Of a stretch of DNA of 64,000 nucleotides, positions 1 through 64,000 are shown in pieces. This DNA is from a virus. Taxonomy: Duplodnaviria > Heunggongvirae > Uroviricota > Caudoviricetes. The notes under the pieces were generated by a model, which saw only the letters and a program-made list of their open reading frames with translations, did not search any database and was not told the origin of the DNA. Where the stretch lies: the IMG/VR virus record IMGVR_UViG_3300032116_000040, positions 58,085-122,084 of that record; one strand, 5' to 3'. Made by a program: the position numbers and the translations under genes. Numbering within the stretch: the first letter of the stretch is position 1; the number at the start of each line of letters is the position of its first letter.

Positions 1-252
1 CTGTCTCTTTTCAATGGCTAATCTTTGAAAGTGATTTATTGCAGGGTTGTAGTATTTCATTAGGACCTGATCAACGTAAGTTATTTCACCTGATTTTTTA
101 AAGTACTTAAACTGATCGTCCGTCGTCTTTTTTAGACCAAAGAACGCACCGTCCATTTTTTCGTTGATTATAACGTAACCGTTAAGCAATCCATTTAAAA
201 AGTCTTCTCCCCTTTTTTCATAGATCTCCTTTAAATTGTTTATTCCTGCCAT
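1..252 (-). CDS. N-terminal fragment of a putative ATP-dependent polynucleotide (DNA/RNA) ligase-like protein; the rest lies beyond the left window edge
   Basis: Minus-strand ORF with ATG at about 250-252 that runs off the window. Translation MAGINNLKEIYEKRGEDFLNGLLNGYVIINEKMDGAFFGLKK... carries a K-x-D-G nucleotidyltransferase motif I about 30 aa from the N-terminus, as in minimal ligases (cf. T4 Rnl2 EKIHGTNF). Not in the ORF track because it is truncated. Confidence 0.3.
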   Translation of the reverse strand, partial: MAGINNLKEIYEKRGEDFLNGLLNGYVIINEKMDGAFFGLKKTTDDQFKYFKKSGEITYVDQVLMKYYNPAINHFQRLAIEKRQ

Positions 253-269
253 GTAATTAGCCTTTAGAT

Positions 270-833
270 TTATACTTCAACTTGCGATGATCCTGGTTTT
301 TCTTCAGCTGACGCTTCCCTAGTGGACTCAGCAGGCTTTTCTTCTGGTTTTGGAGCAGACATCGCTTTTCTAATGCTTATTGAATCGATACTAATCGAGA
401 TGCTTCTCAAGTTATCTGAATCCTCTGGGTTAGCCGTGAAATATTCGACAACTTTTTTCAAATTAACGTTATTCATCTCTTCTCCGAATCCTCCGGCATC
501 CTCTATCTTTTGTCTTAAGTTTTTAGCCGCTTTCCAAGTTCCGCCATAACTTAGGGACCAGCAATAGAACCTAACCTGCTCGTTTTTACTATTATAATAG
601 TGCACAATATCCTTAATTCTTTGAATGGCTCCGTTTGCATCTCTGTATGTTGTTGCTCGACCTAAGTTATCAGAAGGAACTCCAAATCTTACTTGATCTG
701 AAAGAACTTCCATTAGTTCTCCGATCCTAGTGATTAACTGATCTGAAGGATATCCCTTTAACGGAGAATTCGCCTCAGCCTCTTCTGCTTCCTTAATGTA
801 TTGTAAATAGCCTAGTGTATATTTGGTAGCCAT
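270..833 (-). CDS. hypothetical protein (187 aa), same operon as the kinase/phosphatase genes
   Basis: ORF track. ATAAATAA-type motif 16 nt upstream of the ATG. Confidence 0.5.
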   Translation of the reverse strand: MATKYTLGYLQYIKEAEEAEANSPLKGYPSDQLITRIGELMEVLSDQVRFGVPSDNLGRATTYRDANGAIQRIKDIVHYYNSKNEQVRFYCWSLSYGGTWKAAKNLRQKIEDAGGFGEEMNNVNLKKVVEYFTANPEDSDNLRSISISIDSISIRKAMSAPKPEEKPAESTREASAEEKPGSSQVEV

Positions 834-841
834 CCTAAAAT

Positions 842-860
842 ATTTTTTATTATTTATTAA
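842..860 (-). promoter_or_regulatory. late-promoter-like AATAAATAATAAAAAA motif upstream of 270..833
   Basis: The minus strand reads ...AATAAATAATAAAAAATATTTTAGG-ATG. It belongs to a motif family that recurs 16-20 nt upstream of many start codons in the window (see findings). Confidence 0.45.
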
Positions 861-862
861 GA

Positions 863-1462
863 TTATTTCCCGTTATTTATTAGACTGCTTAGTATTTGAT
901 TGAATTCATTACTGCTTTCATTGTTAAAGTGATTTATCACCCTTACAAAATCGTTATTTCTGCTTGAATCTGAGATCTCATATCTAAATTCTGAGAATAT
1001 TCTCTCAAAAAGTTCCTTTTCACGATTTACATTTTCAAAGTTACCAAAATAGTCCTTGTCCCTTTTAGTAATTTCAATATCCTCATCGCGTTCAACATAT
1101 AGGATTTTACTATTTTGATAAAGATTGCTGATCAAGATCTTTTGAAACTCGCTAAGCAATCTAAATTGATTCATTCTTTCTCGGTATATCGACCAGACGT
1201 ATGCTGAAAATATGCATCTATCAAAGATTAAGATGTGATCCTTCAGCAAAGTCTCATTTAGCTCAAGAATGGTAAGCACATTTGCAATGCTAAAATAGTG
1301 TACTCCTGGGCCAGATTCCTGATCTCGCATTCCAAGATCATCGATATGCTTAGCAAATTGAAACTTATAATAGTGAACATTTGGATTAGTGTTCTGTTCA
1401 AAGAACCTATCGATTAGGAATGTTTTGCCACTATGTCGGTGGCCCTCGATCATAATTATCAT
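863..1462 (-). CDS. P-loop kinase; candidate polynucleotide kinase (Pnk kinase-domain-like)
   Basis: Walker A GHRHSGKT near the N-terminus. A 4-nt ATGA overlap couples it to the upstream HAD phosphatase gene. Confidence 0.45.
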   Translation of the reverse strand: MIIMIEGHRHSGKTFLIDRFFEQNTNPNVHYYKFQFAKHIDDLGMRDQESGPGVHYFSIANVLTILELNETLLKDHILIFDRCIFSAYVWSIYRERMNQFRLLSEFQKILISNLYQNSKILYVERDEDIEITKRDKDYFGNFENVNREKELFERIFSEFRYEISDSSRNNDFVRVINHFNNESSNEFNQILSSLINNGK

Positions 1463-2049
1463 ATCAATTCAATTCTTCTTGGATGACCTGCACTAAAATC
1501 GTAAAGTGCTATTACTTTAGACTTATCGACAAATTGCATGTCTAGGGTGATTAGATCGCTTAGGCTAGTAAAGGATCGGTGTATCTTACGAGTATATTCA
1601 TAAAAGAACTCCTGATATTTCCTTAGCTGTTCTAGCGAATCTTCATATACTACTATATCTTTTACGTTAGGTAAACGAATAAGTTCTTTTTCAAGAATAG
1701 AAATCTTTTCACAAAGCCGACCTAGGAAATAACTTGTATCAAAGGTTATTCCATGCTTGTCCAATAGCTTTTCTGCACAGGGTCTAAGCTCTTCAGTTCT
1801 GTGAGTTATCAAGATCGTTCGTGTATTTGGATCCTGTGAAGCCTTTTTCCAATCTTCATACACAGTTCCGATCAGCTGAATGTTATGAATCTCTGGATCC
1901 ATTGAGGTGGGGTGATCGTAAAACGAATAAGGGGTTGGAAAATTAAGCTCAGGGTGTAATCTTTCTACTGAAAACCTATCAGTATATCCTGGCATTCTAA
2001 ACATAGTCTCATCAAAATCAAAGACTACTAGTCGAGTTATATCTTTCAT
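1459..2049 (-). CDS. HAD-family phosphatase resembling the 3'-phosphatase domain of T4 polynucleotide kinase
   Basis: DxDxT motif VVFDFDETMF near the N-terminus. A second HAD motif ILITHRTE (cf. T4 Pnk VIFDVDGTLA / VVVSGRES). Confidence 0.5.
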   Translation of the reverse strand: MKDITRLVVFDFDETMFRMPGYTDRFSVERLHPELNFPTPYSFYDHPTSMDPEIHNIQLIGTVYEDWKKASQDPNTRTILITHRTEELRPCAEKLLDKHGITFDTSYFLGRLCEKISILEKELIRLPNVKDIVVYEDSLEQLRKYQEFFYEYTRKIHRSFTSLSDLITLDMQFVDKSKVIALYDFSAGHPRRIELI

Positions 2050-2062
2050 AGTATATTTTATT
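2049..2062 (+). promoter_or_regulatory. TAGTATATT -10-like box upstream of 2093..2584
   Basis: Member of the recurring TTTAGTATAATA motif family. Confidence 0.35.
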
Positions 2063-2092
2063 GATAAATAATAAAAAGTTTTATCCTAAAGC

Positions 2093-2584
2093 ATGACTAG
2101 ATACATTAAACTTTATGAAGATTATCAAAGGGACATAGCAAAAAACTCCGATGAAACCAGTCATACTTGGACTCAAATTAGGGATGCTATCCAAACCAAG
2201 ATACCATTCGTAATAATCACCTTTAAAAACAGCGAAAGTTATAACTCTGCTCTAGACTCAGATCTTATGGAGGACGATTTCATAAAACAAACCGCTGCGA
2301 TTAGCCACGACGGTAAGTTATTAGATTATCCTTCAGTCTTCATGATACTAGATGATGACGTTCGCTTTAAGAATAAGATACCACAAATTTTTGAGAAATA
2401 TAAAGTTAAGAACCTAATTCTTGGTAAAAAGGGTGAAGAATACATTGACTACTATTATGAGGATGGGTCGACCTCTCCTGCAGGTAATGAGGTAGTATCC
2501 TCCATAAGCAAGGACGACATGGAAAACGATGAACACTTTAAAATAGGTTCAACTTATTACAAGTTCATTGATTTTGAAGGTTAA
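2093..2584 (+). CDS. hypothetical protein (163 aa)
   Basis: ORF track. N-terminus MTRYIKLYEDY resembles MKYIKLYEDF of the 46133..46651 protein. Confidence 0.5.
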   Translation: MTRYIKLYEDYQRDIAKNSDETSHTWTQIRDAIQTKIPFVIITFKNSESYNSALDSDLMEDDFIKQTAAISHDGKLLDYPSVFMILDDDVRFKNKIPQIFEKYKVKNLILGKKGEEYIDYYYEDGSTSPAGNEVVSSISKDDMENDEHFKIGSTYYKFIDFEG

Positions 2585-2628
2585 ACTTTTGTTCTCAATT
2601 TAGTATAAAAGATAAATTTTCCATCAAC

Positions 2629-3063
2629 ATGAACGAGGAGACAAAATCAAAGATTTCTAAAAAATTTCAAGATCGTAGATCTGAAGTATCCAAAGAGATT
2701 TATGAGAATATCGAAAAGCTTTCTAACCTAAAGACTCTAAAGGAGGCTCAAGTAAACATGCTTTCCCTTCGACAGAGGCTATTGGAAGATAATCATACTC
2801 TGCTCGAACACATAACGGTTCTTCGTAAGAAATATCGAGACGAGCGCTCTCTTGAAATGGAGAACATCTCTAGAAACCTACAGATACGATATCAAGCCAA
2901 TGAAAAATCAGTGGTGATTGAAGGTCGAACATCATTGACAAAAGAATCGCTAGAAATATTTGAAAATCAAATTTCATTTTTTAATGAATCAATCAAGACC
3001 ATCGATAATATCATCTTTGGTATAAAGACTAGGCTAGATATCGAAAAGACTCTTGGTCTATAA
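2629..3063 (+). CDS. hypothetical coiled-coil protein (144 aa)
   Basis: ORF track. Heptad-like charged sequence. Confidence 0.45.
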   Translation: MNEETKSKISKKFQDRRSEVSKEIYENIEKLSNLKTLKEAQVNMLSLRQRLLEDNHTLLEHITVLRKKYRDERSLEMENISRNLQIRYQANEKSVVIEGRTSLTKESLEIFENQISFFNESIKTIDNIIFGIKTRLDIEKTLGL

Positions 3064-3077
3064 AATAACGCGCATCT

Positions 3078-4652
3078 GTGTTAAGTTTTAAAGTAACTCC
3101 AGATAAAAAATTTATTAAGCTTGTCGATTCAACTCTAAACAGTGAGCGAACAAGCCTATTTAAGTTCTTTAAAAGAAAATCTAAAAAAGCAGCATTCAAT
3201 GTATTAGTTGATCGAGGTATCTGGGACGGCCTTGACTCCTTTATCACCAAGGACGGTCACATTGCGATAGGTCTATGGAAGGAAGTTTATAACTTTGCCG
3301 ATAAGTATGGATACGACTGCGAGATCGAAGGATCTGAAGGATTCGTCAATAACAAGTTAGACAAGTCCAAGTACTTAAAGTACGTTGAAGATCTTCTTGA
3401 AGGAATAGTCGATGAAAGAGGATTCCCAATAGTTCCTCGAGATTATCAGATTGAGGGTGCGTTTAGAGCAATCAAATATAAGTTCTGTACCCAAGAACTA
3501 GCGACCTCTGCTGGAAAGACTCTCATCTTTTTTATCTATAATTCATTTTTACGAGATGGAGGAAAGATCACTAAGGACTCGAAATCACTAATCATAGTGC
3601 CTAACATTTCACTGGTCGGTCAGACTGCTGAAAAATTTGAGATGTACGCTCAACCTGGAAGGGAATGGAGCGTGTGTACCATTGGAGGAAAAGATAAATT
3701 TACCCAAGAGAGATTCGATGAGGCTGAGGTAGTCATTTCGACATATCAAAGCCTAATAAATCTGCCAGTCGAGGTCTTTAGAAAGTTTTCAATCGTTCAG
3801 GTTGATGAGGTTCACAAGTCTAAGGGTAATTCCATTCGAGAGATCCTCCTCTCTTGTGTCAATTGGGAATATCGATTGGGTCTTTCAGGAACAGTAAAGC
3901 TTGATGAGCAGTTTTCTGATTTTTTTAAGGTTCAAGAAAATGTTGGTCCTCTAGTGATGGTGCTCTCTGCCAAACATCTAATCGATCACGGTTACTCGCC
4001 AAACATCAAGATCAAAGTAGTTAATCTTAAGTATGATGAGAGCGAGCCGATGATTCAAAAATACTGGCACTTAAAGGAGACGGGTAAGCAGATGTACAAC
4101 AATCCAAAGGACTTTGGGCGAGACATGTTGGCGATAGAAAAAGGAATCATCTTTGAAAGCAAGGAGAGATTAGATTTTATTAGTGATCTTGCTAAAAAAT
4201 TCGGTAAAAACTCACTGATCCTTTTTTCTGATGTCAAGAACGGTTACGGTAAGATGATTCAATCTAAGCTATTGGAATGGAATCCTAACACTTTTTACAT
4301 CGACGGCGAAGTTGATTCAAAGGAAAGAGACAGATTTAAAGATATACTTGAATCTCAAGATGATGTGATCCTAGTCGCTTCGTTTGGGACTTTTGCTACT
4401 GGAATCGACTCTAAGAATCTGCATCATATAATTTTAGCAGAATCTATTAAAGCTGAGGTGACTCTGCGTCAAGCGATAGGTCGAGGCATGCGTAAATTAG
4501 CTGAAAAGACTAAGGTTTTAGTCTGGGATCTGGTTGACCAACTAGATGGTTATTCTATCCGACACTCAAAGGTCAGGAAGGAAATCTATCGAGAACAAAA
4601 GTTTGAGGTTTCTGAAAATAAAGTAGACTTAACAAAAAAGCGACCCAACTGA
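3078..4652 (+). CDS. uvsW: UvsW-like SF2 DNA helicase
   Basis: Motif I LATSAGKTLIFF, LIIVPNISL, motif II QVDEVHKS, C-terminal HIILAESIKAEVTLRQAIGRGMRK...LVWDLVD. Each block aligns with T4 UvsW (LPTSAGKSLI, LIIVPTTAL, HVVLAHGVKSKIIVLQTIGRVLRK...TVWDLID). Confidence 0.8.
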   Translation: MLSFKVTPDKKFIKLVDSTLNSERTSLFKFFKRKSKKAAFNVLVDRGIWDGLDSFITKDGHIAIGLWKEVYNFADKYGYDCEIEGSEGFVNNKLDKSKYLKYVEDLLEGIVDERGFPIVPRDYQIEGAFRAIKYKFCTQELATSAGKTLIFFIYNSFLRDGGKITKDSKSLIIVPNISLVGQTAEKFEMYAQPGREWSVCTIGGKDKFTQERFDEAEVVISTYQSLINLPVEVFRKFSIVQVDEVHKSKGNSIREILLSCVNWEYRLGLSGTVKLDEQFSDFFKVQENVGPLVMVLSAKHLIDHGYSPNIKIKVVNLKYDESEPMIQKYWHLKETGKQMYNNPKDFGRDMLAIEKGIIFESKERLDFISDLAKKFGKNSLILFSDVKNGYGKMIQSKLLEWNPNTFYIDGEVDSKERDRFKDILESQDDVILVASFGTFATGIDSKNLHHIILAESIKAEVTLRQAIGRGMRKLAEKTKVLVWDLVDQLDGYSIRHSKVRKEIYREQKFEVSENKVDLTKKRPN

Positions 4653-4686
4653 GTCGCTTTTATTTTTAATTAAATTAAATTTTTAA

Positions 4687-5061
4687 TTAATACATTTTAG
4701 GTTGAAACTTTCTCATACCTTGAGTCAAAGGTTCTGCGAAGTTTTTATAGAAGCTTGACTTGTAGAACTTGGATGGAGTAGGTCTAAATAACATGACGAT
4801 ATTGCCAGTTCTTCCTTGCTCAATGCTAATTTTTCCATCATAGTCATGTTGTTCAGCCTGTCTAATAACTGACTCAACTGAATTATATAAATCTGCATCA
4901 GTTAGTCCTTCTTCTTCTAACGCGTCGTCGATCTTTCTGATCAAATCCATTTTTCTAAGCTCTAGATCTTTTTCACTAGGTCCAAAAAGGCTCTCTTGTA
5001 CTTCTGAATGTCTGCGACTCTCATTGATAAATTGATTAAAAGTCTTTATTTGATTTTTCAT
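4687..5061 (-). CDS. hypothetical protein with capsid-targeting-sequence-like N-terminus (MKNQIKTFNQFINE)
   Basis: ORF track. N-terminal motif family. AAATAAATAAATAAAAATAAAAG motif upstream at 5071-5093. Confidence 0.5.
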   Translation of the reverse strand: MKNQIKTFNQFINESRRHSEVQESLFGPSEKDLELRKMDLIRKIDDALEEEGLTDADLYNSVESVIRQAEQHDYDGKISIEQGRTGNIVMLFRPTPSKFYKSSFYKNFAEPLTQGMRKFQPKMY

Positions 5062-5084
5062 AATACTCTTGCTTTTATTTTTAT

Positions 5085-5843
5085 TTATTTATTCAACTTC
5101 TCGTTATTTTCGATCTTTTCAAAAACTTCTTCTATTTTTTTAATTATTGGGTGACGTACAATATCCTCGTTTGAAAGTTGAGCTATTCCTATCTCCTCGA
5201 TCTCAACAAAATACTCCATCAGGATCTCAAGAGCGCTTTTTTGTCCTTTGTTTACTGATTTTTGCTTAATATCTCCCAAGAAAACCATTTTAGAATCATT
5301 TCCGATCCTAGTTATGAGAGTATGAAGATGGTCCTTTGCGATCTGTTGAGCTTCGTCGACCAGGATTATTGCATTGTCTAGAGTTACGCCCAATGCAAAT
5401 TTGATAGGCAAGATCTCAATCGCCCCATTCGCTTTTAACGACTCAGTAGCCTGTTTACCTATTACTTTGTGAAAATTTGAGATGAATGGATACATGTACA
5501 TCTCCATTTTTTCTTCTAGCGTTCCTTTTAAATATCCGATCTCCTCGTCCTTGGGCACGTTAACTGATTTTATTAAGATGATCTTTTTGTAGGTTCCAGG
5601 ATCCTCCTTTAAGTACTTGAGAGCTCGAGCACAAGAAAGATAAGTCTTACCTGTTCCTGGAGGACCGGTCACGATAGAGATATCGTGGTTTTCTATCGCA
5701 TTCATCGCGTCCTTTTGAGCTTTAGATCTGCATTTTATCTCTATTTTATTAGTAAACATTTTTGCAGTCGTTAGTGCCTCTCGCTCTCTTTGCCAAGTTT
5801 CAATATCCTCTAATTCCTCTTTACTTAATCTTTTTTTTGCCAT
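5085..5843 (-). CDS. phoH: PhoH-like ATPase
   Basis: Walker A GPPGTGKT and Walker B ILVDEAQ. Size and architecture typical of PhoH, which is common in T4-like phages. Confidence 0.85.
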   Translation of the reverse strand: MAKKRLSKEELEDIETWQREREALTTAKMFTNKIEIKCRSKAQKDAMNAIENHDISIVTGPPGTGKTYLSCARALKYLKEDPGTYKKIILIKSVNVPKDEEIGYLKGTLEEKMEMYMYPFISNFHKVIGKQATESLKANGAIEILPIKFALGVTLDNAIILVDEAQQIAKDHLHTLITRIGNDSKMVFLGDIKQKSVNKGQKSALEILMEYFVEIEEIGIAQLSNEDIVRHPIIKKIEEVFEKIENNEKLNK

Positions 5844-5846
5844 GTG

Positions 5847-6473
5847 TTAATATATTTTAGCTGCAATCACGATCCCTAGTAGGATCTTTATATAGTGGAT
5901 TTGAAAATTAAGAAAAGCTGTCGCTACTTTAAATTGTTTTTCTGAAAATTCAGTGGATTTTAACGCAGATTCGCTTAGTTTTTGCAAAGCCAATTTTACC
6001 TTTGAAGGAAGGACCGTCTCATAGATCAAAATAAAATCAGAGATGACGTCGCCTACATCAAACTCAGTAAAGTTTTCACAATCCAATAATCGAATGAATT
6101 TTTTACCCACTCGAATTGCCTTTATTTTTTCAATCAAGTTATCACTTTCCAGAGATAGGTCCAATAGAAGTCGAAGTTTATCCATCTTTTTAATCTTATT
6201 AGATTCTTGGGCAATCCACTCAATGTCATCTTTATAGATTGAGATAGTTACGTTTGAGTCGGATTCAGGATAATCAAAATTAACGATAGCTGATGTTCCG
6301 GTGTCGCCGAATGCATTGATTAGGATCGGAGATATTCCTAACGAAACAAAACTACTGCCTTTTTCTACAACAGTAATCTCATAATCAGGAAAAGGAAATT
6401 CTGCCATAAATGGAAGAACCTTCCTTAGGTCCAATAGTTTTCCCTCCGCCTCTTTGTAGTTATGGTCTTCCAT
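5847..6473 (-). CDS. hypothetical protein (about 208 aa from the internal ATG; the track ORF extends to 6509 with a GTG start)
   Basis: The ATAAATAA-type motif TTTTTATTATTTATTTT lies at about 6484-6500. That is inside the 6509-start version but upstream of the internal ATG at about 6471-6473, so I prefer the shorter start. Confidence 0.45.
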   Translation of the reverse strand: MEDHNYKEAEGKLLDLRKVLPFMAEFPFPDYEITVVEKGSSFVSLGISPILINAFGDTGTSAIVNFDYPESDSNVTISIYKDDIEWIAQESNKIKKMDKLRLLLDLSLESDNLIEKIKAIRVGKKFIRLLDCENFTEFDVGDVISDFILIYETVLPSKVKLALQKLSESALKSTEFSEKQFKVATAFLNFQIHYIKILLGIVIAAKIY

Positions 6474-6622
6474 AGCTATCTTCTTTTTATTATTTATTTT
6501 GAAATCCACTCGATCTTGTATGGATGATCTCTCGATAGATTCAAACAGACCATAAAATCCTCATGAAAAAATAGTATCTTATCACCATTAAACCAGTTTT
6601 TAAAAATAAAGTATAAAACTAC

Positions 6623-8056
6623 ATGGAAAACAAAGAAAAACAAATTAAAAAATTAGACCTTAAACAGAATGCGATTAAGATCTTAATTAACTCTATTTAT
6701 GGTGCCTTTGGAAACAAGTGGTTCTATTTTTACAATCCAGATATTGCGCAGTCCATCACTTTACAGGGACAGGATCTAATTAAGTTTTCAATTAAAGCAG
6801 TAAATCACTATTTTTTAGAAAAATGGCATCTTGATACTGAGTTACATCAAAAATTAGGAATCGATGGATATACTATTAATAAGATAGAAGACGAGGCTGC
6901 GATCTACACAGATACTGATTCAATCTATGTCCAGTTTGACTCTGCACTTGACTCAATAGTAGGGGCTAGCTTTACAAAAGACGAAGCATTGAATATATGT
7001 ATCAACATCGATCGATATCGACTCTCTAATTACTTTGATATTTGTTTTGAAAAATATGGGCGTCTGTTTAATACTAAGAATCGACTTAAGTTCAAATTAG
7101 AAAACCTTTCTGAGACTGGAATCTGGCTTAAAAAGAAGAACTATGCCATTCGAGTCGCATACGAACCCAATCCAAACTATGAGCTTGAGCCTCAACAAAA
7201 AAGGTATCTAATAATCAAGGGTCTTGAACCAGTAAAAGGATCATATCCAATCTGGGCTAGAGAAAAGCTAATCGATCTCACGTCTTTCATTATGGATCGA
7301 GGTAAACGTCTTGATATTGAAAAAGATATCGTGCCTCGACTTACTGCTCTTAAAAATGAAGCTCTTTCCCTGCATCCTGACGATCTTGCATTTAACTTTA
7401 ATATCAGAATATACAATAAATACGTTGCTAGTGAAGAGAGATTGGAACTTAAAAAAGGAATTTCCATCTTCCCTAGGGCAGCCGCCATCTATAATCACAT
7501 CCTGATCAAGACGGGACTTGTTGAAAAATACCCTAAGATTAGAGAAAAGGACAAGATCAAGTTTTATTATTGCAATCCTGAAACAAATGATGGAGGTCAC
7601 GACGTCTTTGCATATTCTCCTGGAACATATCCGGATGAAATCGCTCTGCTGATGGATATCGATGCTCAATTCTTTTCGCTAATAGTCGAACCTGTCAATC
7701 GTCTTCTTACTGCAATGAAGATGAGTTCGCTCGATATCAATCTAAAAAGGTCAGTCGATGTCGTCACAGTAAAGAGCAAAAAGGTTTTAACTGATGCTGA
7801 GATTTATCCTTTATACATCGTTGATCAAGAGACATTGGAATACGTTGAGGTTCCAGAGAAATTTTGGAAGATGATCGGTAACCCCGATGCTGAAATTCCA
7901 GAAGAAGATTTTCAAGAATATTTGGGAGTCATCACACGATATGGTCTAAACACAACGATTGTGCCCAAGCCGGAACTAGATAAGTACTTGAAGAGAATGA
8001 CTAAGAAAAAGGAGAAAAATAATCCTGTTCTTGAATTAGAGGAAGAAAATGATTAA
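6623..8056 (+). CDS. 43: family B DNA polymerase, C-terminal (palm/fingers/thumb) segment only; gp43B-like split polymerase
   Basis: KILINSIYGAFGN (KxxxNSxYG motif B) and AIYTDTDSIYV (YGDTDS motif C), close to T4 gp43 KIMLNSLYGALGN / YGDTDS. The ORF starts just before motif B. No exonuclease or motif A region lies upstream. Confidence 0.8.
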   Translation: MENKEKQIKKLDLKQNAIKILINSIYGAFGNKWFYFYNPDIAQSITLQGQDLIKFSIKAVNHYFLEKWHLDTELHQKLGIDGYTINKIEDEAAIYTDTDSIYVQFDSALDSIVGASFTKDEALNICINIDRYRLSNYFDICFEKYGRLFNTKNRLKFKLENLSETGIWLKKKNYAIRVAYEPNPNYELEPQQKRYLIIKGLEPVKGSYPIWAREKLIDLTSFIMDRGKRLDIEKDIVPRLTALKNEALSLHPDDLAFNFNIRIYNKYVASEERLELKKGISIFPRAAAIYNHILIKTGLVEKYPKIREKDKIKFYYCNPETNDGGHDVFAYSPGTYPDEIALLMDIDAQFFSLIVEPVNRLLTAMKMSSLDINLKRSVDVVTVKSKKVLTDAEIYPLYIVDQETLEYVEVPEKFWKMIGNPDAEIPEEDFQEYLGVITRYGLNTTIVPKPELDKYLKRMTKKKEKNNPVLELEEEND

Positions 8057-9185
8057 CCTATTGACTGGATACAACATACACCAATTCATAAAAGATCTCT
8101 TAAAAAAGAGGTTTCCCGAAGATCGATTTAAGCAAGAAGTATACGAGTCTGGCGATAAAATTAATTTTGCTTGTCCATATTGCGGAGACTCCAAATCCGA
8201 TTCTCGAAAAAAGAGAGGAAACTTATATCCTGATCGTAGCTTCTATAAGTGTTATAATGATGGTTGTGGAGTAAAGGTAGATCTCACTAAGTTTATTTCA
8301 AAGTTTTCTCTTAAATATTCGTTGGGTGTTCCTGACATAAAGTCTCCTGAAGTAAAATGGACTCCTCAGACGACTAGGAAGAAGAGAGGCTCGCTCATAG
8401 AATTTTTAATTAGTAAGAACGTCGGTGACCACCTGCTAAGAATAGATGCAATGGTTGACCGTTTTTCGCTGTCTCCGTGCTGTGAGGCTGATGCTGACTC
8501 AAGAGTCGGCTCCTTCATCCGAAATCGAAGCCTGCTAGACCTTCCTCTTTTTAATGAGTGTGCATACTTTGACTCTCGAGACGATAAGATCTATTTATTT
8601 AATATTGATCTCAAGTCAGGTAAGGTCCTAGGATTCGCGATACGTCGAATCGGAGAAGATGTAATTGGACCAAAATACCTGATTAAAAACTACTCTGAAC
8701 TAAAGAAGAACGGTCTTGTTCGAAACGTTGAAGACGATATCGTTTCTGATATCGATTCGATCAACAACTATTTTAATGTGCTAAATGTCGATTTCTCAAA
8801 ACCCATTCTAGTGACTGAGGGCCAGATTGATGCGATGTTTTTAAATAACTCGATTGCAACGACTGGCATCTCCAAGAGCAAGCTGTTACTTGAAAACCTA
8901 TTAAGTAAATCAAATACTTTGATCCTATTTGATAGTGATGTTGCGGGTAAGACACAATCGGTCGACTTGATTAAAAAGGGATATCGAGTATTTTTATGGA
9001 ATAAGATGATGGCAGATCTTCGAAAAAAGTACAATGCGGATTATCGGAACGTTAGACTCATTAAGGATGTGAATGACCTATATTCGTTCATGCTTAAGCA
9101 CGATAGCTCCCTCACGTTCGACTCCTTCAATGCAACAGTTTTACAATACTTTTCTGAATCTCCATTAGATTTGCTCTATGTTTAA
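8049..9185 (+). CDS. 61: DNA primase, gp61/DnaG-like (zinc ribbon + Toprim)
   Basis: FACPYCGDSKSD...YKCYNDGCG matches T4 gp61 FRCPVCGDSKTD...CYNCNY. Toprim ILVTEGQIDAM and LILFDSDVAG. 8-nt overlap with the polymerase gene. Confidence 0.75.
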   Translation: MINLLTGYNIHQFIKDLLKKRFPEDRFKQEVYESGDKINFACPYCGDSKSDSRKKRGNLYPDRSFYKCYNDGCGVKVDLTKFISKFSLKYSLGVPDIKSPEVKWTPQTTRKKRGSLIEFLISKNVGDHLLRIDAMVDRFSLSPCCEADADSRVGSFIRNRSLLDLPLFNECAYFDSRDDKIYLFNIDLKSGKVLGFAIRRIGEDVIGPKYLIKNYSELKKNGLVRNVEDDIVSDIDSINNYFNVLNVDFSKPILVTEGQIDAMFLNNSIATTGISKSKLLLENLLSKSNTLILFDSDVAGKTQSVDLIKKGYRVFLWNKMMADLRKKYNADYRNVRLIKDVNDLYSFMLKHDSSLTFDSFNATVLQYFSESPLDLLYV

Positions 9186-9210
9186 ATAAATAATAAAAAA
9201 TTAAAACTTC

Positions 9211-9519
9211 ATGAAAAGAGTAATGTCTTTTAGAGAATATAAACTAAATGAAATGGAAGAATCTGAAATTCCATTTGAGATCGATGAATCTTTGTTCGAT
9301 GAACTAGTTGAGCTAGTCGGTTCAGAGGAAGACATCGAAGAGGCAGCTGAGGGCGCTTATTCTGATCTTGCAGAAGCAGCAGAAAAAGGAGACGTTGAAA
9401 TGTCAGAAGACGACATGCCAGAAAAACTGGCGATCGCTGCACTATTGGTAAAACTAGTAGAAAAAGGAAAGCTTGGTCCAGACGACGCTGATGGACTAAT
9501 CGAAAAATACTTAGGATAA
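9211..9519 (+). CDS. small acidic hypothetical protein (102 aa)
   Basis: ORF track. AAATAAATAATAAAAAA motif upstream at about 9186-9205. Confidence 0.5.
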   Translation: MKRVMSFREYKLNEMEESEIPFEIDESLFDELVELVGSEEDIEEAAEGAYSDLAEAAEKGDVEMSEDDMPEKLAIAALLVKLVEKGKLGPDDADGLIEKYLG

Positions 9520-9550
9520 TCTTAATTTTGACATATTAAGAGTTTGCTTG

Positions 9551-9580
9551 ACCCGCCACCTAACCGAGGCGGGTTTTTTA
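9551..9580 (+). terminator. rho-independent terminator
   Basis: CCCGCC (9552-9557) / GGCGGG (9568-9573) stem followed by a TTTTTT run. Confidence 0.6.
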
Positions 9581-9597
9581 TTAAATAAATAATTAAT

Positions 9598-10098
9598 ATG
9601 AAACAAGAACGAGACATACATGACTTTCTAAAACCTCAAAAAGGAAAGGTCAAACAAGGTTATTTTACTCCAATGAATCCTGAAAAATATTCGGGAGACG
9701 TTTCAAAGATAATTTACAGATCAAGCTGGGAACTTAAGTTTCTATCCTACTGTGATAACACTGAAGCAGTAGTCGAATATGCATCCGAACCCGTTCCAAT
9801 CGCCTATTGGAATCCGATCCTAAAAAAAGAATCTACTTATTGGGTTGACTGTTACATGGCAACCAAGTCGCCGGATGGAGAGATCACAAAATGGCTCATT
9901 GAGGTCAAGCCTCAAAAGTATCTGACTCCACCCGAAGCTCCAAATAGATTGACTGAGAAGGCGACTCTTAATTATGCTAGACACGCTAAAGCTTACATCA
10001 TCAATGATGCTAAGTTTAGGGCAGCAAAAGTTTATGCCAAAAAGAATAATATGAGGTTTGGAATAATTACAGAAAACTTTCTGTTCAATAAGGTGTAG
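9598..10098 (+). CDS. hypothetical protein (166 aa)
   Basis: ORF track. TTAAATAAATAATTAAT directly upstream. Confidence 0.5.
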   Translation: MKQERDIHDFLKPQKGKVKQGYFTPMNPEKYSGDVSKIIYRSSWELKFLSYCDNTEAVVEYASEPVPIAYWNPILKKESTYWVDCYMATKSPDGEITKWLIEVKPQKYLTPPEAPNRLTEKATLNYARHAKAYIINDAKFRAAKVYAKKNNMRFGIITENFLFNKV

Positions 10099-10106
10099 AA
10101 TATTAG

Positions 10107-10727
10107 GTGAAAGACTTTAAAGACATACAAAAGAACGATGGATCCCTATCACTTAACGAGTCGGCTCGAAGAATAGGAATTGTTCAAAGAAGAAATGAGG
10201 TCATTCCAGGAAGGTTTTACTCCTTTAGGGCACAGGTAGAAGTTCCAAGCCTAACCGAAGAAATCGTTAGAGAGATTTCCGGTAAAAATTACATGGATCT
10301 AAGCCCAGTCGGTCTTTTATTATTTCACGATAATTGGAAAGAGACTGCTCTTGTCTTAAACCTAAAGGCGATGCCGCCTAGGGCAAGCGCAAAGATCCTC
10401 GAAGCATACTGGAAGTTTTCTCAGCTCAACGGTCTAAATAACTTGTTCGATAAGGACGGCGCTCTTCGTTCTATTGAAGAGAGAAGATTAATCGATCAGA
10501 GGTTCTATCTTATCACTCCTTCGGCCTTGAGCACTATACTTGGGGTAAACAACTTAAATTACGCAATAAATAAATATAACATGGACCAAATACTTGAGGC
10601 TCGATTAATAGACTGGGATAACTTCGGCATGCTAGTCAATCCTGCGCTTACTATAGAGGGCATGTTTCCAGATCCAATAAATCTGGCAGTGGTCTGGGAA
10701 GACTTTTTAACAAATACATTATCATAA
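10107..10727 (+). CDS. hypothetical protein (206 aa, GTG start in track)
   Basis: ORF track. The start codon is uncertain. Confidence 0.4.
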   Translation: MKDFKDIQKNDGSLSLNESARRIGIVQRRNEVIPGRFYSFRAQVEVPSLTEEIVREISGKNYMDLSPVGLLLFHDNWKETALVLNLKAMPPRASAKILEAYWKFSQLNGLNNLFDKDGALRSIEERRLIDQRFYLITPSALSTILGVNNLNYAINKYNMDQILEARLIDWDNFGMLVNPALTIEGMFPDPINLAVVWEDFLTNTLS

Positions 10728-10728
10728 T

Positions 10729-12450
10729 ATGGCAGGATTTTTAGACACATCAGGAAAAAAAGTAAGCGGCACGCTATCAAGCTTAAGTAAGTTTGGTACT
10801 CGACACGAAGACCTTTTGCTTAGAAACTCACAAGCGATCGGTTTTATCGAAAGCCAGCTACAGTCTAGAACGTCTAGACTAAACGCAAATGACGAGCTTC
10901 TTAAGTTCTCAATGGCCATCTCAGATACTACTTCTCAACTAAGAACCAAAGCAATTGCCTTTTTTCAATTGGACTATGTAGTTAAGAGAGAAAGACTAAG
11001 GGATGTTGCCTCCAATGGAGAAATCGAGTTTGTTCTTGAGACCATCGTTGATGACATGATAGTCTACGATGAGGAACAACGTTTTCTCTATCCTAGGGAC
11101 CTAACGGGCAAGATCTTTTATCGTGGTGATACTAAAGAAGAGCGTTTAAACTTTCAAGAAAAAGTACTTAAAAAGTACAATGATAACTTTGAAAGAGTTT
11201 ATAATTCTTGGGGATTCGCCGAAGGTATCGCTGCATGGCAATATGCCTTCCAGTTCTTGGTAGAAGGTCACCTTTCCTTTGAGATCATCTATGATAATCT
11301 AGAAAAACCTAAAGAGATAATTGGATTTAAGGAATTGGATCCCGCCAGCATAGCCCCTCAATTACAAAAGGATGCTAAGGGCAAGATCTTTTTACAGTGG
11401 TTACAGTACGATCAGCAGACTGGTTCTACCAGGGTTCTTAACGATTCTCAGGTGATCTATATTTCTTATGCTAATCATTTTAGGACCAAACGCGTTAGCT
11501 TTGTTGAACGATTGATTAGATCCTTTAACCTATTAAGGATAGTTGAACACAGTAAAGTTATTTGGCACGTAATGAATGCTCCAATCCGACTTACTACAAC
11601 AGTTCCCATTGGAAGTAAAAGCTTTCAAAAAGGACAGGAAGACGTTCGAGAGTTCTTAAACTTATTTAAAGAGGATATTTATTTTAATGGGGACACTGGA
11701 GAATTAAACGTTGATGGTAAACCAAACATCATGTTCTATAAGAATTATATCATGCCGGTAAACGACCAAAACCAGCAAGTAAAGATCGAGACTCTTCAGA
11801 CTCCTGGACCAAACCTTTCTGGCTCAGAGCTCTTAAATTACTTCTATAAAAAACTAAAAATGGATTCTAAGATTCCTTATTCTAGGTGGGAAGGTCAATC
11901 TGGAATGGGTGCGTTTACTCTCAATGCTGAGGGTATAACTAGGGAAGAAGTTAGGTATCAGAAATTTATTAATCGATTAAGATCGGCCTTTTCAGAAATG
12001 ATGGTGAAACCTTGGTACTTACAAATGTGTTTAGATTTTCCGGAACTTGCCGATGATTATAAGTTTAACAACGCGATAGGAGTTAAGTATCACAACGATA
12101 ACGTCTTTGAGGAGATGAAGAAGAATGATATTGAAGCTAAACGAATCGCTGCATTCACCGCTAAGAAAGGAATCATGAAAGACGATGGAACTCCATACTT
12201 TGCTACTGAATACTTGATTAGAGAGGAGCTTAAAATGACAGATGTTGAGATCGAAGCCAACAAGACATGGTTTGATCAACAGATCAAAGATGAAGAGGCT
12301 GCAGCAGCCGCTGCCGCTCCAGGCGGTGCTCCAGGCGGTGCTCCACCTGCTCCAGGAGGAGGCGCTCCAGCAGCCGCCGCTGCAGCTCCGGCAGAAGGAG
12401 GTGGCGAGGTGAAGGAGGGAGGAGAAACTTCTGGTGAAGGTCAGCTTTAA
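10729..12450 (+). CDS. 20: portal protein, gp20-like, with an Ala/Gly/Pro-rich low-complexity C-terminal tail
   Basis: IVDDMIVYDEEQRF and SFNLLRIVEHSKVIWHVMNAPIRL align with T4 gp20 IVSDAIVYEDDTEV and [21 protein letters not shown]. Size 573 aa. Confidence 0.6.
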   Translation: MAGFLDTSGKKVSGTLSSLSKFGTRHEDLLLRNSQAIGFIESQLQSRTSRLNANDELLKFSMAISDTTSQLRTKAIAFFQLDYVVKRERLRDVASNGEIEFVLETIVDDMIVYDEEQRFLYPRDLTGKIFYRGDTKEERLNFQEKVLKKYNDNFERVYNSWGFAEGIAAWQYAFQFLVEGHLSFEIIYDNLEKPKEIIGFKELDPASIAPQLQKDAKGKIFLQWLQYDQQTGSTRVLNDSQVIYISYANHFRTKRVSFVERLIRSFNLLRIVEHSKVIWHVMNAPIRLTTTVPIGSKSFQKGQEDVREFLNLFKEDIYFNGDTGELNVDGKPNIMFYKNYIMPVNDQNQQVKIETLQTPGPNLSGSELLNYFYKKLKMDSKIPYSRWEGQSGMGAFTLNAEGITREEVRYQKFINRLRSAFSEMMVKPWYLQMCLDFPELADDYKFNNAIGVKYHNDNVFEEMKKNDIEAKRIAAFTAKKGIMKDDGTPYFATEYLIREELKMTDVEIEANKTWFDQQIKDEEAAAAAAAPGGAPGGAPPAPGGGAPAAAAAAPAEGGGEVKEGGETSGEGQL

Positions 12451-12463
12451 TAAGTAAAATCAT

Positions 12464-12478
12464 TTTAGTATAATAGTC
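12464..12478 (+). promoter_or_regulatory. TTTAGTATAATAGTC -10-like promoter box
   Basis: 16 nt upstream of the ATG at 12492. The same TATAATAGTC core recurs at 22026-22039. Confidence 0.4.
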
Positions 12479-12491
12479 AAAAATTATACTT

Positions 12492-12875
12492 ATGAAAGAA
12501 AAAACCACACAGCTAGTAGATAGGCTTCTAGATCTACCTAAATTAATTGAAGATTTTCAAACTAAAGCTCTTGCTGTCAATGATGCGGTTCAGGAAACTT
12601 CTGAACTAATCGTTTCTAGAGAATCTGAGATAAAATCTGAGATCAATGCTGCAACTGATGAGAATGGTAAAAAACTCTATTCTAATGAGGAGTCAAGAAA
12701 GATTGCCTTTTTAGCAGATTCAAAAGAAGACTCAACCTTGACTCATCTCTATTCAAAAATGAAGGAGCTAAACCATCAAGTATCAATCATTAGGATCGCT
12801 ATCGAAAGTTATTCAAATGAGCAGAGAAACATTCGATCTATTTTAGGAGTAATTAATAGTATTTCTGAATCTTAA
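12492..12875 (+). CDS. hypothetical coiled-coil protein (127 aa)
   Basis: ORF track. Confidence 0.45.
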   Translation: MKEKTTQLVDRLLDLPKLIEDFQTKALAVNDAVQETSELIVSRESEIKSEINAATDENGKKLYSNEESRKIAFLADSKEDSTLTHLYSKMKELNHQVSIIRIAIESYSNEQRNIRSILGVINSISES

Positions 12876-13249
12876 TCATAGAACATCGCAAAGGAGTTCT
12901 TAAGTTCAGGTATGTTTATAAGAAGCACGAAGATATCACGATTAGACTTTTCATCCGGATATAGTGAAGGAGAAACTGTGATCTGTCTTTTTCGTGCTTC
13001 TGCGACATACTTATTGATCTGACCAGTCGCATCCCTACTTAATCCACCTGGATCAATTGAGTATTCAAATAGATAGCTGTCTAAGTCTATTCCAAAATCC
13101 GGTTCTCCTAACACTTCTCCCTTTCTAGTAAAAAGAGTCATTTTTACCTGTTGAACCGCTGATTCGATCTCATCACTAATTTCCAAACGATCTTCTAAGT
13201 ATTTTGGATCCTCGTTTGTTCTAGTATAAAAGTCTCTAAGAATTGCCAT
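12872..13249 (-). CDS. 25: baseplate wedge protein, gp25 / GpW family
   Basis: LFTRKGEVLGEPDFGIDLDSYLFEY matches T4 gp25 ITTRKGSRPFDPEFGCDLSDQLFEN. Size 125 aa. Confidence 0.7.
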   Translation of the reverse strand: MAILRDFYTRTNEDPKYLEDRLEISDEIESAVQQVKMTLFTRKGEVLGEPDFGIDLDSYLFEYSIDPGGLSRDATGQINKYVAEARKRQITVSPSLYPDEKSNRDIFVLLINIPELKNSFAMFYD

Positions 13250-13263
13250 AATTATGTGTAATT

Positions 13264-13998
13264 TTACTGTCTAGTTAAATACATCCAATCCGGTGTATTT
13301 TCTCCCTTCATCATTGTTTTTACGTCCTCCATCTCTTTCTCAGCTGTCGTAACGATGTTTTGATAATTTACGGTTACTCCACCAGGAAGAGTATAGTTAA
13401 AAGTCTGAAGCATGTGAGCTAGTCTTACTTTGGCATGAGCTCTGACGTATCTTTGAAACATCTCATCCTCAAATAACTTATCCTGATCTAGCTTTTTATA
13501 CACTCTAATCACTCCGTTTGTAGCAGGCGTTCTACCTATTACTCCAAGAAGCTTGCTGTTCTTATTATAATCGTATGCAATCGTGTCCAGCATCATGGCT
13601 TTAGTTAGGTCTAGAAAGGAAAACATCACCGTCCTATACATGATACTCTCTCCGATAAATGGAGTCAAAAATATCTCAGATCCTATGAATTTCTGTTCTG
13701 CAAAATCACGATCAATTGTTGCAAAAATAGATCCTCCCTTAGCTTCTTTAAAGTCTACCACAAACTGCACACAGTCAGGTAATTGGATCTGTCTGTGTTT
13801 TTTAAATGTCGGATTAGTAAAAAGTTCTCTAGGAAGTAATAGATACCGACCTTCGACCGCATGTCTCCAGTTATCCCAAAAATACTTAGAATCAATATCG
13901 ATTATTCTCTTTATCTCTTTTTCTGGAAGACCATACGGTAATGCTCCTGAGAAAGTTATCTCATCATTTATGTCCTGAAGTAATTGTTGTTCGGTCAT
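13264..13998 (-). CDS. hypothetical protein (244 aa), possibly baseplate-associated given its position next to gp25
   Basis: ORF track. Context only. Confidence 0.45.
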   Translation of the reverse strand: MTEQQLLQDINDEITFSGALPYGLPEKEIKRIIDIDSKYFWDNWRHAVEGRYLLLPRELFTNPTFKKHRQIQLPDCVQFVVDFKEAKGGSIFATIDRDFAEQKFIGSEIFLTPFIGESIMYRTVMFSFLDLTKAMMLDTIAYDYNKNSKLLGVIGRTPATNGVIRVYKKLDQDKLFEDEMFQRYVRAHAKVRLAHMLQTFNYTLPGGVTVNYQNIVTTAEKEMEDVKTMMKGENTPDWMYLTRQ

Positions 13999-14002
13999 TT
14001 AA

Positions 14003-14446
14003 TTATTGATTTTTACCAGTTCCGTTTCCTCTCTCATCACTAAATCTAACGCTTGATTTATCAATGTCTATGTTAAAGTCTTTGTCTCCCATGGATCTAC
14101 CTAGAGCTCTTTGATTTTTTCGAGCAATAACATCATCCTGTTTTCCAGCTCTTTCCATCGAGTTCTTCATCACCTGGTCTAGTGCTTGAGCCTTCATTTT
14201 CTTTTTCCAATCGCTATGAAAGATCATGTTCATTGCTCTAGTAATATCTACTTCCTGTACATAACCGTTGTATCGACTTGGGTTCCTTGCCGCTTTTTCA
14301 TTAGCCAGTTCCCTAGCGATCGACATGATTGAAGTATACAGTCCGCCTAGTGCTCCTTGAACCATTCCCTTAAAGTTAGTTGGATAAACGACTTCCTTGG
14401 TCGATTCTGTAATAAACTGGTGATATGTTTGTATCTTTCTTTCCAT
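14003..14446 (-). CDS. hypothetical protein with capsid-targeting-sequence-like N-terminus (MERKIQTYHQFITES)
   Basis: ORF track. N-terminal motif family. Confidence 0.5.
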   Translation of the reverse strand: MERKIQTYHQFITESTKEVVYPTNFKGMVQGALGGLYTSIMSIARELANEKAARNPSRYNGYVQEVDITRAMNMIFHSDWKKKMKAQALDQVMKNSMERAGKQDDVIARKNQRALGRSMGDKDFNIDIDKSSVRFSDERGNGTGKNQ

Positions 14447-14754
14447 TATGTATTAGTTGGTGCAGGAGCGGCAGGTTTAGTCTGAGTCTGATTAGCTGCC
14501 GCATTTTTTGCAGCCTGAGTAGCCGCTGCTGCCTTTGCTGTAAGCTCTTTAATCTTGGTGTCCTCCTGCTGTTTTATCTGCTCTAATTGTTTTTCAAGAT
14601 TTCTCTTTTGGTCTCTAATTTGTATTAAAGCCGGATCCGTAAGAAGAGCAGAGTCATCCTCTTCAATCATTTGAGGGTTTGCTCCAGCTTCCACTTCTTT
14701 GTTTGCTTTCTTTTCAGCATTTTGAAAGCTCTTAAAACTTTTTATGTACGACAT
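14446..14754 (-). CDS. Lys/Ala-rich coiled-coil protein (102 aa), N-terminus MSYIKSFKSFQNAE
   Basis: ORF track. AAATAAATAATAAAAAAG motif at 14765-14784, which is 20 nt upstream. Confidence 0.45.
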   Translation of the reverse strand: MSYIKSFKSFQNAEKKANKEVEAGANPQMIEEDDSALLTDPALIQIRDQKRNLEKQLEQIKQQEDTKIKELTAKAAAATQAAKNAAANQTQTKPAAPAPTNT

Positions 14755-14772
14755 TACGGCCTTTCTTTTTTA

Positions 14773-15048
14773 TTATTTATTTGTAAATCCTTTAGAGGTG
14801 TCGATAAACTCCTGATAAGATAAGACTCTTAGTTTTTTCTTCATCCTAGGGTTAGATCCAAATGCGCTGGTTAACCTACCTCCGCTTAGAAACGGAGAAT
14901 TATTCCAATGGGATGGAATGGTCCCAGACGCACCCGAATAAAACATCATGGCGCTTGCTCTGCTGGTATCCGGCTCTAATATTCTATTGACCGAATCTGT
15001 CTCCATTGAGATCGCTCCAAAGCCTTCAACTAATCTCTTAAGTCTCAT
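14773..15048 (-). CDS. hypothetical protein (91 aa)
   Basis: ORF track. Confidence 0.4.
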   Translation of the reverse strand: MRLKRLVEGFGAISMETDSVNRILEPDTSRASAMMFYSGASGTIPSHWNNSPFLSGGRLTSAFGSNPRMKKKLRVLSYQEFIDTSKGFTNK

Positions 15049-15049
15049 G

Positions 15050-15526
15050 TTATTCTTCTGGAAAGTTCAATTCGTCAGACGGTTGGTCTAGTGAGAATGC
15101 GGGAGATTGCGGTTCCATTTGTTTTGAAAAATTAAGATCAGTATCGTCCATTGTAATGTCGTCCTTTTTAGAAGTTTTATCTTCATGATCTTCTTCTCCA
15201 GTAGTCTGGTTAATAAGTTCTTCCTGATTGCTATCGATGAATTGTTTTAGTCCCATGCAAATTAAAGGGTTGATCTTATCACAACGATCCAATAATTCCT
15301 GTACAGTTAAATTCATCACATCAGGTTGAGGCAATCCCTTTGCTTCCTGATCCATTTCTCCTGGAGTCTCATCATCAAATCCAAAATCAGGCATAAGTTG
15401 AGCTGGAGATTGAACTGGTGCAGGAGGTGCCATGTCCTGCATCTGAGGCTGCATCTGATCCGCACCATTCATCGGCATCTGTTGAATATCATCTGCCTCA
15501 TAAAGTCTTTTAATTGAAGTTATCAT
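15050..15526 (-). CDS. acidic Gln/Met/Pro-rich hypothetical protein (158 aa)
   Basis: ORF track. GATAAATAATAC motif upstream. Confidence 0.45.
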   Translation of the reverse strand: MITSIKRLYEADDIQQMPMNGADQMQPQMQDMAPPAPVQSPAQLMPDFGFDDETPGEMDQEAKGLPQPDVMNLTVQELLDRCDKINPLICMGLKQFIDSNQEELINQTTGEEDHEDKTSKKDDITMDDTDLNFSKQMEPQSPAFSLDQPSDELNFPEE

Positions 15527-15593
15527 AATTGAGTGTTATTTTATAGTATTATTTATCCTGAAACCTAAGTACCGTTTTGAGATATAATAAAAC

Positions 15594-15860
15594 ATGAATG
15601 AAAAAGAAATAGCTGGAGCATCATCTGCTCTAAAAAAGGAGCTCCATGATTCCATACGTAAAAAACTTGATCAGATTCGTGAAAATTTAATTCTTGAAAA
15701 AGGATCAGATAAACCTTCTTATTACCAGATGTTGATTAATGTGGATGAGGAGCTAGACGACGTTCTACTCAACTGGGATTATTCTCCGATAAATCCTCGT
15801 CTTTCGTTTCAAGACCAATACGACCTAGGCGATGCGGAAGATGACGACGACTTAGTTTAG
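15594..15860 (+). CDS. small acidic hypothetical protein (88 aa)
   Basis: TAGTATTAT box upstream. It overlaps the alternative minus-strand ORF 15769..15966, so only one of the two is likely real. Confidence 0.35.
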   Translation: MNEKEIAGASSALKKELHDSIRKKLDQIRENLILEKGSDKPSYYQMLINVDEELDDVLLNWDYSPINPRLSFQDQYDLGDAEDDDDLV

Positions 15861-15970
15861 CCTTTTTCTTCCTTTTAGGATTCGATCCATATATCGACCA
15901 TCCGTCTGGACCCTGATTGATTCTCGCCAAGTCTAAAAATTCTTTAAAGTTTTCAACTATTCTCATAGCA

Positions 15971-16567
15971 TTAGTGACTCATTAAGGCTCCACCCAAAGA
16001 TGAAGCATGCACTGCAAGATGATTGATTGATTCAACATCAAGTCGTGTCTTTCTTTTAGTATAATCTAAGCCTAGGACACCTATGAATTTATCATCGATG
16101 GTTTTTATCGAGAAAAGATATCCAGATTTACAATTAGATTCTTCTGCAACGTACTTTAAACCGTATGTCGCTACAGCATCGTCCTTGTAATCAGGTATCT
16201 CAATAGTATCTGCGCTCAATAACTGATTCATCGATTTAGTAAAGAGATTTACCGGAATATTTTGAAAATTGCTTTGAATTGAAGAAGTATTTGGTGAAAC
16301 AGTCTCATAGATGACGCTAAACTTTGCAATTGATTTACCGGTAGGGTAAAAATGACCGCCGTTGTGAAATTGGGTCACCCAAACACGATCCGCTTTGAAC
16401 TCTTCTCTGATATGATCGAGCCTAGCCATTACAAGTTCACCGGTCTTAAGAGCCTCTGTCAACATGTCAGGTTTATTTCGGTCTAATCGGTTTTTGATCA
16501 GTAATATTAAGACTGGGCCCAGTACACCAGTTATGAAAGCTATTGTTATTGCAGTAAATGATTCCAT
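15971..16567 (-). CDS. membrane-anchored hypothetical protein (N-terminal TM helix)
   Basis: Hydrophobic N-terminus ITIAFITGVLGPVLILLI. Confidence 0.5.
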   Translation of the reverse strand: MESFTAITIAFITGVLGPVLILLIKNRLDRNKPDMLTEALKTGELVMARLDHIREEFKADRVWVTQFHNGGHFYPTGKSIAKFSVIYETVSPNTSSIQSNFQNIPVNLFTKSMNQLLSADTIEIPDYKDDAVATYGLKYVAEESNCKSGYLFSIKTIDDKFIGVLGLDYTKRKTRLDVESINHLAVHASSLGGALMSH

Positions 16568-16591
16568 GGCTAGATAAATTTAAAGAGATTT

Positions 16592-17590
16592 TTACATGTT
16601 GCATCCGCAAGAATAACCGTATTCATTTGATATCGGAACTTCTCCACACATATGACACGTATCATCATCTTCATCATGATCGTGATCATAATCTTCAAAA
16701 TACTCATCATCTTCCCAAGGATTAGATCCAAAATCCTCATATTCAGCTTGATCTTGTGCTTTATAATGGTGTCCTCCTCTTTTCCAAAAAGCTGCATCTT
16801 TGGTCGTTGCACCTAAGAGTGAAGCTACTCCTAATGCTGCCGCAACTCCTCCGCTAATAAACATTGCTGCTGGAATAATACTTAATCCTGCACCAATTGT
16901 AATTCCTCCAAGTATCTTATGAATTATTTTTCGAACTTTGAATTCATTTTCGTCCATTCCCAAAGATTCATAGTCTCTTTCTCTAGGATTTGAGCCAGTC
17001 TCAAGATCTTCAATTTCATCCTTAACCAACTCGTTGAATTCTTCGGGGTTTGATTCTAAATATTCTGAAAGGATTTTCTTTTCTCTATACGTTAGTGAAT
17101 CAACTGCTTCCTCTGCTTGTAAAGAAAGATCATTATCTTTCTGTGAAGAATAATCTTCATGATTTTCATTAACGAATTGTGAAAATCCTTTTACTAGAGT
17201 AAAACCTTCTTCTACCTTCTTTTTTGGATTTGCACCAGCTTCTGGATTTCCTTCTTCTACTTCATCAGTCTCCTCTTCTTCAGATTCTTCCTCTTCAGAT
17301 TCTTCATTCTCAGGTTCATCTGACTCCATCTCTTCAGGGGCATTCATTTCTTGGGTGTTTTGTGATGAAAATGCAGGTGAACCCTCTTCTCCAGGAGAAG
17401 CAGGAGTAGTCTCATAGTTTCCAGAAACAGGTCTGTTTGGTCCTATTTGAGGCTGATCATAAGTATCATCATCAAACCCTTCTTCAAAGTTAGAAGATGC
17501 GTTTTTTATGTCATCGATATTAGAAGGTTCGTTACTTCCGCTAGAATATTTGTCAGAAAATTCATTAAAATTTAAAACTCTACCCGGCAT
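16592..17590 (-). CDS. very acidic protein with a C-terminal TM segment and a terminal Cys cluster (CHMCGEV...CGC)
   Basis: EESEEEESEEEETDEVEE run. GGITIGAGLSIIPAAMFISGGVAAALGVASLLG hydrophobic segment. N-terminus VLNFNEFSDKY. Confidence 0.5.
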   Translation of the reverse strand: MPGRVLNFNEFSDKYSSGSNEPSNIDDIKNASSNFEEGFDDDTYDQPQIGPNRPVSGNYETTPASPGEEGSPAFSSQNTQEMNAPEEMESDEPENEESEEEESEEEETDEVEEGNPEAGANPKKKVEEGFTLVKGFSQFVNENHEDYSSQKDNDLSLQAEEAVDSLTYREKKILSEYLESNPEEFNELVKDEIEDLETGSNPRERDYESLGMDENEFKVRKIIHKILGGITIGAGLSIIPAAMFISGGVAAALGVASLLGATTKDAAFWKRGGHHYKAQDQAEYEDFGSNPWEDDEYFEDYDHDHDEDDDTCHMCGEVPISNEYGYSCGCNM

Positions 17591-17642
17591 TGTGTATAAT
17601 TATTTTAGTTATTTATCTTATGCTCACTTGAAGTTTAGATGA

Positions 17643-17873
17643 ATGATTCTAAAAATAATTTGTTTTATGCCAATTAAAGTAAAAGATGATTTTCGTAAAA
17701 ATGACCTAAGTCTTATCCCAGGAGGATCTGAGGTCACAACCTTGTCAAAAGACGGTCGCTTGTTAGTTTACGATAAGGTAAAAAATGTAGAGAGATACTG
17801 TGCCACCCTAAAAAAAGATCCAAATATTATTGAGATAAGGGTGAACGACGAAATCTATTGGAAAAGTAACTAA
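17643..17873 (+). CDS. hypothetical protein (76 aa)
   Basis: ORF track. Confidence 0.35.
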   Translation: MILKIICFMPIKVKDDFRKNDLSLIPGGSEVTTLSKDGRLLVYDKVKNVERYCATLKKDPNIIEIRVNDEIYWKSN

Positions 17874-17886
17874 ATAAATCTAGAAT

Positions 17887-18300
17887 ATGACAGAAGAAAT
17901 GGAAAAGTTAATTGGAGTCTATTATGAAGATTCAATTGAGCTGCCTGAAAACCGACTTCTTTGTTTTAAAAGAGTCCTAAATTACAAGTTCACTGATCGC
18001 CATGCAGTAAAAGTATCAATCGATGATCTTGAGACCGGCTCGAGCATTGAATTGGGAATGTATTTTGATGCTACGTGGACGTTTAGTTCTCCAATGAATG
18101 AACGAACTTTCTGGCAACATGTAAAGTCTAACATTCACAGTTTTAGAGAAGTCTTTGATCGCATGAGAATAAAGGTTCCTAGAATAAAAGAGTTTCATTC
18201 TTATCGAATAAAATTTACGCAGACTGCCTGCAGTGTGTCGTCAAACTTAGATAAATTAACCGCAATCTTTAAAAGCAAACCAAATGGGCCGAATGTATAA
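17887..18300 (+). CDS. hypothetical protein (137 aa)
   Basis: ORF track. Confidence 0.45.
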   Translation: MTEEMEKLIGVYYEDSIELPENRLLCFKRVLNYKFTDRHAVKVSIDDLETGSSIELGMYFDATWTFSSPMNERTFWQHVKSNIHSFREVFDRMRIKVPRIKEFHSYRIKFTQTACSVSSNLDKLTAIFKSKPNGPNV

Positions 18301-18556
18301 AATAGTAGAAACTGATGTCGATGTTGAGATCGAATTTGAAGATGTCATGGAATACATTAATTGTCATGCATCAGATTCCGAAATAGCTGAGATCCTCGAA
18401 GAGATTAGTGAACCTGCTAAAGAACAAAAGTCTAATTCTGGACTTGAAGGTTCCTACGTTATAGAAGAAAAAATGACCCTATTGAACTTAGCTGCAAAAA
18501 AGTATACTCTTGAAGAGCTTGAGCGAAAATTAGGTAATAAGTTCGATTTAATGTAA
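18284..18556 (+). CDS. hypothetical acidic protein (90 aa)
   Basis: ORF track. Confidence 0.4.
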   Translation: MGRMYKIVETDVDVEIEFEDVMEYINCHASDSEIAEILEEISEPAKEQKSNSGLEGSYVIEEKMTLLNLAAKKYTLEELERKLGNKFDLM

Positions 18557-18570
18557 ATTTGATATAAAAA

Positions 18571-18630
18571 ACCCGCTAAGTGTGGGCGACCGTGTTTCAC
18601 AATCCATTAACCATAGCGGGTGTATTAAAA
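18571..18630. terminator. hairpin-containing intergenic element between convergent genes, possibly a bidirectional terminator
   Basis: CCCGCTA (about 18576-18582) pairs with TAGCGGG (about 18616-18622). On the minus strand the hairpin is followed by TTTTTT. Confidence 0.3.
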
Positions 18631-18686
18631 GACTCGCTCTGGGACGCTGTTCTAATGGGTAGCGTAGCAAGTACTGTTAGTCACAA

Positions 18687-19460
18687 TTAAATTTTTTCCC
18701 AAGTTCCTCTTTGTGGAATTGATGCTGCTGTGTAATTATTTGACATTGATCTTCCGAGGTGAAATACTTGACCTGCTGAATTTGGCTCGCCTAATCGTTC
18801 AATTCGATATTCTTCTCCGCCATATTTAACAACATCACCTACTCTCAGTGTTCTATCATCAGATCGATCAGCTTGATCCATTCCTCGTAAATCAATGCGA
18901 TCCTTTATGTAGTCTGGAATATCTGACCAGTCTGCTGAGCTATACTCGTTTGCGATATCTTCTTCTATTCCATCTAAATCTAACATACGCAAAGCATCAG
19001 CACGCTGGTCGTCAGTAAGTGACTTCCATGCCATGCGTTTGTTGCTTGAATGCAATCGAATAGTAAAGGGATCCATTCTTTTTTTATTTACGTCATCGTC
19101 GTCTTCCATCCAGTCTCTATTCGACTCTTCATTTATGTAGCTTTCAAAAGTCTTGACAAACATGCCCTCTTCTAAAAATGGATTTCTTTTTCTATTTACA
19201 GGAACCGCTACTTGATTTTTTAAAAAGTTATACACTTCTTGGATATCGTCTGCTGAAGATGCGATGTGATCTACTGCCCATTCGTGACCGTTCTTTAGGA
19301 TTTCATCAATTTGAGTTCTATCCATTTGAACAAGTTCGTCAATGATTCTTTTCATGGTTTCAAGGTTTCCAAAAAACATGTAGTTTAGATCAGATTCTTT
19401 AGCTCTAATACAGTTGTCAGACGTCCCTCCACACCCACATGAACACTCGTTAATTCTCAT
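18687..19460 (-). CDS. hypothetical protein (257 aa) with an N-terminal Cys cluster (CSCGCGG)
   Basis: ORF track. Confidence 0.5.
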   Translation of the reverse strand: MRINECSCGCGGTSDNCIRAKESDLNYMFFGNLETMKRIIDELVQMDRTQIDEILKNGHEWAVDHIASSADDIQEVYNFLKNQVAVPVNRKRNPFLEEGMFVKTFESYINEESNRDWMEDDDDVNKKRMDPFTIRLHSSNKRMAWKSLTDDQRADALRMLDLDGIEEDIANEYSSADWSDIPDYIKDRIDLRGMDQADRSDDRTLRVGDVVKYGGEEYRIERLGEPNSAGQVFHLGRSMSNNYTAASIPQRGTWEKI

Positions 19461-19467
19461 ATCAAAC

Positions 19468-20286
19468 TTATTTTTTAATTACTCCCCTAGCCATTAGAAT
19501 GTCTTTTCTAGTAACTTTACCGTCCCCGCTTAAGTCTGGAAATTTTTCTTTTGTCTTAGATTTAGATTTTAGCTTATCCTTACCTTTAGTCATTTTATCT
19601 CCCTCTAACTTATTTTTAGGACCTTTTTTCATGCCTTTAGCGATAGGATCGATCGATTTCTTTTTACTTTCATTCACGTATTGATCGAATGAAAGCATCC
19701 ATTTAGATTCATTTGGAAAAGTCCCTTCAGTTTCTCCCGGTAGGACGGATCCGCTCTCAATCTGCTCAGGTGAAGCCGGTACTGCCTTAACGCTTCCGCT
19801 AGTGTCGATATCAGTCGATTTAATGAACTCTACCGTGATGTCAGGAATAGATGTGCCGTTTTGAGCAAGTCCAGTTAAGACTTGCGTAAGTACTCCTGCT
19901 CCTACTCCAGCACTTACACCTTTAGTGATATCCTTCACTAAACGATCGTCTAAGTTAAATAATAGAGCGGACGGATCATTTTTTTGTTTTTCATTACTAG
20001 TGTTTAGAATGACCATCTTAATGTTCTGATAATCAGCCTTATTCTCTTTCTTTTTCCACTTAGCATCTTCTTTAACAACGGCCTCTCCTTTGTTCAGCGT
20101 GTCTAAATCAGTTTGAGTAAGAGTAATTTCTAATATGTGAGTTTCAGCGAGAGCTCCAAAATCTTCCAATTTTTCAGTCGATTCCTTTGGCATTCCTGAA
20201 CTGGGTGTACCCATTTCTTCTGGCATAAGGGGTTCTCCCATCTGCTCAGCTTCAAATATCCTAGCGAAGTTAAAGTACTTGTGCAT
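19468..20286 (-). CDS. hypothetical protein with a Lys-rich basic C-terminus; internal-protein-like
   Basis: ORF track. GATAAATAATAAAAAATAG motif at about 20294-20310, which is 16 nt upstream. Confidence 0.5.
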   Translation of the reverse strand: MHKYFNFARIFEAEQMGEPLMPEEMGTPSSGMPKESTEKLEDFGALAETHILEITLTQTDLDTLNKGEAVVKEDAKWKKKENKADYQNIKMVILNTSNEKQKNDPSALLFNLDDRLVKDITKGVSAGVGAGVLTQVLTGLAQNGTSIPDITVEFIKSTDIDTSGSVKAVPASPEQIESGSVLPGETEGTFPNESKWMLSFDQYVNESKKKSIDPIAKGMKKGPKNKLEGDKMTKGKDKLKSKSKTKEKFPDLSGDGKVTRKDILMARGVIKK

Positions 20287-20308
20287 AAATTCTATTTTTT
20301 ATTATTTA

Positions 20309-21055
20309 TCATTCAGAATAGATCTTAGAGTATATTTCTGAAAGTAGATCAATTATTTCCTCAATCGTCCCGTCTCTTCGTAGCTCCTTAAATACTAGGT
20401 TCTCTACCGCAAATTCTCCTTCTTTGGCAAGTCCTTCCTTTCGATCGCTCATTATCTTTTTCTTTAGCCTATCTAAGTAATCGTATAGGTACAAGTATTC
20501 AATATCCTTTCTGCTAGTCGATCTTACCTTCTGTTTCACCATCTTGACCTCTGACTTGATTACTCTCATCTTTTCATCAACGTCTTTTTGATCAAACTCA
20601 GGTTTCTTCCAAGAGGGAACGATTATCCATCTATCTCGCAAGATAGAAAAGAGTCCGGATGCGATATGTTGTTCGTCCTTATGCTGAACATAACACTCTA
20701 CGTCATGTCCTCGTAAGATTACTGGATGTCGTAAGTTCCACATGAAACGCTGCCCGTCTAAAGCCTTTCTGACCAGTTCTAGGTTCTGATCGATTTGAGC
20801 AAAATCAATTATGATATGAACGTCTAGATCTGAATCTGAATTCCAATTAAAGTTCGCAAGCGAACCCGTTAATTGTATGTCCATGATTGGAACCTCTAAC
20901 TTTAGAGAAGACCAAAAGTCTTCAGCTATTCCCAAAAGCCTTTTTCTTATTTCTGGATCCATTTTATCGTCATTCCAGATCTTTGGACAAAGTTCCTTGT
21001 GATATTCTACCTTTTCATTAATCCATTGATTAAAAGTCTTTGCTCTATTTTTCAA
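20309..21055 (-). CDS. nucleotidyltransferase-fold protein (minimal NTase GS...SDxD motif) with capsid-targeting-sequence-like N-terminus; TTG start
   Basis: TGSLANFNWNSDSDLDVHIIIDF matches the GS-x(9-13)-D-x-D NTase signature. N-terminus (M)KNRAKTFNQWINE. The start codon is TTG according to the track frame. Confidence 0.5.
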   Translation of the reverse strand: MKNRAKTFNQWINEKVEYHKELCPKIWNDDKMDPEIRKRLLGIAEDFWSSLKLEVPIMDIQLTGSLANFNWNSDSDLDVHIIIDFAQIDQNLELVRKALDGQRFMWNLRHPVILRGHDVECYVQHKDEQHIASGLFSILRDRWIIVPSWKKPEFDQKDVDEKMRVIKSEVKMVKQKVRSTSRKDIEYLYLYDYLDRLKKKIMSDRKEGLAKEGEFAVENLVFKELRRDGTIEEIIDLLSEIYSKIYSE

Positions 21056-21126
21056 GACAACTAAAATAATTTATTTTATTTATCTTACTAATCTTTTTAA
21101 AAGTTTTTTGTAAGATAAATATTAAT

Positions 21127-22011
21127 ATGAATAGATATGTTATGTCATTTGATTCTATCAACGAATCAATGAAACAGCAGGGAATAGTCTTGATCAAGGG
21201 CAAGCCAAGAGGCAAGGACAGGGAGCAAAATCTCTTTGCGACCCATGTTAACAATTGGGCAGAAGTTCGCCCTGGAGCAACCATGCTCTTTCTTTCTGAT
21301 ACCTTTTATAGGGTGGTCAAGGAGGACAAGAAACTAAAGGGCATACGAATCAATTGGAAGGACGAAGATTCCCTAAAGGACGTCCTTAATTTTAAGTCTC
21401 CGGGAAAACTGAGTGTCGTTCGTAATAACAACAAGACTCCATACCATTGGAAGACTCTAAAACACTCTAACCTAAAGGACGCTCTAGATGCAGTCGAAGA
21501 AGACTTACTTGACTCAAGTTACGTGTTCGAATCAGCTGGTCCAGTTTCTCCCTATTCAATCGTGTTAGAAGATGCGCTTGAATCCATTTTTGGAGATGGA
21601 AAAAATGTCATTGTCCTAGATTGGACTCTACCTGATTTTGACATAGTCGATACCGTAGAGGGTGACGATTCACGAGGAACTGATACAGTAGATTGGGAAG
21701 CATCATTCGATTGTCTCTATGTGGGTCGACCTGAATTAGACGAAGCCCTTACTCAAGAGGATCTTCGTCGATTTGAACTAAGCATAAATTTTGAGTGCGA
21801 GTTTAAATACAGTCAGTGGTATGATTCTGGAAATTACGATACTCCACCAGAAGGAGAAATCACACTCGAAGAAGTTTCAAATTCTGTCACATCAGTATAC
21901 ATCAACGGAGAAGAAGTGGAACCTTCCTTTGACATCGAAAGCATAGTTAAACCAATGGATTTTGAAGACTTGGAAAATTTCATCAAAAAAAATCACGCAA
22001 GATTTATTTAA
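21127..22011 (+). CDS. acidic hypothetical protein (294 aa)
   Basis: ORF track. Confidence 0.5.
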   Translation: MNRYVMSFDSINESMKQQGIVLIKGKPRGKDREQNLFATHVNNWAEVRPGATMLFLSDTFYRVVKEDKKLKGIRINWKDEDSLKDVLNFKSPGKLSVVRNNNKTPYHWKTLKHSNLKDALDAVEEDLLDSSYVFESAGPVSPYSIVLEDALESIFGDGKNVIVLDWTLPDFDIVDTVEGDDSRGTDTVDWEASFDCLYVGRPELDEALTQEDLRRFELSINFECEFKYSQWYDSGNYDTPPEGEITLEEVSNSVTSVYINGEEVEPSFDIESIVKPMDFEDLENFIKKNHARFI

Positions 22012-22025
22012 CCTTTTTCTTTTTT

Positions 22026-22039
22026 TAAGTATAATAGTC
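22026..22039 (+). promoter_or_regulatory. AAGTATAATAGTC -10-like promoter box
   Basis: 17 nt upstream of the ATG at 22054. Confidence 0.4.
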
Positions 22040-22053
22040 TAAACGTTACTGGT

Positions 22054-22473
22054 ATGGACTCTCTAGAGGAAAAGATGGATGCCTACTTACAATCAATAGG
22101 CGGGCTTGAAAACGGATATCAAAAGGATCGTCCTCCCATCACTGACTCCTATTGTTTCGAATGCGGTGAGGGCTGGTATCCACTGATCCAGGAACTAATA
22201 GAGGACTTAATCAAATTGGGATGGAATAAACAGATCTGTCAAGTTAAAGAAAAATTCGGCGGACTTCGCTTTTACATTAACGATGGCTCAAAGGAAATAC
22301 ATGATCGAATCTCTCAAGCAGAAACATTGAGCTATGAGACTTGTGAAGAGACAGGCCGTCCGGGTAAATTGAGACGGGATCTAGGCTGGTGGGTAACACT
22401 TTGTGATGAAGAATACGAAAAAAGACTGGCAGAGAAAATACGCAAGGCAATCGAAAATAAAAAACTAAATTAA
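22054..22473 (+). CDS. hypothetical protein (139 aa)
   Basis: ORF track. Confidence 0.45.
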   Translation: MDSLEEKMDAYLQSIGGLENGYQKDRPPITDSYCFECGEGWYPLIQELIEDLIKLGWNKQICQVKEKFGGLRFYINDGSKEIHDRISQAETLSYETCEETGRPGKLRRDLGWWVTLCDEEYEKRLAEKIRKAIENKKLN

Positions 22474-22474
22474 T

Positions 22475-22681
22475 ATGATGACTTTTTTAGAATTTACATT
22501 TACCTCATTTTGGCACTTTATTGGAATGCTAATCATGATCTCGCTAGTTTCAAATTTCTTGGCTAAGGTCTGGAATCGTTTTTGGAGGCACTTAAACATT
22601 CGTAAACATGGATATCCTCCATCCCATTGTGATGCAGACGGAGATTTTTTAAAATCTAATGAACTTGAGTCAAATGATTGA
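22475..22681 (+). CDS. small hydrophobic protein (68 aa)
   Basis: ORF track. One predicted TM helix. Confidence 0.3.
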   Translation: MMTFLEFTFTSFWHFIGMLIMISLVSNFLAKVWNRFWRHLNIRKHGYPPSHCDADGDFLKSNELESND

Positions 22682-22856
22682 GATTCGATATCGTGATATT
22701 GATCCAGATACTGGAGAGGTTTCGACAGATCGATTGATGTGCACCTGTGACGATGAGAGGATAGCGAATTGGATCTTTTTGGCAATAGTCAAGGACATGT
22801 CGCTAAACTATGACGATCCTAATCGTGAAATCTACATAAAATCAACAAGCGTCTAA
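22659..22856 (+). CDS. small hypothetical protein (65 aa)
   Basis: ORF track. Confidence 0.3.
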   Translation: MNLSQMIEIRYRDIDPDTGEVSTDRLMCTCDDERIANWIFLAIVKDMSLNYDDPNREIYIKSTSV

Positions 22857-22912
22857 TTTTAATGGTGAATAAGATTTAGTATTATTATCTTATTCACCAT
22901 TAAACTAGAATT

Positions 22913-23512
22913 ATGAAAAGCTTGATCCTTTTCCTTTTAACGTTAGTCGTAACTATCTCCCATGCACAGATTCCAGCCAATCTAATAACAAATAAAGCTG
23001 ATCTTTCGATTCAATTACTTGATCAGATAAACGAATACCGAAATAAAAATGGGCTAACTTCGCTAATTCTTGATAGTAATTTAACGAAAGCATGCATTCA
23101 TCATTGCGAATACTTATCAGTCTATGATGAAGGAGCTCACATTGAGACAAATAGAGATTCAAGTCATTTAATCGAAAACCTAGTCTCACCAGAATCAAGG
23201 ATCAAACGGTTTAATGCAGATGTAGGTAATCGAGTTGCTGAAAACTGCTTAAATATTGGGCCGATGGTATTTAAAGAGGCAAAACATCAGATTTCAGGAG
23301 ATCAGTGGATTCAAAATATTAAGGCTGGAAAAATTGATCCCAGCCTATCTGCACTATGTGTTTTAAACTATTGGATTGAATCTCCGGGCCATAATTCAAC
23401 TCTATTGAAAAAAGAAGCAACTGTTTGTGGAGTATATCAAAAAGTCTATGTCAACAGGCATGGAAAATACCGGATAGTGTCTACATTATTGATAACAAAT
23501 AGAACTTACTAG
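22913..23512 (+). CDS. secreted protein with an N-terminal signal peptide; possibly CAP/SCP-like
   Basis: MKSLILFLLTLVVTISHAQ signal-peptide-like N-terminus. SPGHNSTLLKKEATVCG weakly resembles the CAP GHYTQ motif. Confidence 0.4.
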   Translation: MKSLILFLLTLVVTISHAQIPANLITNKADLSIQLLDQINEYRNKNGLTSLILDSNLTKACIHHCEYLSVYDEGAHIETNRDSSHLIENLVSPESRIKRFNADVGNRVAENCLNIGPMVFKEAKHQISGDQWIQNIKAGKIDPSLSALCVLNYWIESPGHNSTLLKKEATVCGVYQKVYVNRHGKYRIVSTLLITNRTY

Positions 23513-23514
23513 TT

Positions 23515-25449
23515 CTAGCCATATGCATCGCATAGATCTTCAACGCTCCATCCTCCGCCTGCAGGCATATCTGGAAAAATTTTGTCCCAATTAATTCCTC
23601 TAATTGCTTTTCTAGGTCGAGTTCTTCTTCTTTTTCTACTAGTTGAACCTCCACCTTGCCATCTGATTTGATATAGCCATTCTCCGACTACTTCATAATC
23701 TGATACAACAGTCTCGTCCGGAGTCGGAGGAGTTGTTGATTTTTCAATTGTCATGTATACAACATTAAACAGGATTCCTGAGTATTTAGGTTTAGCAAAC
23801 AATGCTCGATATTCTGCATCAGTCTGTTGAGTTGCTCTAGGATCTTTGTGGTCAAGTCGCATCCATTTTTTATCTTGATACTTAGCGCTGCCGTCCGGTA
23901 AAGTATTATTAGCAATAAGAGTCTCACCTTCTTTCTTTACTAGTGTCTTATCTATTCCGAGAGTATTGATTGCATTCGTTAATGCAGTTTCAATTACCTT
24001 AGCTCTAGCTACAACTAAATATTCATTATTTTTAGTCGAGTAAGGTTTACCGATAGTCCCATTCGGTTGATATGCAGAAGGCTCATCACTAGTTGATGCG
24101 ACTATTCTATAAGTTAAAGAGATAAGCTTTCCTTTTTTATTAGCGATTTCAGCCAATATTTCTTTGACTGCATTCTCAATTTCCTTATCCTTACCGTCTT
24201 GTATTACTGCTTGATCGCTTTTAAAATAAGTCATCGCAAGTTCTGCACCTACGCCCTTACCTTTGGCATACGGCCAAGCGAAATCCCATTCGTTTTCAAC
24301 CTCAACTTCAGTTCCTTCGCTACCTTGAGTGACTACTATAGGCTTAGGCATAGTTTCCTGTGCATCAGCTGGCCACCAAGTAATAGAAGATGCCAGATAT
24401 ATTGCTGCCTCTGGATTAAGGCTTGTGCTTTTTCCCCACCTAGCCCTTGACATTTCCATTATTCCATTAATGATGTTGATCTTATCTTGATCAGTCATTT
24501 TTGTAAATAACGTCCTAACATAAGTAGGATTCTCAAATCGATCTAATAGTTTTTTAAATTGTGCCTCGTCAGATATTATTTTATACCATAACCAAAAACG
24601 GCCAGTTTGTTCTCTTCCCTTTTTAATATCATCGATTGAAAACCATACATTATCACTTTTCATTCCAGGAGAAAACATATCAGCTAATGCATCTCTTCTT
24701 GATTTTCCGCTTTGCTCAAACGTTTCTTTTGCCTTTTGTAAAAGAATTTTACTCTTTTCAACGATTAATGACTGGTCGAAATCAATTGATGCATTTTTTC
24801 CTGCACTATATTTGGTTCCCTCAAACTCATATTCAGGATCCATATTAGTATTAAATTTAGTTAAAGGATATCCAGTTTTAGATTTAGCGTTCCATCCACT
24901 CTCTATTAAAGATTTAACTTTCTTAGGATCACTTAATTGTTCCAATTGTTTAATCAACTGATTACTATCAGCAACCCCATAATTATTTGATGTATTTGAA
25001 GTATCCATTATTCCGTGCCAGTATTCCATGCACCTAGCAATGTCTTCTTTTTTCATAGAAGGTTTAGTTGACTCAAATCTTTTCTCAAGACTTGGAGTAT
25101 ACTCTATGAGTTTTTTAACATTATTATTTTCTTTTCCTGGATCTCCCTTTGCGTACATCCAATCCATGATAGCATCCCATGGTCTAATCCAATATCCTGA
25201 AGGTTTAGCTGTATTTTTTACTGCCACCGAATCAGTATCGACAGATTTATCTACTAAATATTCAATTCTTTTTACTATATCACTAGGAAGTTTTTCATCT
25301 TCTTTAGGCTTAATCTTACTGCCATCGACCTTTGCTGTTTTTCCATCTGCTGCAATAAGATCATCTCCTCCGTCTTCAAGTAGAGCAGCATCCGCTTTGG
25401 CTTGTTCGTAGAGAGCAGACCATTTTTTATAGTTTAAAAGGTATGACAT
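23515..25449 (-). CDS. large hypothetical protein (644 aa) with a basic C-terminal tail (RKRRRTRPRK); candidate virion or internal protein
   Basis: ORF track. Confidence 0.5.
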   Translation of the reverse strand: MSYLLNYKKWSALYEQAKADAALLEDGGDDLIAADGKTAKVDGSKIKPKEDEKLPSDIVKRIEYLVDKSVDTDSVAVKNTAKPSGYWIRPWDAIMDWMYAKGDPGKENNNVKKLIEYTPSLEKRFESTKPSMKKEDIARCMEYWHGIMDTSNTSNNYGVADSNQLIKQLEQLSDPKKVKSLIESGWNAKSKTGYPLTKFNTNMDPEYEFEGTKYSAGKNASIDFDQSLIVEKSKILLQKAKETFEQSGKSRRDALADMFSPGMKSDNVWFSIDDIKKGREQTGRFWLWYKIISDEAQFKKLLDRFENPTYVRTLFTKMTDQDKINIINGIMEMSRARWGKSTSLNPEAAIYLASSITWWPADAQETMPKPIVVTQGSEGTEVEVENEWDFAWPYAKGKGVGAELAMTYFKSDQAVIQDGKDKEIENAVKEILAEIANKKGKLISLTYRIVASTSDEPSAYQPNGTIGKPYSTKNNEYLVVARAKVIETALTNAINTLGIDKTLVKKEGETLIANNTLPDGSAKYQDKKWMRLDHKDPRATQQTDAEYRALFAKPKYSGILFNVVYMTIEKSTTPPTPDETVVSDYEVVGEWLYQIRWQGGGSTSRKRRRTRPRKAIRGINWDKIFPDMPAGGGWSVEDLCDAYG

Positions 25450-25576
25450 AATTGGGTCCTTTTTATCTTATTTATTTTATCACTAGATAAAAATTATACA
25501 CTATTTAACGAACTAGTTTTTAATTTTAAGATTACTTGTGTATTTTATCATTAAATAATAGTATAGTCTACTAAAT

Positions 25577-25894
25577 ATGCAAGACTTGAAAATTAATGAT
25601 TGTAAAGTGGATAAGCACACCAAACCCGAACTAAACGATTTTAAAGCAGTCGCTATCGACACTGGCTGTATAAAGATCATGATCTCAGAAGAGTTAGATA
25701 TTAAGGGAGCTTCCTTAAAGATCTTGGGTGAGAACAGGAACTTTATCACTGAGCTTAAAAACATAGAGTACACCACGACTTTCTGTACTTATTCTGGAAA
25801 TCCAATGTTCATTGAGCTACATACACCGGGTGGAGTATCCGTTCACTACGTTGAGGGTTCAGGTAAAGACTTTTATAAAAATTTTAAAAACTAA
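25577..25894 (+). CDS. hypothetical protein (105 aa)
   Basis: ORF track. Confidence 0.4.
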   Translation: MQDLKINDCKVDKHTKPELNDFKAVAIDTGCIKIMISEELDIKGASLKILGENRNFITELKNIEYTTTFCTYSGNPMFIELHTPGGVSVHYVEGSGKDFYKNFKN

Positions 25895-25896
25895 CA

Positions 25897-26165
25897 TGTC
25901 TGGCTTATTTCGATTTTCGATACTTATTTTAACCATATTGCTGTTTCGTTCCTGTGTGATCGAAGACTCTAATTCTAAAAAACACACGCCAGTAAGATAC
26001 TTAGATAAGTCATCTAAATACTGTAATCAACAGTATGATGTATACTTATTGGACGGCTGTGAATACATAGTGGTTGACGCCGGTAGCCGCCAGTGGGGAT
26101 CACATAAGGGAGACTGTAAAAACCCAATACACCTAAATAATGGAGAAGTACATACTGCTAATTGA
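25897..26165 (+). CDS. small secreted or membrane protein (likely start at internal MSGLFRFSILILTILLF)
   Basis: The track ORF 25812..26165 overlaps the upstream gene. The internal ATG directly precedes a hydrophobic signal-like segment. Confidence 0.4.
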
Positions 26166-26508
26166 TATCGACGGAACCGTTTGTGAAGACATTAAGAACG
26201 AGGAATCTTACCTATACTATTCAGCTAAGCCGATCGAAGGTGCACGAGAAAGGTGTAATGATTGGTACGAGAAGGGTGCACAAATCCATTTCTTTACTGC
26301 TCGAGAATCCAAGGACCGTGAGGTAACTGAATTATGGTTAAGAAAAGAAGGTTTTCGATATCACTCGTTGGTGATGGACAAACCCAGAATTAAAGACGGC
26401 GAGGAATATGTTTGGATCGATAATAGAAAGGTCCGAGCAATCACCTTTAAAGGGATCTGGTCCGACCTAGTGGAATACACGAAAAAAGTTTTATCTTTTG
26501 AAGAATAA
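26140..26508 (+). CDS. small HAD-family phosphatase
   Basis: LLIDIDGTV (DxDGT), FFTARES, WIDN. Paralogous to the 32526..32912 protein. Confidence 0.5.
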   Translation: MEKYILLIDIDGTVCEDIKNEESYLYYSAKPIEGARERCNDWYEKGAQIHFFTARESKDREVTELWLRKEGFRYHSLVMDKPRIKDGEEYVWIDNRKVRAITFKGIWSDLVEYTKKVLSFEE

Positions 26509-26525
26509 TAGTAATTTATCTTAAA

Positions 26526-26930
26526 ATGAAAGTATATTGTAAGTCTTGCGAAAAACCTACCCAGCATCGTCAGAAGCTTCACGACATCGTCTGTAATAAG
26601 TGTGATATCTGTAACTATCCAATCTTTCTTCAGAGGTTAGGAGATGGGCGCAGTAATGTTGCAAAAAGATTAGTATGGGTAGAATGGACAGAGGGCGGTC
26701 GAGGAAAGGCTGTGCACACTGAGCCGCAAGTCGGATTTAGTCTCTGTCTAGGTCCATATACCATCAATTCAGAAAATGGCGGATCTCCGTTGGCTTCAGG
26801 ATACGATTGGATGACGACTGAGGTGACTGAGATAGTTGAGGATAAAAAGTCTAATGAATATCGAAAAATAAGGTTCAAGACGAAAAACTCAGAGTACGTT
26901 TTACACATGACTGATATAAAAACTGATTAA
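26526..26930 (+). CDS. zinc-ribbon protein (CKSC...CNKCDIC)
   Basis: ORF track. Cys4 cluster. Confidence 0.45.
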   Translation: MKVYCKSCEKPTQHRQKLHDIVCNKCDICNYPIFLQRLGDGRSNVAKRLVWVEWTEGGRGKAVHTEPQVGFSLCLGPYTINSENGGSPLASGYDWMTTEVTEIVEDKKSNEYRKIRFKTKNSEYVLHMTDIKTD

Positions 26931-26933
26931 CCC

Positions 26934-27134
26934 ATGACTGATTGGAAAGAATTACCCAGCACAGCTAGATGCTTTCAGCTTGATGAAGCTCCAGAATTAA
27001 TACACGTGATTAGGACGGGCTTTAATGACATGTACATGGTAGTACATGAGGATGCATATGAATATTCCCTAGGCAAGGTTGAGATAGGAACCAAAAGGGA
27101 TGTTGAAGTAAGATATAAAATAAACTTAGACTAA
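26934..27134 (+). CDS. hypothetical protein (66 aa)
   Basis: ORF track. Confidence 0.35.
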   Translation: MTDWKELPSTARCFQLDEAPELIHVIRTGFNDMYMVVHEDAYEYSLGKVEIGTKRDVEVRYKINLD

Positions 27135-27547
27135 TGGAAAAAAGAATCATTCTAAACCAGATCAGGACGCCGGACGGAACCGTCCTAAGATCGATGCATC
27201 GTCATGATTATGTGACATATACTGATAAAAACGGGCTTGAATACATGGTAGATGGAGGTAATGAATACTTACGACGCACCGTTCATGAAGAGGCTCCATA
27301 TGAAGAGCTGACTATATATGAGGATTCTCCATTTGAAGTGATTCGTGAAAGTTTTCACCGCGGAGGTCGAGGTAAGGACGGTAGACAGCCTCTTACTTGG
27401 GTGCCGATGTCAAAGATGAGCGACGAATGGTTACGAGCGTGTATCATTTATAATGAAGAACGTGGGCTCGGAGAGAGCATTGCGAACGAGTTATACAAAA
27501 AAGAGTTAGAGTATCGCCAAGAAAATGGGATCTCCATTGAAGACTAA
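27134..27547 (+). CDS. hypothetical protein (137 aa)
   Basis: ORF track. Confidence 0.45.
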   Translation: MEKRIILNQIRTPDGTVLRSMHRHDYVTYTDKNGLEYMVDGGNEYLRRTVHEEAPYEELTIYEDSPFEVIRESFHRGGRGKDGRQPLTWVPMSKMSDEWLRACIIYNEERGLGESIANELYKKELEYRQENGISIED

Positions 27548-28174
27548 TTAACCGACCGCCGTTTTTATCTTTATAGCATTAGCAACTCTTCTATCCATGT
27601 GAGAAAGAGAAGCAGTAGGCTTAAATACTCTATTACATAATTCCTTAGTTAGATCACTCACGTTTTTTCCAGCAATAGTCGCAGTTTCAAAATCTCTAGA
27701 TATTGCTTGAGTCTTAGTTAGTTCCTTTCTAGTCTTAGTGTATTTTGGAACAGTAGATGTTCCTGAATTAATGTATACTAAGTCCTTTGGCACTCCGCTC
27801 ACATAAGGTAGATAATAGTCTTTCATTTCGTGCTTTACGAAATCCATTTGTGTCTCAAGATCGGTGTGAGCTTTTTCTTTCGCTGCTGCGAACGCTTTTA
27901 GCGCCTTTAATCTTGCTCCCTGCCATTGACATAGACCGACTGCTTTACCGTCAGTTGCAGCAGTATTGAATCTTGATTCAACTGACATGTTTCCAGCTAA
28001 GCTAACTGCCTCATTTTTAGTGAAACCCCTAGATATCAATCCATTGACAACAGTTACTGCAGTTTTAAGCTCAGCTGATGTGATATCGGCAGCTGTTGTG
28101 CTTTCGGAACCTTCAGTAGATTCGATATCTTCATTTAAAGTTCTCCACTCATTAATTGATAGTATATGTTTCAT
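27548..28174 (-). CDS. lytic transglycosylase (SLT-domain) protein with capsid-targeting-sequence-like N-terminus
   Basis: SLAGNMSVESRFNTAATDGKAVGLCQWQG fits the SLT E-S-x-F...GLMQ signature. I prefer the internal start MKHILSINEWRTLNE over the track's 28243 start, which overlaps the next gene. Confidence 0.5.
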   Translation of the reverse strand: MKHILSINEWRTLNEDIESTEGSESTTAADITSAELKTAVTVVNGLISRGFTKNEAVSLAGNMSVESRFNTAATDGKAVGLCQWQGARLKALKAFAAAKEKAHTDLETQMDFVKHEMKDYYLPYVSGVPKDLVYINSGTSTVPKYTKTRKELTKTQAISRDFETATIAGKNVSDLTKELCNRVFKPTASLSHMDRRVANAIKIKTAVG

Positions 28175-28175
28175 C

Positions 28176-29549
28176 TTAAAATAACCAGTTACCTGAGCTT
28201 TTTCCTTGTGCAGTAGATGATTTTTTAAATTCATCGTCAGCATCGTCCATTGTGATTCCTAATGCACCAGCTATGCTTATTTCAGGAGTCTTAATTTTAC
28301 CTGTGACTAGGAATGCTGCGAATTTATCAATTGCCCCGTCTAGAGTGTGGTTTGCGATTATGCTTGGAATCGAGGCATAATTACCAGAAATCGGTAATTG
28401 CCTTTTATATTTTTCAGGCTGAGCCTCTCTAAATCCAGTCTCAGGATCAGTGCTCTCCTCATCCGGGCTAAATCTTTTAGTTGAGATGGTGTACATGTTA
28501 CCCCATACACCCTTCATCTTTGCATTATCATTTTCTTTTTCTAGCTCAAATCCAGCAGTCTTAGTATATGCGCTTGGCGCTCCTTCAACACGACCTCTAC
28601 CCTCTTCAAAAAGCTCCTTTCTGAACTTTGCAAAGGAAGTCATTAACCACGATTGAACTCGTCTAGGATCTGCTCCAAGAGCGCTTGCTAATTCTTCAAC
28701 CTCAGGATCAGACTTTGAAGCATATGACGCTGAACCGATCGAAGCAATTAGTTTTCCTTTAATCGAATCGCTAGCTCGATTTGCAAGTTTGCCGAAACGA
28801 TCTGCGAAAACTCTCAAGAAATCTGTGGAAAGAGCTTCACCTTTAGCCGAAGTCCTAGCTTCTCTAGTGACTCTCGGTTCGTAGTCTGGAGTAACAGGCA
28901 ATACGTAAACATACAGGGGTTTTTCTAGAGATGGAGCATATTTTTTACCTCCTTGTCTAGTAACTGCTCGAACAAATTCCTGAATCTTACCGTTAGTGTT
29001 TCCTCCCTTAGTATCGTGAACTCCTCTTAATTGAGAGCGGTCTACTCCGCTAGTGGTAAGCTCAGAATATCCATAATCAACTACCTTTTTTCTTTCTGGA
29101 TCCCATGCCATTACCGCATACTGCTCTCCGGTAGCTCCTTTGCTCGGTTGCTTGTGATATAGGAACATAAAGAAATCAATGTCCTCGTTTACGATGAAGA
29201 TTCGGATCGCTCCAAATGGAATCGACTGAAGATACCATGCAAAATCAGTGTACTCACTCTTAACCTCCTTGTCTTGGAATGGGCTTCTGTTAGACTTACG
29301 ACCCCTTAACTTGATTGGTTCTGGGATATCGATCTCTGGAGAAGGGATAAAGTACTTATACGGCATAGGTACTGCCGCTCTTGACTTATATGTGTGTCCC
29401 ATTTGAGGATATTTTTCGGTGTAGTGCTCTTCTTTAGTGTGAATCTTTCGGATCATTTCTTTAGGAAGACCCATTTTACTTAAATTAGAATCTTCAAACA
29501 GTGCAAACGCTTCAAATGAAGTTGCACAAAACTTGTTAGAGTTTGACAT
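28176..29549 (-). CDS. hypothetical protein (about 457 aa), N-terminus MSNSNKFCATSFEAFALFED
   Basis: Start chosen at the internal ATG, which is preceded on the minus strand by AAATAACAAAAAAGCC. The track extends it to 29627. Confidence 0.45.
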   Translation of the reverse strand: MSNSNKFCATSFEAFALFEDSNLSKMGLPKEMIRKIHTKEEHYTEKYPQMGHTYKSRAAVPMPYKYFIPSPEIDIPEPIKLRGRKSNRSPFQDKEVKSEYTDFAWYLQSIPFGAIRIFIVNEDIDFFMFLYHKQPSKGATGEQYAVMAWDPERKKVVDYGYSELTTSGVDRSQLRGVHDTKGGNTNGKIQEFVRAVTRQGGKKYAPSLEKPLYVYVLPVTPDYEPRVTREARTSAKGEALSTDFLRVFADRFGKLANRASDSIKGKLIASIGSASYASKSDPEVEELASALGADPRRVQSWLMTSFAKFRKELFEEGRGRVEGAPSAYTKTAGFELEKENDNAKMKGVWGNMYTISTKRFSPDEESTDPETGFREAQPEKYKRQLPISGNYASIPSIIANHTLDGAIDKFAAFLVTGKIKTPEISIAGALGITMDDADDEFKKSSTAQGKSSGNWLF

Positions 29550-29601
29550 TCGATCGGCTTTTTTGTTATTTATTCGATAAATAATAAGAAATGTTCCCAG
29601 T

Positions 29602-30822
29602 TTGTTAAAGGATTTCCAAAGTTTCATAAACGAGGCACTAACTCTAAAAAAAGATGGAGGTTCTCATTATTTAGAAAGAGTCGAGACTAGGCTCGCTCGG
29701 CTCGAGTTAATAGGATTTACTGACAAGAAAGGAGAACAAGTATCAGCTTCACCGGATGAAAAGGCAAAGGCTCAACAGTTTTTTAGAGACGTTCTTTCAA
29801 AGATAGCAGACCCTACTAAAAGTAAGATATTTAGTGAGGCCGACGTTCCAGTCGGAAATATCGGAATCCTGCGATTGGGAAAAGCTAAGGTCACCCTTTC
29901 TAATGGAGAAGAAGTTGAGCCAGTCTTTAGAGTCTATGAAAGAACGGATGCTAGTACCGGAAAAGAAGTCTTTAGAACGGGAAAATGTTTTTGGCTTTTT
30001 TCGGTGGGATCACAGGTCTCTACGATCAAGCTTTATAACGTTGACGGTAATTCACCGAGCGAAAAAAAGTTTTTAATTAATAAATCAATCGAACATCTAC
30101 GATCAGAAAGAGAGGCGGAGATAGCTAAGATCTCAAGAGTCTTTTCAGTAAATCTTGAATCGAGTGAAGAGCTTGAGAAAAGACACAAGGTCATTCTAAC
30201 TCCAGGAGGAATATCAATCATTTCGCTTAATTTTAATTCTGGAGAATCATATGAACAACAACTAGAATCCTTTTTAAAGGACTCGTTAGTTATTAAACAG
30301 GAAGTGGTCAGAATGCGACCTGACCTAGAAAGAGAATCAACCTTTAGCCTTGAATCTATTCCAAAGCAGATGAACGTTACTCCTGAAAAGGTGTGGTTGC
30401 TTGAAAAAAACGAAAAATTTAATACTTGGGGAGCTCTTCCGATCCTGCAATCTAAGCTGATTAAGGGAGCTACTGGAAACGAGGTTCAGATAAAGGTGGG
30501 CAAGAAGTGGTTACACTGGTTGGAGAAACCAATGTTTAACCTGCCGGTGCAAACTGATCGACTCATTAGAAAAGGAGAAAAGATCGCTCTAGCTAAGGAG
30601 ATAGGTCGAGGTTCATGGCTAGTAAATATCGGAACCGTCACAGATATCGCAGTAGATTCAAGATCAAGCGAGTTTCCTTATGTAAAGACTAAGGGATGGG
30701 ACTCTTCTTTTATAATTGATGGCGATGAGGCTACAAAGATCTTTATGGATTTTCGGCAAGCGAACGAAAGCTTTTCACCAGTCTTAAGTTTTAAACAGTG
30801 GAGCTTAACTATCCTTCGATAA
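29602..30822 (+). CDS. hypothetical protein (406 aa), TTG start, N-terminus LKDFQSFINE
   Basis: ORF track. GATAAATAATAAG lies 12 nt upstream of the TTG. Confidence 0.45.
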   Translation: MLKDFQSFINEALTLKKDGGSHYLERVETRLARLELIGFTDKKGEQVSASPDEKAKAQQFFRDVLSKIADPTKSKIFSEADVPVGNIGILRLGKAKVTLSNGEEVEPVFRVYERTDASTGKEVFRTGKCFWLFSVGSQVSTIKLYNVDGNSPSEKKFLINKSIEHLRSEREAEIAKISRVFSVNLESSEELEKRHKVILTPGGISIISLNFNSGESYEQQLESFLKDSLVIKQEVVRMRPDLERESTFSLESIPKQMNVTPEKVWLLEKNEKFNTWGALPILQSKLIKGATGNEVQIKVGKKWLHWLEKPMFNLPVQTDRLIRKGEKIALAKEIGRGSWLVNIGTVTDIAVDSRSSEFPYVKTKGWDSSFIIDGDEATKIFMDFRQANESFSPVLSFKQWSLTILR

Positions 30823-31243
30823 AAGCTCGGATATCTTCTCCATCAGGATTGTCTAGCGTCCAGCACGCATCACCTATTTCGCTACTTGCACAGTCTATCG
30901 AAGGATCACTCTTTAGCTTGTTCCAGATCTTATCCACCATTGGGTTCTGACGACGACCTTTTCCAGAATAGAGATGGCCCAGCCTTTGGATTAGGGCTCG
31001 ATAAATCTTGGTAGCAAGTCCCTTTCTTCTGATTTCTTCTCCGAGAGTTATGTGAGGCTGATATAGATAATCGTAGATGACCTGTATGGTCAACTGTATT
31101 TCTGGATTGGGTTCATTCTCTCCAGGAAGGATCACTCCCAAATTCATTAAGTTTCCTTCGGATTCTAATCGAACGAATCTGATTCCTTTCCAGTCAATGC
31201 CTTGAATGTCCATGAATTCTTCTCTTTCAAGTATGTGTTTCAA
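30809..31243 (-). CDS. hypothetical protein (144 aa), TTG start
   Basis: AAATAAATAATAAAAAATACCTGGAA-TTG spacing matches the motif rule. Confidence 0.45.
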   Translation of the reverse strand: MKHILEREEFMDIQGIDWKGIRFVRLESEGNLMNLGVILPGENEPNPEIQLTIQVIYDYLYQPHITLGEEIRRKGLATKIYRALIQRLGHLYSGKGRRQNPMVDKIWNKLKSDPSIDCASSEIGDACWTLDNPDGEDIRAFIEG

Positions 31244-31325
31244 TTCCAGGTATTTTTTATTATTTATTTTTAAACTTTATCTAAAATAGAGTATAATATA
31301 AACCTGAAAATTACTTATTAACACT

Positions 31326-31562
31326 ATGAAAAATGAAAAGAAGTTAAGTCTTAAAATTGGTCCTTGGGGCGTGGTCGCTCTGACGATCGCCTACATCGCG
31401 ATCATGAATCTCTACTTTGAGTACTGCATCAGTAGAGAGTTTGATCCCATTTTGCAAATGGTATCCACCCTAATTGCAATCTATTATACTTGGTGGCAAA
31501 TTAAATTGATCGTGAATACGATCATCAATTACATAACTAATAAAATAAAAAAAGAAGAATGA
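31326..31562 (+). CDS. small two-TM membrane protein (78 aa), translationally coupled to the SPFH gene
   Basis: Two hydrophobic helices. ATGA overlap with the next gene. Confidence 0.45.
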   Translation: MKNEKKLSLKIGPWGVVALTIAYIAIMNLYFEYCISREFDPILQMVSTLIAIYYTWWQIKLIVNTIINYITNKIKKEE

Positions 31563-32461
31563 TTTCAGGTATCTTAATCGCGATTTTTATAATCGTAGCG
31601 ATCGTTAAAGTGGTGATCGCAAAAAATAATGATGACGAACGAGGATTCATCACAGGAATAATAATAGGAGTAGTTGGAATCGTGATCGGGGTCGTTCAGC
31701 CGTTTGCACTAGAAAGAGTCGATGCGGGTCACGTTGGGATCAAAGTTAATCTGACCGGCGATAATCGAGGAGTTTCTAATTACGAATACAAGACTGGATG
31801 GGTGATGTATAACACTTGGGTTGAGCAGCTCCTAGAGTTCCCAACATATCAGCAACACATCGAATACAAGGACCAGACAGTTATCACTAAGGGTGGGTTC
31901 GCAGCTTCAATCAAACCAAGCTTTAACTATTCGCTTAAGCCAAATGCAATAGGAAACATGTTTGAAAACCTACGATTAGACATAAAACAAATTGAGCAGG
32001 GCTGGTTAATGAACGCTATCGTTTCTTCAGTAAATGACGTCGCTAATAAGTGGGAAGTCGACGCGATATTCAATAATCGTGAGCAGTTTGAGGCGGCTAT
32101 CGTTGCTGAGTGTAATAAGAGGCTCTCTAAATGGTTCACTGTTTCTCAGTTAAGAACTAATATCACTCCGCCAACCGCACTTCAACAGGCCATTGAATCT
32201 AAAACTAAGGCTGTTCAGGAAGCGCAAGCTGCGATGCAAAGAAAGCTTGTAGCAGAAGCTGAAGCTCAAGAAAAAATTGCAATCGCAAAGGGTGACTCAG
32301 CTAAGGCGATCATCGACGCCCAAGCTACCGCTCTATCGATCAAGCTTAAGCAGCAAGAATTGAGTCCAGCCTATATCGAATACATTAAATGGACTAGTTG
32401 GAATGGTCAGCTTCCTACAACAATGACCGGAAACACAGGAACTCTATTAAACATAAAATAA
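31559..32461 (+). CDS. SPFH/band-7 (stomatin/prohibitin/HflK-like) membrane protein
   Basis: N-terminal TM. GHVGIKVNLTGD and a coiled-coil AQAAMQRKLVAEAEAQEKIAIAKGDSAKAIIDAQA typical of SPFH proteins. Confidence 0.65.
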   Translation: MISGILIAIFIIVAIVKVVIAKNNDDERGFITGIIIGVVGIVIGVVQPFALERVDAGHVGIKVNLTGDNRGVSNYEYKTGWVMYNTWVEQLLEFPTYQQHIEYKDQTVITKGGFAASIKPSFNYSLKPNAIGNMFENLRLDIKQIEQGWLMNAIVSSVNDVANKWEVDAIFNNREQFEAAIVAECNKRLSKWFTVSQLRTNITPPTALQQAIESKTKAVQEAQAAMQRKLVAEAEAQEKIAIAKGDSAKAIIDAQATALSIKLKQQELSPAYIEYIKWTSWNGQLPTTMTGNTGTLLNIK

Positions 32462-32482
32462 TAAGAACTCTTGATAAATAAA

Positions 32483-32508
32483 AGAGGCCCATATAGGCCT
32501 CTTTTTCA
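32483..32508 (+). terminator. rho-independent terminator
   Basis: AGAGGCC / GGCCTCT stem followed by TTTT. Confidence 0.55.
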
Positions 32509-32525
32509 TTAAAATAATTAAAACG

Positions 32526-32912
32526 ATGGACATATTAGTAGATTTTGACGGAACTTGCACAACACACGATTTTCCATATGTCGGAAAAGAGATAGGTGCA
32601 CCGGAAGTATTAAGAGACCTTGTCATCGCAGGTCATAACCTGATTCTTTTCACCATGCGAAGCGATACTAGCAAGGGAAAGTTTTTAAAGGATGCAGTTA
32701 ACTGGTTTGAGAAGAATGATATACCTCTTTATGGAATCCAAGAGAATCCAACTCAACGGGCTTGGACGAGTTCGCCTAAGGCATACGGTCAGTTAATCAT
32801 TGACGATATCTGTTTGGGAATTCCGCTTAAGGTTGACCCTCAAATGTCAGATCGACCCTTTGTAGATTGGGAAAAGTGTAGAACTCTAATGGAAGAGATG
32901 GGGATTCTTTAA
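32526..32912 (+). CDS. small HAD-family phosphatase
   Basis: ILVDFDGTC (DxDGT), FTMRSD, IIDD. Confidence 0.5.
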   Translation: MDILVDFDGTCTTHDFPYVGKEIGAPEVLRDLVIAGHNLILFTMRSDTSKGKFLKDAVNWFEKNDIPLYGIQENPTQRAWTSSPKAYGQLIIDDICLGIPLKVDPQMSDRPFVDWEKCRTLMEEMGIL

Positions 32913-33235
32913 TCTCTAAACTTTCCTGGAAAAAGCATTCTCCATTCATGTCCGTGAGGAATGTCCTTCGCTCGTACTCCAAATATCTTTTTTTCGGGTT
33001 GTTCGCAAGGATCTTCTCCGTTCCATTTAAACCCATTTCGACAGGCCCAATTTTTCATAAATGGTTTCTGTAGAGGCTGACCTGTCACGAATGGAAATCT
33101 GACACCTGCTTCGTTATCGATCTCTTCAATCTTGCCGTGTTTTACCTTGATCTCAATCGTTCTTCCCATTCTTGACTTAAGAGTGATCTCCTCCTCTCGC
33201 TGCCAACTTTCAAATAACTGAATGTACTTTTTCAT
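32909..33235 (-). CDS. small protein (108 aa) of unknown function, last gene of the cyclase-patatin operon
   Basis: Its start overlaps the patatin stop. N-terminus MKKYIQLFESWQREEE. Confidence 0.45.
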   Translation of the reverse strand: MKKYIQLFESWQREEEITLKSRMGRTIEIKVKHGKIEEIDNEAGVRFPFVTGQPLQKPFMKNWACRNGFKWNGEDPCEQPEKKIFGVRAKDIPHGHEWRMLFPGKFRD

Positions 33236-34194
33236 TAATTAAAAAACTTTTGTAATTTTTCCATCTCGTCAGGATTAGTTAGTATCTGTGAATATACTCT
33301 TTCTATCAAATATTTATAGGTTGCTGGTCTAGAATCAGCCATGTCGCTCTTTTTTTCATCGTCGATTGACACTTGAAAACGTAGGTGTTTTTTCAATATC
33401 TCATCACACTCGTATGTGACCGCTTTTGCTGATGCTTGCATCATGATAGAGGTGATCGGCTTTATCCAGTTTATTGCTCCCCAACCAGTTGTTTTTTCAT
33501 CTAAACTTTCTGAATATATTCCAGTACCTAGTGAAAGACACTCGATATTGCTTATATCAACGTCTGGTCGGCTACGTAAGACGTCAGCTACTGCTGCCAT
33601 CGCTGGATTATTAATGTACACTCCGCCGTCTACTAATAGACGACTCTTAGCTTTAAAATCCATCTCGTATGAAGGAAGATATGTGGGAGCAGCAGAAGTT
33701 GCTCTACATATTTCTTTTAACTTAGCGTTATATTCAGGTCCAGCGCTAGCTAGCCTGCTTTTAAACATTACTACCTCGTTGTTTTTAATGTCATACGAAC
33801 TTACAATGATGGGTTTTAAAGTATCCTTTAGTGTAGAATCTGAAAAATATTCACCCAATAGCCTGTCTAATCCATCAGGAGAAAACTTTGGATTAAATAT
33901 CGAGTTTATTCCAGTTATTGCTTTTGAAAATATGTTTCTCTTATATGGAAATATCTCAGTTCCCTTGTCAGTATATAGGGATATTAACTGGTCTAGGCTA
34001 ACTGCTGGCTTTTTTCCGTCTTTCGTATAGGTCAATCCGCAGGCTATTATTCCACCAGTCGAGGTTCCAGCAATGACATCAAAAAGCTCATGGATGAGTT
34101 TACCTTGGGTCTTTTCAATCTCCTTTAATATCAAGAGGGGAATTATTCCACGAAGACCTCCTCCGTCTAGTGACAGTATTCTAATTTTTTCCAT
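33235..34194 (-). CDS. patatin-like phospholipase
   Basis: LSLDGGGLRG (oxyanion GGGxR/KG), AGTSTGG (GxSxG nucleophile), LVDGGVYINNP (DGG catalytic Asp). Confidence 0.8.
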   Translation of the reverse strand: MEKIRILSLDGGGLRGIIPLLILKEIEKTQGKLIHELFDVIAGTSTGGIIACGLTYTKDGKKPAVSLDQLISLYTDKGTEIFPYKRNIFSKAITGINSIFNPKFSPDGLDRLLGEYFSDSTLKDTLKPIIVSSYDIKNNEVVMFKSRLASAGPEYNAKLKEICRATSAAPTYLPSYEMDFKAKSRLLVDGGVYINNPAMAAVADVLRSRPDVDISNIECLSLGTGIYSESLDEKTTGWGAINWIKPITSIMMQASAKAVTYECDEILKKHLRFQVSIDDEKKSDMADSRPATYKYLIERVYSQILTNPDEMEKLQKFFN

Positions 34195-34195
34195 G

Positions 34196-34897
34196 TTATA
34201 CTTTTATTTTATATGCAGTTGTTTTTGCTACTCCTTTAAGGGACCTAAGAGGTTCACACGAATGCAGTTGAAGTTCAGATAAGAGTCGACCGCTTCGTTT
34301 TCTCTTGCCTTCCCAACATCTCTGCTGATAATCGATGATCTCAAGCTTCATCTTTTTAGATGTCACCAAGTCCTCGATCTTTTTTTCTTCTGACTTTGGT
34401 AGGTTTTCAGTAAAGCTAAAGGTCACATAACCTGGCTCAGACACAGTTGACTCCATTCTAGATGCAGTATTGACCGTGTTTCCAAAGTAGTCCCAAAGCT
34501 TTTTTCCTTGGACATCAGTCTGTTTTTTATAGAGCGGACCCCAACAGATTCCCAAACGAATCGTCATTGATTTTTCTTTTATCTTGATAGGTTTTTCCCT
34601 AAGATCCATCTGTATGTCAAGCCCAGCTGCAACCGCTCTAAGTAAGGAGTTAGATCCTTCGAAGCTTACCATGTAACTATCGCCGATTGTTTTTACAATC
34701 ATGCCGTCATGCTTAGCTAAGATCTTTTTGATTCTTTTTCCGTGCTCTTCCAATGCTTCAAACATTCCGGCTTCATGTAGCTTCCATAGCTTAGAGCTCG
34801 ATTTAACATCAGTAAAAAGAATAGCTTGTTCTTTTTCTTGAAGCTTTTTTAAAGAGTCGACACTTTCCCAAATAGGATACGATAGTAAATGTTTCAT
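34196..34897 (-). CDS. class III nucleotidyl (adenylate/guanylate-type) cyclase domain protein
   Basis: LFTDVKSS (first metal Asp), KTIGDSYMVSF (second Asp), IRLGICWGPLY (R-x-G-x-x-x-G-P), YFGNTVNTASRMES (N...R transition-state residues). Confidence 0.7.
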   Translation of the reverse strand: MKHLLSYPIWESVDSLKKLQEKEQAILFTDVKSSSKLWKLHEAGMFEALEEHGKRIKKILAKHDGMIVKTIGDSYMVSFEGSNSLLRAVAAGLDIQMDLREKPIKIKEKSMTIRLGICWGPLYKKQTDVQGKKLWDYFGNTVNTASRMESTVSEPGYVTFSFTENLPKSEEKKIEDLVTSKKMKLEIIDYQQRCWEGKRKRSGRLLSELQLHSCEPLRSLKGVAKTTAYKIKV

Positions 34898-34925
34898 ATA
34901 CTTTATTTATCAATGAGTAAAATAA

Positions 34926-34949
34926 AAAGGATCCCATAAGAGATCCTTT
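34926..34949 (-). terminator. hairpin terminator (copy 1 of AAAGGATCYC-NNNN-GAGATCCTTT)
   Basis: 10-bp stem with one mismatch and a 4-nt loop. A T-rich run follows on the minus strand, downstream of 35012..35341. Confidence 0.5.
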
Positions 34950-35011
34950 AATGATGCTTGACTTTAACGTGAGTCAATCGAAATAAATCAATAGTGTCTA
35001 TGCAAAGAAGA

Positions 35012-35341
35012 TTATTCAGCAGGCACCGCTACTGCTGCTACTAGCTCGTCGACTAAGTTATTTAAAAGAGTCGAGTCAACATCAGAAAAACTAACACTAA
35101 AATGTGTCTTTTCCTGATTATTCTCAGATCCTTTACCTAGATATCTAACGTCAGCTCCATTAAAGATATGAATTACGTGATAATCGGTAAGTGTGACGTC
35201 TTCGGGTTTAAATGTTTTAATGTGATCTACGAATGCAGTAAGGTTAGTTAAGGTATCTGACTTTACTGTGCCTTTATTATCTTTTCCAATGATTTGTGAA
35301 TCACCAAAGCCAAAAAGATGGATAGTATTAAATGTTGACAT
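35012..35341 (-). CDS. hypothetical protein (109 aa)
   Basis: ORF track. GATAAATAATAAAAAAC motif upstream. Confidence 0.45.
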   Translation of the reverse strand: MSTFNTIHLFGFGDSQIIGKDNKGTVKSDTLTNLTAFVDHIKTFKPEDVTLTDYHVIHIFNGADVRYLGKGSENNQEKTHFSVSFSDVDSTLLNNLVDELVAAVAVPAE

Positions 35342-35377
35342 ATTAATAGTTTTTTATTATTTATCTCTTAAAACAAA

Positions 35378-35401
35378 AAAGGATCTCATTAGAGATCCTT
35401 T
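35378..35401 (-). terminator. hairpin terminator (copy 2, perfect AAAGGATCTC-ATTA-GAGATCCTTT)
   Basis: Perfect 10-bp stem followed by TTTTTTGTTTT on the minus strand, downstream of 35422..36228. Confidence 0.55.
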
Positions 35402-35421
35402 AATAGAGCCTGACTTAAATT

Positions 35422-36228
35422 TTATATTCGCGTTCCGCAGTTAGGGCAGAACTTCCAACTCGATTTTTTGTGACGAGTTCCACAATTGGTGCAATAGTTT
35501 CTAATCTCTTTTACTTCTACTGGTTTTTGAGATTCCGGTATGATTTGCATGTGAACAGTATTGCAGGTCCATGAGTTAAAAGAATCGTTTGAGTATTCAA
35601 ACTCTTGTTTAGATTCTTCTCCTTTTTCAGATCTACCAGTTTCAATAGAATTTGAACTAAACAGAGAAGTCGGAACGATTGAACTGTTTTGTCCGATAAT
35701 ATCCGATGATACATTACTTGTAAAATACATAGTATTTTCAGTGCTTCCTCCATAGACCGGATGACTCATTTTTTCATAAGTCCAGTTAGATCCCCAAACA
35801 GTAAGACCACCAGTAGGTGGAATGAACTGATCATAGAACTCTACTTTGACTTTTCCGTTTTCTCTGATTGCTCCTTTTGCTTCAGTTGAATCCTCTACTT
35901 CGTAGGTCTCGAATAGGAACTTTCGAGGTTCGTCTAACCATCTTTCTAGAAAGACTCTCTGTCCAGGATTCAGGATGATTCCTGAAGAGGAGATCGGCTG
36001 ACCGTCTAAATAGATTTTAGCTAGAACCTTGGTTGTTTTTGGATTAAAGAGCTCGATCTCATAGTGAGTCTTGTCCTTTAAATAGATTTTTTCGCCGTAT
36101 GACTTTAGGCGATTTCTGTTTACTGCAATATTAGCAGTTGGACTCATTGAGCCCGAGATTGTTTGATTGTACATAAGTTTACCTGTTATTTTTATAAGCA
36201 GACGTCTTTGTGGCTTTATACCACTCAA
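35422..36228 (-). CDS. hypothetical protein (268 aa) with a C-terminal zinc ribbon (CTNCGTRH...CPNCGTRI)
   Basis: ORF track. Confidence 0.5.
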   Translation of the reverse strand: MSGIKPQRRLLIKITGKLMYNQTISGSMSPTANIAVNRNRLKSYGEKIYLKDKTHYEIELFNPKTTKVLAKIYLDGQPISSSGIILNPGQRVFLERWLDEPRKFLFETYEVEDSTEAKGAIRENGKVKVEFYDQFIPPTGGLTVWGSNWTYEKMSHPVYGGSTENTMYFTSNVSSDIIGQNSSIVPTSLFSSNSIETGRSEKGEESKQEFEYSNDSFNSWTCNTVHMQIIPESQKPVEVKEIRNYCTNCGTRHKKSSWKFCPNCGTRI

Positions 36229-36424
36229 AAGTTATTAACTCGACGCCGACTAGAGTGTCAGGCTCTAATTATATTTAACTCCATTTTTATGGAAAGTTTT
36301 CGATTGATTCTTTAACTGATGCAGACGCTTAGGTCAAAGGACTGAATATACTATTATTTTATCACTTAATTTTCCATAAGATTTTCTTTTAGTATTCTAG
36401 CTAAGAATAAAGAATACGATATAA

Positions 36425-36694
36425 ATGGAAGAAACCAAAATATTTGTTTGTAACTGTCACTCATTAGAGCATCAGGTAAAATTCATGCACGATGCGGATG
36501 ACGATGCATTATATGTATACATTCACCTAAATCAACGAAATAGTTTCTGGAAAAGGCTTGTTGCTGGAATAAAATACGCGTTCGGTTACTCTTCGAGGTT
36601 TGGTGAATGGGACGAGTTTATATTTCAAGAAAAAGATCTGGAAGAGTTAAGTAAGTTTTTAAATAGGATTAATAATGGCGACCCGCTCCCTTAA
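36425..36694 (+). CDS. hypothetical protein (89 aa)
   Basis: ORF track. Confidence 0.4.
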   Translation: MEETKIFVCNCHSLEHQVKFMHDADDDALYVYIHLNQRNSFWKRLVAGIKYAFGYSSRFGEWDEFIFQEKDLEELSKFLNRINNGDPLP

Positions 36695-36977
36695 GATGAA
36701 AATAGGAATCGTTGAATACGATTTTAACGAGATAATTGACGAGTGGATCAAGAAAGAGTGTCGACGTGAAGCGCGTAAGATAATTAAGGTGATGCTTAAC
36801 TGGGAAACTCGATATACTTACGCTCTCCTTGTTGAGCTCATCATCTACCATGAAAAAGAGATGGGAAATATTGTGTGTAGCCACCTTGATTTCATGAAAT
36901 CAAAACTAGTAGAGTTTGGAAAAATAAAATCTGGAGGATGTTTCGGTTCCCCGTTTACAGATTTAGAAAAAAGCTAG
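36675..36977 (+). CDS. hypothetical protein (100 aa)
   Basis: ORF track. Confidence 0.4.
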   Translation: MATRSLKMKIGIVEYDFNEIIDEWIKKECRREARKIIKVMLNWETRYTYALLVELIIYHEKEMGNIVCSHLDFMKSKLVEFGKIKSGGCFGSPFTDLEKS

Positions 36978-37660
36978 GAATTTACTCTCATTTGAGCATC
37001 AGTCAGTTCGACTGCGATGCACGCTTCTCCCTGTAACTTGATCAGTCTTTCCATGTATGGAATTGTGATCCATGCATGACCGCCCTGACCCCAAGACTTA
37101 CCCCAAGAGTTTTTGATCCTGATCTTATTTGCTTTAGTGTCTACTCCATTTAGAACATACGCATGACCGCCCACAAGCTGACCAACTGGCTGAATAAATC
37201 CTAGCCTATTTGGAGTCATCATATTAGAGTACCAGTTAGTACCTACTACTAGGGGACCAGTAGTAAGTAGAGTGTTTACTATCGTCCTGATATCGAATGC
37301 CCAATAGTAGCTTGATATCTTTTTAGCTGCCTTTAAGTATTTTGCCGCTCCTCTGACTGATGTACCTTCATAGTTTTCTCCAACCCATTCGTCAACCTTT
37401 TGGGCCTCATTATAAATCAATTGGGGCGGAACGATCGGTGCTATTCCAGCATGTCCAATGGGCCCGTCTTCGATCCAATGTGCCCAAGCATAACCCACAC
37501 AGTATGGTGTGTCTCCTTGATCTCCCCACCAGCCGTTTGCATCCCAGTATCGTTGTGTGTATCTCACGGTCTGTTGGATGGGCAGGTGTTGTCGTATTAA
37601 ATACTTCTTATCTCTTGAATCAGGCGAGTATACTCGATTTAATGTTCTTGATCCCGTCAT
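36974..37660 (-). CDS. papain-like (C1 family) cysteine peptidase
   Basis: CVGYAWAHW (catalytic Cys context), GGHAYVLNG (His), IKNSWGKSWGQGGHAWI (papain NSWGxxWG signature). Confidence 0.55.
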   Translation of the reverse strand: MTGSRTLNRVYSPDSRDKKYLIRQHLPIQQTVRYTQRYWDANGWWGDQGDTPYCVGYAWAHWIEDGPIGHAGIAPIVPPQLIYNEAQKVDEWVGENYEGTSVRGAAKYLKAAKKISSYYWAFDIRTIVNTLLTTGPLVVGTNWYSNMMTPNRLGFIQPVGQLVGGHAYVLNGVDTKANKIRIKNSWGKSWGQGGHAWITIPYMERLIKLQGEACIAVELTDAQMRVNS

Positions 37661-39159
37661 TATGAATTAAGTTTTATCCAAATGTAATAAGGAAGTAGAG
37701 CAGATTCTCCTAAATATTTCTTGCGAACCGCCTCAGCCGCCTCCTTACCGCCAGTTCGATAGGCATCTAGGATCAGATCATTTATTTCATCTTGAGTAAG
37801 GTCTTCTTTTTCAGGCATCTCAATCTCGGGTTCTTTCAATGGTGATTCCTCAAATTCTTCCGGTTCAGGTGCAGAATATCCCTGTTTTTGTGAGGCCTGA
37901 TACTCTTCTTCTGCATCCAAGTTATTAAGAGCTTCTTCAACTATTGGATAGAATAGAGACTCAATGGCTTCCTGATCTTCAATTAAAACTGAATATACTA
38001 TTTTTAACATGCTTTTTGCATCATCTTGATGTGCAGTCGCAAGTAAACCATATACCATCCAGAACAATTGTTCTTCGAATGCTCCCATCTCGTCCCAAGC
38101 ATCGTCGGTATCTAGCGTTCTTGTAAAACTGTCTAGTCTCTCTTTTACTTCAGGGTTTGACGTTATCGCTTTATAAAAAGACACTTGCATTTCTGGCCCA
38201 TACTTAAACTCCTGAGCCTCATCAAGTAGAGTATCAGTATTAGCAATCACCAATTCTGCTTCTTCCTCAGACAGGTGCTCCAAGCTTAACTGTAAAGGCA
38301 ACATATAGATTCCCTTGATGGCTTCGTGAATTAGGACCGACATGTCCACTCCTCGAGCAATGATCTTTGCACCAGTTCCTTCGATAAGATCCTTTGCAGC
38401 ATCGCTCTCTTCAAGGTCTCCGCCTTTTGCAATCTCATCTAAAAGTTCATCAGCTAACTGTTGATTCTGTTCTTCAAACTCTTTTTTACTAACATTCTCT
38501 TTTTCTTCAAACTCGATCTTACACGCTCCAGCAGTTCCTCCTCTTAAAAACTGTTTAATCATCTCTTCAGATAATCTCCAATCATTAAACTGTGCAATGC
38601 TTGAAACTTTATTTAATATTTGAATGTATTCCTGTGCTCGATCACCTAGGATCTCTCGGATTCCGTTTTTAAACATCGGAAGATTCAGGATGGCTTTTGA
38701 AGTTAATCCCTTTCCCTGTTGAATTGATCTTAGTATCTTACGTCTTTGGATTTCGCTAAGAATCTTTTCGTCCTCGATATTTTCGATCTTCATCTCAATG
38801 CATGATTGCTCTGATGGAGTTTCCTGAATGACTTCTCTAGACTCGTTTCCTAGTTTAAAATCCAATTCAACGTCGTCTAATAGGCTTTTAAAAAGAGTCC
38901 TAAAAGAATCTTCAGCTAGCTTAGATAGCTCTTCTTCATGACCTCTTTGCATTTGTTGAGACTGTCCAACGAGTTGCATGAATCGCATGATATCTTGTCG
39001 ATTCTCACGTTCGAACTCTGCCATTCTTGAGGTCTTTTCAGAACCGACCTTTTTTAACCAGGACGGAGCCTTATCTCCACCTTCTCCTGGAATTCCTAAG
39101 TTTCCTTCTAACGATACTTCGTTTAAGAAAGATTTAAAATCGAATACTTTATTTTGCAT
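37660..39159 (-). CDS. acidic hypothetical protein (499 aa) with capsid-targeting-sequence-like N-terminus (MQNKVFDFKSFLNE)
   Basis: ORF track. Confidence 0.5.
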   Translation of the reverse strand: MQNKVFDFKSFLNEVSLEGNLGIPGEGGDKAPSWLKKVGSEKTSRMAEFERENRQDIMRFMQLVGQSQQMQRGHEEELSKLAEDSFRTLFKSLLDDVELDFKLGNESREVIQETPSEQSCIEMKIENIEDEKILSEIQRRKILRSIQQGKGLTSKAILNLPMFKNGIREILGDRAQEYIQILNKVSSIAQFNDWRLSEEMIKQFLRGGTAGACKIEFEEKENVSKKEFEEQNQQLADELLDEIAKGGDLEESDAAKDLIEGTGAKIIARGVDMSVLIHEAIKGIYMLPLQLSLEHLSEEEAELVIANTDTLLDEAQEFKYGPEMQVSFYKAITSNPEVKERLDSFTRTLDTDDAWDEMGAFEEQLFWMVYGLLATAHQDDAKSMLKIVYSVLIEDQEAIESLFYPIVEEALNNLDAEEEYQASQKQGYSAPEPEEFEESPLKEPEIEMPEKEDLTQDEINDLILDAYRTGGKEAAEAVRKKYLGESALLPYYIWIKLNS

Positions 39160-39421
39160 ACCTATTGTGTAAGTTTTTAATCATTTTCTTTCCTTCTGGT
39201 GTGTCCTTCATGTTCTCTAGCTCTTCAAAGAACAGGTCAATCATTTCCTTATATTCGGCCATTGGTTTGGTCTTTTCTTTTTCGCTAGGTCTTTTAGTAG
39301 GAATTGGTCGAAATGGTCTAGTTACTGGAGGTGCAGTTACGGGCGGAGCAGTCTTCGGTTTAGTCTTAGTATCGTCCATCACGAATCTTTCGTTCATGGT
39401 CTTGATGTGCTTTCTAGACAT
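39149..39421 (-). CDS. small basic Pro-rich protein (90 aa)
   Basis: ORF track. GATAAATAACTAAAATAAATC motif upstream. Confidence 0.4.
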   Translation of the reverse strand: MSRKHIKTMNERFVMDDTKTKPKTAPPVTAPPVTRPFRPIPTKRPSEKEKTKPMAEYKEMIDLFFEELENMKDTPEGKKMIKNLHNRYAK

Positions 39422-39527
39422 AAAAATAGATTTATTTTAGTTATTTATCTCTAACTCAAGATCAATTAGATAAAGAAAGAGTATATCTATTAAGATAAAT
39501 AAGTCTATAAAATATTTTTTAGTTACT

Positions 39528-41048
39528 ATGGGTACGATGTTAAATTTTTCTCAATGGACAGGCTCAACTCGTTCAAATAAGGATACCAAATCAGCGAGCT
39601 TGAATGAAAACGTAAAAGCAGCTAAGTCTTTTTTAATTAAAAGATATGCTGAAAAACATAAGATCGAGGAGATTACTCCAGAAGTTGAACAAAAAGCAGT
39701 TAATAATAAATCATATGATAGAATCAGAGAGATTTTAAAAGGAAATGACGGTTATGTTTATGCATTCGTAAAATTTCATTTTGATCATGGAGCAACCTTA
39801 ACCGATCTTTCGGAGCTTTATCAAAAAATAAAAGATAATTCCGGCTCCCTAAACTCTCTACCTATGACTATCGAAGAGTATTCAAAACAGGAGACAGTAA
39901 ACGGAGTAAATCCATTTGAGGCTCTAATGGACCAGTTTCACAACATTGAGCAACGTAGAAAACAAAAATGGATCATTGAAAAGGTCAATGGCGATCTACG
40001 TCGAAGCATAAAACAGCTTCCACCAGAAGACATCGATCGTCTTTATAAAGCTGCCAAGGTGATTGATGACGCAGACGAAGATGCTGGTGATTTTGAAGAT
40101 CCTGATACTGGGCACAAGACAAACAACCGATTATCATTACTTAAGAAATCGAACGCATTTAGCGATGCCAAAAAATACCTTGTTTGGGTTGAAGAAATGG
40201 CAGAAGGAGTTTCTAATTCTGACCTAACAAGCAAGATAAACGCTCTACGAACTTTACAACCTGAGGCGGGTATCATATACAGTAGAGGAGGTTATCTTGT
40301 AATGAGCATTAGGACTGAAAACGCGCAGAAAGAGCTTTGTTCGGTAGCAAACTGGTGCATCAATCGAGGACTTTGGGGAAGTTATGGAGGAAAATCTAAT
40401 TATCTACAGTATAACATTTTTAATTTTAACTTACCTGTCACCCATCCATACCACATCACTGGAACGACGGTAGACTCAAACGGAAGAGTGTATGCTTCTC
40501 ATGATAAAAACGATGCAAGCATCGTAAAATCTTCAGAACCTAGTCAACACTTTTCATCTCTTGGATATTCTGATGACCTGACTAGATCAATCATCTCAAG
40601 CATTCCGATGGAAACCACCATCAAACAGATCGTTACTGGACTAGGCATCAATACTTCCGAGCCTTTTGATCTACTTGCTTCGCTAGTTAAATCTACATAT
40701 AAAATAGACCTAGATGTTGAGGAAGAAATTAGAAACGTGGTGATCGGAATCCTAAGAGATCAGCTGTCTAAAAAGTTATCTAAAGAAAAAATAATCGATC
40801 TTTACATGAAGTTCGGAGTTCTTTCTACTTTCTCAGCAAGAATGATAAACATCCTGATTCCTGATCTTAATGATGAGGAGAGAAGAAAAATTCTAGATAA
40901 TAATGACAGGCTCATGAACGATCCGGGAAGAGGACTTAAGGCCATCCTTGCTAGGACAGGTCGATCAGCTTATCCTCAAGTGACAAGGGCAGTCGATAGC
41001 GAAGATCAGATAAAACAAATTATTTCTAGCGGAGAGTCTCTTACCTAG
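39528..41048 (+). CDS. hypothetical protein (506 aa)
   Basis: ORF track. Confidence 0.5.
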   Translation: MGTMLNFSQWTGSTRSNKDTKSASLNENVKAAKSFLIKRYAEKHKIEEITPEVEQKAVNNKSYDRIREILKGNDGYVYAFVKFHFDHGATLTDLSELYQKIKDNSGSLNSLPMTIEEYSKQETVNGVNPFEALMDQFHNIEQRRKQKWIIEKVNGDLRRSIKQLPPEDIDRLYKAAKVIDDADEDAGDFEDPDTGHKTNNRLSLLKKSNAFSDAKKYLVWVEEMAEGVSNSDLTSKINALRTLQPEAGIIYSRGGYLVMSIRTENAQKELCSVANWCINRGLWGSYGGKSNYLQYNIFNFNLPVTHPYHITGTTVDSNGRVYASHDKNDASIVKSSEPSQHFSSLGYSDDLTRSIISSIPMETTIKQIVTGLGINTSEPFDLLASLVKSTYKIDLDVEEEIRNVVIGILRDQLSKKLSKEKIIDLYMKFGVLSTFSARMINILIPDLNDEERRKILDNNDRLMNDPGRGLKAILARTGRSAYPQVTRAVDSEDQIKQIISSGESLT

Positions 41049-41083
41049 AACCTTTTAACCCAGTCGAGTATAACATAAACAAT

Positions 41084-41308
41084 ATGGCAAAAGTAATCTT
41101 AGAATTCGATCCTACTGAAGACCGAGAAGATATGGAATCGGCCATCAATGGATGGAAATGGAAAATGTTAGTGTGGGACCTAGATCAACATTTACGATCT
41201 GAATTAAAGTATAACGATTCAATTACTGGAGAAGTATATAAAGCTCTAGAAAAGGTTCGTGATCATCTTCATGAATTAAAAAGCGAAAGCGGTTTAAAAT
41301 TAGACTAG
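41084..41308 (+). CDS. hypothetical protein (74 aa)
   Basis: ORF track. Confidence 0.4.
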   Translation: MAKVILEFDPTEDREDMESAINGWKWKMLVWDLDQHLRSELKYNDSITGEVYKALEKVRDHLHELKSESGLKLD

Positions 41309-41348
41309 TCCATTTTATTATAATCCTCTATCTTAGTATAATATATTC

Positions 41349-42089
41349 ATGTACGATAAGATATATGATTTCTGTAAGGTTCGTAACTTTGGCTCAATCT
41401 ACAAAAACGGATTAACTCAAACACCTCGAGTAAAATTCTTGATGGATCTGACCTCTGAACTTGGCCTTAATTCTGAACTTCATGAGTTTAAGGTAGACGA
41501 AAATACTATTGGATTTAATATAGTCTTGCGAGGAAGCTCAAGTAAAATTATCACAGCTCATCACGATATCGTGAATCCAAATATAGATAACGCAAACGAC
41601 AACTCAGCATCAGTGATCAATGCGATCGCAACCAAGTTGCTTAAACCTGAGGTGACCGTCGTTCTGTTGGATGGTGAGGAGGTCGGTGGCTTGGGTGCAC
41701 AATACCTGTCTGAACAGATACTTGATGGAGACTTTGGAGAGGTTGACTGGGTGCTTAACCTTGAGCTGACGGGTCGTGGAGGTTCTACTTTCTTTGTTGG
41801 AAATTATCCGGGTAGGTTACTAGATCACATTAGAGGGATCTTTGATTGCCCGATAGTTAGTACGCCATTTAATGATTCGGTGATCTTTAGGAGAAACGGA
41901 ATTGACTCTGTCGTAATCAATCCCTTGCCTATTTTAGAAGAGGGCACAAGCCAAGTGATGTGGGAAAGTTCCTATCTTGACTATTCGATGCTGTTTAACT
42001 GTCATACTAAAAAAGATACCCTCGACACCATAAGTACCGAGGATATGCAAAAGTTTGTCGAAGGGATTATTATCCCAATCGTCAGTTAA
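41349..42089 (+). CDS. putative M28/M20-like zinc peptidase
   Basis: ITAHHDIV (H-x-D), LLDGEEVGGLG (D...EE) and NLELTG fit the metal-ligand pattern of M28 aminopeptidases. The TAGTATAAT box lies only 6 nt from the ATG. Confidence 0.35.
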   Translation: MYDKIYDFCKVRNFGSIYKNGLTQTPRVKFLMDLTSELGLNSELHEFKVDENTIGFNIVLRGSSSKIITAHHDIVNPNIDNANDNSASVINAIATKLLKPEVTVVLLDGEEVGGLGAQYLSEQILDGDFGEVDWVLNLELTGRGGSTFFVGNYPGRLLDHIRGIFDCPIVSTPFNDSVIFRRNGIDSVVINPLPILEEGTSQVMWESSYLDYSMLFNCHTKKDTLDTISTEDMQKFVEGIIIPIVS

Positions 42090-42398
42090 TTATTTTTGAT
42101 CTTTTACTTTTTGTTGAAGATGTGCAGTATAATAAACCTTAGTTTTATCACTAACTGTCGCTGAATCTTCTTGAATACTTCCCTTAATCTTAGTTTTTTC
42201 ATTTATTAAGACCTTATCCCGAGGAATAACCACCCATTGTGATAATTCAGATTTCACAGACTCAATTGTTACAGTCGCATCATCCGCAAAATTAACATCG
42301 TAATCCATTTTTTGAGCAACAGTATTTGTTTTTAAATCTAGTATCGTAACGTCAATAAAATATTTCATAAGTGTTTTTATTTTTTTAATTAGTACCAC
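42090..42398 (-). CDS. small protein immediately downstream of the large fibre-like gene; possible fibre assembly or chaperone protein
   Basis: ORF track. Context only. Confidence 0.35.
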   Translation of the reverse strand: MVLIKKIKTLMKYFIDVTILDLKTNTVAQKMDYDVNFADDATVTIESVKSELSQWVVIPRDKVLINEKTKIKGSIQEDSATVSDKTKVYYTAHLQQKVKDQK

Positions 42399-45181
42399 GC
42401 TGCATAATCGTTTGATGTTCGCCAGTCATCATTGTTTATGTATTCTTTCCTGATAAATGAATCTCCTTTCATTATTGCAATAATTGAATGTTCATCCTCA
42501 TTTTCATCAAAATAGTTAGTCACGATATATAATCGATTATCAATTATTCTAACAGTATTTACGTTAGTCTCGTTAGATACATACGTTGAAATTAATTCTA
42601 AGTCGATATCGTATACATCAACACATGCAAAACCATCTTCATTATTGTATGCACATGCACACATATTCGGCCCTAAATCCAATCCTTCATTATAGAATAC
42701 CGAATCCTTTTCGATTACTGAGCCATCAGCTTTAACTAAAGTTAAAGTATACGATTCAGTGTTTGTAATCTGGTCAGTTATAAGAGAATAATCTTCATTT
42801 AGTGCAGTTAATGTAGCAGATATTGATAAATCATCAACGATAGCTAAATATGCGTCAACCACATTATGAAAATCTGTTTCAGTGAATCCGTGCTGAACTG
42901 ACTCATTATATGTTGACATTAGAAGATAGTGTACTTCAGTTACGCCAGCAGTATCTAGTCCAAGTATCTTGTGATAATCATTATTAGTATCAAGGTCAGT
43001 ATCGACCTCTTGAATTAATGCAGCATCTTGTGCATTTACAATTATGATTTGATTAATAGTTGGATCAGACTCGCCGTCCATGTCACTACCTCCACCAGTA
43101 GTAGTCTTTAGGAATGCAGTATATTCATTACCACCTACTGTTACTTCATATGAATCAAGTGTATTATATCCGTTAGTGTCAATTCCAGTTGAACCCGTTA
43201 TAAAAAATTCAGTGATATCTACGTCTTTAGCAACCATCGTAAATAATCCAGGATATAAGTTAGTAAAGTATTGTGAACCTGTTCCAAAGTCAGCATCACC
43301 AACGACTACTGCTCCGTCCATTTCAAACACACTTAGAGTAGCTTCATCATTTTGGCTAAATACATCAGGTATTACCTCCATTTGAGTATGAGTATATGCA
43401 ATCTCAGATGCAAGATCAGTGTTTAAACGATTTCCACCATCGTACATGTCATCACCGCCATCAGATATGCTATCTTCACCAATATCATTAAATAGATACA
43501 ATCGACGACCTTCTCCGCTCTGGATCAAGAGATTTCCTGGATACAGTTTATCTTTTTGGCGATATGTTGAAGTTGTCTGGATTCGTCCAAATGGAGGCAA
43601 TATATTCGCCGTAAACGGTGCGGGATCTTCAGCCGGTAAATAATATGATTGAAAATCAGTATCGCTTGAATTTCTCCATACTACTATATTTCCTTCTTTC
43701 TCCCAATAATTTGAATCCCTAACGTCATATGAGTACTCTAAAAAGCTATCACCGTCTTTCGTTGTTATAAAATATTTTCCAGGAGAGTCAGTCTCATCTA
43801 GATATGCATCAATTAGATATCGATTACCTAACTCATAAGTATTAAAATAATCGTAATCATCAAATGAAATTAACGGAGATGTACCAATATTACCGTTACT
43901 ATTAAAATTTAAGTAAGCTAATTGAGGTAGAACCGCATCTCTATCTGTACATACTGGCAAATATATTGAGTCTGCAACGTGAATCTGGTCCCAATTAATT
44001 GCCTTTGGTTCGTTGTCAGCAAAAGTATATACTGTCGATAAGTCCTCCATTCCGTCATATAATCGAATAAAATCACAATATGTCACATCACGCAAGTCTT
44101 TGTTATACCCAAGATCGTCTGAGAATGTAATTAGCCCGTTTTCAGTTATAATATCGTATTGACTACCGTTATTTCGATATTGGCCCTTAACTACAAAATT
44201 AGGATAATTTACTCGATCATGAGTAGTGGTCAATAGATTACCGACTACTTCATCATAATAACATATAAAGTATTCAGTATTATTATAGAAGGTATCGACA
44301 TGTTTACCTGCACCAAAAACATCTGCAAATTTACCAGTATAATTACCAGCAGATAAGTCAAGACTTGCTAGTTCAACGCCAGCGTTATCATAATAATAAA
44401 TGTTCTTCCACTCATTATCATCACCATTATAGACAGCTAGCCTAAAAATATTTGAGTTTTCGTATACTTCTAAGTAATAGTTTTCAAATTGATCAACCTC
44501 AATTTTACGTATCAACTTTAATCCAGATTCGTCAGTAAAGAAGACATTGTAGAAACCAGGAGCTTCGGGCCCATCACCTTCAGCAGTATATGATGTTATA
44601 AAAAATCCTGATAAGTTGTCATCCGAATAATCCCACTCAATCGTATCTTGTGAAAGATCTTCAGTCCTTACTTCTAATCCATCGAACCACCATAGTTTAT
44701 ATGCATCCCAATCACATACTACAATAAAATTACCATTTGCACTGTATATGCTAGTGTCTATTGTGGTAAGTTCTAATTTTTGGATAAGCCCTCCTCCTGC
44801 ACTAAAGAAGAAGAATACTCGATCAGCCGAACTGTTATTACTAAACGTCATTAGATACCCGCGATCTTGAACAATGTACGTCCCATCGTAGTTATTATCG
44901 TCATAGTACCAATCTTCACTAGTATTAAGACCAGTATTAAATACTGCAGGAAATGATTTTTTTTCAAAATCCATTATTCCAATATAAAATTGACCGGTCT
45001 CGGATTCATACGTATACGATGAAGTTTGACCCTGCTTAGTTCGAGGCAATCTGCCGCTTCCCGCAGCAGCTGCTGCCATTGCCGCATTATATGACATTTG
45101 TTCGAATATCATTCGCTCTTCCATTTTTCTTCTGATCTCCTTTTGTTCAGGTGTCTCATGACCCCAGTTAATAAATGACAT
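42389..45181 (-). CDS. large tail-fibre or receptor-binding-like protein (930 aa) with the conserved N-terminal module MSFINWGHETPEQ
   Basis: Asp/Asn/Tyr/Gly-rich repetitive sequence. It shares an N-terminal module of about 45 aa with 49906..50724 and 61341..61949. Confidence 0.5.
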   Translation of the reverse strand: MSFINWGHETPEQKEIRRKMEERMIFEQMSYNAAMAAAAAGSGRLPRTKQGQTSSYTYESETGQFYIGIMDFEKKSFPAVFNTGLNTSEDWYYDDNNYDGTYIVQDRGYLMTFSNNSSADRVFFFFSAGGGLIQKLELTTIDTSIYSANGNFIVVCDWDAYKLWWFDGLEVRTEDLSQDTIEWDYSDDNLSGFFITSYTAEGDGPEAPGFYNVFFTDESGLKLIRKIEVDQFENYYLEVYENSNIFRLAVYNGDDNEWKNIYYYDNAGVELASLDLSAGNYTGKFADVFGAGKHVDTFYNNTEYFICYYDEVVGNLLTTTHDRVNYPNFVVKGQYRNNGSQYDIITENGLITFSDDLGYNKDLRDVTYCDFIRLYDGMEDLSTVYTFADNEPKAINWDQIHVADSIYLPVCTDRDAVLPQLAYLNFNSNGNIGTSPLISFDDYDYFNTYELGNRYLIDAYLDETDSPGKYFITTKDGDSFLEYSYDVRDSNYWEKEGNIVVWRNSSDTDFQSYYLPAEDPAPFTANILPPFGRIQTTSTYRQKDKLYPGNLLIQSGEGRRLYLFNDIGEDSISDGGDDMYDGGNRLNTDLASEIAYTHTQMEVIPDVFSQNDEATLSVFEMDGAVVVGDADFGTGSQYFTNLYPGLFTMVAKDVDITEFFITGSTGIDTNGYNTLDSYEVTVGGNEYTAFLKTTTGGGSDMDGESDPTINQIIIVNAQDAALIQEVDTDLDTNNDYHKILGLDTAGVTEVHYLLMSTYNESVQHGFTETDFHNVVDAYLAIVDDLSISATLTALNEDYSLITDQITNTESYTLTLVKADGSVIEKDSVFYNEGLDLGPNMCACAYNNEDGFACVDVYDIDLELISTYVSNETNVNTVRIIDNRLYIVTNYFDENEDEHSIIAIMKGDSFIRKEYINNDDWRTSNDYAAWY

Positions 45182-45190
45182 GTTAAAAAG

Positions 45191-45209
45191 TTATTTTAAT
45201 TATTTATCT
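45191..45209 (-). promoter_or_regulatory. late-promoter-like GATAAATAATTAAAATAAC motif upstream of the fibre gene
   Basis: Motif family. About 10 nt upstream of the ATG at 45181. Confidence 0.4.
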
Positions 45210-45372
45210 TACTCATATTTTAAAAATAGATTTCAATATAGTATATTATGTACATGAAAAGAAGAACATACATTCTGAAATCGAACGTATTCGAGAAGAA
45301 CTTAAGAAGACCACTAAAGTAAAAGAACAAAAGGCAATGGGATTCAGCAATGGAAAATAATTAATAATTAGC

Positions 45373-45591
45373 ATGAAAGAGTTAATAAAAAAATACCCTA
45401 ATGACTCAGAATTGGGTCGAGCGGTTCGCAAAAAATACCTAGAACAGGGAGAGGATGCGCGAGATCAATTGATTGATCTATTGGAAGGTCAAGTAATTGA
45501 GCTGACCATGTTGTCAAAGATCGAGATTGGCGATGATGTGATTAAAGAAATCATAAGGTTAAAATCAATAATAAACGAAGATGAAAGGTAA
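45373..45591 (+). CDS. hypothetical protein (72 aa)
   Basis: ORF track. Confidence 0.4.
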   Translation: MKELIKKYPNDSELGRAVRKKYLEQGEDARDQLIDLLEGQVIELTMLSKIEIGDDVIKEIIRLKSIINEDER

Positions 45592-45811
45592 GATCATAAT
45601 TAGCGAAGGCGAACGCATGGTGGAATACCGAAACGCTTATAGCAAAATCAGAACGATTCCCGTCTTTTCTTCAGAATTTGAATTGACTGAGGGAGCTGAC
45701 GTTGAGTTCACGATAGTTGATGAGTTTACTCACCCTCAACTGTTTAGAAACGTTCCTCTATATGAGGGTCTGCCGTCCGCAGTAATACAACGTCTTCTTG
45801 GAAATGATTGA
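45581..45811 (+). CDS. hypothetical protein (76 aa)
   Basis: ORF track. Overlaps its neighbours. Confidence 0.4.
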   Translation: MKGKIIISEGERMVEYRNAYSKIRTIPVFSSEFELTEGADVEFTIVDEFTHPQLFRNVPLYEGLPSAVIQRLLGND

Positions 45812-46136
45812 GGATATCAAAGCGATTCACCTAAAGAGTAACGCACAGCGTCTTGAGACCTGGATTGCCATGGTAAACGGCGAGATAGTCGGTCACATCT
45901 ACATGGAAAGAGAGGAGAACAAAAAGATCAAGTTTCTAGACGCTTGGGTTCACGAAGACCATCGGCGTAAGGGAATATTTAGAAAGCTTTGGGACGCTCG
46001 ATGGGAATACGTTCAACAAAAGTATCGAGGCTACCTAGTCTATGCGTGGTGTAAACCCGCTTCCCTGCCTCTCCTAATAGAAAAAGGATTTGATGCAGGC
46101 GAGACCTGTACCTATGTTGAAAAGGTAATCGATTAA
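45798..46136 (+). CDS. small protein, possibly GNAT-like acetyltransferase
   Basis: HRRKGIFRKLW resembles GNAT motif A (R/Q-x-x-G-x-G/A). 112 aa is short for a GNAT. Confidence 0.3.
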   Translation: MEMIEDIKAIHLKSNAQRLETWIAMVNGEIVGHIYMEREENKKIKFLDAWVHEDHRRKGIFRKLWDARWEYVQQKYRGYLVYAWCKPASLPLLIEKGFDAGETCTYVEKVID

Positions 46137-46651
46137 GTCAACTGATCCTTTTCAGGAGAAGGGCTGGTCTTTTTATACATTTTTAGGGCTCCCCAGTGAT
46201 CGCTGCTGTTTGAGTTAGATGCACCAGCTACGATTCCCTTTCCTCGAGGAACGCTTGGTCCAACATACACGTTTTGTGCTGGCACTCCTGCCTTAACCGC
46301 ATTCTCAACTATCTTTTTTGTTCTAGAGCTTGATGCATAGGGTTCGATAATGAATATACGTTTGGGATCAACGTCTGGACTCTTAGCAAGGTCTTCTGCC
46401 TTACCGCAACCCGCACTAAACATGTAGATATCGACTCCTCGTTTTGGATTTTCTTTTAGGAAGTCCAATATTTTTTTGGTCGGTTCTTTGTATCTAAAGC
46501 CCTTTACTTTTTTGTTAGCGCCATACGTCTTTTTCAACATCTCGACTTGTTTATCAATGGGAAAGTCTCCTCTTCTATAGTCAAGACCGCCTATCAGTAT
46601 CGCATCGTATACGATATCTCCAAAATCTTCGTATAATTTAATGTACTTCAT
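46133..46651 (-). CDS. hypothetical protein (172 aa)
   Basis: ORF track. Confidence 0.45.
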   Translation of the reverse strand: MKYIKLYEDFGDIVYDAILIGGLDYRRGDFPIDKQVEMLKKTYGANKKVKGFRYKEPTKKILDFLKENPKRGVDIYMFSAGCGKAEDLAKSPDVDPKRIFIIEPYASSSRTKKIVENAVKAGVPAQNVYVGPSVPRGKGIVAGASNSNSSDHWGALKMYKKTSPSPEKDQLT

Positions 46652-46688
46652 ATTTTTTATTTATCTGTTTTTTGTGTATAATATTCCC

Positions 46689-47294
46689 ATGATAGACAAT
46701 CTTGAACTGGTCAAACCTTTACTTAACTTTTCAGAGACTGGAGATTTTTACATGCTCTATGTGTTTAAACGTAAGAAGGATCAGCCCGAGAGGGAACGCG
46801 ACAATCACCAGTCAGTTCGAACCATTAAATCCTATTGTATCGAGAGCATAGATCACCTGGAGAGACGCTGGGATGAGATCAAGCAGCTTTGCGAGATGTT
46901 TAAGGCACGAGCCTACATCCACGTTCAAAAACAGAATCATCGAGATGTATCTTTAAATATGATGGTTGCACTGGCTCAAAGAATCCAGGACGGTAATCAT
47001 AGACAGAAAGGTTTATTTGATTCTGTTGTTGGTCAAATCAAGACTCAAGAAAAACGTTGGATTGTTGATATTGATAGTAAAGATACTAAAGAGTTATTCA
47101 ATGTTAAACTTGCGATTGACAGTTGTGAACCTTTCGGTAAAGATAAAATCATAAGTGAAATCCCTACTAAGAATGGGTATCATCTGATTACTGAACGGTT
47201 CGATGTCAAATCATTTTCAGAAAGGTTTCCTGAAATAGACATCCAAAAGAAGAACCCGACCTTAGCCTACTTTCCTGATTCATTAAATACTTAA
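46689..47294 (+). CDS. hypothetical protein (about 202 aa; start moved to internal MIDNLELV)
   Basis: The track start at 46641 adds a poly-Phe/Tyr leader. GTGTATAATATTCCC lies directly upstream of the internal ATG. Confidence 0.45.
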   Translation: MIDNLELVKPLLNFSETGDFYMLYVFKRKKDQPERERDNHQSVRTIKSYCIESIDHLERRWDEIKQLCEMFKARAYIHVQKQNHRDVSLNMMVALAQRIQDGNHRQKGLFDSVVGQIKTQEKRWIVDIDSKDTKELFNVKLAIDSCEPFGKDKIISEIPTKNGYHLITERFDVKSFSERFPEIDIQKKNPTLAYFPDSLNT

Positions 47295-47539
47295 TTATAT
47301 TCAAAAAAATAATAGAATCATAATTTTTAAACAGATCAGATTATTAGTATCTTATATTAAAATTTAGAAAACAAAATGAGCCAGACAGAAGTACACTTTG
47401 GAAAACTACGAAAAGTAGATTTTGAAGGATTAGATCTCACAGTTCATGGATATCTCATGGAGATGCTTTATGGGATGGAATGATTTGGCGGTTTAGGGAC
47501 TAACATGGAAGAATTAACTATCTCATACTCTAATAATTT

Positions 47540-47788
47540 ATGAAAATTACCCTTTATGTAATATTGCTCTTTCTTTTTACAAGCTGTGCTAATTGGCAGC
47601 ATCAGGAGTTTACTTACTTGAGATGTAAAAAGACTGAACGGATCCACGTCCATCTATACTATCATGAGACTTGTGAGTGGAACTGTCTGTGCTTGGATGA
47701 AGGATACTACATATTCGTGGATACTACACGGGTCAAGTACAAGACAAAAAGAAACGGAAAAATCAAAAAAATAAAACTTATAAAATGA
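47540..47788 (+). CDS. putative small lipoprotein
   Basis: MKITLYVILLFLFTSC signal followed by a lipobox-like Cys. Confidence 0.4.
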   Translation: MKITLYVILLFLFTSCANWQHQEFTYLRCKKTERIHVHLYYHETCEWNCLCLDEGYYIFVDTTRVKYKTKRNGKIKKIKLIK

Positions 47789-48159
47789 AAGAAACAGCAG
47801 AAAAAATACTTGGTTGGAACGGTCGCATGATCTCTGGATCCAAGTCTGGCTACATGAGAAATCATCCCAACAACCTAACGGTCTTTAATTCGAACATAGT
47901 GATCGGAGAAGACAATCCAGTAAAAATCTGGTATGGAGACATTGACATCACTCTAAGCATCGATGACGTAAAAAAACTTGCCAAAGAGCTTGATACTACT
48001 GTGTATGTTTTACGAGAAATGGATGCTCGTTTTGAAAATGAGGATCGTCCTCGAATTGATCGTTTCGTCGTTAAAGCGGATGCGAACGGTGACATTGAGT
48101 TGGGTCAGCTAGAGGTCGATTACTATTCAGCTGAAAATCTCATGAAAATTAATTTTTAA
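47785..48159 (+). CDS. hypothetical protein (124 aa)
   Basis: ORF track. Confidence 0.4.
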   Translation: MKETAEKILGWNGRMISGSKSGYMRNHPNNLTVFNSNIVIGEDNPVKIWYGDIDITLSIDDVKKLAKELDTTVYVLREMDARFENEDRPRIDRFVVKADANGDIELGQLEVDYYSAENLMKINF

Positions 48160-48188
48160 TTTTTAAAGTTTTATAGTATATTATAAAC

Positions 48189-48833
48189 ATGAAAAAACCC
48201 AAGCACGAGACCATAATTAAGGTGTGTAAAAATCATGGTGAGACTGAATTCTATGAATACACATATGGTGCATGCCTTCATTTAAGTTGCAAAAAATGTA
48301 CTAGAGAATTAAGAAAAGCTCGATACCTTGATCCAGTCAAAGAAAAAATGGATCGAGAATACAGTAAAAGCTGGGCTAAATTAAACCAGGATCGATTAAA
48401 AAAGGGTTTAATCAACCGAAAGATAATGCTCGACCAAAGGATTGCCGACCTAAAGATTAGAGTGTTTGAAGAAAACGAAAGGGAGATCCTGTCCATCTTG
48501 AACCTATGTAAGCCTAAAGCTGAGTTTGATAGAGAAAAAGCAATGGCTTTTTATCTAAAGGAGGTAGCCTTCCTTAATTCCAGTTTTAATTGGAACAAAG
48601 CTAAGTCCACTCTTATGAATAGGACAAAGCAGTTAATCTATCAGAGGGAAACAGTTAAGGTCAAATCTAAATTAGGTCTGATAAGAAGCGGAGGCACAAG
48701 TGAATACGTGAACAGTTATCCTAATGCTCCAGAGAAAGTAAAACAGGCTGTGCGAAAGGAATCCTTAGAGAGGACTGATGCCATCATTAAAGGATTTGAG
48801 AGTTCACAAAAAATCGAAACCCCCTTTAAATAA
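48189..48833 (+). CDS. hypothetical protein with an N-terminal Cys4 zinc finger (CKNHG...CLHLSCKKC)
   Basis: ORF track. Confidence 0.45.
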   Translation: MKKPKHETIIKVCKNHGETEFYEYTYGACLHLSCKKCTRELRKARYLDPVKEKMDREYSKSWAKLNQDRLKKGLINRKIMLDQRIADLKIRVFEENEREILSILNLCKPKAEFDREKAMAFYLKEVAFLNSSFNWNKAKSTLMNRTKQLIYQRETVKVKSKLGLIRSGGTSEYVNSYPNAPEKVKQAVRKESLERTDAIIKGFESSQKIETPFK

Positions 48834-48841
48834 ATATAACT

Positions 48842-48961
48842 ATGAAAGCTCTAATAATAATTGCATCGATCGTACTCTTCCTTCTTAGTTCTTGTAAATC
48901 AAGCAAGCCTTCTTGTGATGCATACGGCAGCTCTAATCAAGGGGTTAATTCTAAAGGGTAA
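48842..48961 (+). CDS. tiny putative lipoprotein (39 aa; MKALIIIASIVLFLLSSC...)
   Basis: Not in the track because it is under 60 aa. Signal plus lipobox LSSC. Confidence 0.3.
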   Translation: MKALIIIASIVLFLLSSCKSSKPSCDAYGSSNQGVNSKG

Positions 48962-48979
48962 CTCAAATTTCTTTTTTCA

Positions 48980-49549
48980 TTATTCATTTTTAAGTAGAAA
49001 AAAGATTGCCTCATTTATCTCGTCAATTGATTTAGCTTTTCTATCTGATGCTTCTATTCTAATACTAGATATGTAATTTTTAATGTGGGTCGAATCAGTT
49101 AAGTTTAAGTATCTGGGAATTATTTCCTTTTGTCCAAGTATCTCATGAGTCTTTATTAAAGCGAACCGATCTGCTACCTTTTCTGCAAATAAAAGCTTAT
49201 CAGTAGCTTTTTGCAGATCAGTTGTACTTGAATAAACATCAAGCATATAGTCACAACCGTATTTTTGATATTGATATTGGTGAGATATCTCATGTAATAC
49301 GATGTACATGAAATACTCAATGGGAAAATTTAGCACAATTAGATTAAGAAGACACTCACCGGGTTTAGAAAAACCCGCAGCTCTTCTTCCCAATTCAGTA
49401 AAACTGATTTTATTACAGCCCGATCTTTGAATGAACTGGCTAACCTTTTTTAGAGCTTCATGTGAGATATCAGTTCTAGCTCTTTTAATTAGGTCGATAA
49501 ATTCTTCGAGTCCTTCTACTCTATTTAACGATCTTGAATCTATCTCCAT
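48980..49549 (-). CDS. putative HExxH zinc metallopeptidase-like protein
   Basis: IVLHEISHQYQYQKYG contains HEISH. Confidence 0.4.
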   Translation of the reverse strand: MEIDSRSLNRVEGLEEFIDLIKRARTDISHEALKKVSQFIQRSGCNKISFTELGRRAAGFSKPGECLLNLIVLNFPIEYFMYIVLHEISHQYQYQKYGCDYMLDVYSSTTDLQKATDKLLFAEKVADRFALIKTHEILGQKEIIPRYLNLTDSTHIKNYISSIRIEASDRKAKSIDEINEAIFFLLKNE

Positions 49550-49904
49550 CTATAAAAGCGATTATCTCGCGAATAGCTTTAACGTAGTTTTTAACTGACC
49601 CTTGATATAGGTCGTATTCGGCCAGCGTCGCATCTCCTGCTATCATGGCAGTCCAAAAGGTTTCAAAGTTTAAATTAAGTTCATTATATGAATCTATTCT
49701 TTGCTGAAGAAGCTCATTTAGTTTTTCTGAACACGGAGAAACAGCAAGGTTTGATTTTTCAAGGTATATTTCTACTTGGTTATCTATTGCTTCCAGCGTT
49801 GTCATCGCGATGTTTTCAGCATCGCTCCATGCTATTTCACTTACGGGTAATTGGTTTAATCCAATTATTCCAAGAACCTCATAGTCGGATAAATCAAATA
49901 GCAT
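49521..49904 (-). CDS. small protein downstream of a fibre-family gene; possible assembly factor
   Basis: ORF track. Context only. Confidence 0.35.
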   Translation of the reverse strand: MLFDLSDYEVLGIIGLNQLPVSEIAWSDAENIAMTTLEAIDNQVEIYLEKSNLAVSPCSEKLNELLQQRIDSYNELNLNFETFWTAMIAGDATLAEYDLYQGSVKNYVKAIREIIAFIDGDRFKIVK

Positions 49905-49905
49905 A

Positions 49906-50724
49906 TTATAAAGATTTTTTTATTTTATAGTCAAGTATGTACTTGTTTGCATATAGGAAAGACGTGATGCTATTACTCAATTGATTTTTGTATTTAGCAG
50001 CATCACCACTATTATCCCTTTGCACTGATACGACGTCTGCGACATATGTCTCAAAGAAATTTGAGGTAAATTCACCAGCATCTGGGTCCCAAGAGTAGAA
50101 TGTTCCATCACTCATAACGTGTACTATTTCTCCAGGATTTCCAGAAGTCGGTAGGTTTGCGGGTGAAGCTACTTCAGTCAAATAGTTAAAGTATTTTACC
50201 CCTGGCATCTTGTCTGCAGGTGAAAAACCCGTCACTTTCACTTCAGTCCAACTTTCATACTCAGTCACAGGTAACCACTGAGTATGTTGAGAGTCAGTGA
50301 GCACATTCGAATAGAACTTCGTAGATTCTGGCAGAGGAGGAAGTTCAACTATGTTACTAATTTTTCCTAACTCTCGAGCGACAGCATTTTCACTTTGCTT
50401 TTTAAGATAGAGGTCGCGAGCTGCCCTAAACTCAACCCCTAAATCATCTTCAACAAGTCTATCATAAGTATCGAAGTCCTCATCCGTCATCCTATAGCGA
50501 TCGCTGATTAGATACTGCAAGTCAAAATAATTGTTCTGTGGAGATATTGCTTTTTCTCCACCGCAATATTTAGGAAGAGATATTCCGCGACCGCCACTAC
50601 CTGCTGCAGCAGCCGCGGCTGCTGCAGCTGCAGACATCATTTGTTCAAAGATCATCTGATCTTCCATTTTTCGACGAATTGCTTTTTGTTCTTCTGATTC
50701 TTCTCCCCAATTGATAAATGCCAT
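49906..50724 (-). CDS. fibre-family protein (272 aa) with the shared N-terminal module MAFINWGEESEEQ
   Basis: N-terminal about 45 aa homologous to 42389..45181 and 61341..61949. Poly-Ala linker. Confidence 0.5.
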   Translation of the reverse strand: MAFINWGEESEEQKAIRRKMEDQMIFEQMMSAAAAAAAAAAGSGGRGISLPKYCGGEKAISPQNNYFDLQYLISDRYRMTDEDFDTYDRLVEDDLGVEFRAARDLYLKKQSENAVARELGKISNIVELPPLPESTKFYSNVLTDSQHTQWLPVTEYESWTEVKVTGFSPADKMPGVKYFNYLTEVASPANLPTSGNPGEIVHVMSDGTFYSWDPDAGEFTSNFFETYVADVVSVQRDNSGDAAKYKNQLSNSITSFLYANKYILDYKIKKSL

Positions 50725-50736
50725 GTATCTTTAAGT

Positions 50737-50776
50737 TATTTTAATTATTTATTTTAATTATTTATTTTAATTTTTT
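50737..50776 (-). repeat. about 2.7 tandem copies of a 14-nt AATTATTTATTTTA unit that contains the late-promoter-like motif
   Basis: TTATTTTAATTATTTATTTTAATTATTTATTTTAATTTTTT immediately upstream of 49906..50724. Confidence 0.5.
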
Positions 50777-50821
50777 ATGTATCATACTAAAACTTTATAG
50801 AAGAAAGGAATCATGACTTCT

Positions 50822-51340
50822 TTAGAATGATATTTTAGTATAGATCTCATCAAAATCAGTGTAACCCTGAGTAAAGGTCCGCCAATCAATTGTGCCGGGT
50901 TCGATCACGCCTGCCTCGACTGCCATATCAATTAGGTCTTGAGCATTTTTACGATCGGTCGCAAGCAGCGCCAGAGTATCTTCTAAAAAAAGGTGAAGCC
51001 TACGTGCCTTTCTATTAACCTGCACAAGAATGTTTACATTTCCCCAATCAGCATCTTTTCCGATTATGGTAAAAGCCTGATCGAAAAACTTATCTGGGAT
51101 AACGTCTATTCCTGTGACAGAAAGATAGCACTCCCTCTTGGAAGGAGAGCTTGAAGAGCTTCGACCGATTAACTTAATCTCACTCGCTACCTTATCGCTA
51201 GCATACTCCTTTCTGTGACTAGCAACACGATCAGCGAATGGGTGCATGCCTTTCCCGCGTAAGTTTGCCTCAATCTCTCTCCATTTTTTGTTAGAAACCT
51301 CGTTAACGAAGGCTTCGAATAACTTGACGTGATTCTTCAT
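50822..51340 (-). CDS. hypothetical protein with capsid-targeting-sequence-like N-terminus (MKNHVKLFEAFVNE)
   Basis: ORF track. Confidence 0.5.
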   Translation of the reverse strand: MKNHVKLFEAFVNEVSNKKWREIEANLRGKGMHPFADRVASHRKEYASDKVASEIKLIGRSSSSSPSKRECYLSVTGIDVIPDKFFDQAFTIIGKDADWGNVNILVQVNRKARRLHLFLEDTLALLATDRKNAQDLIDMAVEAGVIEPGTIDWRTFTQGYTDFDEIYTKISF

Positions 51341-51369
51341 TGGAGTACTTTTATTTTATTTATTTGGTG

Positions 51370-52035
51370 CTAGCCGAACATTTTTGATACGATTCCGGCC
51401 ATTACCTTTTCGTGATCGAGTATGCAGCTACCGCCGAATGACTTTCGGTTTATGAGTAGTCCACGACCGAACTTTGTCATCTTTTCTATGTTGGAACTTT
51501 GTACCGGTCCGCTTAGTTTCTTTTCAATCACTGCGGTCCAAGCAGAGGCACTTGCATGGTCTGGATCTAAATTGGGACCAAATGCCTGAATGTACACGTC
51601 GTTCACAGCAATGCTAGTATAATCGAGAGTCTCATTATTTATCACTGAAGGAATGCCCTCAAACTTCATTTCAGAGTTAGTATCCTGCAAGACAAACACT
51701 ACTGGTACTTGAGTATCAGCAGAAGGTTGAAACTTGAGACTCAGCATCTTTTCAAACTCAGCATACAGGTCTCCAGTCTTGCAAGATGACTTGCCGCTGC
51801 CAAATGATACTGGATTAAAAAAGACTGCTAGGGCAAACCCATTGTCCAGCACTCCGCCCTTGTCTTCAGATAAAGGACTGACAACGTTATAGTTTAGGTT
51901 ATATACATAATCTTCGAGAGTGTGTCGACCCGTCTTGATAAAGCCAGAATCCTTTATTCCCGGTGTCATTAGGTTTGCATAAGAATAATTGGCCTCCTCA
52001 AAAAGTCTCCATTCATTAAAGCTTAGTAGTTTCAT
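51370..52035 (-). CDS. hypothetical protein with capsid-targeting-sequence-like N-terminus (MKLLSFNEWRLFEE)
   Basis: ORF track. Confidence 0.5.
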   Translation of the reverse strand: MKLLSFNEWRLFEEANYSYANLMTPGIKDSGFIKTGRHTLEDYVYNLNYNVVSPLSEDKGGVLDNGFALAVFFNPVSFGSGKSSCKTGDLYAEFEKMLSLKFQPSADTQVPVVFVLQDTNSEMKFEGIPSVINNETLDYTSIAVNDVYIQAFGPNLDPDHASASAWTAVIEKKLSGPVQSSNIEKMTKFGRGLLINRKSFGGSCILDHEKVMAGIVSKMFG

Positions 52036-52122
52036 CAGTCTTTTTTATTTATTTATCTCTTTTAACCGGTCTGAACTTTTTAGTATTATAGTCAAGCAAT
52101 TACTACTAAATAGAATAGAGAA

Positions 52123-52530
52123 ATGATACAAACAACAGTAGAGTGGTTTAATCAACAATTAGTTGATAGGCAAAATGGTAATAATTATGGTGGAAGTTGG
52201 GATGAAATATTGGAACAAGCCAAAGAAATGGAAGCTAAACAACGCCAAGAAGATACTAACCATGGCTATTCACAGGGATATGATGATGCCTCTCAAGGTA
52301 AAGAACCGATGCGACCTAAAATAATAAATAGAAAGCAAATAAAAGAATTTCTTGACAAACTAGATCAACTTTGTTGGGAATATGGTTGTGAGATAAAACC
52401 AACTCACCCTATACCACAAGAAGAGCATGCTACCGTAACGATCACAAATAATACGGAAACTGTGAAATTAACTTATATTGACGGTGAAGGCATTGGCATT
52501 GGCGGAGATACTACATATAAATCAGAATAG
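52123..52530 (+). CDS. hypothetical protein (135 aa) carrying the repeat-A module (DTNHGYSQGYDDASQGKEPMRP)
   Basis: ORF track. It shares about 100 nt at roughly 87% identity with the 3' end of 56360..56971. Confidence 0.45.
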   Translation: MIQTTVEWFNQQLVDRQNGNNYGGSWDEILEQAKEMEAKQRQEDTNHGYSQGYDDASQGKEPMRPKIINRKQIKEFLDKLDQLCWEYGCEIKPTHPIPQEEHATVTITNNTETVKLTYIDGEGIGIGGDTTYKSE

Positions 52531-52687
52531 GATGGAGTGGACGACTGCTAATCCCATTAGGGAAGGAAAGTACGTGGTGGAAACAAAGACCGCGATGGGT
52601 AGGATACAGAGACTTGAGTCCTACTGGAACGGAAAATCGTGGTCCTTTACGAATCAAGTGTTCTTAAGGTATCTGAAGGAGGGGTAA
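52531..52687 (+). CDS. small hypothetical protein (about 52 aa from internal MEWTTANPIREGK)
   Basis: The track ORF 52478..52687 overlaps the upstream gene. The internal ATG sits at the upstream stop. Confidence 0.3.
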
Positions 52688-52818
52688 GAACTAGTTGAAT
52701 GCTCGACCCGAATGGATCATGGCAGCGATCCTATCTGATTCCAACTTACCTAACTGATCTAGTATGCGGAGAATCCTTTTACACATTCGACTAAATTTTT
52801 TTTATTTATTGTAGATAA

Positions 52819-52830
52819 TTTAGTATAATA
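52819..52830 (+). promoter_or_regulatory. TTTAGTATAATA -10-like promoter box upstream of the small peptide and prs-like gene
   Basis: Motif family. Confidence 0.4.
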
Positions 52831-52894
52831 TCATTAGGGCGGAAGCTCGATTATAGAGCAGCCGACGAAATACGTAAATTAAAAATGGTGTAAC

Positions 52895-52984
52895 ATGGAA
52901 ACAATTATTGCAATTCTCATACCGATCGCCTTTGCGGCACTGATTCTTTTTTCCTACGCGATGTGGAAAAGAAATAACTTTTAA
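52895..52984 (+). CDS. 29-aa hydrophobic peptide (METIIAILIPIAFAALILFSYAMWKRNNF) directly upstream of the prs-like gene
   Basis: ATG with a TAA stop 10 nt before the prs-like ATG. One TM helix. Coding status uncertain. Confidence 0.25.
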   Translation: METIIAILIPIAFAALILFSYAMWKRNNF

Positions 52985-52994
52985 AACGACTAAT

Positions 52995-53894
52995 ATGAGC
53001 ATATCTAAACTAAACTTAACAAATCCGATGGATTCGGATGTAAAATTCAAGATCTCTCGGTTTCCTGATGGACAACAAACTGTAGATATCGAATCTGCAC
53101 CAATGTATATCAATGGATTAGATGTTAAGATCTATTCTCGAATGAATTCTTTTCGTGATATCGAATTGATTATTGCTGCCAATCAAGCTCTTAGAGAAAT
53201 GGCGGTAGGAACCGTTACCTTATATGTTCCTTATTTCTTGGGTGCACGCTCGGATCGTAAATTTCAACAAGGAGGAACCAATTACTTAAAGCAAGTGATT
53301 TGTCCAATCATCAATGCACAAAAATTCGATTGTGTAATTGTTTTAGATCCACACTCAGATGTACTCGAAGCTTGCTTAAATAACTTCGGAAAGATTGATA
53401 ACCATACAATCGTTAAGTATGCTCTTACAAATATCGATAATCGAAACGCCGCTCGAGACAGAATCTGTTTAGTTTCACCGGACGGCGGTGCTCTAAAGAA
53501 AATCTATGACATCGCACACGAGTTTCAAATTCATCATCTTGTCACGGCAATGAAACACCGCGACATTCAAACTGGAAAAATCAATCATACTGAAGTTCCG
53601 ACCTTGCCAGCTTCTCTTGATGGTGAAAAAATGAAATATGTTATAGTTGATGATATCTGTGATGGAGGTAGAACATTCACTGAATTGGCAAAAGCAATTC
53701 ATGCCCAGCAGCCGGAAGCTAAACTTTACTTAATCGTAACACATGGAATCTTTTCTGCAGGATTTGAAGATCTGAGCAAGTACTTTACTAAGATTTACAC
53801 ATCCAATTCTGTAAAAGATATCATGAATGAAAATGATGATACTGATGCAGAAAGAGCTGCAAAACAAATCGTAACACAATTTAACGTATTCTAA
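52995..53894 (+). CDS. ribose-phosphate pyrophosphokinase (PRPP synthetase) family protein; candidate ADP-ribose pyrophosphokinase of a phage NAD+ reconstitution pathway
   Basis: KFKISRFPDGQQTVDIE, YVPYFLGARSDRKF, LDPHSD and the PRPP-binding loop YVIVDDICDGGRTF parallel E. coli Prs (GRFSDGEVSVQI, IPYFGYARQDRR, VDLHA, VLVDDMIDTGGT). Confidence 0.75.
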   Translation: MSISKLNLTNPMDSDVKFKISRFPDGQQTVDIESAPMYINGLDVKIYSRMNSFRDIELIIAANQALREMAVGTVTLYVPYFLGARSDRKFQQGGTNYLKQVICPIINAQKFDCVIVLDPHSDVLEACLNNFGKIDNHTIVKYALTNIDNRNAARDRICLVSPDGGALKKIYDIAHEFQIHHLVTAMKHRDIQTGKINHTEVPTLPASLDGEKMKYVIVDDICDGGRTFTELAKAIHAQQPEAKLYLIVTHGIFSAGFEDLSKYFTKIYTSNSVKDIMNENDDTDAERAAKQIVTQFNVF

Positions 53895-54370
53895 TGAAGA
53901 TAATCAAACCTCCACACTCAATATCGAAAAACTACGATAGACGAACCAAAAGAGTGTTTTTAGCCGGCACGATAGAGATGGGAAACTCCCATGACTGGCA
54001 GAGCCAGGTGGAAGAGGCTCTCATTAATACTGAGTGCACGATATTAAATCCACGTAGAGAGGCATGGGATTCAAGTTGGGAACAGAGGATCGAGAGTCCT
54101 CAATTCTATCAGCAAGTCAATTGGGAACTGGATGCTCTTAATAAATCCGATCTGATCATCCTGAACCTCCTGCCTGACTCCAAATCACCTATCTCTCTTC
54201 TTGAATTAGGATTATACGCTAGTAGTGGAAAATTACTGGTATGCTGCCCAGATGGATTCTGGAGAAAAGGCAACGTTGAGATCGTGTGTGAGAGATACGA
54301 CATTCCACTATACGAAAGCCTAGCCGATCTTTTAAATTCACTTACGATAAATCAAGCTATAATAATATGA
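53894..54370 (+). CDS. nucleoside 2-deoxyribosyltransferase / Rcl (DNPH1) / LOG-like N-glycosidase superfamily protein
   Basis: N-terminal RVFLAGTIE (LAG motif) and SLLELGLYASSGK (catalytic Glu context) in a protein of about 158 aa. Translationally coupled on both sides. Confidence 0.45.
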   Translation: MKIIKPPHSISKNYDRRTKRVFLAGTIEMGNSHDWQSQVEEALINTECTILNPRREAWDSSWEQRIESPQFYQQVNWELDALNKSDLIILNLLPDSKSPISLLELGLYASSGKLLVCCPDGFWRKGNVEIVCERYDIPLYESLADLLNSLTINQAIII

Positions 54371-54543
54371 AAGAACAAAAATTTTTAATCATTGATGATG
54401 CATCTGAAGTAAATTCATACTTACGTGATGGATGGGAAGTAATTTCGGTAACAGCACAACATGTTGCAGCCGCAGGATCACATAGCTGGTCAGAAAAACT
54501 TGAAGGTAAATTTGCAGTAGTAATCGAAAAACAAAAACAATAA
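54367..54543 (+). CDS. small protein (58 aa) between the Rcl-like and NAMPT-like genes
   Basis: ATGA overlap with the upstream gene. Ends 3 nt before the NAMPT ATG. Confidence 0.35.
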   Translation: MKEQKFLIIDDASEVNSYLRDGWEVISVTAQHVAAAGSHSWSEKLEGKFAVVIEKQKQ

Positions 54544-54545
54544 AT

Positions 54546-56051
54546 ATGAATCCATTATTATTAACTGATGGTTATAAAACATCGCATAATAGACAGTATC
54601 CAGAAGGAACTACTCTAGTCTATTCAAACTTTACACCACGATCTAACAAGTACGCACCGAAAGGATGTGACGAAGTAGTAGTGTTTGGAACACAGATGGT
54701 CATGATTCAGCTTCACGAGATGTTTCAAAAAGATTTCTTTGATAAACCAAAAGATGATGTGTGTCGTGAAATGAAACAAGAATTGTCAATGTATTTGGGA
54801 ACAGAATATGACGTTTCTCACTTTGAAAAGCTACACGACTTGGGTCACTTGCCGATCCATGTTAAATCTCTACCTGAAGGAACCAAGGCACCGATTAAAG
54901 TTCCGGTACTTACGATCTATAACACGCATCCTGATTTCTATTGGATAACAAATTACTTGGAAACGATCCTTTCAAACCTATTGTGGAAACCAATGACATC
55001 AGCAACAATTGCTCATCAGTACAGAAAAGTATTGACCGAGTGGATGTTAAAGACAGATAAGGGCAATGCTTCATTCATTGACTGGCAAGGTCATGACTTC
55101 TCAATGAGAGGAATGGACTCAGTAGAAGCGGTAATTAGTTCTGGCTTGGGCCACTTAACATCATTCTGGGGCACCGATTCATTACCAACAATCTATGGTG
55201 CTCGTAAATACTATGGTGAAGAAGGTTTCTTTTGCGGATCAGTTCCTGCCACTGAACACTCAGTTATGTGTGCAGGTGGAAAAGAGGACGAAGTTGAGAC
55301 ATTCCGCAGATTGTTGAAGACATATCCTACCGGAATCCTTTCAGTTGTATCTGATACTTGGGATTTATTTAAAGTGTGTACAGAACACGTAGTTACTTTG
55401 AAAGAAGAGATCATGTCTCGTGACGGTAAGTTAGTTATTCGCCCTGACTCAGGAGATCCCGTTGATATTCTTTGTGGTAATACATTTACAAAACATGGTG
55501 AATATGTAGGAAAAGGCACATCATTTTATATCGAATCTACGGATGACACGCCTGACGCAAAGGGAGTAATTGAATTACTTTGGGATGTATTCGGTGGAAC
55601 TATCAATGAACAAGGTTACAAAGTTCTTGATTCACACATCGGAGCTATCTATGGTGACTCAATCACGATTGACAGAGCAAACGAAATCTGTAAGCGTTTA
55701 GAAGCAAAAGGGTTTGCATCAACAAACGTAGTGTTAGGTATTGGATCATTCACATATCAATACAATACCAGAGATACATTTGGTTTCGCAATGAAAGCAA
55801 CTTATGTTGAGGTAAATGGTGTTGGTAGAGAAATCTTTAAGGATCCGATTACTGATGATGGTACAAAGAAATCTGCAACAGGTTTATTAAGTGTTCACAA
55901 TCATGATGGTAAATATGTTTTAGTTGATCGTTGTACTTGGGAAGGTGAAGAAGTTAGTTCACTCCAAACCATTTATGAAGATGGTGAATTTGGTGTATTT
56001 TCAACTTTAACTGAAATTAGAGCTCGTTTAAAAGATGATAAGAAACTTTAG
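54546..56051 (+). CDS. nadV: nicotinamide phosphoribosyltransferase (NAMPT/NadV) family protein; candidate nicotinamide ADPR transferase
   Basis: MNPLLLTDGYKTSHNRQYPEGT N-terminus typical of NAMPT. 501 aa. GTDS and other family blocks present. Confidence 0.8.
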   Translation: MNPLLLTDGYKTSHNRQYPEGTTLVYSNFTPRSNKYAPKGCDEVVVFGTQMVMIQLHEMFQKDFFDKPKDDVCREMKQELSMYLGTEYDVSHFEKLHDLGHLPIHVKSLPEGTKAPIKVPVLTIYNTHPDFYWITNYLETILSNLLWKPMTSATIAHQYRKVLTEWMLKTDKGNASFIDWQGHDFSMRGMDSVEAVISSGLGHLTSFWGTDSLPTIYGARKYYGEEGFFCGSVPATEHSVMCAGGKEDEVETFRRLLKTYPTGILSVVSDTWDLFKVCTEHVVTLKEEIMSRDGKLVIRPDSGDPVDILCGNTFTKHGEYVGKGTSFYIESTDDTPDAKGVIELLWDVFGGTINEQGYKVLDSHIGAIYGDSITIDRANEICKRLEAKGFASTNVVLGIGSFTYQYNTRDTFGFAMKATYVEVNGVGREIFKDPITDDGTKKSATGLLSVHNHDGKYVLVDRCTWEGEEVSSLQTIYEDGEFGVFSTLTEIRARLKDDKKL

Positions 56052-56295
56052 TTCAATAATCCTAGTTGTAGTAATAACTGGGTTAATATATGGCGGAATA
56101 ATGTATCTTGCTATTGAAGATAGTAAGGTCTGTGATGAACAGGTCACATTGGATGATGGAACTTTGATCAAATCTACTAATGTAGTCTCTCGTGATAACG
56201 GAATGAGCACCATAGAAACCTGTGATGGAGAGCGCATACAGGTGCCTACTATAAAAATTAAAATGATTACCCGAGATGAAAGCAAAACTGATTAA
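56035..56295 (+). CDS. small membrane protein (86 aa)
   Basis: ORF track. N-terminal TM IILVVVITGLIYGGIMYLAI. Confidence 0.4.
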   Translation: MIRNFSSIILVVVITGLIYGGIMYLAIEDSKVCDEQVTLDDGTLIKSTNVVSRDNGMSTIETCDGERIQVPTIKIKMITRDESKTD

Positions 56296-56359
56296 AAAAG
56301 AAGATGGTTATAACTGACTCTTGATGACAATGGATGCTTAATACTAAAAAAAATATAAA

Positions 56360-56971
56360 ATGAAAAACATACACATATTACCAACAGAAAAATCAAGTAG
56401 GTTATTCAAATTTGCAAATCAATTGCATTTAGACACTATTCCAAAAGATTATTATAAGAAATACCAAATCTACATCACTTCTGATGAAGAAATTAGAGAA
56501 GGGGATTGGGGTTTGTCAAAACTTAATGAAGTAATACTATTTGGTAGAAGTTATAATGAAAAATTTTACAACAAAATCATCCTAACAACAGACCAAGAAT
56601 TAATTACAGATGGAGTACAATCTATTTCTGATGAATTCTTAGAATGGTTTGTGAAGAATCCAAATTGTGAGGATGTTAAGGTTAAAAATGTTATTAGCAA
56701 GTATTTTGATTGTGTAAGATATATTTACAAAATTATAATCCCACAAGAAGAATCTAAGCAAGAAGGTTACATTTGCCCACATACTAAAACACAATGTGAT
56801 GATGAATGTTGTGTAAGTGCTGAAGATTGCCATATAACATATTCATTGGCTTCAGGTATGGTTGACTGTGACGAACCTAAACAAGAATGGAAGCCAAACA
56901 ACGCCAAGCAGACACTAACTACGGTTATTCACAAGGTTATGATGATGCTGCTCAAGGTAAAGAACCAATGA
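56360..56971 (+). CDS. Cys-rich hypothetical protein whose 3' end is frame-shifted relative to the repeat-B module
   Basis: ORF track. In the +1 frame the last about 100 nt encode EAKQRQADTNYGYSQGYDDAAQGKEPMKPELI, homologous to the middle of 52123..52530 and ending at about 56987. Confidence 0.45.
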   Translation: MKNIHILPTEKSSRLFKFANQLHLDTIPKDYYKKYQIYITSDEEIREGDWGLSKLNEVILFGRSYNEKFYNKIILTTDQELITDGVQSISDEFLEWFVKNPNCEDVKVKNVISKYFDCVRYIYKIIIPQEESKQEGYICPHTKTQCDDECCVSAEDCHITYSLASGMVDCDEPKQEWKPNNAKQTLTTVIHKVMMMLLKVKNQ

Positions 56972-57002
56972 AACCCGAACTAATATAAATTATAATTAAC
57001 AT

Positions 57003-57497
57003 ATGAAAACGTTTAAGGAGCTTATATCTCAGGAGTATTGGAACTGGATGCCGGGCGAGGACTTTATCCGATCGAATGATCCTCGACAGATCGAGGGATT
57101 TATCCGTGATTACCTAGTCGATGAAGGAGACTGGGTAAAGGTTGAACGCGAGCCACACCCGATTGGTGAACGGGTCAGGATATGGTGGGGAGACACAGTC
57201 GGTCGCAAAACCTGCCATGCAGTAGTAATACCAAATAATCCAGGCAAGCTCTTGGACGAGGAACGTGCTATTCTTACTAAGTGGGATGACTTACGAGAAG
57301 TCGTCATCTACTACATTGGAGGCGGACTGCTTGAACACTGGTACGAGGATCGAGGAGAATATTGGGAGGAGGACATGCTCGAACAGCAGATAACGGAGAC
57401 GTTTTCGGCGGCAGAATTCAAGCTCATGGTATGGGAAGCCGATCGTGAGATGGCGGTTGCTCGTCTAAGAAATAAGTTAATGGATAACTCAAACTAA
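57003..57497 (+). CDS. hypothetical protein (164 aa), noticeably higher GC than its surroundings
   Basis: ORF track. Confidence 0.45.
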   Translation: MKTFKELISQEYWNWMPGEDFIRSNDPRQIEGFIRDYLVDEGDWVKVEREPHPIGERVRIWWGDTVGRKTCHAVVIPNNPGKLLDEERAILTKWDDLREVVIYYIGGGLLEHWYEDRGEYWEEDMLEQQITETFSAAEFKLMVWEADREMAVARLRNKLMDNSN

Positions 57498-57513
57498 CTT
57501 TTAAATCAGAAAT

Positions 57514-57705
57514 ATGAAAAAAGAAGAACTTGAAGAGGCTGCGGCAAATCTAGCAGATCCTAACCTATGCAAAACGGACAATTGGCTGGCTGGAGCCAAG
57601 TGGTATGCTGAGAACACGGATAAGATATACAGCGAAGAAGACCTTCAAAAGTTAAAAGACTTTGATACTTGGAAAGAATGGAAACATACTGGCATAATAG
57701 AATAG
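57514..57705 (+). CDS. hypothetical protein (63 aa)
   Basis: ORF track. Confidence 0.35.
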   Translation: MKKEELEEAAANLADPNLCKTDNWLAGAKWYAENTDKIYSEEDLQKLKDFDTWKEWKHTGIIE

Positions 57706-57797
57706 AAAGTGGCGAACAAGGATGGGATTTATTGGTACTTTGCATTGACTCTACGGTTGACCGCATTATTAACCATCGCTAAAAATTAAGAAGCAAT

Positions 57798-58163
57798 ATG
57801 AATAATGAAAAGATAATTGAGTACATTGAGAAAAACCCTCAGATTCTACCCGGTAAGACTCGAGCTCAAACTTATGCAAGATACTATCTATTTAGCTTAT
57901 TACGCGAGTCCGGTCTGACCTATGTTCAAATAGGTGATATCTTAAATAAGAACCACTCAACTGTGATCCACGGCATACGGCTACACGATATCTTTGAACA
58001 GGCAGGCGATCGCATCTATCTTGACAATATTAATCATTTACGTATCCTATTTAAGGAGCCACTCAGCGAACTGAATCTAGAACAGGATATCTTAAACTGT
58101 ACTAACTTACGGAGCCTTGGAATAATCAAAGCTAGAATACGGGCTGGCTCATATAGTAGATAA
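57798..58163 (+). CDS. DnaA domain IV-like helix-turn-helix DNA-binding protein
   Basis: LTYVQIGDILNKNHSTVIHGIRLHD resembles the DnaA C-terminal signature (IAKEFGKRDHTTVLHACRKIE). Confidence 0.45.
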   Translation: MNNEKIIEYIEKNPQILPGKTRAQTYARYYLFSLLRESGLTYVQIGDILNKNHSTVIHGIRLHDIFEQAGDRIYLDNINHLRILFKEPLSELNLEQDILNCTNLRSLGIIKARIRAGSYSR

Positions 58164-58224
58164 CCCGAGTCACTCAAGGCAGGTACGGTATTTGCTCGAT
58201 AAATAAGTAAAAACCGTCTGCTCC

Positions 58225-58746
58225 ATGTTCAAGTACCTAGCCGAAATCCTAAATAGCTTTTCACCTGCACAACGAATCCTTGCACTCCTCATCCTGGTCT
58301 CTACGATCACCATTATCACGCTGGGCCCGACCCTAATTAAGGAGAACACCAAGGACTGTGCTGAGCTTGAACTTAGACTGGCTAGCCAGTCTCGTCAGAT
58401 CAAGGAGCTTACTTCTAGGATTGAGACGCTAAATGGTGAACTTATTGCAGGTCAACAGTTGTGCACAAATAACCTGATTCAAAAACAACAGCAGATCATG
58501 GGTCTAATCGATGGCATGATCCAAGAGACCCAGACCGGAGCAAAGTCGGTCGCTCGTCCCACAAAGGTAAATGACAAGCATACTAACGAAAAACAGGATC
58601 CAAACGAACCTGTCATGATGATGACGGTCAGACCGGATGCAGAACCCGACAATCGTAAAGCAGTCGAGTCCTATCAGGAGACGCTTAAAAAACTTAAATC
58701 TCTTAAGACCCAGGTAAACAAGACTCTTTCTCCTAATTTGCCGTAG
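58225..58746 (+). CDS. membrane-anchored coiled-coil protein (173 aa)
   Basis: TM ILALLILVSTITIITLGP followed by a coiled coil. Confidence 0.45.
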   Translation: MFKYLAEILNSFSPAQRILALLILVSTITIITLGPTLIKENTKDCAELELRLASQSRQIKELTSRIETLNGELIAGQQLCTNNLIQKQQQIMGLIDGMIQETQTGAKSVARPTKVNDKHTNEKQDPNEPVMMMTVRPDAEPDNRKAVESYQETLKKLKSLKTQVNKTLSPNLP

Positions 58747-58829
58747 GCATTTTCTTTCTATCAAGTTTTAAAAGAGTTCTGAAATATAGTATCATTTACT
58801 CTATAAAGAAATTAACCTTTAAAAACAGG

Positions 58830-59177
58830 ATGGAAGACCTATTTAAAATCGAACCACAAGAGCCATATAGGATGAGCCAAAAAGAGTTTGTAGAGAAAAC
58901 AAAATCTGTTTTGGAAAAAATATACAATGCGTATTCACAAGGATGGCAAAGTAGAGTTTTAACAGATGATGAATACCCAGAAGAAAACGTATGTGATAAA
59001 TGTACAGGCTGTGGTATTTTCTTGGAAAACGGAGAAGAAAGAGATTGTGTTCAAGATAGAGAACAAGGAGACTGTTTTCACAGATTTTGTGATTACGAAC
59101 AAGTAGGCATGGACTTGGAAAATTATCTTGAAGATGTATGCGATCTACTTTCAGTGGATGAAGTCTTAAATAATTAA
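58830..59177 (+). CDS. acidic Cys-rich hypothetical protein (115 aa)
   Basis: ORF track. Confidence 0.4.
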   Translation: MEDLFKIEPQEPYRMSQKEFVEKTKSVLEKIYNAYSQGWQSRVLTDDEYPEENVCDKCTGCGIFLENGEERDCVQDREQGDCFHRFCDYEQVGMDLENYLEDVCDLLSVDEVLNN

Positions 59178-59188
59178 ATCAGAATAGA

Positions 59189-59617
59189 ATGGAAAAAGAA
59201 TTTATACCTTATGAGCTGGCTTTAAGAATGAAAGGACTTGTGTTTGATGAAAGATGCTTTAGGTATGAGGCAGTTAAAAAGATTTGTGAAAATCAGGCAC
59301 AGCCTGGAGGATGTCAATTACCTAATGTACATTGCGCATATCCTGGTTGTACTATTGATCGCAGCGTTGAGTCGTTACCTATCCCTGTTTGGCAACAAGC
59401 GTTTAGGTGGTTTAGAGAGAAGAATTTTCACGTTAATATAGATTCATATCACAGCTTAAGTAAGAATAAGCCTTTTGGATTATCGATTGATTATTTACAC
59501 GAATCTGGAAAATTGGATTATGTTGATTACAGAGATGATGAGGATTTTGAAACCTATGAAGAGGCACAAAAAAGAGCAATTGAAATTATTATTGAACTTT
59601 TAGAACGAAAGAAATAG
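59189..59617 (+). CDS. hypothetical protein, tandem paralog A
   Basis: Shares (F/V)xYELAxx(K/M)xLxF...(Q/S)QAFRWFR(E/D) with 59622..60041. Confidence 0.45.
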   Translation: MEKEFIPYELALRMKGLVFDERCFRYEAVKKICENQAQPGGCQLPNVHCAYPGCTIDRSVESLPIPVWQQAFRWFREKNFHVNIDSYHSLSKNKPFGLSIDYLHESGKLDYVDYRDDEDFETYEEAQKRAIEIIIELLERKK

Positions 59618-59621
59618 AACA

Positions 59622-60041
59622 ATGAAAGATTTTGTATCATATGAATTAGCAGTCAAGCTTAAAACATTAGGATTCAATTTGCCATGTTACATGTACATCT
59701 ATACAGGAGATACTGGTAATAATTATGATCATTACTTGGAAGTAAAACCTAGTGATTCAAAGGATTGGAATGGTAAGTCTGACTTATGTGTTTCCCGTCC
59801 AACCTTCTCACAAGCATTTAGATGGTTTAGAGATAACTACAACTTATTCTGCGAAATAAACGTAGATAAGACAATGGAACCTAAGTTTGCTTTTACCATA
59901 AAAGAGTATGAGTCAGATCAGTTCCTTGAGGGATTTGGAGAAGACGTCTTGTCTGAGTATTTGTATTATAAGCATGAAGAAGCAGAACTTGCTTGTCTCC
60001 AAAAACTCGTTGAGATTGTCGAAGAAAATAAATTAGCATAA
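59622..60041 (+). CDS. hypothetical protein, tandem paralog B
   Basis: See paralog A. Confidence 0.45.
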   Translation: MKDFVSYELAVKLKTLGFNLPCYMYIYTGDTGNNYDHYLEVKPSDSKDWNGKSDLCVSRPTFSQAFRWFRDNYNLFCEINVDKTMEPKFAFTIKEYESDQFLEGFGEDVLSEYLYYKHEEAELACLQKLVEIVEENKLA

Positions 60042-60095
60042 GTTTTTTCTTAATCGAAAAATTAGTAATATTTACTTATAACTCAAAAAAGAAAT

Positions 60096-60341
60096 ATGAA
60101 AATCTTTAAATTAGTAATTGAATCAAGGTATGGTGTAGTGGGCGGAGATGAAATGCGAGACATCGTCTTAATATTTCCGGAATCAGAAGCATCGTTTACT
60201 CGACGTAAACACTACGATGAATACTATTTTAACTCTAGTGGCTGTAATGTTGAGGTCACTATGGATAAAATAGTTAGGATAACGAACGATGCATGTCTGG
60301 GTGTTGAATTTGGAAGAGATGAAATTATAATTAAGTGGTAA
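60096..60341 (+). CDS. hypothetical protein (81 aa)
   Basis: ORF track. Confidence 0.4.
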   Translation: MKIFKLVIESRYGVVGGDEMRDIVLIFPESEASFTRRKHYDEYYFNSSGCNVEVTMDKIVRITNDACLGVEFGRDEIIIKW

Positions 60342-60437
60342 TGCTTCAGTCTAAGTTTTTCACGAGAGATCTTTACATTTACTTATAATTAAAAACCTAA
60401 ACCCATGAAAAATCATCATTAATAAAAACAAATAAAA

Positions 60438-61274
60438 ATGACCGATCAATTAGGCGACAGAATGAAGGACTTTTACGAAGACCGAACACGTTACAAGTTG
60501 GCACGTCGCACCAACACAATCATCCGCATCGACGGAAAAGCTTTCCATACTTATACTCGAGGACTTAAGCGTCCATTCGATGAAGGGTTAATGGAAGACA
60601 TGAACAAGACAACTGAGTACCTATGTCAGAATATCCAAGGTGCAAAATTTGGATACGTTCAATCAGATGAGATTTCAATTCTCATCACTGATTACGATGA
60701 CATTTCTACACATGCTTGGTTTGATGGTAACTTGCAGAAAATGGCAAGTATCGCTGCTTCATTGGCAACTGCAAAGTTTAACCAACTAAGAACACTAAGA
60801 AGAATGGAAGAACTTCATGATTACGAAATCATGAGCGTAGTGGAAGAAACTAAACTTGCAATGTTCGATGCTCGAGTATTTCAAATTCCTTACCAAGAGG
60901 AAGTGATTAATTACTTTATTTGGAGACAACAAGATGCTACAAGAAATTCTATTTCTTCTGTTGCTCAAGCTTACTTCTCCTCAAAGGAATTACATGGAAA
61001 GAAAACCAATGAAATGCAAGACATGCTGATGTTGGAAAAAGGAATCAATTGGAATGATTTTACCCCAAGAGAAAAACGAGGATCTCTTATCCGTAAAGTA
61101 GAAAAGACTTATGTGAAATTACAATCTGGACAAACAGTTCAAGTAAATCCTTCCCAAGTAGATCCTAGATTAAACGAAACATTCTCAAGAAACAAATGGG
61201 AAGCTGATAAAGAAACCCCAATCTTTTCGCAAGATAAATGTTATCTTCGTGAGTTAATGCCAAACCACAATTAG
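60438..61274 (+). CDS. Thg1-like protein (tRNA-His guanylyltransferase family 3'-5' nucleotidyltransferase)
   Basis: TIIRIDGKAFHTY, FGYVQSDEISILI and NLQKMASIAASLATAKF align with the Thg1 blocks VVVRLDGRNFHRF, IAYGQSDEYSFVF and FKRRASKFMTHVASQFAS. Confidence 0.65.
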   Translation: MTDQLGDRMKDFYEDRTRYKLARRTNTIIRIDGKAFHTYTRGLKRPFDEGLMEDMNKTTEYLCQNIQGAKFGYVQSDEISILITDYDDISTHAWFDGNLQKMASIAASLATAKFNQLRTLRRMEELHDYEIMSVVEETKLAMFDARVFQIPYQEEVINYFIWRQQDATRNSISSVAQAYFSSKELHGKKTNEMQDMLMLEKGINWNDFTPREKRGSLIRKVEKTYVKLQSGQTVQVNPSQVDPRLNETFSRNKWEADKETPIFSQDKCYLRELMPNHN

Positions 61275-61340
61275 AATGGACCTAGAAGACCTATTTAAAC
61301 CCGACCCGGAGTAGACTGGATATAGACCAGTACGGCCCAT

Positions 61341-61949
61341 TTAACCGATCTGCTCAAATCGAAGAGGATCGATATTACCCGACCCCACATCAGTGATCAG
61401 TCCAGGCACACCATCACCGTCTACATCGGAATAGATTGCACCGTATCCAATGGTCCCGTCAGGGGAATCTCCACCATTGGGTAGGCTAGACTGGGAAGTC
61501 AATTGTGTCATCAGCTGCCAGGTAATTATACGAGTACCGTTCGCCAGGTCAAGATACACCTCGTCATGGGATCCCTTAAGCTCGGTGTTAACGGCCAACG
61601 AATAGCTCGTGTTGTTGACTGGCTGCGAAATACTTGTCCGGTACCACACGTCATAATAGAACAGGTCAAGGTCGACTAGGTTCGCGAAAACATAACGATT
61701 GCCCACCTTAGTATACTCAACATTGGTGAGCTCAAGAGCCTCTGCTAGGTCAGATTTTGGATAGAGCCATGCAGTATCGGTAGCAGTCTTCCAATAAGGA
61801 ACCTGTAACCTCGATCCGCCTACACCACCGATACTGGCCATCGCACTAGAAGCACGGACTGCCTGTTCAAATAAAGCCTGTTCCTCCTCAAATCTCTTAC
61901 GTAGCCTAAGCTGTTCTGGGCTCTCTCCGCCCCAATTAATAAATGACAT
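61341..61949 (-). CDS. fibre-family protein (about 202 aa) with the shared N-terminal module MSFINWGGESPEQ
   Basis: True start taken at the internal ATG at about 61947-61949. The track's 61988 start would place AAATAAATAACTTAAAAAG inside the coding sequence. Confidence 0.5.
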   Translation of the reverse strand: MSFINWGGESPEQLRLRKRFEEEQALFEQAVRASSAMASIGGVGGSRLQVPYWKTATDTAWLYPKSDLAEALELTNVEYTKVGNRYVFANLVDLDLFYYDVWYRTSISQPVNNTSYSLAVNTELKGSHDEVYLDLANGTRIITWQLMTQLTSQSSLPNGGDSPDGTIGYGAIYSDVDGDGVPGLITDVGSGNIDPLRFEQIG

Positions 61950-61992
61950 CTCTTCTCTTTTTAAGTTATTTATTTTAAAGGATCCCATCTAA

Positions 61993-62005
61993 TTAGTATA
62001 ATATA
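61993..62005 (+). promoter_or_regulatory. TTAGTATAATATA -10-like box in a bidirectional intergenic region
   Basis: Motif family. Also AAATAAATAAATAAAAAAAATAG directly before the ATG at 62060. Confidence 0.35.
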
Positions 62006-62059
62006 ACTAACCATCTACTACGGAGGTCGGTTCGGCAAATAAATAAATAAAAAAAATAG

Positions 62060-62635
62060 ATGCTTACTATGATTAAAGGATTTCAGGCATGGATAAATGA
62101 AAATGAAGAGACTCCTGGTCGGGAAACCACTGACGACATACAGAGACTATTTGACTTGGGAATGATTGACCGAACCGATTTTGCAAGGTCAAAAAAGAGA
62201 GTCGACCCTGCAGGATGGGTGGCTCGTCTACTACAGGAGCTAGAAGATCGACACCTGGCCGAACCCAATATCTGGGGAAAACCCGTACTTAGACCAACTC
62301 CTTACAATACACTTGAGTTTACCCTTAGTTCAGACATGGTAAACCTGCCAGAACAACACTATAATAATTATCAATACTTCCTGCTCTGGACAGAACCAGT
62401 CACAGTAGTAATCTACCTAGGCGGAGACTCCTATCTTGAACTAAGAGCAAGCTATGCTAACGACGACTTTGAAGAAGAGTATGGTAATGAAGAGGACCAG
62501 TACGATGCAACTTGGACATATTACGGCCAAACAGTAATACACACAGTAGACGATATCCTTACTATCATTAGCGAGTTTAACGATGAGGTAGACTCATACA
62601 CTATTGAAGACTCTCCAAACTGGAGTCACGACTAG
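62060..62635 (+). CDS. acidic hypothetical protein with capsid-targeting-sequence-like N-terminus (MIKGFQAWINENEE)
   Basis: ORF track. Start may be at MIKG, 9 nt downstream. Confidence 0.45.
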   Translation: MLTMIKGFQAWINENEETPGRETTDDIQRLFDLGMIDRTDFARSKKRVDPAGWVARLLQELEDRHLAEPNIWGKPVLRPTPYNTLEFTLSSDMVNLPEQHYNNYQYFLLWTEPVTVVIYLGGDSYLELRASYANDDFEEEYGNEEDQYDATWTYYGQTVIHTVDDILTIISEFNDEVDSYTIEDSPNWSHD

Positions 62636-62726
62636 TCCAACACTGGGCTAGTCTCCCGACTCCTGTAAGATCCAATATGCTTTTATCTTTTTAAAGTAGA
62701 ACACCCATTTAGTATAATAGCACTAT

Positions 62727-62957
62727 ATGAAACGCTACACCGTAATCCTTAAACTCTGCGCAAAGCGCTCGCCTTGGCCCTACATTGGAGTCGACGACCA
62801 CGAGTTTGAGTTTGAACACGACATCCGACTCATACTTATCGGAGAACCCAAATACTATGTCGACTCCAAGAAACAGGTCAAGTTTAGAGTAGAAGGCGGC
62901 ACTCGAGAATACTTTACTGAACTAGGCAACTTTCTCCAAAACACGGAACCCATATAA
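62727..62957 (+). CDS. hypothetical protein (76 aa)
   Basis: TTTAGTATAATAG lies 8 nt upstream. Confidence 0.4.
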   Translation: MKRYTVILKLCAKRSPWPYIGVDDHEFEFEHDIRLILIGEPKYYVDSKKQVKFRVEGGTREYFTELGNFLQNTEPI

Positions 62958-62985
62958 CTAACTACACAGAACAGGTACTCCTCAA

Positions 62986-63639
62986 CTAGACCAGTTTACT
63001 AACGCTGTTGTCACTACGGAGTCCAGTCTCATCCCGTTCCAAGTATCCTAAAAAACCATCAAGGTCCCTTAGCGAACCCATAGGTATTAGGGATTCTGGA
63101 TTGACTATTATGATCTCATAACGACCGTCGTCCGGCACGATCGCATCGTAACCAAGCTCCCTAGACCTGTCCCCAATCCAGGAGAACCACTGTAACCGAA
63201 AGTCCGTCTCCAATGTGGGATCGAACTTAAAACCCTCCTTGATCTCTGGAGCATTGCTAAAGTTATAATCAGTGAGGAGAAAGTTGAGACCCTTTGGGAC
63301 CAGGATAAAGAAATTAAGCTTGTCCTCGGATATCTCCAGTTTCGGAGAAACAAAGAAAGCGTCTGCGCTGTTGAAATTTTCCTGGCCTCTCTTAGTGGGC
63401 GTGGATATGGAAGCACGCAATATCTCGTCTGACCGAGAATAATGATGAGTCACGAAATAATCTGCATAGGCATGTTCTACCCAACCCCGATAGTCTTCGA
63501 GGCTGCCTACTTTACCGATCGAACGGTCTTGCCAGACCCAGTCAATCACCCAATCGGGAATTCCACGATCTAACGCTTCTTCAAACGAGTTCGGCTCTTT
63601 ACTGGATTCCGCAATGAACTGAACAAATGATTTTAACAT
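62986..63639 (-). CDS. hypothetical protein with capsid-targeting-sequence-like N-terminus (MLKSFVQFIAESSKE)
   Basis: ORF track. AAATAAATAACTAGAAAAAAG motif upstream. Confidence 0.5.
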   Translation of the reverse strand: MLKSFVQFIAESSKEPNSFEEALDRGIPDWVIDWVWQDRSIGKVGSLEDYRGWVEHAYADYFVTHHYSRSDEILRASISTPTKRGQENFNSADAFFVSPKLEISEDKLNFFILVPKGLNFLLTDYNFSNAPEIKEGFKFDPTLETDFRLQWFSWIGDRSRELGYDAIVPDDGRYEIIIVNPESLIPMGSLRDLDGFLGYLERDETGLRSDNSVSKLV

Positions 63640-63682
63640 GGGCCTCTTTTTTCTAGTTATTTATTTACTACGGAGTCCAGCA

Positions 63683-63973
63683 CTAATTGGCTCCGCCTCG
63701 CTGTAATCTAAACCAGTTCCTAAAACCAATAGGCGTCAGGGTAGTCAAGTCTTCTCCACGGTCACCTGACCAGTCTACAAAGTCGATAAGATCTACGATA
63801 TTCGCGCCGATCTCTATAAGACCACCTTCGCCTATTTCATCAACTAATTTCCGCACAGTCGCATTTTCCAAATCATCTAAAGAATCAGCATCCTCAAACG
63901 GCCATTCCCAAGTAATAAGATCAAATACAGTATCGTCAATTACCCAACTACTATCAACCTGTCCATCTATCAT
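63683..63973 (-). CDS. acidic hypothetical protein (96 aa)
   Basis: Preferred over the fully overlapping plus-strand ORF because it continues the minus-strand block. Low certainty. Confidence 0.35.
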   Translation of the reverse strand: MIDGQVDSSWVIDDTVFDLITWEWPFEDADSLDDLENATVRKLVDEIGEGGLIEIGANIVDLIDFVDWSGDRGEDLTTLTPIGFRNWFRLQRGGAN

Positions 63974-64000
63974 TTGAGAATAGACCTCTATCTCTACCTC

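What the first reader, a model, noticed from the sequence alone, without database searches (positions are those of the whole stretch)
42389..61949. Three fibre-like proteins of very different length share a conserved N-terminal module of about 45 aa
MSFINWGHETPEQKEIRRKMEERMIFEQM...AAAAAGSG (930 aa, 42389..45181), MAFINWGEESEEQKAIRRKMEDQMIFEQM...AAAAAAAAAGSG (272 aa, 49906..50724) and MSFINWGGESPEQLRLRKRFEEEQALFEQ... (about 202 aa, 61341..61949) are also similar at the DNA level (CCCCAATT[A/G]ATAAATG[A/C]CAT). Their C-terminal parts are unrelated. Two of them are followed by a small gene, a possible chaperone. This is the pattern of modular receptor-binding proteins with a common baseplate-anchor domain and exchangeable distal domains, which points to host-range modularity and multiple receptor-binding proteins.
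Basis: partly seen in the sequence, partly recalled or inferred. Interest (0 to 1): 0.55.

Follow-up and report, generated by a model that had tools for sequence, protein, structure and literature searches.

The report
Shared N-terminal address tag on swappable phage proteins
Three otherwise unrelated proteins of an uncultivated freshwater jumbo phage start with the same roughly 30-residue tag and flexible linker, a tag found on over 30 unrelated protein bodies in related phages. It most likely addresses binding proteins to one common site on the virus particle.

Summary
Three minus-strand genes (930, 272 and 202 aa) share MSFINWGxExxEQ...R...E...FEQ plus an Ala/Gly/Ser linker and nothing else (pairwise BLASTP E 2e-12 to 4e-10).

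An exhaustive profile search finds about 120 cluster representatives. The tag always sits at residue 1, lengths run from 42 to 1118 aa, and the bodies fall into more than 30 unrelated classes. One class is a stand-alone protein of about 65 aa. All members come from uncultivated phage contigs. Pfam, PHROGs, the PDB, deposited phage genomes, 185,579 prokaryote genomes and the literature hold nothing for the tag.

The proteins are not fibres. The 930-aa protein models as tag helix, disordered tether, large beta-propeller and beta-sandwich. Other bodies are internalin-like LRR, Laminin-G, BspA-LRR or PKD.

In relatives, one slot beside an M28 peptidase holds four different bodies, and DNA homology stops exactly at the linker. 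A T4-late-promoter-like ATAAATA box sits 26-28 nt upstream.

Best reading (about 0.5): a virion docking peptide with a tether and exchangeable binding domains, docking site unknown. Main rival (about 0.27): a capsid-targeting propeptide cut by the T4-type prohead protease.

This is a new variant of a known principle.

In passing: about 20 ORFs in the window carry T4 CTS-like N-termini.

The parts
42389..45181 (-). 930-aa FINWG-tagged protein. Tag helix at residues 9-28, disordered Ala/Gly/Ser tether at residues 29-51, then large beta-propeller(s) (about 52-560), a beta-sandwich (about 580-760), helices (768-802) and a C-terminal beta domain (811-915).
   Evidence: Translation. AF2 model from a 17-sequence alignment, mean pLDDT 76. 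Best PDB matches by Foldseek are sortilin Vps10p ten-bladed propellers. This is the largest body class, with 20 representatives.
45053..45181 (-). Tag plus linker of the 930-aa gene (residues 1-43). This is the conserved 5' part of the cassette. Homology to relatives that carry other bodies ends at 45059-45063.
   Evidence: blastn: L001 (LRR+LamG body) 85% identity to window 45209-45063, and L009 (727-aa body) 83% to 45300-45059. Nothing further aligns until the M28 gene.
45188..45211 (-). Promoter-like box and A-rich leader, TAAGATAAATAATTAAAATAACTT. The ATAAATA box starts 26 nt before the ATG.
   Evidence: Relatives have the same element at 26-28 nt in 25 of 34 distinct FINWG gene starts, against a background of 1.8% per 60-nt window.
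42090..42368 (-). 92-aa gene directly downstream of the 930-aa gene. It is a candidate partner of the propeller body.
   Evidence: Among the fetched loci it occurs only next to 927/930-aa propeller-class genes: 86% identity in L006/L007 and 100% in L043, which is the same phage. It is absent where the slot holds the LRR+LamG body. The only family match is a weak, sub-threshold one to Phage_connect_2 (E 0.015).
41349..42089 (+). M28-family peptidase. It is the conserved 3' flank of the swap slot.
   Evidence: Pfam Peptidase_M28, E 3e-10. It is 66-84% identical and adjacent to a FINWG gene in L001, L007, L009 and L028. In L001 and L007 it has FINWG genes on both sides.
49906..50724 (-). 272-aa FINWG-tagged protein. 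The tag and linker are residues 1-45 (50590-50724). The body belongs to a conserved class with YCGG[DE]K just after the linker.
   Evidence: 9 representatives. Orthologues are 37-47% identical in L025/L035 and L029/L031. There are no family hits. The single-sequence AF2 model was uninformative.
50733..50769 (-). Two overlapping copies of the promoter-like element upstream of the 272-aa gene.
49521..49904 (-). 127-aa gene that always follows the 272-aa class.
   Evidence: tblastn finds it directly after the 272-class gene in L025/L035 (44% identity) and L029/L031 (32%).
48980..49549 (-). 189-aa gene, third member of the 272-127-189 trio. It carries an HEISH (HExxH) motif.
   Evidence: Translation. 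Weak, sub-threshold Pfam matches to YgjP-like and DUF6782 metallopeptidases. Conserved after the 272 class at 41-47% identity.
61341..61949 (-). 202-aa FINWG-tagged protein. The tag and linker are residues 1-46 (61812-61949).
   Evidence: Orthologues of 200-201 aa are 44-47% identical over the body in L017/L018/L020 and L021, and P0068 is 201 aa.
61964..61973 (-). ATAAATAACT promoter-like box. The ATAAATA starts 24 nt before ATG 61949, inside the spurious 61988 extension.

Best explanation
The first ~30 residues act as a portable address peptide. The tag is M-S-F-I-N-W-G-x-E-[ST]-P-E-Q, followed by a charged amphipathic helix ending in hydrophobic-[FY]-E-Q. I infer that it docks its carrier onto one common partner in the virion of a T4-related jumbo phage lineage.

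An Ala/Gly/Ser linker of 10-25 residues then tethers an interchangeable body, usually a binding module: beta-propeller, internalin-like LRR, Laminin-G, BspA-LRR or PKD. Each phage encodes several such proteins, at least 3-4 per partial genome.

New bodies are acquired by recombination. The promoter-like box, leader, tag and linker (about 150 bp) serve as the upstream homology arm, and the junction falls in the linker.

What is shown: the module, its strict N-terminal position, its spread over more than 30 body classes, the swap junction, the binding-type folds and the late-type promoter box.

What is inferred: that the tag docks to a virion component, that the bodies face outward as adhesins or receptor binders, and the docking site itself. 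Capsid surface, neck, tail and baseplate all remain open.
For: (1) About 120 representatives carry the tag, and 103 of the 120 have F at residue 3. N5, W6, G7, E9, Q13, R17 and E21 are nearly invariant. Conservation collapses after residue ~28 into a low-complexity linker.
(2) The bodies fall into more than 30 unrelated clusters.
(3) In the AF2 model the tag is a free helix followed by a disordered tether, not packed against the body.
(4) All identifiable bodies are binding modules. These are LRR, Laminin_G_3, DUF285 and PKD, internalin K-like LRR and a Vps10p-like propeller. The LamG part matches segments of PHROGs annotated 'virion structural protein' and 'baseplate wedge subunit'.
(5) One slot holds four different bodies with the same tag, and the DNA breakpoint is at the linker.
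(6) Tags of different classes within one genome resemble each other more than tags from different genomes. Identity over residues 14-45 is 0.57 against 0.40 (Mann-Whitney p 4e-6) and 0.46 for the same class in different genomes. That is what one common partner or recombination between the tags would give.
(7) The ATAAATA box precedes all three genes, a gp4-like head-completion gene, and 25 of 34 FINWG genes in relatives at a fixed 26-28 nt.
(8) About 20 other ORFs in this genome carry a separate, T4-like capsid-targeting motif. FINWG is therefore probably a different address.
(9) There is experimental precedent. A 29-aa N-terminal 'conserved peptide' is necessary and sufficient to dock foreign receptor-binding proteins on phage KP32 (PMC13352976).
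Against: There is no direct evidence that any FINWG protein is in a virion. No docking partner has been identified.

The genes lie among accessory or effector-like genes (adenylate/guanylate cyclase, patatin, papain-like and M28 peptidases), not in a tail or baseplate module.

The tag contains a conserved [LIVM]-[FY]-E-[QA] just before the linker in 117 of 120 members, and also an invariant G-x-E at residues 7-9. Both resemble prohead-protease cleavage sites, which fits the rival reading.

LRR and propeller domains also occur in injected effectors.

The stand-alone ~65-aa member has no body to display.

The p-value comes from non-independent pairs.
Confidence: 0.5

Rival explanations
1. The tag is a capsid-targeting propeptide. 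It would carry these proteins into the prohead core, as the T4 CTS does for IPI-III and Alt. The T4-type (S77) prohead protease would then cut at [LIVM]-[FY]-E|Q (or at G-x-E|S), leaving swappable cargo that is injected with the DNA.
For: The lineage is T4-like: Portal_T4 in the window, and Peptidase_S77 and Gp23 near the small FINWG gene in L004. A hydrophobic-aromatic-Glu motif lies at the helix end, just before a disordered linker, in 117 of 120 members. Where the first copy is lost, a second [LIVM]-F-E-A appears about 10 residues later. In L004 the MCP N-terminal region contains P-L-F-E-N; aligning it with the T4 gp23 cleavage site is from my own memory of the T4 sequence. A hypervariable cargo behind a conserved N-terminus and a conserved promoter parallels the T4 internal-protein loci (own knowledge; CTS in PMC9958956). 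Neighbouring genes are effector-like, and several carry CTS-like N-termini. In L004 the small member lies in the head gene cluster.
Against: The same genome already uses a different, T4-like CTS motif on about 20 ORFs. The identifiable bodies (LamG, PKD, BspA-LRR, internalin-like LRR) are typical surface-binding modules, and the LamG part is homologous to parts of annotated virion structural and baseplate proteins. A conserved flexible tether has no obvious use in a propeptide. There is no significant similarity to T4 gp67 (hhalign probability 0.3%).
Confidence: 0.27
2. The tag is an oligomerisation element, a short helical bundle or stalk that assembles the bodies into homo- or hetero-oligomers. 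It would not be an address to a shared partner.
For: There is an amphipathic charged helix at residues 9-28. Many phage fibres trimerise through N-terminal helices (own knowledge). Tags are homogenised within a genome, which would allow hetero-oligomers.
Against: The helix is only about 20 residues long. The most conserved part is the non-helical extreme N-terminus MSFINWG, which suggests recognition of the terminus itself. The identified bodies are folds that are normally monomeric. The ~65-aa stand-alone member would have nothing to oligomerise.
Confidence: 0.08
3. The tag is a processing, sorting or turnover signal that acts inside the infected cell and has nothing to do with the virion. 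For example, one of the adjacent peptidases (M28, or the HExxH protein) might recognise it.
For: An M28 peptidase is the conserved neighbour of the swap slot in at least five lineages and is flanked by FINWG genes on both sides in two of them. An HExxH protein always accompanies the 272-aa class.
Against: The peptidases are on the opposite strand or separated by another gene, so adjacency is the only link. The late-type promoter box is shared with a head-completion gene. The tag has no signal-peptide-like hydrophobic stretch. Binding-type bodies fit display better.
Confidence: 0.1

Closest known systems
The 'conserved peptide' of secondary receptor-binding proteins (RBP2) in KP32/K11/KP34-type Klebsiella podophages, docking onto the T4gp10-like branching domain of RBP1 (PMC13352976)
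   Same: A short N-terminal peptide (29 aa there, about 30 aa here) that is the only conserved part. It precedes unrelated, exchangeable bodies. In KP32 it is necessary for virion incorporation and is portable to a foreign body.
   Different: There is no sequence similarity: tblastn of the 930- and 272-aa proteins against 50,697 phage records found no match to the tag. Here there are at least 3-4 carriers per partial genome and more than 30 body classes, not one RBP2. The bodies are propeller, LRR or LamG modules, not trimeric beta-helix depolymerases. A flexible low-complexity tether follows the peptide. The partner is unknown. The host phage is a T4-related jumbo phage.
T4 capsid-targeting sequence (CTS) of internal proteins IPII and IPIII (MKTYQEFIAE), removed by the gp21 prohead protease (PMC9958956; sequences read)
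   Same: A conserved extreme N-terminus on otherwise unrelated, rapidly exchanged proteins of a T4-type phage. Late expression. A Glu-containing candidate protease site follows the conserved part.
   Different: The sequence differs and is three times longer. It is followed by a tether. The bodies are large binding modules rather than small basic proteins. The same genome carries a separate set of about 20 ORFs whose N-termini do resemble the T4 CTS.
Capsid decoration proteins with an anchor plus exposed binding domains: T4 Hoc (PMC9958956) and T5 pb10 (own knowledge)
   Same: A small capsid-binding part joined to exposed Ig-like or adhesin-type domains. These proteins are non-essential and adhesive. 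Many equivalent sites per capsid would accommodate several competing carriers.
   Different: Hoc anchors through its C-terminal domain, and its anchor is a folded domain rather than a ~30-aa peptide. There is no homology (no Pfam or PHROG hit to the tag). A capsid location is not shown here.
Multi-tailspike phages with shared N-terminal adaptor-binding modules: K1-5/K1E/SP6, CBA120, and the phiKp24/RaK2-type branched fibres (own knowledge; phiKp24 in PMC9700779)
   Same: Several receptor-binding proteins per virion, with conserved N-terminal attachment parts and variable distal parts.
   Different: Those proteins are trimeric spikes or fibres encoded in tail gene clusters, and their attachment domains are structured. 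Here the genes are scattered among accessory genes and the bodies are globular.

Membership tests
KP32-type RBP2 docking ('conserved') peptide system | A short conserved N-terminal peptide (about 29 aa) followed by an unrelated exchangeable body | tested here: met
   The tag spans residues 1 to about 30, always at the N-terminus, on more than 30 unrelated body classes.
KP32-type RBP2 docking ('conserved') peptide system | Sequence homology to the Klebsiella-phage RBP2 peptide | tested here: not met
   tblastn of the 930-aa protein (E<=1e-5) and the 272-aa protein (E<=1) against the INPHARED phage collection found no match to the tag. I assumed that the collection includes KP32-like phages.
KP32-type RBP2 docking ('conserved') peptide system | A partner RBP1 with a T4gp10-like branching domain in the same genome | not tested
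   No such protein was looked for, and the window covers only 64 kb of a genome of at least 248 kb.
KP32-type RBP2 docking ('conserved') peptide system | The peptide is required for incorporation into the virion | not testable with these tools
   This needs genetics or proteomics on a phage that has not been cultivated.
T4-type capsid-targeting sequence / internal head proteins | An N-terminal ~10-aa CTS resembling MKTYQEFIAE | tested here: not met
   The FINWG N-terminus differs from the IPII/IPIII and IPI N-termini read. Other ORFs in the window do resemble them.
T4-type capsid-targeting sequence / internal head proteins | A prohead-protease site (L/I-x-E in T4, own knowledge) at the end of the targeting segment | tested here: inconclusive
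   [LIVMAF]-[FYLMIVH]-E-[QAHEM] is present before the linker in 117 of 120 members, and G-x-E at residues 7-9 in nearly all. A three-residue motif cannot show cleavage.
T4-type capsid-targeting sequence / internal head proteins | A T4-type head machinery (portal, S77 protease, gp23-like MCP) in the lineage | tested here: met
   Portal_T4 in the window (E 2e-61). Peptidase_S77 and Gp23 lie 4-5 genes from the small FINWG gene in L004.
T4-type capsid-targeting sequence / internal head proteins | Packaged inside the head and processed | not testable with these tools
   This needs particle proteomics with N-terminal mapping.
Phage tail fibres / tailspikes (fibrous trimeric receptor-binding proteins) | An elongated trimeric fibre or beta-helix fold | tested here: not met
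   The AF2 model of the 930-aa protein shows beta-propeller(s) and a beta-sandwich, with sortilin-like propellers as the top matches. Other classes are LRR and LamG. The 272- and 202-aa bodies were not resolved.
Phage tail fibres / tailspikes (fibrous trimeric receptor-binding proteins) | Homology to annotated tail fibre, spike or baseplate families | tested here: inconclusive
   The three window proteins have no Pfam or PHROG hits. Only the LamG domain of relatives matches segments of 'baseplate wedge subunit' and 'virion structural protein' PHROGs.
Hoc-like capsid decoration proteins | Ig-like domains plus a conserved capsid-binding domain homologous to Hoc | tested here: not met
   No Pfam or PHROG match of that kind was found. 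There was one marginal PKD hit among 50 members. The anchor here is N-terminal and peptide-sized.

The most novel reading that the evidence does not exclude
FINWG is a second, longer capsid-loading propeptide. On this reading the jumbo phage packs a large, rapidly swappable arsenal into its head and injects it with the DNA. The arsenal would comprise the FINWG-tagged LRR, propeller and LamG binders and the ~20 ORFs per 64 kb with T4 CTS-like N-termini, which include an adenylate/guanylate cyclase. That would be an effector-delivery system far larger than the handful of T4 internal proteins, with two distinct address codes.
Probability: 0.25. Interest if true: 0.8.

Novelty: new variant of a known kind. 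Interest (0 to 1): 0.55.

Why it matters
The tag would be a compact, portable connector that evolution has already joined to more than 30 unrelated protein bodies. That makes it a ready-made handle for displaying or loading foreign proteins on jumbo-phage particles.

It would also mark host-interaction genes in uncultivated freshwater jumbo phages, where almost everything is annotated 'hypothetical'.

The exact swap junction in the linker, and the conserved promoter-leader-tag arm of about 150 bp, give a concrete mechanism for how such phages exchange specificity modules.

Together with the CTS-like N-termini on about a fifth of the ORFs, it suggests that N-terminal address codes can be read from sequence to sort a jumbo-phage proteome into virion compartments. 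Metaproteomics can test this directly.

Tried and rejected
- **T4 gp67 as a homologue of the ~65-aa stand-alone member.** By eye the two share AARK...EAM and an acidic tail. hhalign gives a probability of 0.3%, so I rejected homology. Only the general architecture is alike.
- **ATAAATA box specific to FINWG genes.** It is not. It precedes 27 of the 105 ORFs, mostly ORFs with conserved N-terminal motifs, and a head-completion gene.
- **Structure of the 272-aa protein.** The single-sequence AF2 model has pLDDT 37 and is unusable.
- **Sequence searches against the PDB.** The 930-class profile and P0087, P0032 and P0042 gave nothing.
- **BFVD fold search.** Only uncharacterised 'uncultured Caudovirales' proteins and generic propellers came up.
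- **Cultured or annotated relatives.** I found none in INPHARED and none in 185,579 prokaryote genomes. All source names are 'hypothetical protein'. No paper contains 'FINWG' in a relevant sense.
- **Metagenome DNA-pattern scan.** I could not use it to count copies per genome.
- **Tail or baseplate genes next to the FINWG genes.** None was recognised.

Full report
**Context**

The window comes from an uncultivated T4-related jumbo phage.
- It encodes a Portal_T4 protein at 10729-12450 (E 2e-61) and a gp4-like head-completion protein at 9598-10098.
- It also encodes a UvsW-like helicase, a family-B polymerase fragment, a primase, NAMPT and Thg1.
- The nearest portals in deposited phage genomes are those of metagenomic huge phages (LR7565xx, Lak) at no more than 39% identity.
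- Contigs carrying exactly these proteins reach 248 kb and come from freshwater metagenomes. Every source calls them 'hypothetical protein'.

**The observation**

Three minus-strand genes begin with the same sequence, followed by an Ala/Gly/Ser-rich linker ending in GSG or GG.
- The genes are 42389-45181 (930 aa), 49906-50724 (272 aa) and 61341-61949 (202 aa).
- The shared sequence is M-[SA]-F-I-N-W-G-x-E-x-x-E-Q...R...E...F-E-Q.
- Pairwise BLASTP gives one significant segment per pair, always at residues 1 to about 55 (E 2e-12, 4e-10, 7e-11). Nothing else aligns.
- A six-frame scan finds only these three copies in the window.
- The third gene should start at ATG 61949. Its homologues start there, and the promoter-like box lies inside the longer reading frame.

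**How widespread the tag is**

- A word-indexed profile search first returned mostly ~65-aa proteins. These consist of the tag, the linker and a short acidic/aromatic C-terminus, N-x-Y-V-E-N-G-Y-I-D-D-Y-F-E.
- The exhaustive search of 1.84 billion cluster representatives found 130 proteins at E<=1e-3. About 120 are true members. In 103 of them F is residue 3, and lengths run from 42 to 1118 aa.
- N5, W6, G7, E9, Q13, R17 and E21 are nearly invariant. Conservation ends at about residue 28 and gives way to a low-complexity linker.
- The parts after residue 60 fall into more than 30 unrelated clusters:
  - a ~930-aa class (20 representatives);
  - a 272-aa class (9);
  - an LRR+Laminin-G class (7);
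  - a ~310-aa class (7), which shares one domain with residues ~580-780 of the 930-aa protein;
  - classes of ~190, ~300 and ~202 aa;
  - many singletons.
- So the three window proteins represent conserved classes, and each phage carries a different selection. One 128-kb contig has 927-, 268-, 66- and 304-aa members. A 176-kb contig has 190-, 302-, 273- and 201-aa members.
- The tag has no match in Pfam or PHROGs, the PDB, 50,697 phage records, 185,579 prokaryote genomes or the literature.

**What the bodies are**

- The 930-aa protein was modelled from a 17-sequence alignment (mean pLDDT 76). Its parts are:
  - a helix at residues 11-28;
  - a disordered stretch at 29-51;
  - about 500 residues of beta-propeller;
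  - a beta-sandwich;
  - a short helical segment;
  - a final beta domain.
- Its best PDB matches are the ten-bladed Vps10p propellers of sortilin and other generic propellers. Among viral models only uncharacterised relatives match. It is therefore not a fibre.
- Among 50 other representatives, Pfam recognises LRR (3), Laminin_G_3 (3), DUF285/BspA-type LRR (1) and PKD (1, marginal).
- The LRR is internalin-like.
- The LamG part matches segments of PHROGs annotated 'virion structural protein' and 'baseplate wedge subunit'.
- Every recognisable body is a binding module. No enzyme was recognised.

**Cassette exchange**

In relatives whose flanking genes are 65-90% identical to the window, the slot between the acetyltransferase-like gene and the M28 peptidase (window 41349-42089) holds different bodies:

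| Locus | Body in the slot |
|---|---|
| Window, L007 | 927/930-aa propeller protein |
| L001/L008 | 542-aa LRR+LamG protein |
| L028 | 550-aa LRR+LamG protein |
| L009 | 727-aa protein |

- At the DNA level, homology between the window and L001 or L009 runs from the promoter-like box through about codon 40. It stops at window 45059-45063, inside the poly-Ala/GSG linker, and resumes only at the M28 gene.
- The stand-alone small gene of L001 aligns to exactly the same ~150 bp.
- The unit is therefore promoter-like box + leader + tag + linker. The linker is the recombination junction.
- Tags of different classes within one genome are more alike than tags from different genomes. Identity over residues 14-45 is 0.57 against 0.40 (p 4e-6, pairs not independent). 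They are at least as alike as orthologous tags in other genomes (0.46).
- The homogenisation extends into the low-complexity linker. This points to recombination or gene conversion among the tags, and is also compatible with one common partner per genome.

**Regulation**

- An ATAAATA box, which resembles the T4 late promoter TATAAATA (own knowledge), starts 24-28 nt before the ATG of all three genes.
- In relatives, 25 of 34 distinct FINWG starts have it, almost always at 26-28 nt. The background is 1.8% per 60-nt window. It is followed by a conserved TAAAATAA leader.
- The box is not specific to FINWG genes. It precedes 27 of the 105 ORFs in the window, including the gp4-like head-completion gene. 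It is absent from the replication and NAD-salvage genes.
- This places the FINWG genes in what is probably the late regulon. It is the only evidence, and it is indirect, bearing on virion membership.

**Downstream genes**

- The 92-aa gene (42090-42368) occurs only with the propeller class.
- The 127-aa and 189-aa genes always follow the 272-aa class, in two further lineages at 32-47% identity.
- The 189-aa protein contains HEISH and has weak metallopeptidase matches.
- These genes are cognate partners of particular bodies. 'Chaperone' is possible for the 92- and 127-aa genes but is not shown.

**Mechanism**

I favour a docking peptide, with confidence of about 0.5.
- The invariant extreme N-terminus and short amphipathic helix would bind one common virion partner.
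- The linker would tether a binding module.
- Bodies would be exchanged by recombination in the linker.
- This matches the experimentally established 29-aa 'conserved peptide' of KP32-type RBP2 in principle, but not in sequence (PMC13352976).
- The docking site is unknown.

The main rival is a capsid-targeting propeptide, with confidence of about 0.27.
- In its favour:
  - the lineage has a T4-type head and an S77 protease;
  - a [LIVM]-[FY]-E-[QA] motif sits at the helix end in 117 of 120 members, and G-x-E at residues 7-9;
  - the pattern of conserved N-terminus, conserved promoter and hypervariable cargo is that of the T4 internal-protein loci;
  - the neighbouring genes look like effectors.
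- Against it:
  - the same genome has a distinct set of ORFs whose N-termini resemble the T4 CTS, such as MLKSFVQFIAES and MKNQIKTFNQFINES, against T4 MKTYQEFIAE;
  - the bodies are surface-type binding modules;
  - the tether is conserved.

Oligomerisation alone (0.08) and an intracellular processing signal linked to the neighbouring peptidases (0.1) are less likely.

**Verdict**

The modularity and the swaps are real. Fibre, baseplate anchor and chaperone are not shown.
- This is a previously undescribed tag family, restricted so far to uncultivated freshwater jumbo phages, and a new variant of the known 'conserved anchor, variable distal domain' principle.

Noticed in passing
window, e.g. 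4687-5061(-), 9211-9519(+), 14003-14446(-), 14446-14754(-), 16592-17590(-), 19468-20286(-), 21127-22011(+), 23515-25449(-), 32909-33235(-), 34196-34897(-), 37660-39159(-), 39528-41048(+), 46133-46651(-), 50822-51340(-), 51370-52035(-), 57003-57497(+), 62060-62635(+), 62986-63639(-): About 16-20 of the 105 ORFs share a second N-terminal motif: M-x(2-6)-hydrophobic-x-x-[FY]-x-x-[FWY]-[ILV]-x-E. Examples are MKNQIKTFNQFINES, MLKSFVQFIAES and MKTFKELIS. It closely resembles the T4 capsid-targeting sequences MKTYQEFIAE (IPII, IPIII) and MKTFKEFTS (IPI), including an [ILV]-x-E protease-type site. A regex finds it in 16 N-termini against 5.5 expected (binomial p 1e-4), but I defined the motif after seeing the sequences. 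Orthologues only 33-55% identical keep it. This may mean an unusually large set of head-packaged proteins.
   Followed up: partly
window-wide; e.g. 9585-9594(+), 17607-17616(-), 39439-39448(-), 63655-63664(-): An ATAAATA box (like the T4 late promoter) lies within 60 nt upstream of 27 of the 105 ORFs. It precedes 19 of 23 ORFs with a FINWG or CTS-like N-terminus, against 8 of 82 others (Fisher p 4e-11). With the regex-defined set the figures are 11 of 16 against 16 of 89 (p 1e-4). It also precedes the gp4-like head-completion gene. Replication and NAD-salvage genes lack it.
   Followed up: partly
window 27548-37660: A cluster of effector-like genes. It holds a phage tail lysozyme (27548-28243), an SPFH/Band 7 protein (31559-32461), a patatin-like phospholipase (33235-34194) and an adenylate/guanylate cyclase domain protein with a CTS-like N-terminus (34196-34897). 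It also holds a zinc-ribbon protein (35422-36174) and a papain-like cysteine protease (36974-37660). In relatives, FINWG genes are inserted between homologues of these genes.
   Followed up: no
window 41349-42089(+); L001 9215-9955; L007 13083-13823: An M28-family peptidase is the conserved neighbour of the FINWG swap slot in at least five lineages. In two of them it has FINWG genes on both sides. Whether it processes the tag is unknown.
   Followed up: no
P0114, P0119, P0126, P0127, P0141, P0142, P0144: Some small proteins (65-81 aa) lack the FINWG start. They keep a helix, a Gly/Ser linker and the same C-terminal motif N-x-Y-V-E-N-[DG]-Y-[IV]-[ED]-D-Y-F-E. The small protein family is therefore broader than the tag and may be its ancestor. 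[quoted passage not shown]
   Followed up: no
L004 6553-7398 and 8033-9358: In a more distant T4-like phage, two proteins just downstream of the major capsid protein gene share a different N-terminal module, MSLxTRxxKGSKLTIQEMDGNLxYL. One of them has a collagen-like G-x-x repeat stretch. The small FINWG gene follows them. This is another shared-N-terminus system in the same kind of phage.
   Followed up: no
window 12298-12450(+): The portal protein ends in a long Ala/Pro/Gly-rich low-complexity tail, AAAAAAAPGGAPGGAPPAPGGGAPAAAAAAPAEGGGE....
   Followed up: no
window 6623-8056(+): The family-B DNA polymerase ORF (477 aa) matches only the C-terminal half of the polymerase profiles (PHROG 262 positions 500-841). 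The polymerase therefore appears to be split or interrupted.
   Followed up: no
window 52995-56051(+) and 60438-61274(+): An NAD/nucleotide salvage cluster (phosphoribosyltransferase, nucleoside 2-deoxyribosyltransferase-like protein, NAMPT) and a Thg1-like tRNA-His guanylyltransferase.
   Followed up: no
upstream of FINWG genes in the window and in L001-L042: Leaders are A-rich, with a conserved TAAAATAA at about -17 to -10 and no obvious Shine-Dalgarno sequence. This holds even for FINWG genes that lack the ATAAATA box. It may reflect the host's mode of translation initiation.
   Followed up: no

What the first reader, a model, noticed from the sequence alone, without database searches (positions are those of the whole stretch)
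52226..56987. Roughly 100-nt direct repeats (about 87% identity) bracket the NAD cassette; the downstream copy is frame-shifted
52226-52325, inside gene 52123..52530, matches 56886-56987 at the 3' end of gene 56360..56971: GAA(A)TGGAAGC(T/C)AAACAACGCCAAG...TATGATGATGC..CTCAAGGTAAAGAACC.ATG. In the upstream gene it encodes EMEAKQRQEDTNHGYSQGYDDASQGKEPMRP in frame. In the downstream gene a 1-nt indel shifts the frame, so the annotated ORF ends ...NNAKQTLTTVIHKVMMMLLKVKNQ. The +1 frame gives EAKQRQADTNYGYSQGYDDAAQGKEPMKPELI. The two host genes are otherwise unrelated. Direct repeats flanking a 4.5-kb accessory cassette suggest insertion or exchange by homologous recombination (a cassette-shuffling hotspot), and possibly a frameshifted or decaying flank.
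Basis: seen in the sequence. Interest (0 to 1): 0.6.

Follow-up and report, generated by a model that had tools for sequence, protein, structure and literature searches.

The report
Conserved phage gene module, one copy truncated
The two ~100-base repeats are copies of a protein-coding module common in small phage genes, and the downstream copy is the broken-off tail of a neighbouring gene at a recombination-prone spot; this is ordinary phage genome mosaicism, not a device for inserting the NAD cassette.

Summary
The repeat is real: 52223-52311 matches 56883-56970 at 87% over 89 nt (E 2e-20), and there are only two copies in the window. The frame break is real too, because the identical 203-aa ORF is called on 14 contigs from at least 8 samples.

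It is not a cassette-specific flank.
- The sequence encodes a ~30-aa module (EMEAKQRQxDTNxGYSQGYDD..GKEPM) found in small (33-101 aa) phage proteins.
- The two window copies are no more alike (84%) than copies from other metagenome contigs (75-93%).
- None of 80 related Prs/Nampt loci has the module nearby.

In close relatives (L114-L116, L119, L120, L123; 96-98% identical downstream) an intact module gene ending ...KPELI* sits 14 nt before the 164-aa gene. The window keeps only its 3' part, joined out of frame to a truncated 'MKNIH'-family gene exactly at that family's PKQE linker. Identity to the relatives jumps from about 78% to about 99% in the middle of the module, so the module is a recurrent crossover zone.

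Against L120, the variable block is about 50756-56937. Its left edge lies in an AT-rich intergenic repeat, 1.5 kb left of the upstream copy. The upstream copy sits in an in-frame fusion of two neighbouring genes.

Verdict: ordinary mosaicism with a decaying flank gene.

The parts
52226..52326 (+). Upstream copy of the conserved module. It is in frame and encodes (E)MEAKQRQEDTNHGYSQGYDDASQGKEPMRPKII.
52123..52530 (+). 135-aa chimeric host gene of the upstream copy. It has three parts: N module TVEWFNQQLVDRQNGN..EQAKE, the module, and a C module FLDKLDQLCWEYGCEIKPTHP. It is an in-frame fusion of two genes that are adjacent but separate in other phages.
   Evidence: L101, L095, L097 and L108 have a 94-aa module gene followed by a separate 62-125-aa gene carrying the C module. 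The DNA alignment shows about 68 nt missing in the window. Of 111 homologues only this protein combines the module with the C module.
56886..56988 (+). Downstream copy. It is the 3' remnant (33 codons, ATG 56887 to TAA 56986-56988) of the resident module gene that precedes the 164-aa gene in relatives.
   Evidence: L114-L116, L119, L120 and L123 carry an intact 78-82-aa gene ending DDAAQGKEPMKPELI*, followed by the same 14-nt spacer and the 164-aa gene.
56360..56971 (+). Truncated 'MKNIH'-family gene, consisting of the N domain and a Cys-rich module. Its normal C-terminal module is missing, and codons 56888-56971 are an out-of-frame read of the downstream copy.
   Evidence: 7269 homologues, median length 244 aa among the 120 listed, 54/120 with ...PKQE|TLEEAA..., none with the module. 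Family homology ends at 56887.
56879..56890 (+). Fusion joint AAACAAGAA|TGG. It is one base short of the in-frame product expected from the AAGAAA microhomology between the PKQE linker and ..AKE|MEAKQ.
   Evidence: read directly from the sequence
56937..57002 (+). Crossover interval. The last clustered mismatch to the relatives is at 56937 and the next is at 57002 or later.
56539..56544 (+). Polymorphic second disruption of the MKNIH gene in part of the population: a 1-nt deletion plus GG>TT, which splits the gene into 74 and 106 aa.
   Evidence: L098 (JGI) and L105 (ENA)
52995..56051 (+). NAD genes lying between the repeats: Prs-like 52995-53894, NDT-like 53894-54370, a 58-aa ORF 54367-54543, and Nampt-like 54546-56051.
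   Evidence: Pfam and PHROG hits
50756..56937 (.). Variable block relative to L120/L123. It holds the 172-aa and 221-aa minus-strand genes, the 135-aa gene, a 51-aa gene, the NAD genes, an 86-aa gene and the MKNIH gene. In L120 it is replaced by 0.83 kb: an 80-aa gene, a 98-aa gene, and the 5' part of the module gene.
50738..50786 (.). Left edge of the variable block. It is an AT-rich intergenic region with a 13-nt tandem repeat.
57003..57705 (+). Conserved backbone to the right of the joint: the 164-aa gene (49% GC) and the 63-aa gene. The 63-aa gene is a free-standing version of an MKNIH-family C-terminal module.

Best explanation
**What the repeat is.** The ~100 nt is the coding sequence of a conserved ~30-residue peptide module. 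The module belongs to a family of small, highly modular phage proteins of unknown function.

**Two unrelated histories.**
- The upstream copy belongs to a module gene that lost about 68 nt and became fused in frame to the next gene.
- The downstream copy is what remains of the resident module gene that sits immediately upstream of the 164-aa gene in this phage lineage.

**How the downstream copy was truncated (inferred).** A deletion of roughly 0.6-0.7 kb ran between two similar linker sequences. One is AAACAAGAA(A), the PKQE linker of the preceding MKNIH-family gene. The other is AAAGAAA, the ..AKE|M of the module gene. The deletion removed the MKNIH gene's C-terminal module, any gene in between, and the 5' part of the module gene. 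The join is one base short of in-frame. The MKNIH ORF therefore reads 27 nonsense codons through the remnant, and that gene is now decaying.

**Why the site looks like a hotspot (shown).** Because the module is conserved for protein reasons in many phages, it acts incidentally as a patch of homeology. Crossovers fall there repeatedly, joining different left-hand accessory gene sets to a conserved right-hand backbone.

**Where the NAD genes fit.** They are cargo inside a larger variable block of about 6.1 kb. The left edge of that block is an intergenic AT-rich repeat, not the upstream module copy.
For: **Shown**
- The module family is small proteins only. An exhaustive HMMER search of 1.84 billion representatives gives 22 clusters, all 33-101 aa. 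There are 51 module-bearing hits among 111 homologues.
- Copy-to-copy identity is at the family background level. The constraint is on the protein, because the differences are synonymous in the module frame.
- Relatives carry an intact module gene with the same 14-nt spacer before the 164-aa gene, and they are 96-98% identical to the window from about 56938 onwards.
- Mismatches cluster in 56886-56937 (p 1e-8 to 1e-11).
- All three lineage types (window, L116/L114, L120/L119) are identical in the 3' half of the module, 78-84% identical in its 5' half, and unrelated further upstream.
- L116 has the order MKNIH gene (with Cys module), 77-aa gene, module gene, 164-aa gene. Its Cys module is 99.2% identical to the window's.
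- MKNIH family homology stops at 56887, the end of the PKQE linker. No family member among the 120 listed carries the module.
- The frame break is fixed in at least 8 samples, and a further frameshift variant occurs in two assemblies.
- L120, L123, L119 and L110 have no NAD genes in the interval. No NAD locus out of 80 has the module.

**Inferred**
- The deletion mechanism and the order of events.

**Established knowledge**
- Phage recombinases recombine diverged sequences through short identical stretches (PMC2327257, PMC3945230).
Against: - The remnant shows no decay. Its synonymous/non-synonymous profile against intact copies (31 of 88 changed codons non-synonymous) equals that among intact copies (89 of 246). 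So the break is recent, or the 33-codon ORF is still translated.
- No genome carrying the exact ancestral allele (MEAKQRQADTNY 5' half with an intact N-terminal part) was found.
- A precise microhomology deletion would give an in-frame product. An extra 1-nt loss or an imprecise join must be assumed.
- The left boundary is defined only against the L120/L123 type. L116, whose Cys module is nearly identical to the window's, ends 2.7 kb upstream, so its content further left is unknown.
Confidence: 0.78

Rival explanations
1. The NAD cassette was inserted, or is exchanged, by homologous recombination between the two module copies. That would be Campbell-type or double-crossover cassette shuffling, with the repeats as its ends.
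For: - The repeats bracket the NAD genes.
- The right-hand copy does contain a real crossover zone.
- The NAD genes are absent from close relatives.
- Identity of 84-87% with 11-16-nt perfect runs is within reach of phage recombinases (PMC2327257).
Against: - The left edge of the variable block against L120/L123 is at about 50755, not at 52226.
- The upstream copy keeps the synteny seen in phages without NAD genes, namely a module gene followed by the FLDKLDQLCWE gene.
- The copies are no more similar to each other than to copies in other phages.
- None of 80 NAD loci carries the module.
- No deletion recombinant was found.
- No integrase or transposase domain occurs among the 10 proteins scanned.
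Confidence: 0.1
2. The downstream copy is functional. It would be expressed either as a C-terminal extension of the MKNIH protein through programmed -1 frameshifting or transcriptional slippage, or as an independent 33-aa peptide from ATG 56887.
For: - The 33-codon frame is intact and conforms to the family consensus.
- The ATG lies in an A-rich context.
- Natural in-frame fusions of the MKNIH domain to a whole small protein of the related 'SAVEW..AKEME' type exist (P0003).
Against: - There is no X XXY YYZ slippery heptamer in 56876-56890, and the -1 frame has a TAA at 56878-56880 (sequence).
- The longest A run at the joint is 2 nt.
- The downstream RNA folds no better than shuffles (z = +0.99), and there is no Rfam match.
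- No protein in 1.84 billion representatives has the module in a long protein. The three short proteins that begin at the module are 33-45 aa. The one examined closely (L108) is a degenerate pseudogene with an in-frame stop. L109 was only glimpsed (its contig ends there) and P0249 was not looked at.
- The MKNIH gene itself is further broken in part of the population.
Confidence: 0.08
3. The frame shift is a sequencing or assembly artefact, and the real gene is an in-frame 209-aa fusion.
For: The joint lies next to a short A run. One added A would give ...EPKQEMEAKQRQ... in frame.
Against: - The identical 203-aa ORF is found on 14 contigs from JGI, ENA (megahit) and Logan assemblies of different samples.
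- The repaired 209-aa sequence is absent from 15 billion proteins.
Confidence: 0.02

Closest known systems
Phage genome mosaic joints made by homeologous ('relaxed') or microhomology recombination (Martinsohn et al. 2008, PMC2327257; De Paepe et al. 2014, PMC3945230)
   Same: - There is an abrupt switch between unrelated and about 99%-identical sequence between related phages, at a short conserved sequence.
- The joints lie at gene or domain boundaries.
- Accessory genes lie in the variable part.
   Different: - The homeology patch here is a peptide-coding module inside small genes of an undescribed family from uncultivated freshwater phages.
- No recombinase was identified or tested.
C-terminal module displacement with 'orphan' modules in polymorphic toxin loci (CdiA VENN, Rhs PxxxxDPxGL); comparison from my own knowledge
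   Same: - A conserved N part is joined to many alternative C-terminal modules at a short conserved peptide linker (EQAKEME; PKQETLEEAA).
- Free-standing or truncated modules lie downstream.
   Different: - These are 60-250-aa phage proteins with no toxin or immunity signatures.
- No function is known.
- The resemblance is architectural only and membership was not tested.
Insertions flanked by direct repeats (att sites, target-site duplications)
   Same: Two direct repeats lie either side of accessory genes.
   Different: - The repeats are 13-16% diverged and are coding sequence.
- The left repeat is not a block boundary.
- There is no integrase or transposase.
- The cassette lacks these repeats elsewhere.
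Programmed -1 frameshifting in phage genes (e.g. the lambda G/GT tail assembly chaperone); comparison from my own knowledge
   Same: Two overlapping frames, with the second carrying a conserved peptide.
   Different: There is no slippery site, no stimulatory structure, and no conservation of the arrangement.
NARP1 NAD+ reconstitution pathway (Adps + Namat; bioRxiv 10.1101/2024.02.11.579819; PMC12774641)
   Same: The cargo between the repeats is an adjacent PRPS-like plus Nampt-like gene pair. That is the architecture described for NARP1.
   Different: - Substrate specificity was not tested here.
- An NDT-like gene (PF15891) and small ORFs are interleaved.
- This is the context of the finding, not its subject.

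Membership tests
Phage mosaic joint (homeologous crossover zone) | Abrupt change of identity between related genomes at the site | tested here: met
   There are 11-12 mismatches in the first 51-52 nt of the repeat and 0-1 in its 3' half. There are 0-3 per 120 nt downstream. Upstream is unrelated. This holds in L114, L115, L116, L119, L120 and L123.
Phage mosaic joint (homeologous crossover zone) | The same site is used in more than one lineage pair | tested here: met
   The L116 type against the L120 type also switches within the module: 8/51 mismatches, then 0/52.
Phage mosaic joint (homeologous crossover zone) | A phage or host recombinase able to use diverged homology | not tested
   No search for recombinase genes was made in the window.
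Repeat-flanked inserted cassette (att/TSD or Campbell-type) | Both repeats coincide with the ends of the segment that is absent from an empty site | tested here: not met
   The right end lies inside the downstream repeat. The left end is at about 50755, which is 1.47 kb left of the upstream repeat.
Repeat-flanked inserted cassette (att/TSD or Campbell-type) | The repeats are more similar to each other than to unrelated copies | tested here: not met
   The window copies are 84% identical to each other, against 75-93% among copies from other metagenome contigs.
Repeat-flanked inserted cassette (att/TSD or Campbell-type) | The same cassette elsewhere carries the same flanks | tested here: not met
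   None of 80 IMG/VR loci has the module.
Repeat-flanked inserted cassette (att/TSD or Campbell-type) | An integrase or transposase is associated with the block | tested here: not met
   No such Pfam or PHROG hit among the 10 proteins scanned in 51370-57497. The 172-aa minus-strand gene, the 51-aa ORF as actually called and the 29-aa ORF were not scanned against Pfam.
Programmed -1 ribosomal frameshift | A slippery heptamer X XXY YYZ at the shift site | tested here: not met
   The sequence is CCT AAA CAA GAA TGG, and the only permissive positions are 56881-56889, after the -1-frame TAA.
Programmed -1 ribosomal frameshift | A stimulatory downstream RNA structure | tested here: not met
   MFE -11.1 kcal/mol and z = +0.99 against shuffles. 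No Rfam family matched.
Programmed -1 ribosomal frameshift | The two-frame arrangement is conserved in homologues | tested here: not met
   None of the 120 listed MKNIH homologues carries the module. All module proteins are 101 aa or shorter.
Decaying gene / pseudogene (MKNIH-family ORF 56360-56971) | Truncated relative to its family, with a nonsense tail | tested here: met
   The C-terminal module is lost at the PKQE linker, and the 27-aa tail has no homologue.
Decaying gene / pseudogene (MKNIH-family ORF 56360-56971) | Additional disabling mutations segregate in the population | tested here: met
   A 1-nt deletion at 56539 plus GG>TT occurs in L098 and L105.
Decaying gene / pseudogene (module remnant 56887-56988) | An excess of non-synonymous or disabling changes | tested here: not met
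   The non-synonymous fraction is 0.35, against 0.36 among intact copies. The remnant is therefore recent or still constrained.
NARP1 (Adps + Namat) | Adjacent PRPS-like and Nampt-like genes in a phage | tested here: met
   PF00156/phrog_619 and PF04095+PF18127/phrog_448. The pair co-occurs in 66/80 related loci.
NARP1 (Adps + Namat) | ADPR-PP synthesis and nicotinamide ADPR-transferase activity | not testable with these tools
   This needs a biochemical assay.

The most novel reading that the evidence does not exclude
The conserved peptide-coding linkers and modules of this family would not be accidental homeology. These are EQAKEME, PKQE-TLEEAA, the EMEAKQRQ..GKEPM module, a 123-nt Cys-rich module, and '..FKSE*' gene ends. 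On this reading they form a combinatorial exchange system. It would be analogous to C-terminal displacement in polymorphic toxins. Uncultivated freshwater phages would use it to reshuffle small early or anti-defence proteins and swap cargo such as the NARP1-like genes. The truncated copy would then be a displaced 'orphan' kept as a recombination substrate.
Probability: 0.12. Interest if true: 0.6.

Novelty: new member of a known kind. Interest (0 to 1): 0.3.

Why it matters
- **Annotation.** The last 27 codons of ORF 56360-56971 are a nonsense read-through of a gene remnant, and 52123-52530 is a fusion gene.
- **A documented crossover zone.** This is a clean, base-resolved example of a conserved coding module acting as a recurrent crossover zone. 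It lies between a stable backbone and a hypervariable accessory region that carries NAD-reconstitution (anti-defence type) genes, in uncultivated phages whose longest contig is 248 kb.
- **No new mechanism.** The finding does not reveal one. The cassette-insertion idea fails the comparative tests.

Tried and rejected
1. **Assembly error.** Rejected by 14 exact contigs from at least 8 samples.
2. **Gene split by insertion.** I first thought an MKNIH gene had been split by insertion of [module fragment + 164-aa gene], with the 63-aa ORF 57514-57705 as its severed C-terminus. L106 aligns as one gene to both parts. I rejected this because all close relatives have an intact module gene, the 164-aa gene and the 63-aa gene in the same order. 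The 63-aa gene is therefore a normal free-standing module gene.
3. **Campbell-type insertion into a resident gene carrying the window's N module.** P0123 (82 aa, same N module...KPEL) was a candidate for the empty-site gene, but it lies in an unrelated phage.
4. **Gene conversion of the downstream 5' half from the upstream copy.** Rejected because there are 8 differences in 51 nt.
5. **Relatives of the flanking 221-aa and 164-aa genes in IMG/VR.** None were found. megablast against GenBank phages gave no match.
6. **Promoter and terminator scan.** Counts were at the level of shuffles.
7. **AlphaFold model of the 135-aa protein.** Mean pLDDT was 69.6 and pTM 0.39. The module forms the weaker half of a long helix. 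The model was too weak for a fold search and gave no functional lead.
8. **Pfam and PHROGs.** The upstream 135-aa gene was scanned against both. The representative module gene P0134, P0082, P0122 and the 63-aa ORF were scanned against PHROGs only. None gave a family hit. The only hit for the MKNIH family is phrog_15656, of unknown function.

Full report
**1.

- The window contains a direct repeat at 52227-52326 and 56886-56985. It is 84% identical over 100 nt ungapped.
- With one 1-nt gap the match is 87% over 89 nt, E 2.3e-20. This is the strongest internal similarity in the 64 kb.
- At the peptide level there are exactly two copies.
- The upstream copy is in frame in ORF 52123-52530.
- The downstream copy is out of frame with ORF 56360-56971 and open in another frame from 56881 to the TAA at 56986-56988.
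- Differences between the copies are mostly synonymous in the module frame: 8 synonymous and 4 non-synonymous codons. In the other two frames the split is 1 against 10-11. Both copies therefore evolved as coding sequence in that one frame.

**2. The frame break is real**

- The exact 203-aa ORF is called on 14 contigs, and the exact 135-aa upstream protein on 16.
- These come from JGI, ENA (megahit) and Logan assemblies of different samples. All are at least 99.9% identical to the window.
- The 'repaired' 209-aa protein and the 33-aa ORF are absent from a collection of 15 billion proteins.

**3. What lies between the repeats**

| Coordinates | Gene | Evidence |
|---|---|---|
| 52995-53894 | PRPS-like | PF00156, phrog_619 |
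| 53894-54370 | nucleoside 2-deoxyribosyltransferase-like | PF15891 |
| 54367-54543 | 58-aa ORF | no hit |
| 54546-56051 | Nampt-like | PF04095 + PF18127, phrog_448 |
| 56035-56295 | 86-aa ORF | no hit |

A PRPS-like gene next to a Nampt-like gene is the architecture of the phage NAD+ reconstitution pathway NARP1 (bioRxiv 10.1101/2024.02.11.579819; PMC12774641). I did not test enzymatic specificity.

**4. What the repeated sequence is**

- It encodes a ~30-residue module, (E)MEAKQRQ(E/A)DTN(H/Y/N)GYSQGYDD(G/A)xQGKEPM.
- About 50 of the 111 homologues of the upstream gene carry it.
- An exhaustive HMMER scan of 1.84 billion representative proteins finds 22 clusters. All are 33-101 aa, with the module at residues ~24-83.
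- The typical gene is about 94 aa: M.QTAVEW... / ..EQAKE-module-PEI / ..SYQDKMRDKIAKAKSRLK.
- The family is strongly modular. 56 of the 111 hits share the upstream gene's N module (xVEWFNQQLVDRQNGN...EQAKEME). Only 3 of those also have the module. The rest carry at least 23 other kinds of tail after the EQAKEME junction.
- Copies of the module from ten other metagenome contigs are 75-93% identical to one another in DNA. The two window copies are 84% identical. So the repeat identity is the family background, not a sign of a recent duplication within this genome.

**5. The upstream copy**

- In L101 a 94-aa module gene is followed directly by a 62-aa gene, MSPKMKEFLDKLDQLCWE... In L095 and L108 one or two genes lie between them.
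- The window lacks about 68 nt. These cover the tail and stop of the first gene and the start of the second. The two genes are thereby fused in frame.
- Only the window's protein combines the module with this C module.

**6. The downstream host gene**

- ORF 56360-56971 belongs to a very large family: 7269 hits, median length about 244 aa among the 120 listed.
- Members have an N domain (MKNIHLLPTEKPSRL...YITSDEEIKEGDW...KIILTTDQDLIADGVQAIDDEFLEWFVKNPSCE...IIIPQEE). They also have an optional Cys-rich module, a PKQE linker, and a variable C-terminal module that often ends FEQFKKK.
- None of the 120 listed members contains the repeat module.
- DNA homology to a family member (L107, 84%) runs to 56887, the last base of the linker codon GAA, and stops there.
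A precise join on AAGAAA would be in frame. The observed join is one A short.

**7. Decisive comparison: close relatives**

- Homologues of the 164-aa gene (57003-57497), and an exact look-up of the 63-aa gene (57514-57705), led to contigs of closely related phages.
- L114, L115, L116, L119, L120 and L123 all have an intact 78-82-aa module gene ending ...GYSQGYDDAAQGKEPMKPELI*. This is followed by the same 14-nt spacer, the 164-aa gene, the 63-aa gene, a 121-aa gene and a 173-aa gene.
- They are 96-98% identical to the window from the repeat rightwards.
- Within the repeat the pattern is sharp:

| Region | Mismatches to the relatives |
|---|---|
| 56886-56937 (5' half of the repeat) | 12 |
| 3' half of the repeat | 1 |
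| following 300-568 nt | 2-11 |

- Fisher p for this clustering is 1e-8 to 1e-11.
- The L116/L114 and L120/L119 types also differ from each other in the 5' part of their module genes. They show 8/51 mismatches in the 5' half of the module and are unrelated further upstream. From mid-module on they are identical.
- Three lineages therefore switch from 'different' to 'same' within the same ~50 nt. The module is a recurrent crossover zone at the edge of a conserved backbone.

**8. Origin of the truncation (inferred)**

- L116 has the order MKNIH gene with Cys module (253 aa), 77-aa gene, module gene, 164-aa gene.
- Its Cys module is 122/123 identical to the window's, although the adjacent N domains are only 70% identical.
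- The window has the same order, but everything between the PKQE linker and ..AKE|MEAKQ is missing.
- The simplest origin is one deletion of about 0.6-0.7 kb between the two similar linker sequences, in an ancestor whose module gene had the 'QADTNY' 5' allele. That allele is seen in L094.
- The MKNIH gene is dispensable. Two independent assemblies (L098, L105) carry a further 1-nt deletion at 56539 plus GG>TT, which splits the gene.
- The remnant itself shows no decay. So the event is recent, or the remnant is still constrained.

**9. Is the repeat pair the cassette's boundary? No**

- L120 and L123 span the whole region. They match the window at 92% up to about 50755. They then carry 0.83 kb of unrelated small genes, and match again at 97% from 56888.
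- The variable block is therefore about 50756-56937.
- Its left edge lies in an AT-rich intergenic stretch with a 13-nt tandem repeat. The upstream module copy lies 1.47 kb inside the block.
- L119, L120, L123 and the more distant L110 have no NAD genes in this interval. A 9.4-kb contig with a 98% identical 164-aa gene likewise shows only 79-, 80-, 107- and 82-aa genes there.
- Among 80 IMG/VR loci with a 65-84% identical Nampt-like gene, the PRPS-like gene is present in 66 and the NDT-like gene in 50, in variable order. The module is present in none.
- No protein corresponding to a recombinant between the two copies exists in the 15-billion-protein collection.
- Assemblies break inside the NAD genes, never at the repeats.

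**10. Functional readings of the frame shift**

- There is no slippery heptamer. The -1 frame has a stop at 56878-56880, which leaves only 56881-56889 for a shift.
- The A run at the joint is 2 nt.
- The downstream RNA is not structured (z = +0.99), and no Rfam family matches.
- Of the three short proteins that start at the module, L108 was examined closely. It is a degenerate copy with an in-frame stop.
- I give programmed frameshifting or an independent micro-ORF about 8% together.

**11. Comparison with what is known**

- The behaviour matches classical phage mosaicism: exchange at short conserved sequences, by homeologous or microhomology recombination (PMC2327257; PMC3945230).
- The conservation is at the protein level, because third codon positions vary freely. 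The recombination role is therefore most likely incidental.
- The modular architecture has constant parts joined to many tails at conserved linkers, with free-standing modules nearby. It resembles C-terminal displacement in polymorphic toxin loci. That is a resemblance from my own knowledge, not a tested membership.

**12. Verdict**

- The 'decaying or frameshifted flank' and 'recombination hotspot' parts of the interpretation are supported.
- The 'direct repeats delimit and mobilise the NAD cassette' part is not supported.
- This is a new instance of a known kind of phenomenon, and interest is low to moderate.

Noticed in passing
window 56765-56887; L116 2147-2269; L107 1736-1858: A 123-nt Cys-rich module (GYICPHTKTQCDDECCVSAEDCHITYSLASGMVDCDEPKQE) sits in frame between two KQE linkers of the MKNIH gene. 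It is 99.2% identical in DNA to L116's paralogue and 94% to L107's, while the adjacent N domains are only 70% and 81% identical. It is present in 34 of the 120 listed homologues and absent from close relatives of the same N domain. It looks like an independently moving in-frame module, or a piece of shared backbone.
   Followed up: partly
window 57514-57705: The 63-aa ORF MKKEELEEAAANLADPNLCKTDNWLAGAKW... is a free-standing version of a C-terminal module found fused to MKNIH N domains elsewhere (P0082, P0010, P0069; E 1e-17 to 1e-22). L120's 98-aa gene is a second free-standing module of this kind.
   Followed up: partly
L014-L093 (IMG/VR loci); window 53894-54370: A PF15891 nucleoside 2-deoxyribosyltransferase-like gene accompanies the PRPS-like/Nampt-like pair in 50 of 80 related viral loci. 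Its position varies: before, between or after the pair. It could be a third component of these NAD loci.
   Followed up: partly
window 50736-50786: A 13-nt tandem repeat (ATTTTAATTATTT) in the AT-rich intergenic region varies in length between samples. L005 lacks one unit (50736-50748). The same region is the left edge of the variable block.
   Followed up: partly
window 45095-45223 and 50638-50770: A 75% identical ~130-nt repeat covers the 5' end of a minus-strand gene plus its upstream region. A similar sequence recurs at the block edge in L119 and L120. It is probably a repeated promoter/N-terminal unit that also serves as a mosaic joint.
   Followed up: no
window 52519-52527, 57503-57511, 59176-59184: AAATCAGAA (..KSE, then a stop) lies immediately before the next start codon at three plus-strand gene boundaries here. 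The window has 6 copies against 2.65 expected by chance. Many small proteins in related contigs end ..FKSE. This is a conserved gene-boundary sequence.
   Followed up: partly
window 52896-52985: An unannotated 29-codon hydrophobic ORF (METIIAILIPIAFAALILFSYAMWKRNNF) lies in the ~300-nt gap before the PRPS-like gene. It is preceded by an AT-rich box (52784-52830) that resembles those at 50751-50786 and 51338-51364.
   Followed up: no
window ~53448-53490, 54708, 55742-55746, 56003-56017: Contigs from several independent assemblies end inside the NAD genes. This suggests that co-occurring related sequences confuse the assemblers there.
   Followed up: no
window 57003-57497 against 56360-56900: There is a sharp compositional mosaic. 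The MKNIH gene is 27-30% GC and the adjacent 164-aa gene is 48-49% GC.
   Followed up: partly
window ~60438-61274: A Thg1-like gene (PF04446, tRNA-His guanylyltransferase family) lies in the conserved backbone downstream.
   Followed up: no
window 59189-59617 and 59622-60041: These are tandem paralogous genes of 142 and 139 aa, both with ..QAFRWFR... Relatives carry variants of 125, 146, 149 and 214 aa at this position.
   Followed up: no
window 50603-50628: A perfect 26-nt palindrome lies inside the poly-alanine run of the 272-aa minus-strand gene.
   Followed up: no

What the first reader, a model, noticed from the sequence alone, without database searches (positions are those of the whole stretch)
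52995..56051. Prs-like plus NAMPT-like cassette without an NMN adenylyltransferase: candidate phage NAD+ reconstitution (anti-NAD-depletion) pathway
A translationally coupled block encodes a PRPP-synthetase-family protein, an NDT/Rcl/LOG-superfamily N-glycosidase-like protein, a 58-aa protein and a NadV/NAMPT-family protein. I could not find an NMNAT (HxGH) gene in the window. Established knowledge: phages have been reported to rebuild NAD+ after depletion by defence systems (TIR/SIR2/Thoeris-type). One reported route uses a Prs-homologous ADP-ribose pyrophosphokinase plus a NAMPT-homologous nicotinamide ADPR transferase. The other uses NadV plus NMNAT. A Prs homolog next to a NAMPT homolog with no NMNAT matches the first route. 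The Rcl/LOG-like protein could feed ribose-5-P, or may indicate an alternative NMN-salvage wiring (NMP to R5P to PRPP to NMN).
Basis: partly seen in the sequence, partly recalled or inferred. Interest (0 to 1): 0.75.

Follow-up and report, generated by a model that had tools for sequence, protein, structure and literature searches.

The report
Phage NAD-rebuilding operon with extra glycosidase
This phage carries the known two-enzyme pathway that rebuilds NAD+ after bacterial defences destroy it, and wedged between the two enzymes is a third, uncharacterised enzyme that recurs in such cassettes in other phages and in bacterial ADP-ribose-recycling operons, which no paper I could search describes.

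Summary
The Prs-like protein is an Adps: it fails all Prs family cut-offs, keeps every Adps catalytic and ADPR-contact residue, and has the Adps-type PP loop. The NAMPT-like protein is a Namat: it scores 529 bits against the SPbetaL1 Namat crystal structure, has the identical GSFTYQYNTRD clamp motif, and groups with validated Namats at 100% bootstrap. The window has no NMNAT, Nudix or Macro gene. So this is NARP1, a known system found in about 4% of phages.

The embedded 158-aa NDT/DNPH1-fold protein (Pfam PF15891) is the new part. Of 80 viral loci chosen only for this gene, 52 carry Namat/Nampt or Adps within 6 kb (10 of 28 independent flank clusters). Gene orders vary, and some are KVP40-type NARP2 clusters. 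In Bacteroidota chromosomes it overlaps a Namat-type gene in NrtR-headed (ADPR-sensing) operons with Adps, NADAR, Tpt1, Macro and ARH genes. No searchable paper reports this.

It is probably an accessory N-glycosidase that serves the pathway, like Adpp and RyDEP. Its substrate is unknown. The 58-aa ORF is real but restricted to this phage lineage.

The parts
52995..53894 (+). Adps (ADP-ribose pyrophosphokinase, Prs-fold), 299 aa; first step of NARP1: ADPR + ATP -> ADPR-PP + AMP (inferred)
   Evidence: It falls below every NCBIfam Prs cut-off (TIGR01251: 91 bits against a cut-off of 113) and scores 218 bits on PHROG 619. blastp gives 134 bits to Bas60 Adps, 116 to ICP1 Adps and 58 to E. coli Prs; phmmer gives 103 bits to Gary Adps. 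The residues equivalent to ICP1 F18, R87, F92, H121, D161, K185, D212 and D213 are present as F23, R85, F90, H120, D163, K187, D219 and D220. The PP loop DDICDGGRTF is identical to Bas60's, whereas E. coli Prs has DDMIDTGGTL. The Prs C-terminal extension is missing (PMC13586617).
53894..54370 (+). NDT/DNPH1-fold (DrHyd superfamily, Pfam PF15891) protein, 158 aa; predicted accessory N-glycosidase of the NAD+/ADPR cassette, substrate unknown
54367..54543 (+). 58-aa conserved small protein (p58), lineage-restricted; function unknown
   Evidence: It has no Pfam, PHROG or NCBIfam match. Only 10 homologous clusters exist among 5.8 billion proteins, at 47-93% identity. A 75%-identical homolog keeps the same position after NDT on a 260-kb phage contig with different flanks. 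The AF2 model (pLDDT 79) is a beta-alpha-beta-loop-beta fold with a disordered loop at residues 37-41, and no fold match reaches E<=0.001. It does not match an aRad1 profile.
54546..56051 (+). Namat (nicotinamide ADP-ribose transferase, NAMPT-fold), 501 aa; second step of NARP1: ADPR-PP + nicotinamide -> NAD+ + PPi (inferred)
   Evidence: It scores 529 bits against the SPbetaL1 Namat structures 9w5x/9w5w, about 241 against human NAMPT and 186 against KVP40 Nampt. The SCH motif GSFTYQYNTRD (residues 400-410) is identical to SPbetaL1 and FADO. The SCL loop TPRSNKYAPKG has K35-Y36 where FADO has TPRSNKYFPKA. The catalytic core is conserved: D8, Y10, F185, R188, D211, R299, D301. A 100%-bootstrap clade joins it to SPbetaL1, FADO, ICP1 and Bas60 Namats and excludes NMNAT-adjacent Nampts.

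Best explanation
The block is a NARP1 NAD+-reconstitution operon of an uncultivated phage. I infer a Bacteroidota host. When a host defence (SIR2, TIR or SEFIR type) cleaves NAD+ into ADP-ribose and nicotinamide, the first gene product (Adps) would transfer pyrophosphate from ATP to the free ribose of ADPR, giving ADPR-PP. The last gene product (Namat) would then replace the pyrophosphate with nicotinamide, giving NAD+ directly, so no NMN adenylyltransferase is needed. Two extra genes lie between them and are translationally coupled to them. The 158-aa NDT/DNPH1-fold protein is, in my reading, a working accessory of the pathway and not a passenger. It would be an N-glycosidic-bond hydrolase or transglycosylase acting on a phosphorylated NAD+/ADPR-related nucleotide. 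It most likely releases free ADPR from an N-glycosidically linked ADPR derivative such as cADPR, N7-cADPR, His-ADPR or base-linked ADPR. That would both destroy a signal or by-product and feed Adps, as the Macro phosphatase Adpp and the glycosidase RyDEP do in other NARP1 operons. The 58-aa protein is a lineage-specific partner of unknown role. What is shown: gene anatomy, family membership by sequence and structure features, and recurrent genomic linkage. What is inferred: all enzyme activities, the defence-evasion role, and the substrate of the NDT-like enzyme. My probabilities are about 0.9 for NARP1 identity, about 0.75 for a functional link of the NDT-like gene to NAD+/ADPR metabolism, and about 0.35 for the ADPR-releasing substrate class specifically.
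For: Namat identity rests, judged against the criteria of PMC12774641. Adps identity rests, judged against PMC13586617 and bioRxiv 10.1101/2024.02.11.579819. The window has no NMNAT, Nudix or Macro gene. Coupling of the genes is shown.

For the NDT-like gene, 52 of 80 viral loci chosen only for carrying it have Namat/Nampt or Adps on the same strand within 6 kb. Ten different gene orders occur. The median NDT-Namat gap is 171 bp. Ten of 28 flank-independent clusters show the link, giving P about 1e-6 against a 5.4% upper-bound background. It is also embedded in KVP40-type NARP2 clusters. Independent metagenome contigs show Adps-HAD-NDT-Namat, Adps-x-x-NDT-Namat and Adps-NDT-p58-x-Namat.

In 20 of 80 bacterial loci it sits in NrtR-headed operons with Adps-like, Namat-type (GSYTYEYVTRD), NADAR, Tpt1, Metallophos, Macro and ARH genes. 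NrtR is released from DNA by ADPR (PMC2330246). The fold and the invariant acidic and basic residues fit an active nucleotide N-glycosidase. Feeder genes inserted in NARP1 have precedent.
Against: No activity was measured. The window is only part of the genome; contigs carrying this gene reach 0.2-1 Mb, so an NMNAT elsewhere cannot be excluded. The linkage counts are inflated by shared ancestry: 35 of the 52 linked viral loci fall in one single-linkage flank cluster. Both locus sets are the 80 best matches to the query, not random samples. Many homologs stand alone in bacterial chromosomes, and none of the nine cultured-phage lineages examined has it next to NARP genes. Phage and stand-alone bacterial versions share 60-68% identity and the same invariant residues, which points to a common metabolite rather than a specialised immune signal. 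The position of E104 as catalytic nucleophile is inferred from motif and Pfam alignment, not from a residue-level structural superposition.
Confidence: 0.72

Rival explanations
1. This would be canonical nicotinamide salvage. The NDT-like enzyme hydrolyses nucleoside monophosphates to ribose-5-P, the Prs-like enzyme makes PRPP, the NAMPT-like enzyme makes NMN, and a host or distant phage NMNAT finishes NAD+.
For: All three folds are compatible with these reactions. SPbetaL1 Namat can still make NMN from PRPP in vitro. The NDT-like gene also occurs in PRPP-dependent NARP2 clusters.
Against: The Prs-like protein fails all Prs family cut-offs and has the Adps PP loop in place of the Prs ribose-5-P phosphate loop DTGGT. 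The NAMPT-like protein has the complete adenine clamp and sits in the Namat clade, far from KVP40-type Nampt. SPbetaL1 Adps gave no Prs-type product in the published assay. In bacteria the same gene trio is under an ADPR-sensing regulator.
Confidence: 0.05
2. This would be NARP1 plus a nicotinamide-supplying enzyme. The NDT-like protein cleaves a pyridine nucleoside or nucleotide (NR, NMN, NaMN or similar) to release the base. That keeps Namat or Nampt supplied when nicotinamide leaks out of the cell or is deamidated.
For: The gene's closest and most constant neighbour is the nicotinamide-using enzyme, not Adps (median gaps 171 bp and 424 bp; a 4-nt overlap in the bacterial operon). It occurs with both NARP1 and NARP2, which share nicotinamide as substrate. 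Stand-alone bacterial orthologs with identical invariant residues suggest an ordinary metabolite as substrate.
Against: NMN is the intermediate of NARP2, so in those clusters an NMN nucleosidase would create a futile cycle (inference). Four Flavobacterium loci have NrtR-Adps-NDT-ARH with no Namat within 6 kb. The bacterial operons are otherwise filled with enzymes that release ADPR, not nicotinamide.
Confidence: 0.18
3. This would be NARP1 plus an unrelated passenger. The NDT-like protein is a general nucleotide-pool enzyme (DNPH1- or MilB-like dNMP/NMP hydrolase) that merely lies in the same auxiliary-metabolism region, and the 58-aa ORF is a neutral filler.
For: The closest characterised folds are nucleoside/nucleotide hydrolases and transferases. 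In cultured jumbo phages the gene lies among replication and nucleotide genes such as DNA ligase, PhoH, exonuclease and dCMP deaminase, with no NARP genes nearby. Most bacterial homologs (60 of 80) have no NAD-related neighbours.
Against: The overlapping start and stop codons with Adps and p58 in the window, the linkage that persists through many gene orders and in two kingdoms, the embedding in both NARP types, and membership of ADPR-regulated operons are all hard to explain by chance co-location.
Confidence: 0.13

Closest known systems
NARP1 (Adps + Namat) of phages Bas63, SPbetaL1, FADO and ICP1 (Osterman et al. 2024; Lan et al. 2026; Liu et al. 2026)
   Same: The two core enzymes come in the same order, with Adps upstream of Namat. 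All published catalytic, ADPR-contact, PP-loop and adenine-clamp residues are present. There is no NMNAT nearby. Namat is 52-53% identical to the SPbetaL1 and FADO enzymes.
   Different: Two extra genes sit between the core enzymes: the PF15891 NDT-like gene and a 58-aa ORF. Adps is only 29-35% identical to the validated Adps proteins. The phage has no nucleotide-level match among 50,697 deposited phage records.
NARP1-AP (Adps - Macro phosphatase Adpp - Namat, Vibrio phage Gary) and RyDEP-NARP1 (mycobacteriophage DyoEdafos)
   Same: An accessory enzyme gene is inserted between or beside Adps and Namat. In those systems the accessory converts another NAD+-derived molecule (ADPR-1''-phosphate, or 2'/3'cADPR) into ADPR for the pathway.
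   Different: The inserted enzyme here has a different fold (NDT/DNPH1/DrHyd) and therefore different expected chemistry, acting on an N-glycosidic bond. The window has no Macro or RyR domain. Many related loci carry both Adpp and the NDT-like gene, so the two are not alternatives.
NARP2 (KVP40 Nampt + bifunctional Nmnat-Nudix)
   Same: Both rebuild NAD+ with a NAMPT-fold enzyme. The same NDT-like family is embedded in some NARP2-type clusters (L045-L047, L060, L061, L071).
   Different: The window lacks any Nmnat. Its NAMPT-fold enzyme belongs to the Namat clade (186 bits to KVP40 Nampt against 529 to SPbetaL1 Namat).
Nucleoside 2-deoxyribosyltransferase / DNPH1 (Rcl) / MilB family, and the uncharacterised PDB entry 4mcj (BDI_0649, Parabacteroides distasonis)
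   Different: Identity to any characterised member is only 9-18%. There is a distinct invariant NPRR dyad and further invariant basic residues. No member of PF15891 has an assigned activity. The genomic context is NAD+/ADPR metabolism, not nucleoside salvage.
Bacterial nrtR-prs-nadV operons (Rodionov et al. 2008) and bacterial NARP1 homologs (Lan et al. 2026)
   Same: A Prs-like and a NadV-like gene lie under an ADPR-responsive NrtR regulator. The Bacteroidota clusters found here have this core plus the NDT-like gene.
   Different: The published descriptions do not mention a PF15891 gene or the large ADPR-processing operon seen here (NADAR x2, Tpt1, Metallophos, DUF4291, Macro, ARH). The window has no regulator gene of this type.

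Membership tests
NARP1: Namat | Selectivity-clamp helix motif GS-X-phi-X-phi-X-phi-TRD, with aromatic residues at motif positions 3 and 7 (PMC12774641) | tested here: met
   GSFTYQYNTRD at residues 400-410 is identical to SPbetaL1 and FADO; F402 and Y406 correspond to F392 and Y396.
NARP1: Namat | Selectivity-clamp loop (beta1-beta2) with Arg/Lys/Tyr at its third position; when that residue is Lys or Tyr, the next residue stacks on adenine | tested here: met
   TPR-S-N-K35-Y36 in the window; FADO has TPRSNKYFPKA. The stacking geometry itself was not modelled.
NARP1: Namat | Conserved Nampt-like catalytic core (SPbetaL1 D13, Y15, F189, R192, D215, R306, D308, catalytic His) | tested here: met
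   D8, Y10, F185, R188, D211, R299 and D301 are present, and the PATEHSVM segment is identical.
NARP1: Namat | Falls in the Namat clade, separate from Nmnat-associated Nampt | tested here: met
   In an NJ tree of 22 sequences, a 100%-bootstrap clade joins it to SPbetaL1, FADO, ICP1 and Bas60 and excludes five NMNAT-adjacent Nampts. Bit scores are 529 to SPbetaL1 Namat and 186 to KVP40 Nampt.
NARP1: Adps | Prs-fold protein that is not a canonical Prs | tested here: met
   It is below the cut-off of all 11 NCBIfam Prs models (best 91 bits against 113). PHROG 619 scores 218 bits. The best blastp scores are to Bas60 and ICP1 Adps (134 and 116 bits), against 58 to E. coli Prs. Only one bona fide Prs was used as outgroup, so no broad phylogeny was made.
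NARP1: Adps | Catalytic lysine (SPbetaL1 K162 / ICP1 K185) and acceptor-site residues (ICP1 F18, R87, F92, H121, D161, D212, D213) | tested here: met
   K187, F23, R85, F90, H120, D163, D219 and D220.
NARP1: Adps | Remodelled PP loop for ATP-donor binding, and loss of the Prs C-terminal alpha11-alpha12 module (PMC13586617) | tested here: met
   DDICDGGRTF is identical to Bas60; ICP1 has DDICDGAASF and E. coli Prs DDMIDTGGTL. The alignment ends without the Prs C-terminal segment.
NARP1 (system) | Adps and Namat within 10 genes of each other | tested here: met
   They are two genes apart on the same strand with overlapping or abutting ORFs.
NARP1 (system) | No Nmnat in the same phage (published surveys never found NARP1 and NARP2 together) | tested here: inconclusive
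   None is present in the 64-kb window, but the genome is probably larger and the rest could not be read.
NARP1 (system) | ADPR + ATP -> ADPR-PP; ADPR-PP + nicotinamide -> NAD+; protection against SIR2/TIR/SEFIR NAD+ depletion | not testable with these tools
   This needs biochemistry and infection assays.
NARP2 | KVP40-type Nampt together with an Nmnat (NadM-Nudix) | tested here: not met
   The window has no Nmnat or Nudix gene, and the NAMPT-fold protein lies outside the KVP40-type clade.
NARP1-AP / RyDEP-NARP1 | Macro-domain Adpp or RyR-domain RyDEP gene in the operon | tested here: not met
   The window has no Macro or RyR domain. Gary Adpp gives no window hit at E<=1.
Canonical ribose-phosphate pyrophosphokinase (Prs) | Reaches the curated family score; has the DTGGT ribose-5-P phosphate loop | tested here: not met
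NDT / DNPH1 (DrHyd) superfamily | Rossmann-like fold with a conserved acidic nucleophile after strand 4 ('E-x-G') | tested here: met
NDT / DNPH1 (DrHyd) superfamily | Demonstrated N-glycosidase or transglycosylase activity, and substrate identity | not testable with these tools
   No member of PF15891 is characterised. 4mcj is a structural-genomics entry, and I found no activity reported for YtoQ.
aRad1 (small NADase inhibitor), considered for p58 | About 70-aa protein with W-EGY-ATGQ and TYWGC-FDNE motifs | tested here: not met
   A profile built from seven aRad1 sequences gives no hit to p58 or to any window ORF (best E 0.41).

The most novel reading that the evidence does not exclude
PF15891 proteins would be a previously unrecognised enzymatic step of ADP-ribose/NAD+ recycling, shared by phages and bacteria. 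They would hydrolyse N-glycosidically linked ADPR derivatives, for example the immune signals N7-cADPR or His-ADPR, or canonical cADPR, to free ADPR. NARP1 then turns that ADPR back into NAD+. This would give phages a third class of 'feeder' counter-defence after Adpp and RyDEP. The NrtR-controlled Bacteroidota operons would then be a complete ADPR-to-NAD+ salvage pathway induced by ADPR itself.
Probability: 0.3. Interest if true: 0.8.

Novelty: new variant of a known kind. Interest (0 to 1): 0.55.

Why it matters
The core of the finding is ordinary. NARP1 is a published anti-defence pathway present in about 4% of sequenced phages, and this is one more member from an uncultivated phage.

The value lies in the extra gene. 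Two recent studies showed that genes inserted into NARP1 operons reveal which non-canonical NAD+ breakdown products bacteria use against phages: ADPR-1''-phosphate from aRES, and 2'/3'cADPR from Thoeris. A third accessory with a different fold, linked recurrently to both NARP1 and NARP2 and to ADPR-sensing bacterial operons, points to another NAD+- or ADPR-derived molecule that matters in infected cells. It also gives a large uncharacterised family (about 8,000 or more proteins, with one orphan crystal structure) a concrete and testable metabolic setting. The Bacteroidota operons further suggest that ADPR-to-NAD+ recycling through Adps and Namat is a regulated bacterial housekeeping pathway and not only a phage weapon.

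Tried and rejected
- **Nucleotide search.** Megablast of the region against 50,697 phage records found nothing.
- **cr111_1 insert.** The 143-aa gene between Namat and Adps in crAss-like phage cr111_1 is unrelated to the NDT-like protein. It is a weak HAD-like hydrolase.
- **Cultured phages.** I looked for one with the NDT-NARP linkage to serve as an experimental model. Tunturi_5, Domovoi, BUDD, CcrColossus, RsoM2USA, Slickus01, DLP_6, Lak-A2 and vB_EliS-L02 all lack it. RsoM2USA has both an NDT-like gene and a NARP2-type Nampt, but they lie more than 100 kb apart.
- **'unk204' family.** I first took the recurrent 204-aa family for a new accessory. It is Adpp.
- **p58.** It is not aRad1-like and has no significant fold match. 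The 58-aa ORF in the same position in L115 is unrelated.
- **Domain fusion.** The 1,262-aa Tunturi_5 protein gave no recognisable second domain.
- **YtoQ.** The second-best fold match has no reported activity in the papers I could search.
- **Signals.** Sigma-70 promoter and terminator scans were no better than shuffled sequence.
- **Other.** The afdb50 fold library was unavailable.

Full report
**Observation.** The window holds four + strand ORFs at 52995-53894 (299 aa), 53894-54370 (158 aa), 54367-54543 (58 aa) and 54546-56051 (501 aa). The junctions are TAATG, ATGA and a 2-nt spacer. The next ORF overlaps the last gene by 17 nt. Terminator-like sites inside the block are no more frequent than in shuffled sequence. 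No Shine-Dalgarno sequences precede the starts. The window is a phage genome, with a helicase, a family-B DNA polymerase, a primase and a T4-like portal, and most of its genes have no family match. It has no nucleotide-level relative among 50,697 phage records. The identical four-gene block occurs on several freshwater metagenome contigs, and some contigs carrying it are 0.2-1 Mb long.

**The NAMPT-like protein is a Namat.** Lan et al. (PMC12774641) define Namat by three features: a Nampt-like catalytic core, a conserved helix motif GS-X-phi-X-phi-X-phi-TRD whose aromatic residues stack on the adenine of ADPR-PP, and a variable loop that supplies one more stacking residue.
- The window protein has GSFTYQYNTRD, identical to the crystallised SPbetaL1 enzyme and to FADO.
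- Its loop TPRSNKYAPKG follows the 'Lys then stacking residue' rule and nearly matches FADO's TPRSNKYFPKA.
- All core residues map (D8, Y10, F185, R188, D211, R299, D301).
- It scores 529 bits against the SPbetaL1 Namat structures, about 241 against human NAMPT and 186 against KVP40 Nampt.
- In a bootstrapped NJ tree it lies in a 100%-supported clade with the four experimentally studied Namats and apart from Nampts that sit beside an NMNAT.

**The Prs-like protein is an Adps.**
- It falls below the curated cut-off of every NCBIfam Prs model.
- It matches the phage family PHROG 619.
- Its best scores are to Adps of Bas60, ICP1 and Gary (134, 116 and 103 bits), against 58 for E. coli Prs.
- Against the ICP1 Adps structure paper (PMC13586617), it keeps the catalytic lysine (K187 = ICP1 K185 = SPbetaL1 K162).
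- It keeps the ADPR contacts F23, R85, F90, H120, D163 and D219/D220.
- It has the remodelled PP loop (DDICDGGRTF, identical to Bas60, against DDMIDTGGTL in Prs).
- It lacks the Prs C-terminal module.

**No NMNAT in the window.** A Pfam scan of the other 97 ORFs returned complete lists containing no cytidylyltransferase-like, Nudix or Macro domain. KVP40 Nmnat and a metagenomic NMNAT-Nudix find nothing. The rest of the genome could not be read, so this holds for the window only. Osterman et al. never found NARP1 and NARP2 in the same phage. I conclude with about 0.9 confidence that the core is NARP1, a known system present in about 4% of phages. The activities themselves are inferred.

**Linkage in viruses.** I fetched the 80 IMG/VR loci most similar to this protein, chosen for nothing else.
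- 50 have a Namat or Nampt homolog and 37 an Adps homolog on the same strand within 6 kb; 52 have at least one. There are ten different gene orders.
- The NDT-Namat gap is 400 bp or less in 35 of 50 loci (median 171 bp). That is tighter than NDT-Adps (median 424 bp).
- Shared ancestry inflates these counts: 35 linked loci form one single-linkage cluster by shared flank genes. Even so, 10 of 28 flank-independent clusters show the link. Against an upper-bound background of 5.4% (NARP1 plus NARP2 frequencies per whole genome), P is about 1e-6.
- In six loci the partner is a KVP40-type NARP2 cluster: NMNAT-Nudix, Adpp-like Macro, NDT, Nampt.
- Independent metagenome contigs show Adps-HAD-NDT-Namat, Adps-84aa-58aa-NDT-Namat and Adps-NDT-p58-175aa-Namat.
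- None of the nine cultured-phage lineages with this gene shows the linkage.

**Linkage in bacteria.** Among the 80 best bacterial loci, 60 have no NAD-related neighbour and look like stand-alone chromosomal genes. The other 20, nearly all Bacteroidota and including contigs longer than 1 Mb, place the gene in an operon headed by NrtR. The uncultured Flavobacterium locus L173 reads NrtR, Adps-like, NADAR, NADAR, Tpt1/KptA, calcineurin-like phosphoesterase, DUF4291, NDT-like (4-nt overlap with the next gene), Namat-type (GSYTYEYVTRD), Macro, ADP-ribosylglycohydrolase. Four Flavobacterium loci read NrtR, Adps-like, NDT-like, ARH, with no Namat within 6 kb. Rodionov et al. showed that NrtR is released from DNA by ADPR, and noted unexplained nrtR-prs-nadV operons. 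So the NDT-like gene belongs to an ADPR-sensing, ADPR-processing neighbourhood in cells as well as in phages.

**Prior knowledge.** Inserted genes in NARP1 that convert other NAD+ products to ADPR are known: Macro Adpp for ADPR-1''P, and RyDEP for 2'/3'cADPR. No paper in the searchable library combines NARP1 with a deoxyribosyltransferase-like gene, or mentions PF15891. The broad 2022 survey of viral NAD+/ADPr systems says viruses carry only ADP-ribosyl-cyclase versions of this superfamily. It reports NADAR, not NDT-like genes, beside NadV and NadM. NARP3 is PnuC plus NadR and is unrelated.

[quoted passage not shown] Most likely it frees ADPR from an N-glycosidically linked ADPR derivative. 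It might instead supply nicotinamide. The supply model fits the tight pairing with Namat or Nampt and the stand-alone bacterial orthologs, but it would be futile with NMN in NARP2 clusters. The passenger model fits the cultured jumbo phages but not the cross-kingdom linkage.

**The 58-aa ORF.** It is conserved in only 10 clusters among 5.8 billion proteins and always lies after the NDT gene. The model is a small beta-alpha-beta-loop-beta fold with a disordered loop and no fold match. It is not aRad1-like. Its role is unknown.

**Verdict.** The embedded PF15891 gene makes it a new variant worth an experiment.

Noticed in passing
window 33238-34897 (- strand): A 233-aa protein with a class III nucleotidyl cyclase domain (Guanylate_cyc, 83 bits; 34199-34897) lies directly upstream of a 319-aa patatin-like phospholipase (96 bits; 33238-34194) on the same strand, 4 nt apart. 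A cyclase plus lipase-effector pair resembles a Pycsar/CBASS-type signalling module, here encoded by a phage.
   Followed up: no
window 60438-61274 (+); L002 (FADO) 6692-7420; L115 3297-4031 and 9087-10142; L201 1-642: RNA-repair genes recur near NARP1. The window has a Thg1-like tRNA-His guanylyltransferase 4.4 kb downstream of Namat, and FADO has one 2.2 kb downstream of its Namat. A jumbo-phage contig flanks its cassette with a CCA-adding-type nucleotidyltransferase and a T4 RNA ligase 1, and another contig has an RNA ligase nearby. The window also has one ORF with a HAD_SAK_1 ('Swiss Army Knife RNA repair') domain in its first half; I did not map its coordinates.
   Followed up: partly
L173 1148-9583; also L140, L153-L156, L181, L188: Bacteroidota chromosomes carry an 11-gene operon headed by NrtR: Adps-like, two NADAR, Tpt1/KptA, calcineurin-like phosphoesterase, DUF4291, NDT-like, Namat-type, Macro and ADP-ribosylglycohydrolase. 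It looks like a complete ADPR-releasing and ADPR-to-NAD+ recycling unit under an ADPR-sensing repressor.
   Followed up: partly
L175 4404-7322; also L157, L174, L179: Four Flavobacterium loci have NrtR, Adps-like, NDT-like (4-nt overlap with Adps) and ADP-ribosylglycohydrolase, but no Namat-type gene within 6 kb. An adenylosuccinate-synthetase-like gene and a NADAR gene lie downstream. An Adps without an adjacent Namat is unexplained.
   Followed up: no
L110 6570-7004; L004 (crAss-like phage cr111_1) 5481-5912; also L016-L018, L021, L024, L035, L087: A small (about 144 aa) HAD-like hydrolase (Hydrolase_3, E 1e-6 and 6e-3) is embedded between Adps and NDT/Namat in unrelated phages. In cr111_1 it is annotated 'phosphoheptose isomerase'. 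It may be a further class of NARP1 accessory.
   Followed up: partly
L045-L047, L060, L061 (for example L047 5390-6001): An Adpp-like Macro gene lies inside KVP40-type NARP2 clusters, between NMNAT-Nudix and NDT. By tblastn it belongs to the same family as the NARP1-locus ORFs that match Vibrio phage Gary Adpp at E 1e-18 to 1e-14. Adpp has been described as a NARP1 accessory, and NARP2 does not use ADPR as its direct substrate.
   Followed up: partly
L010 2661-5083; also L076, L080, Bacillus phage Kirov (H19), cr85_1 (L003 3989-5509): In a near-identical relative of the window phage the Namat gene is split into two pieces about 830 bp apart. Several other phages also show split Namat genes. 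This suggests intron or homing-element insertions in this gene.
   Followed up: no
L005 4989-8777 (Tunturiibacter phage Tunturi_5): The NDT-like domain forms the N-terminus of a 1,262-aa protein annotated as MutT/NUDIX hydrolase, encoded next to the portal gene. It may be a virion-packaged polyvalent protein. I could not recognise any other domain with the references at hand.
   Followed up: partly
window 52897-52986 (+) and 56035-56295 (+): A 29-aa hydrophobic ORF (METIIAILIPIAFAALILFSYAMWKRNNF) lies just upstream of Adps. An 86-aa ORF with a hydrophobic N-terminus overlaps the 3' end of Namat by 17 nt, and an ORF of the same length in the same position was called on independent contigs of the same phage.
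   Followed up: no
L035-L037 region of cultured phages: L006 7350-8609, L007 2169-3464, L008 6572-7759: In Brevundimonas, Xanthomonas and Caulobacter jumbo phages, the NDT-like gene lies within a few genes of a DNA ligase gene and not near any NARP gene. I did not determine whether this is meaningful.
   Followed up: no
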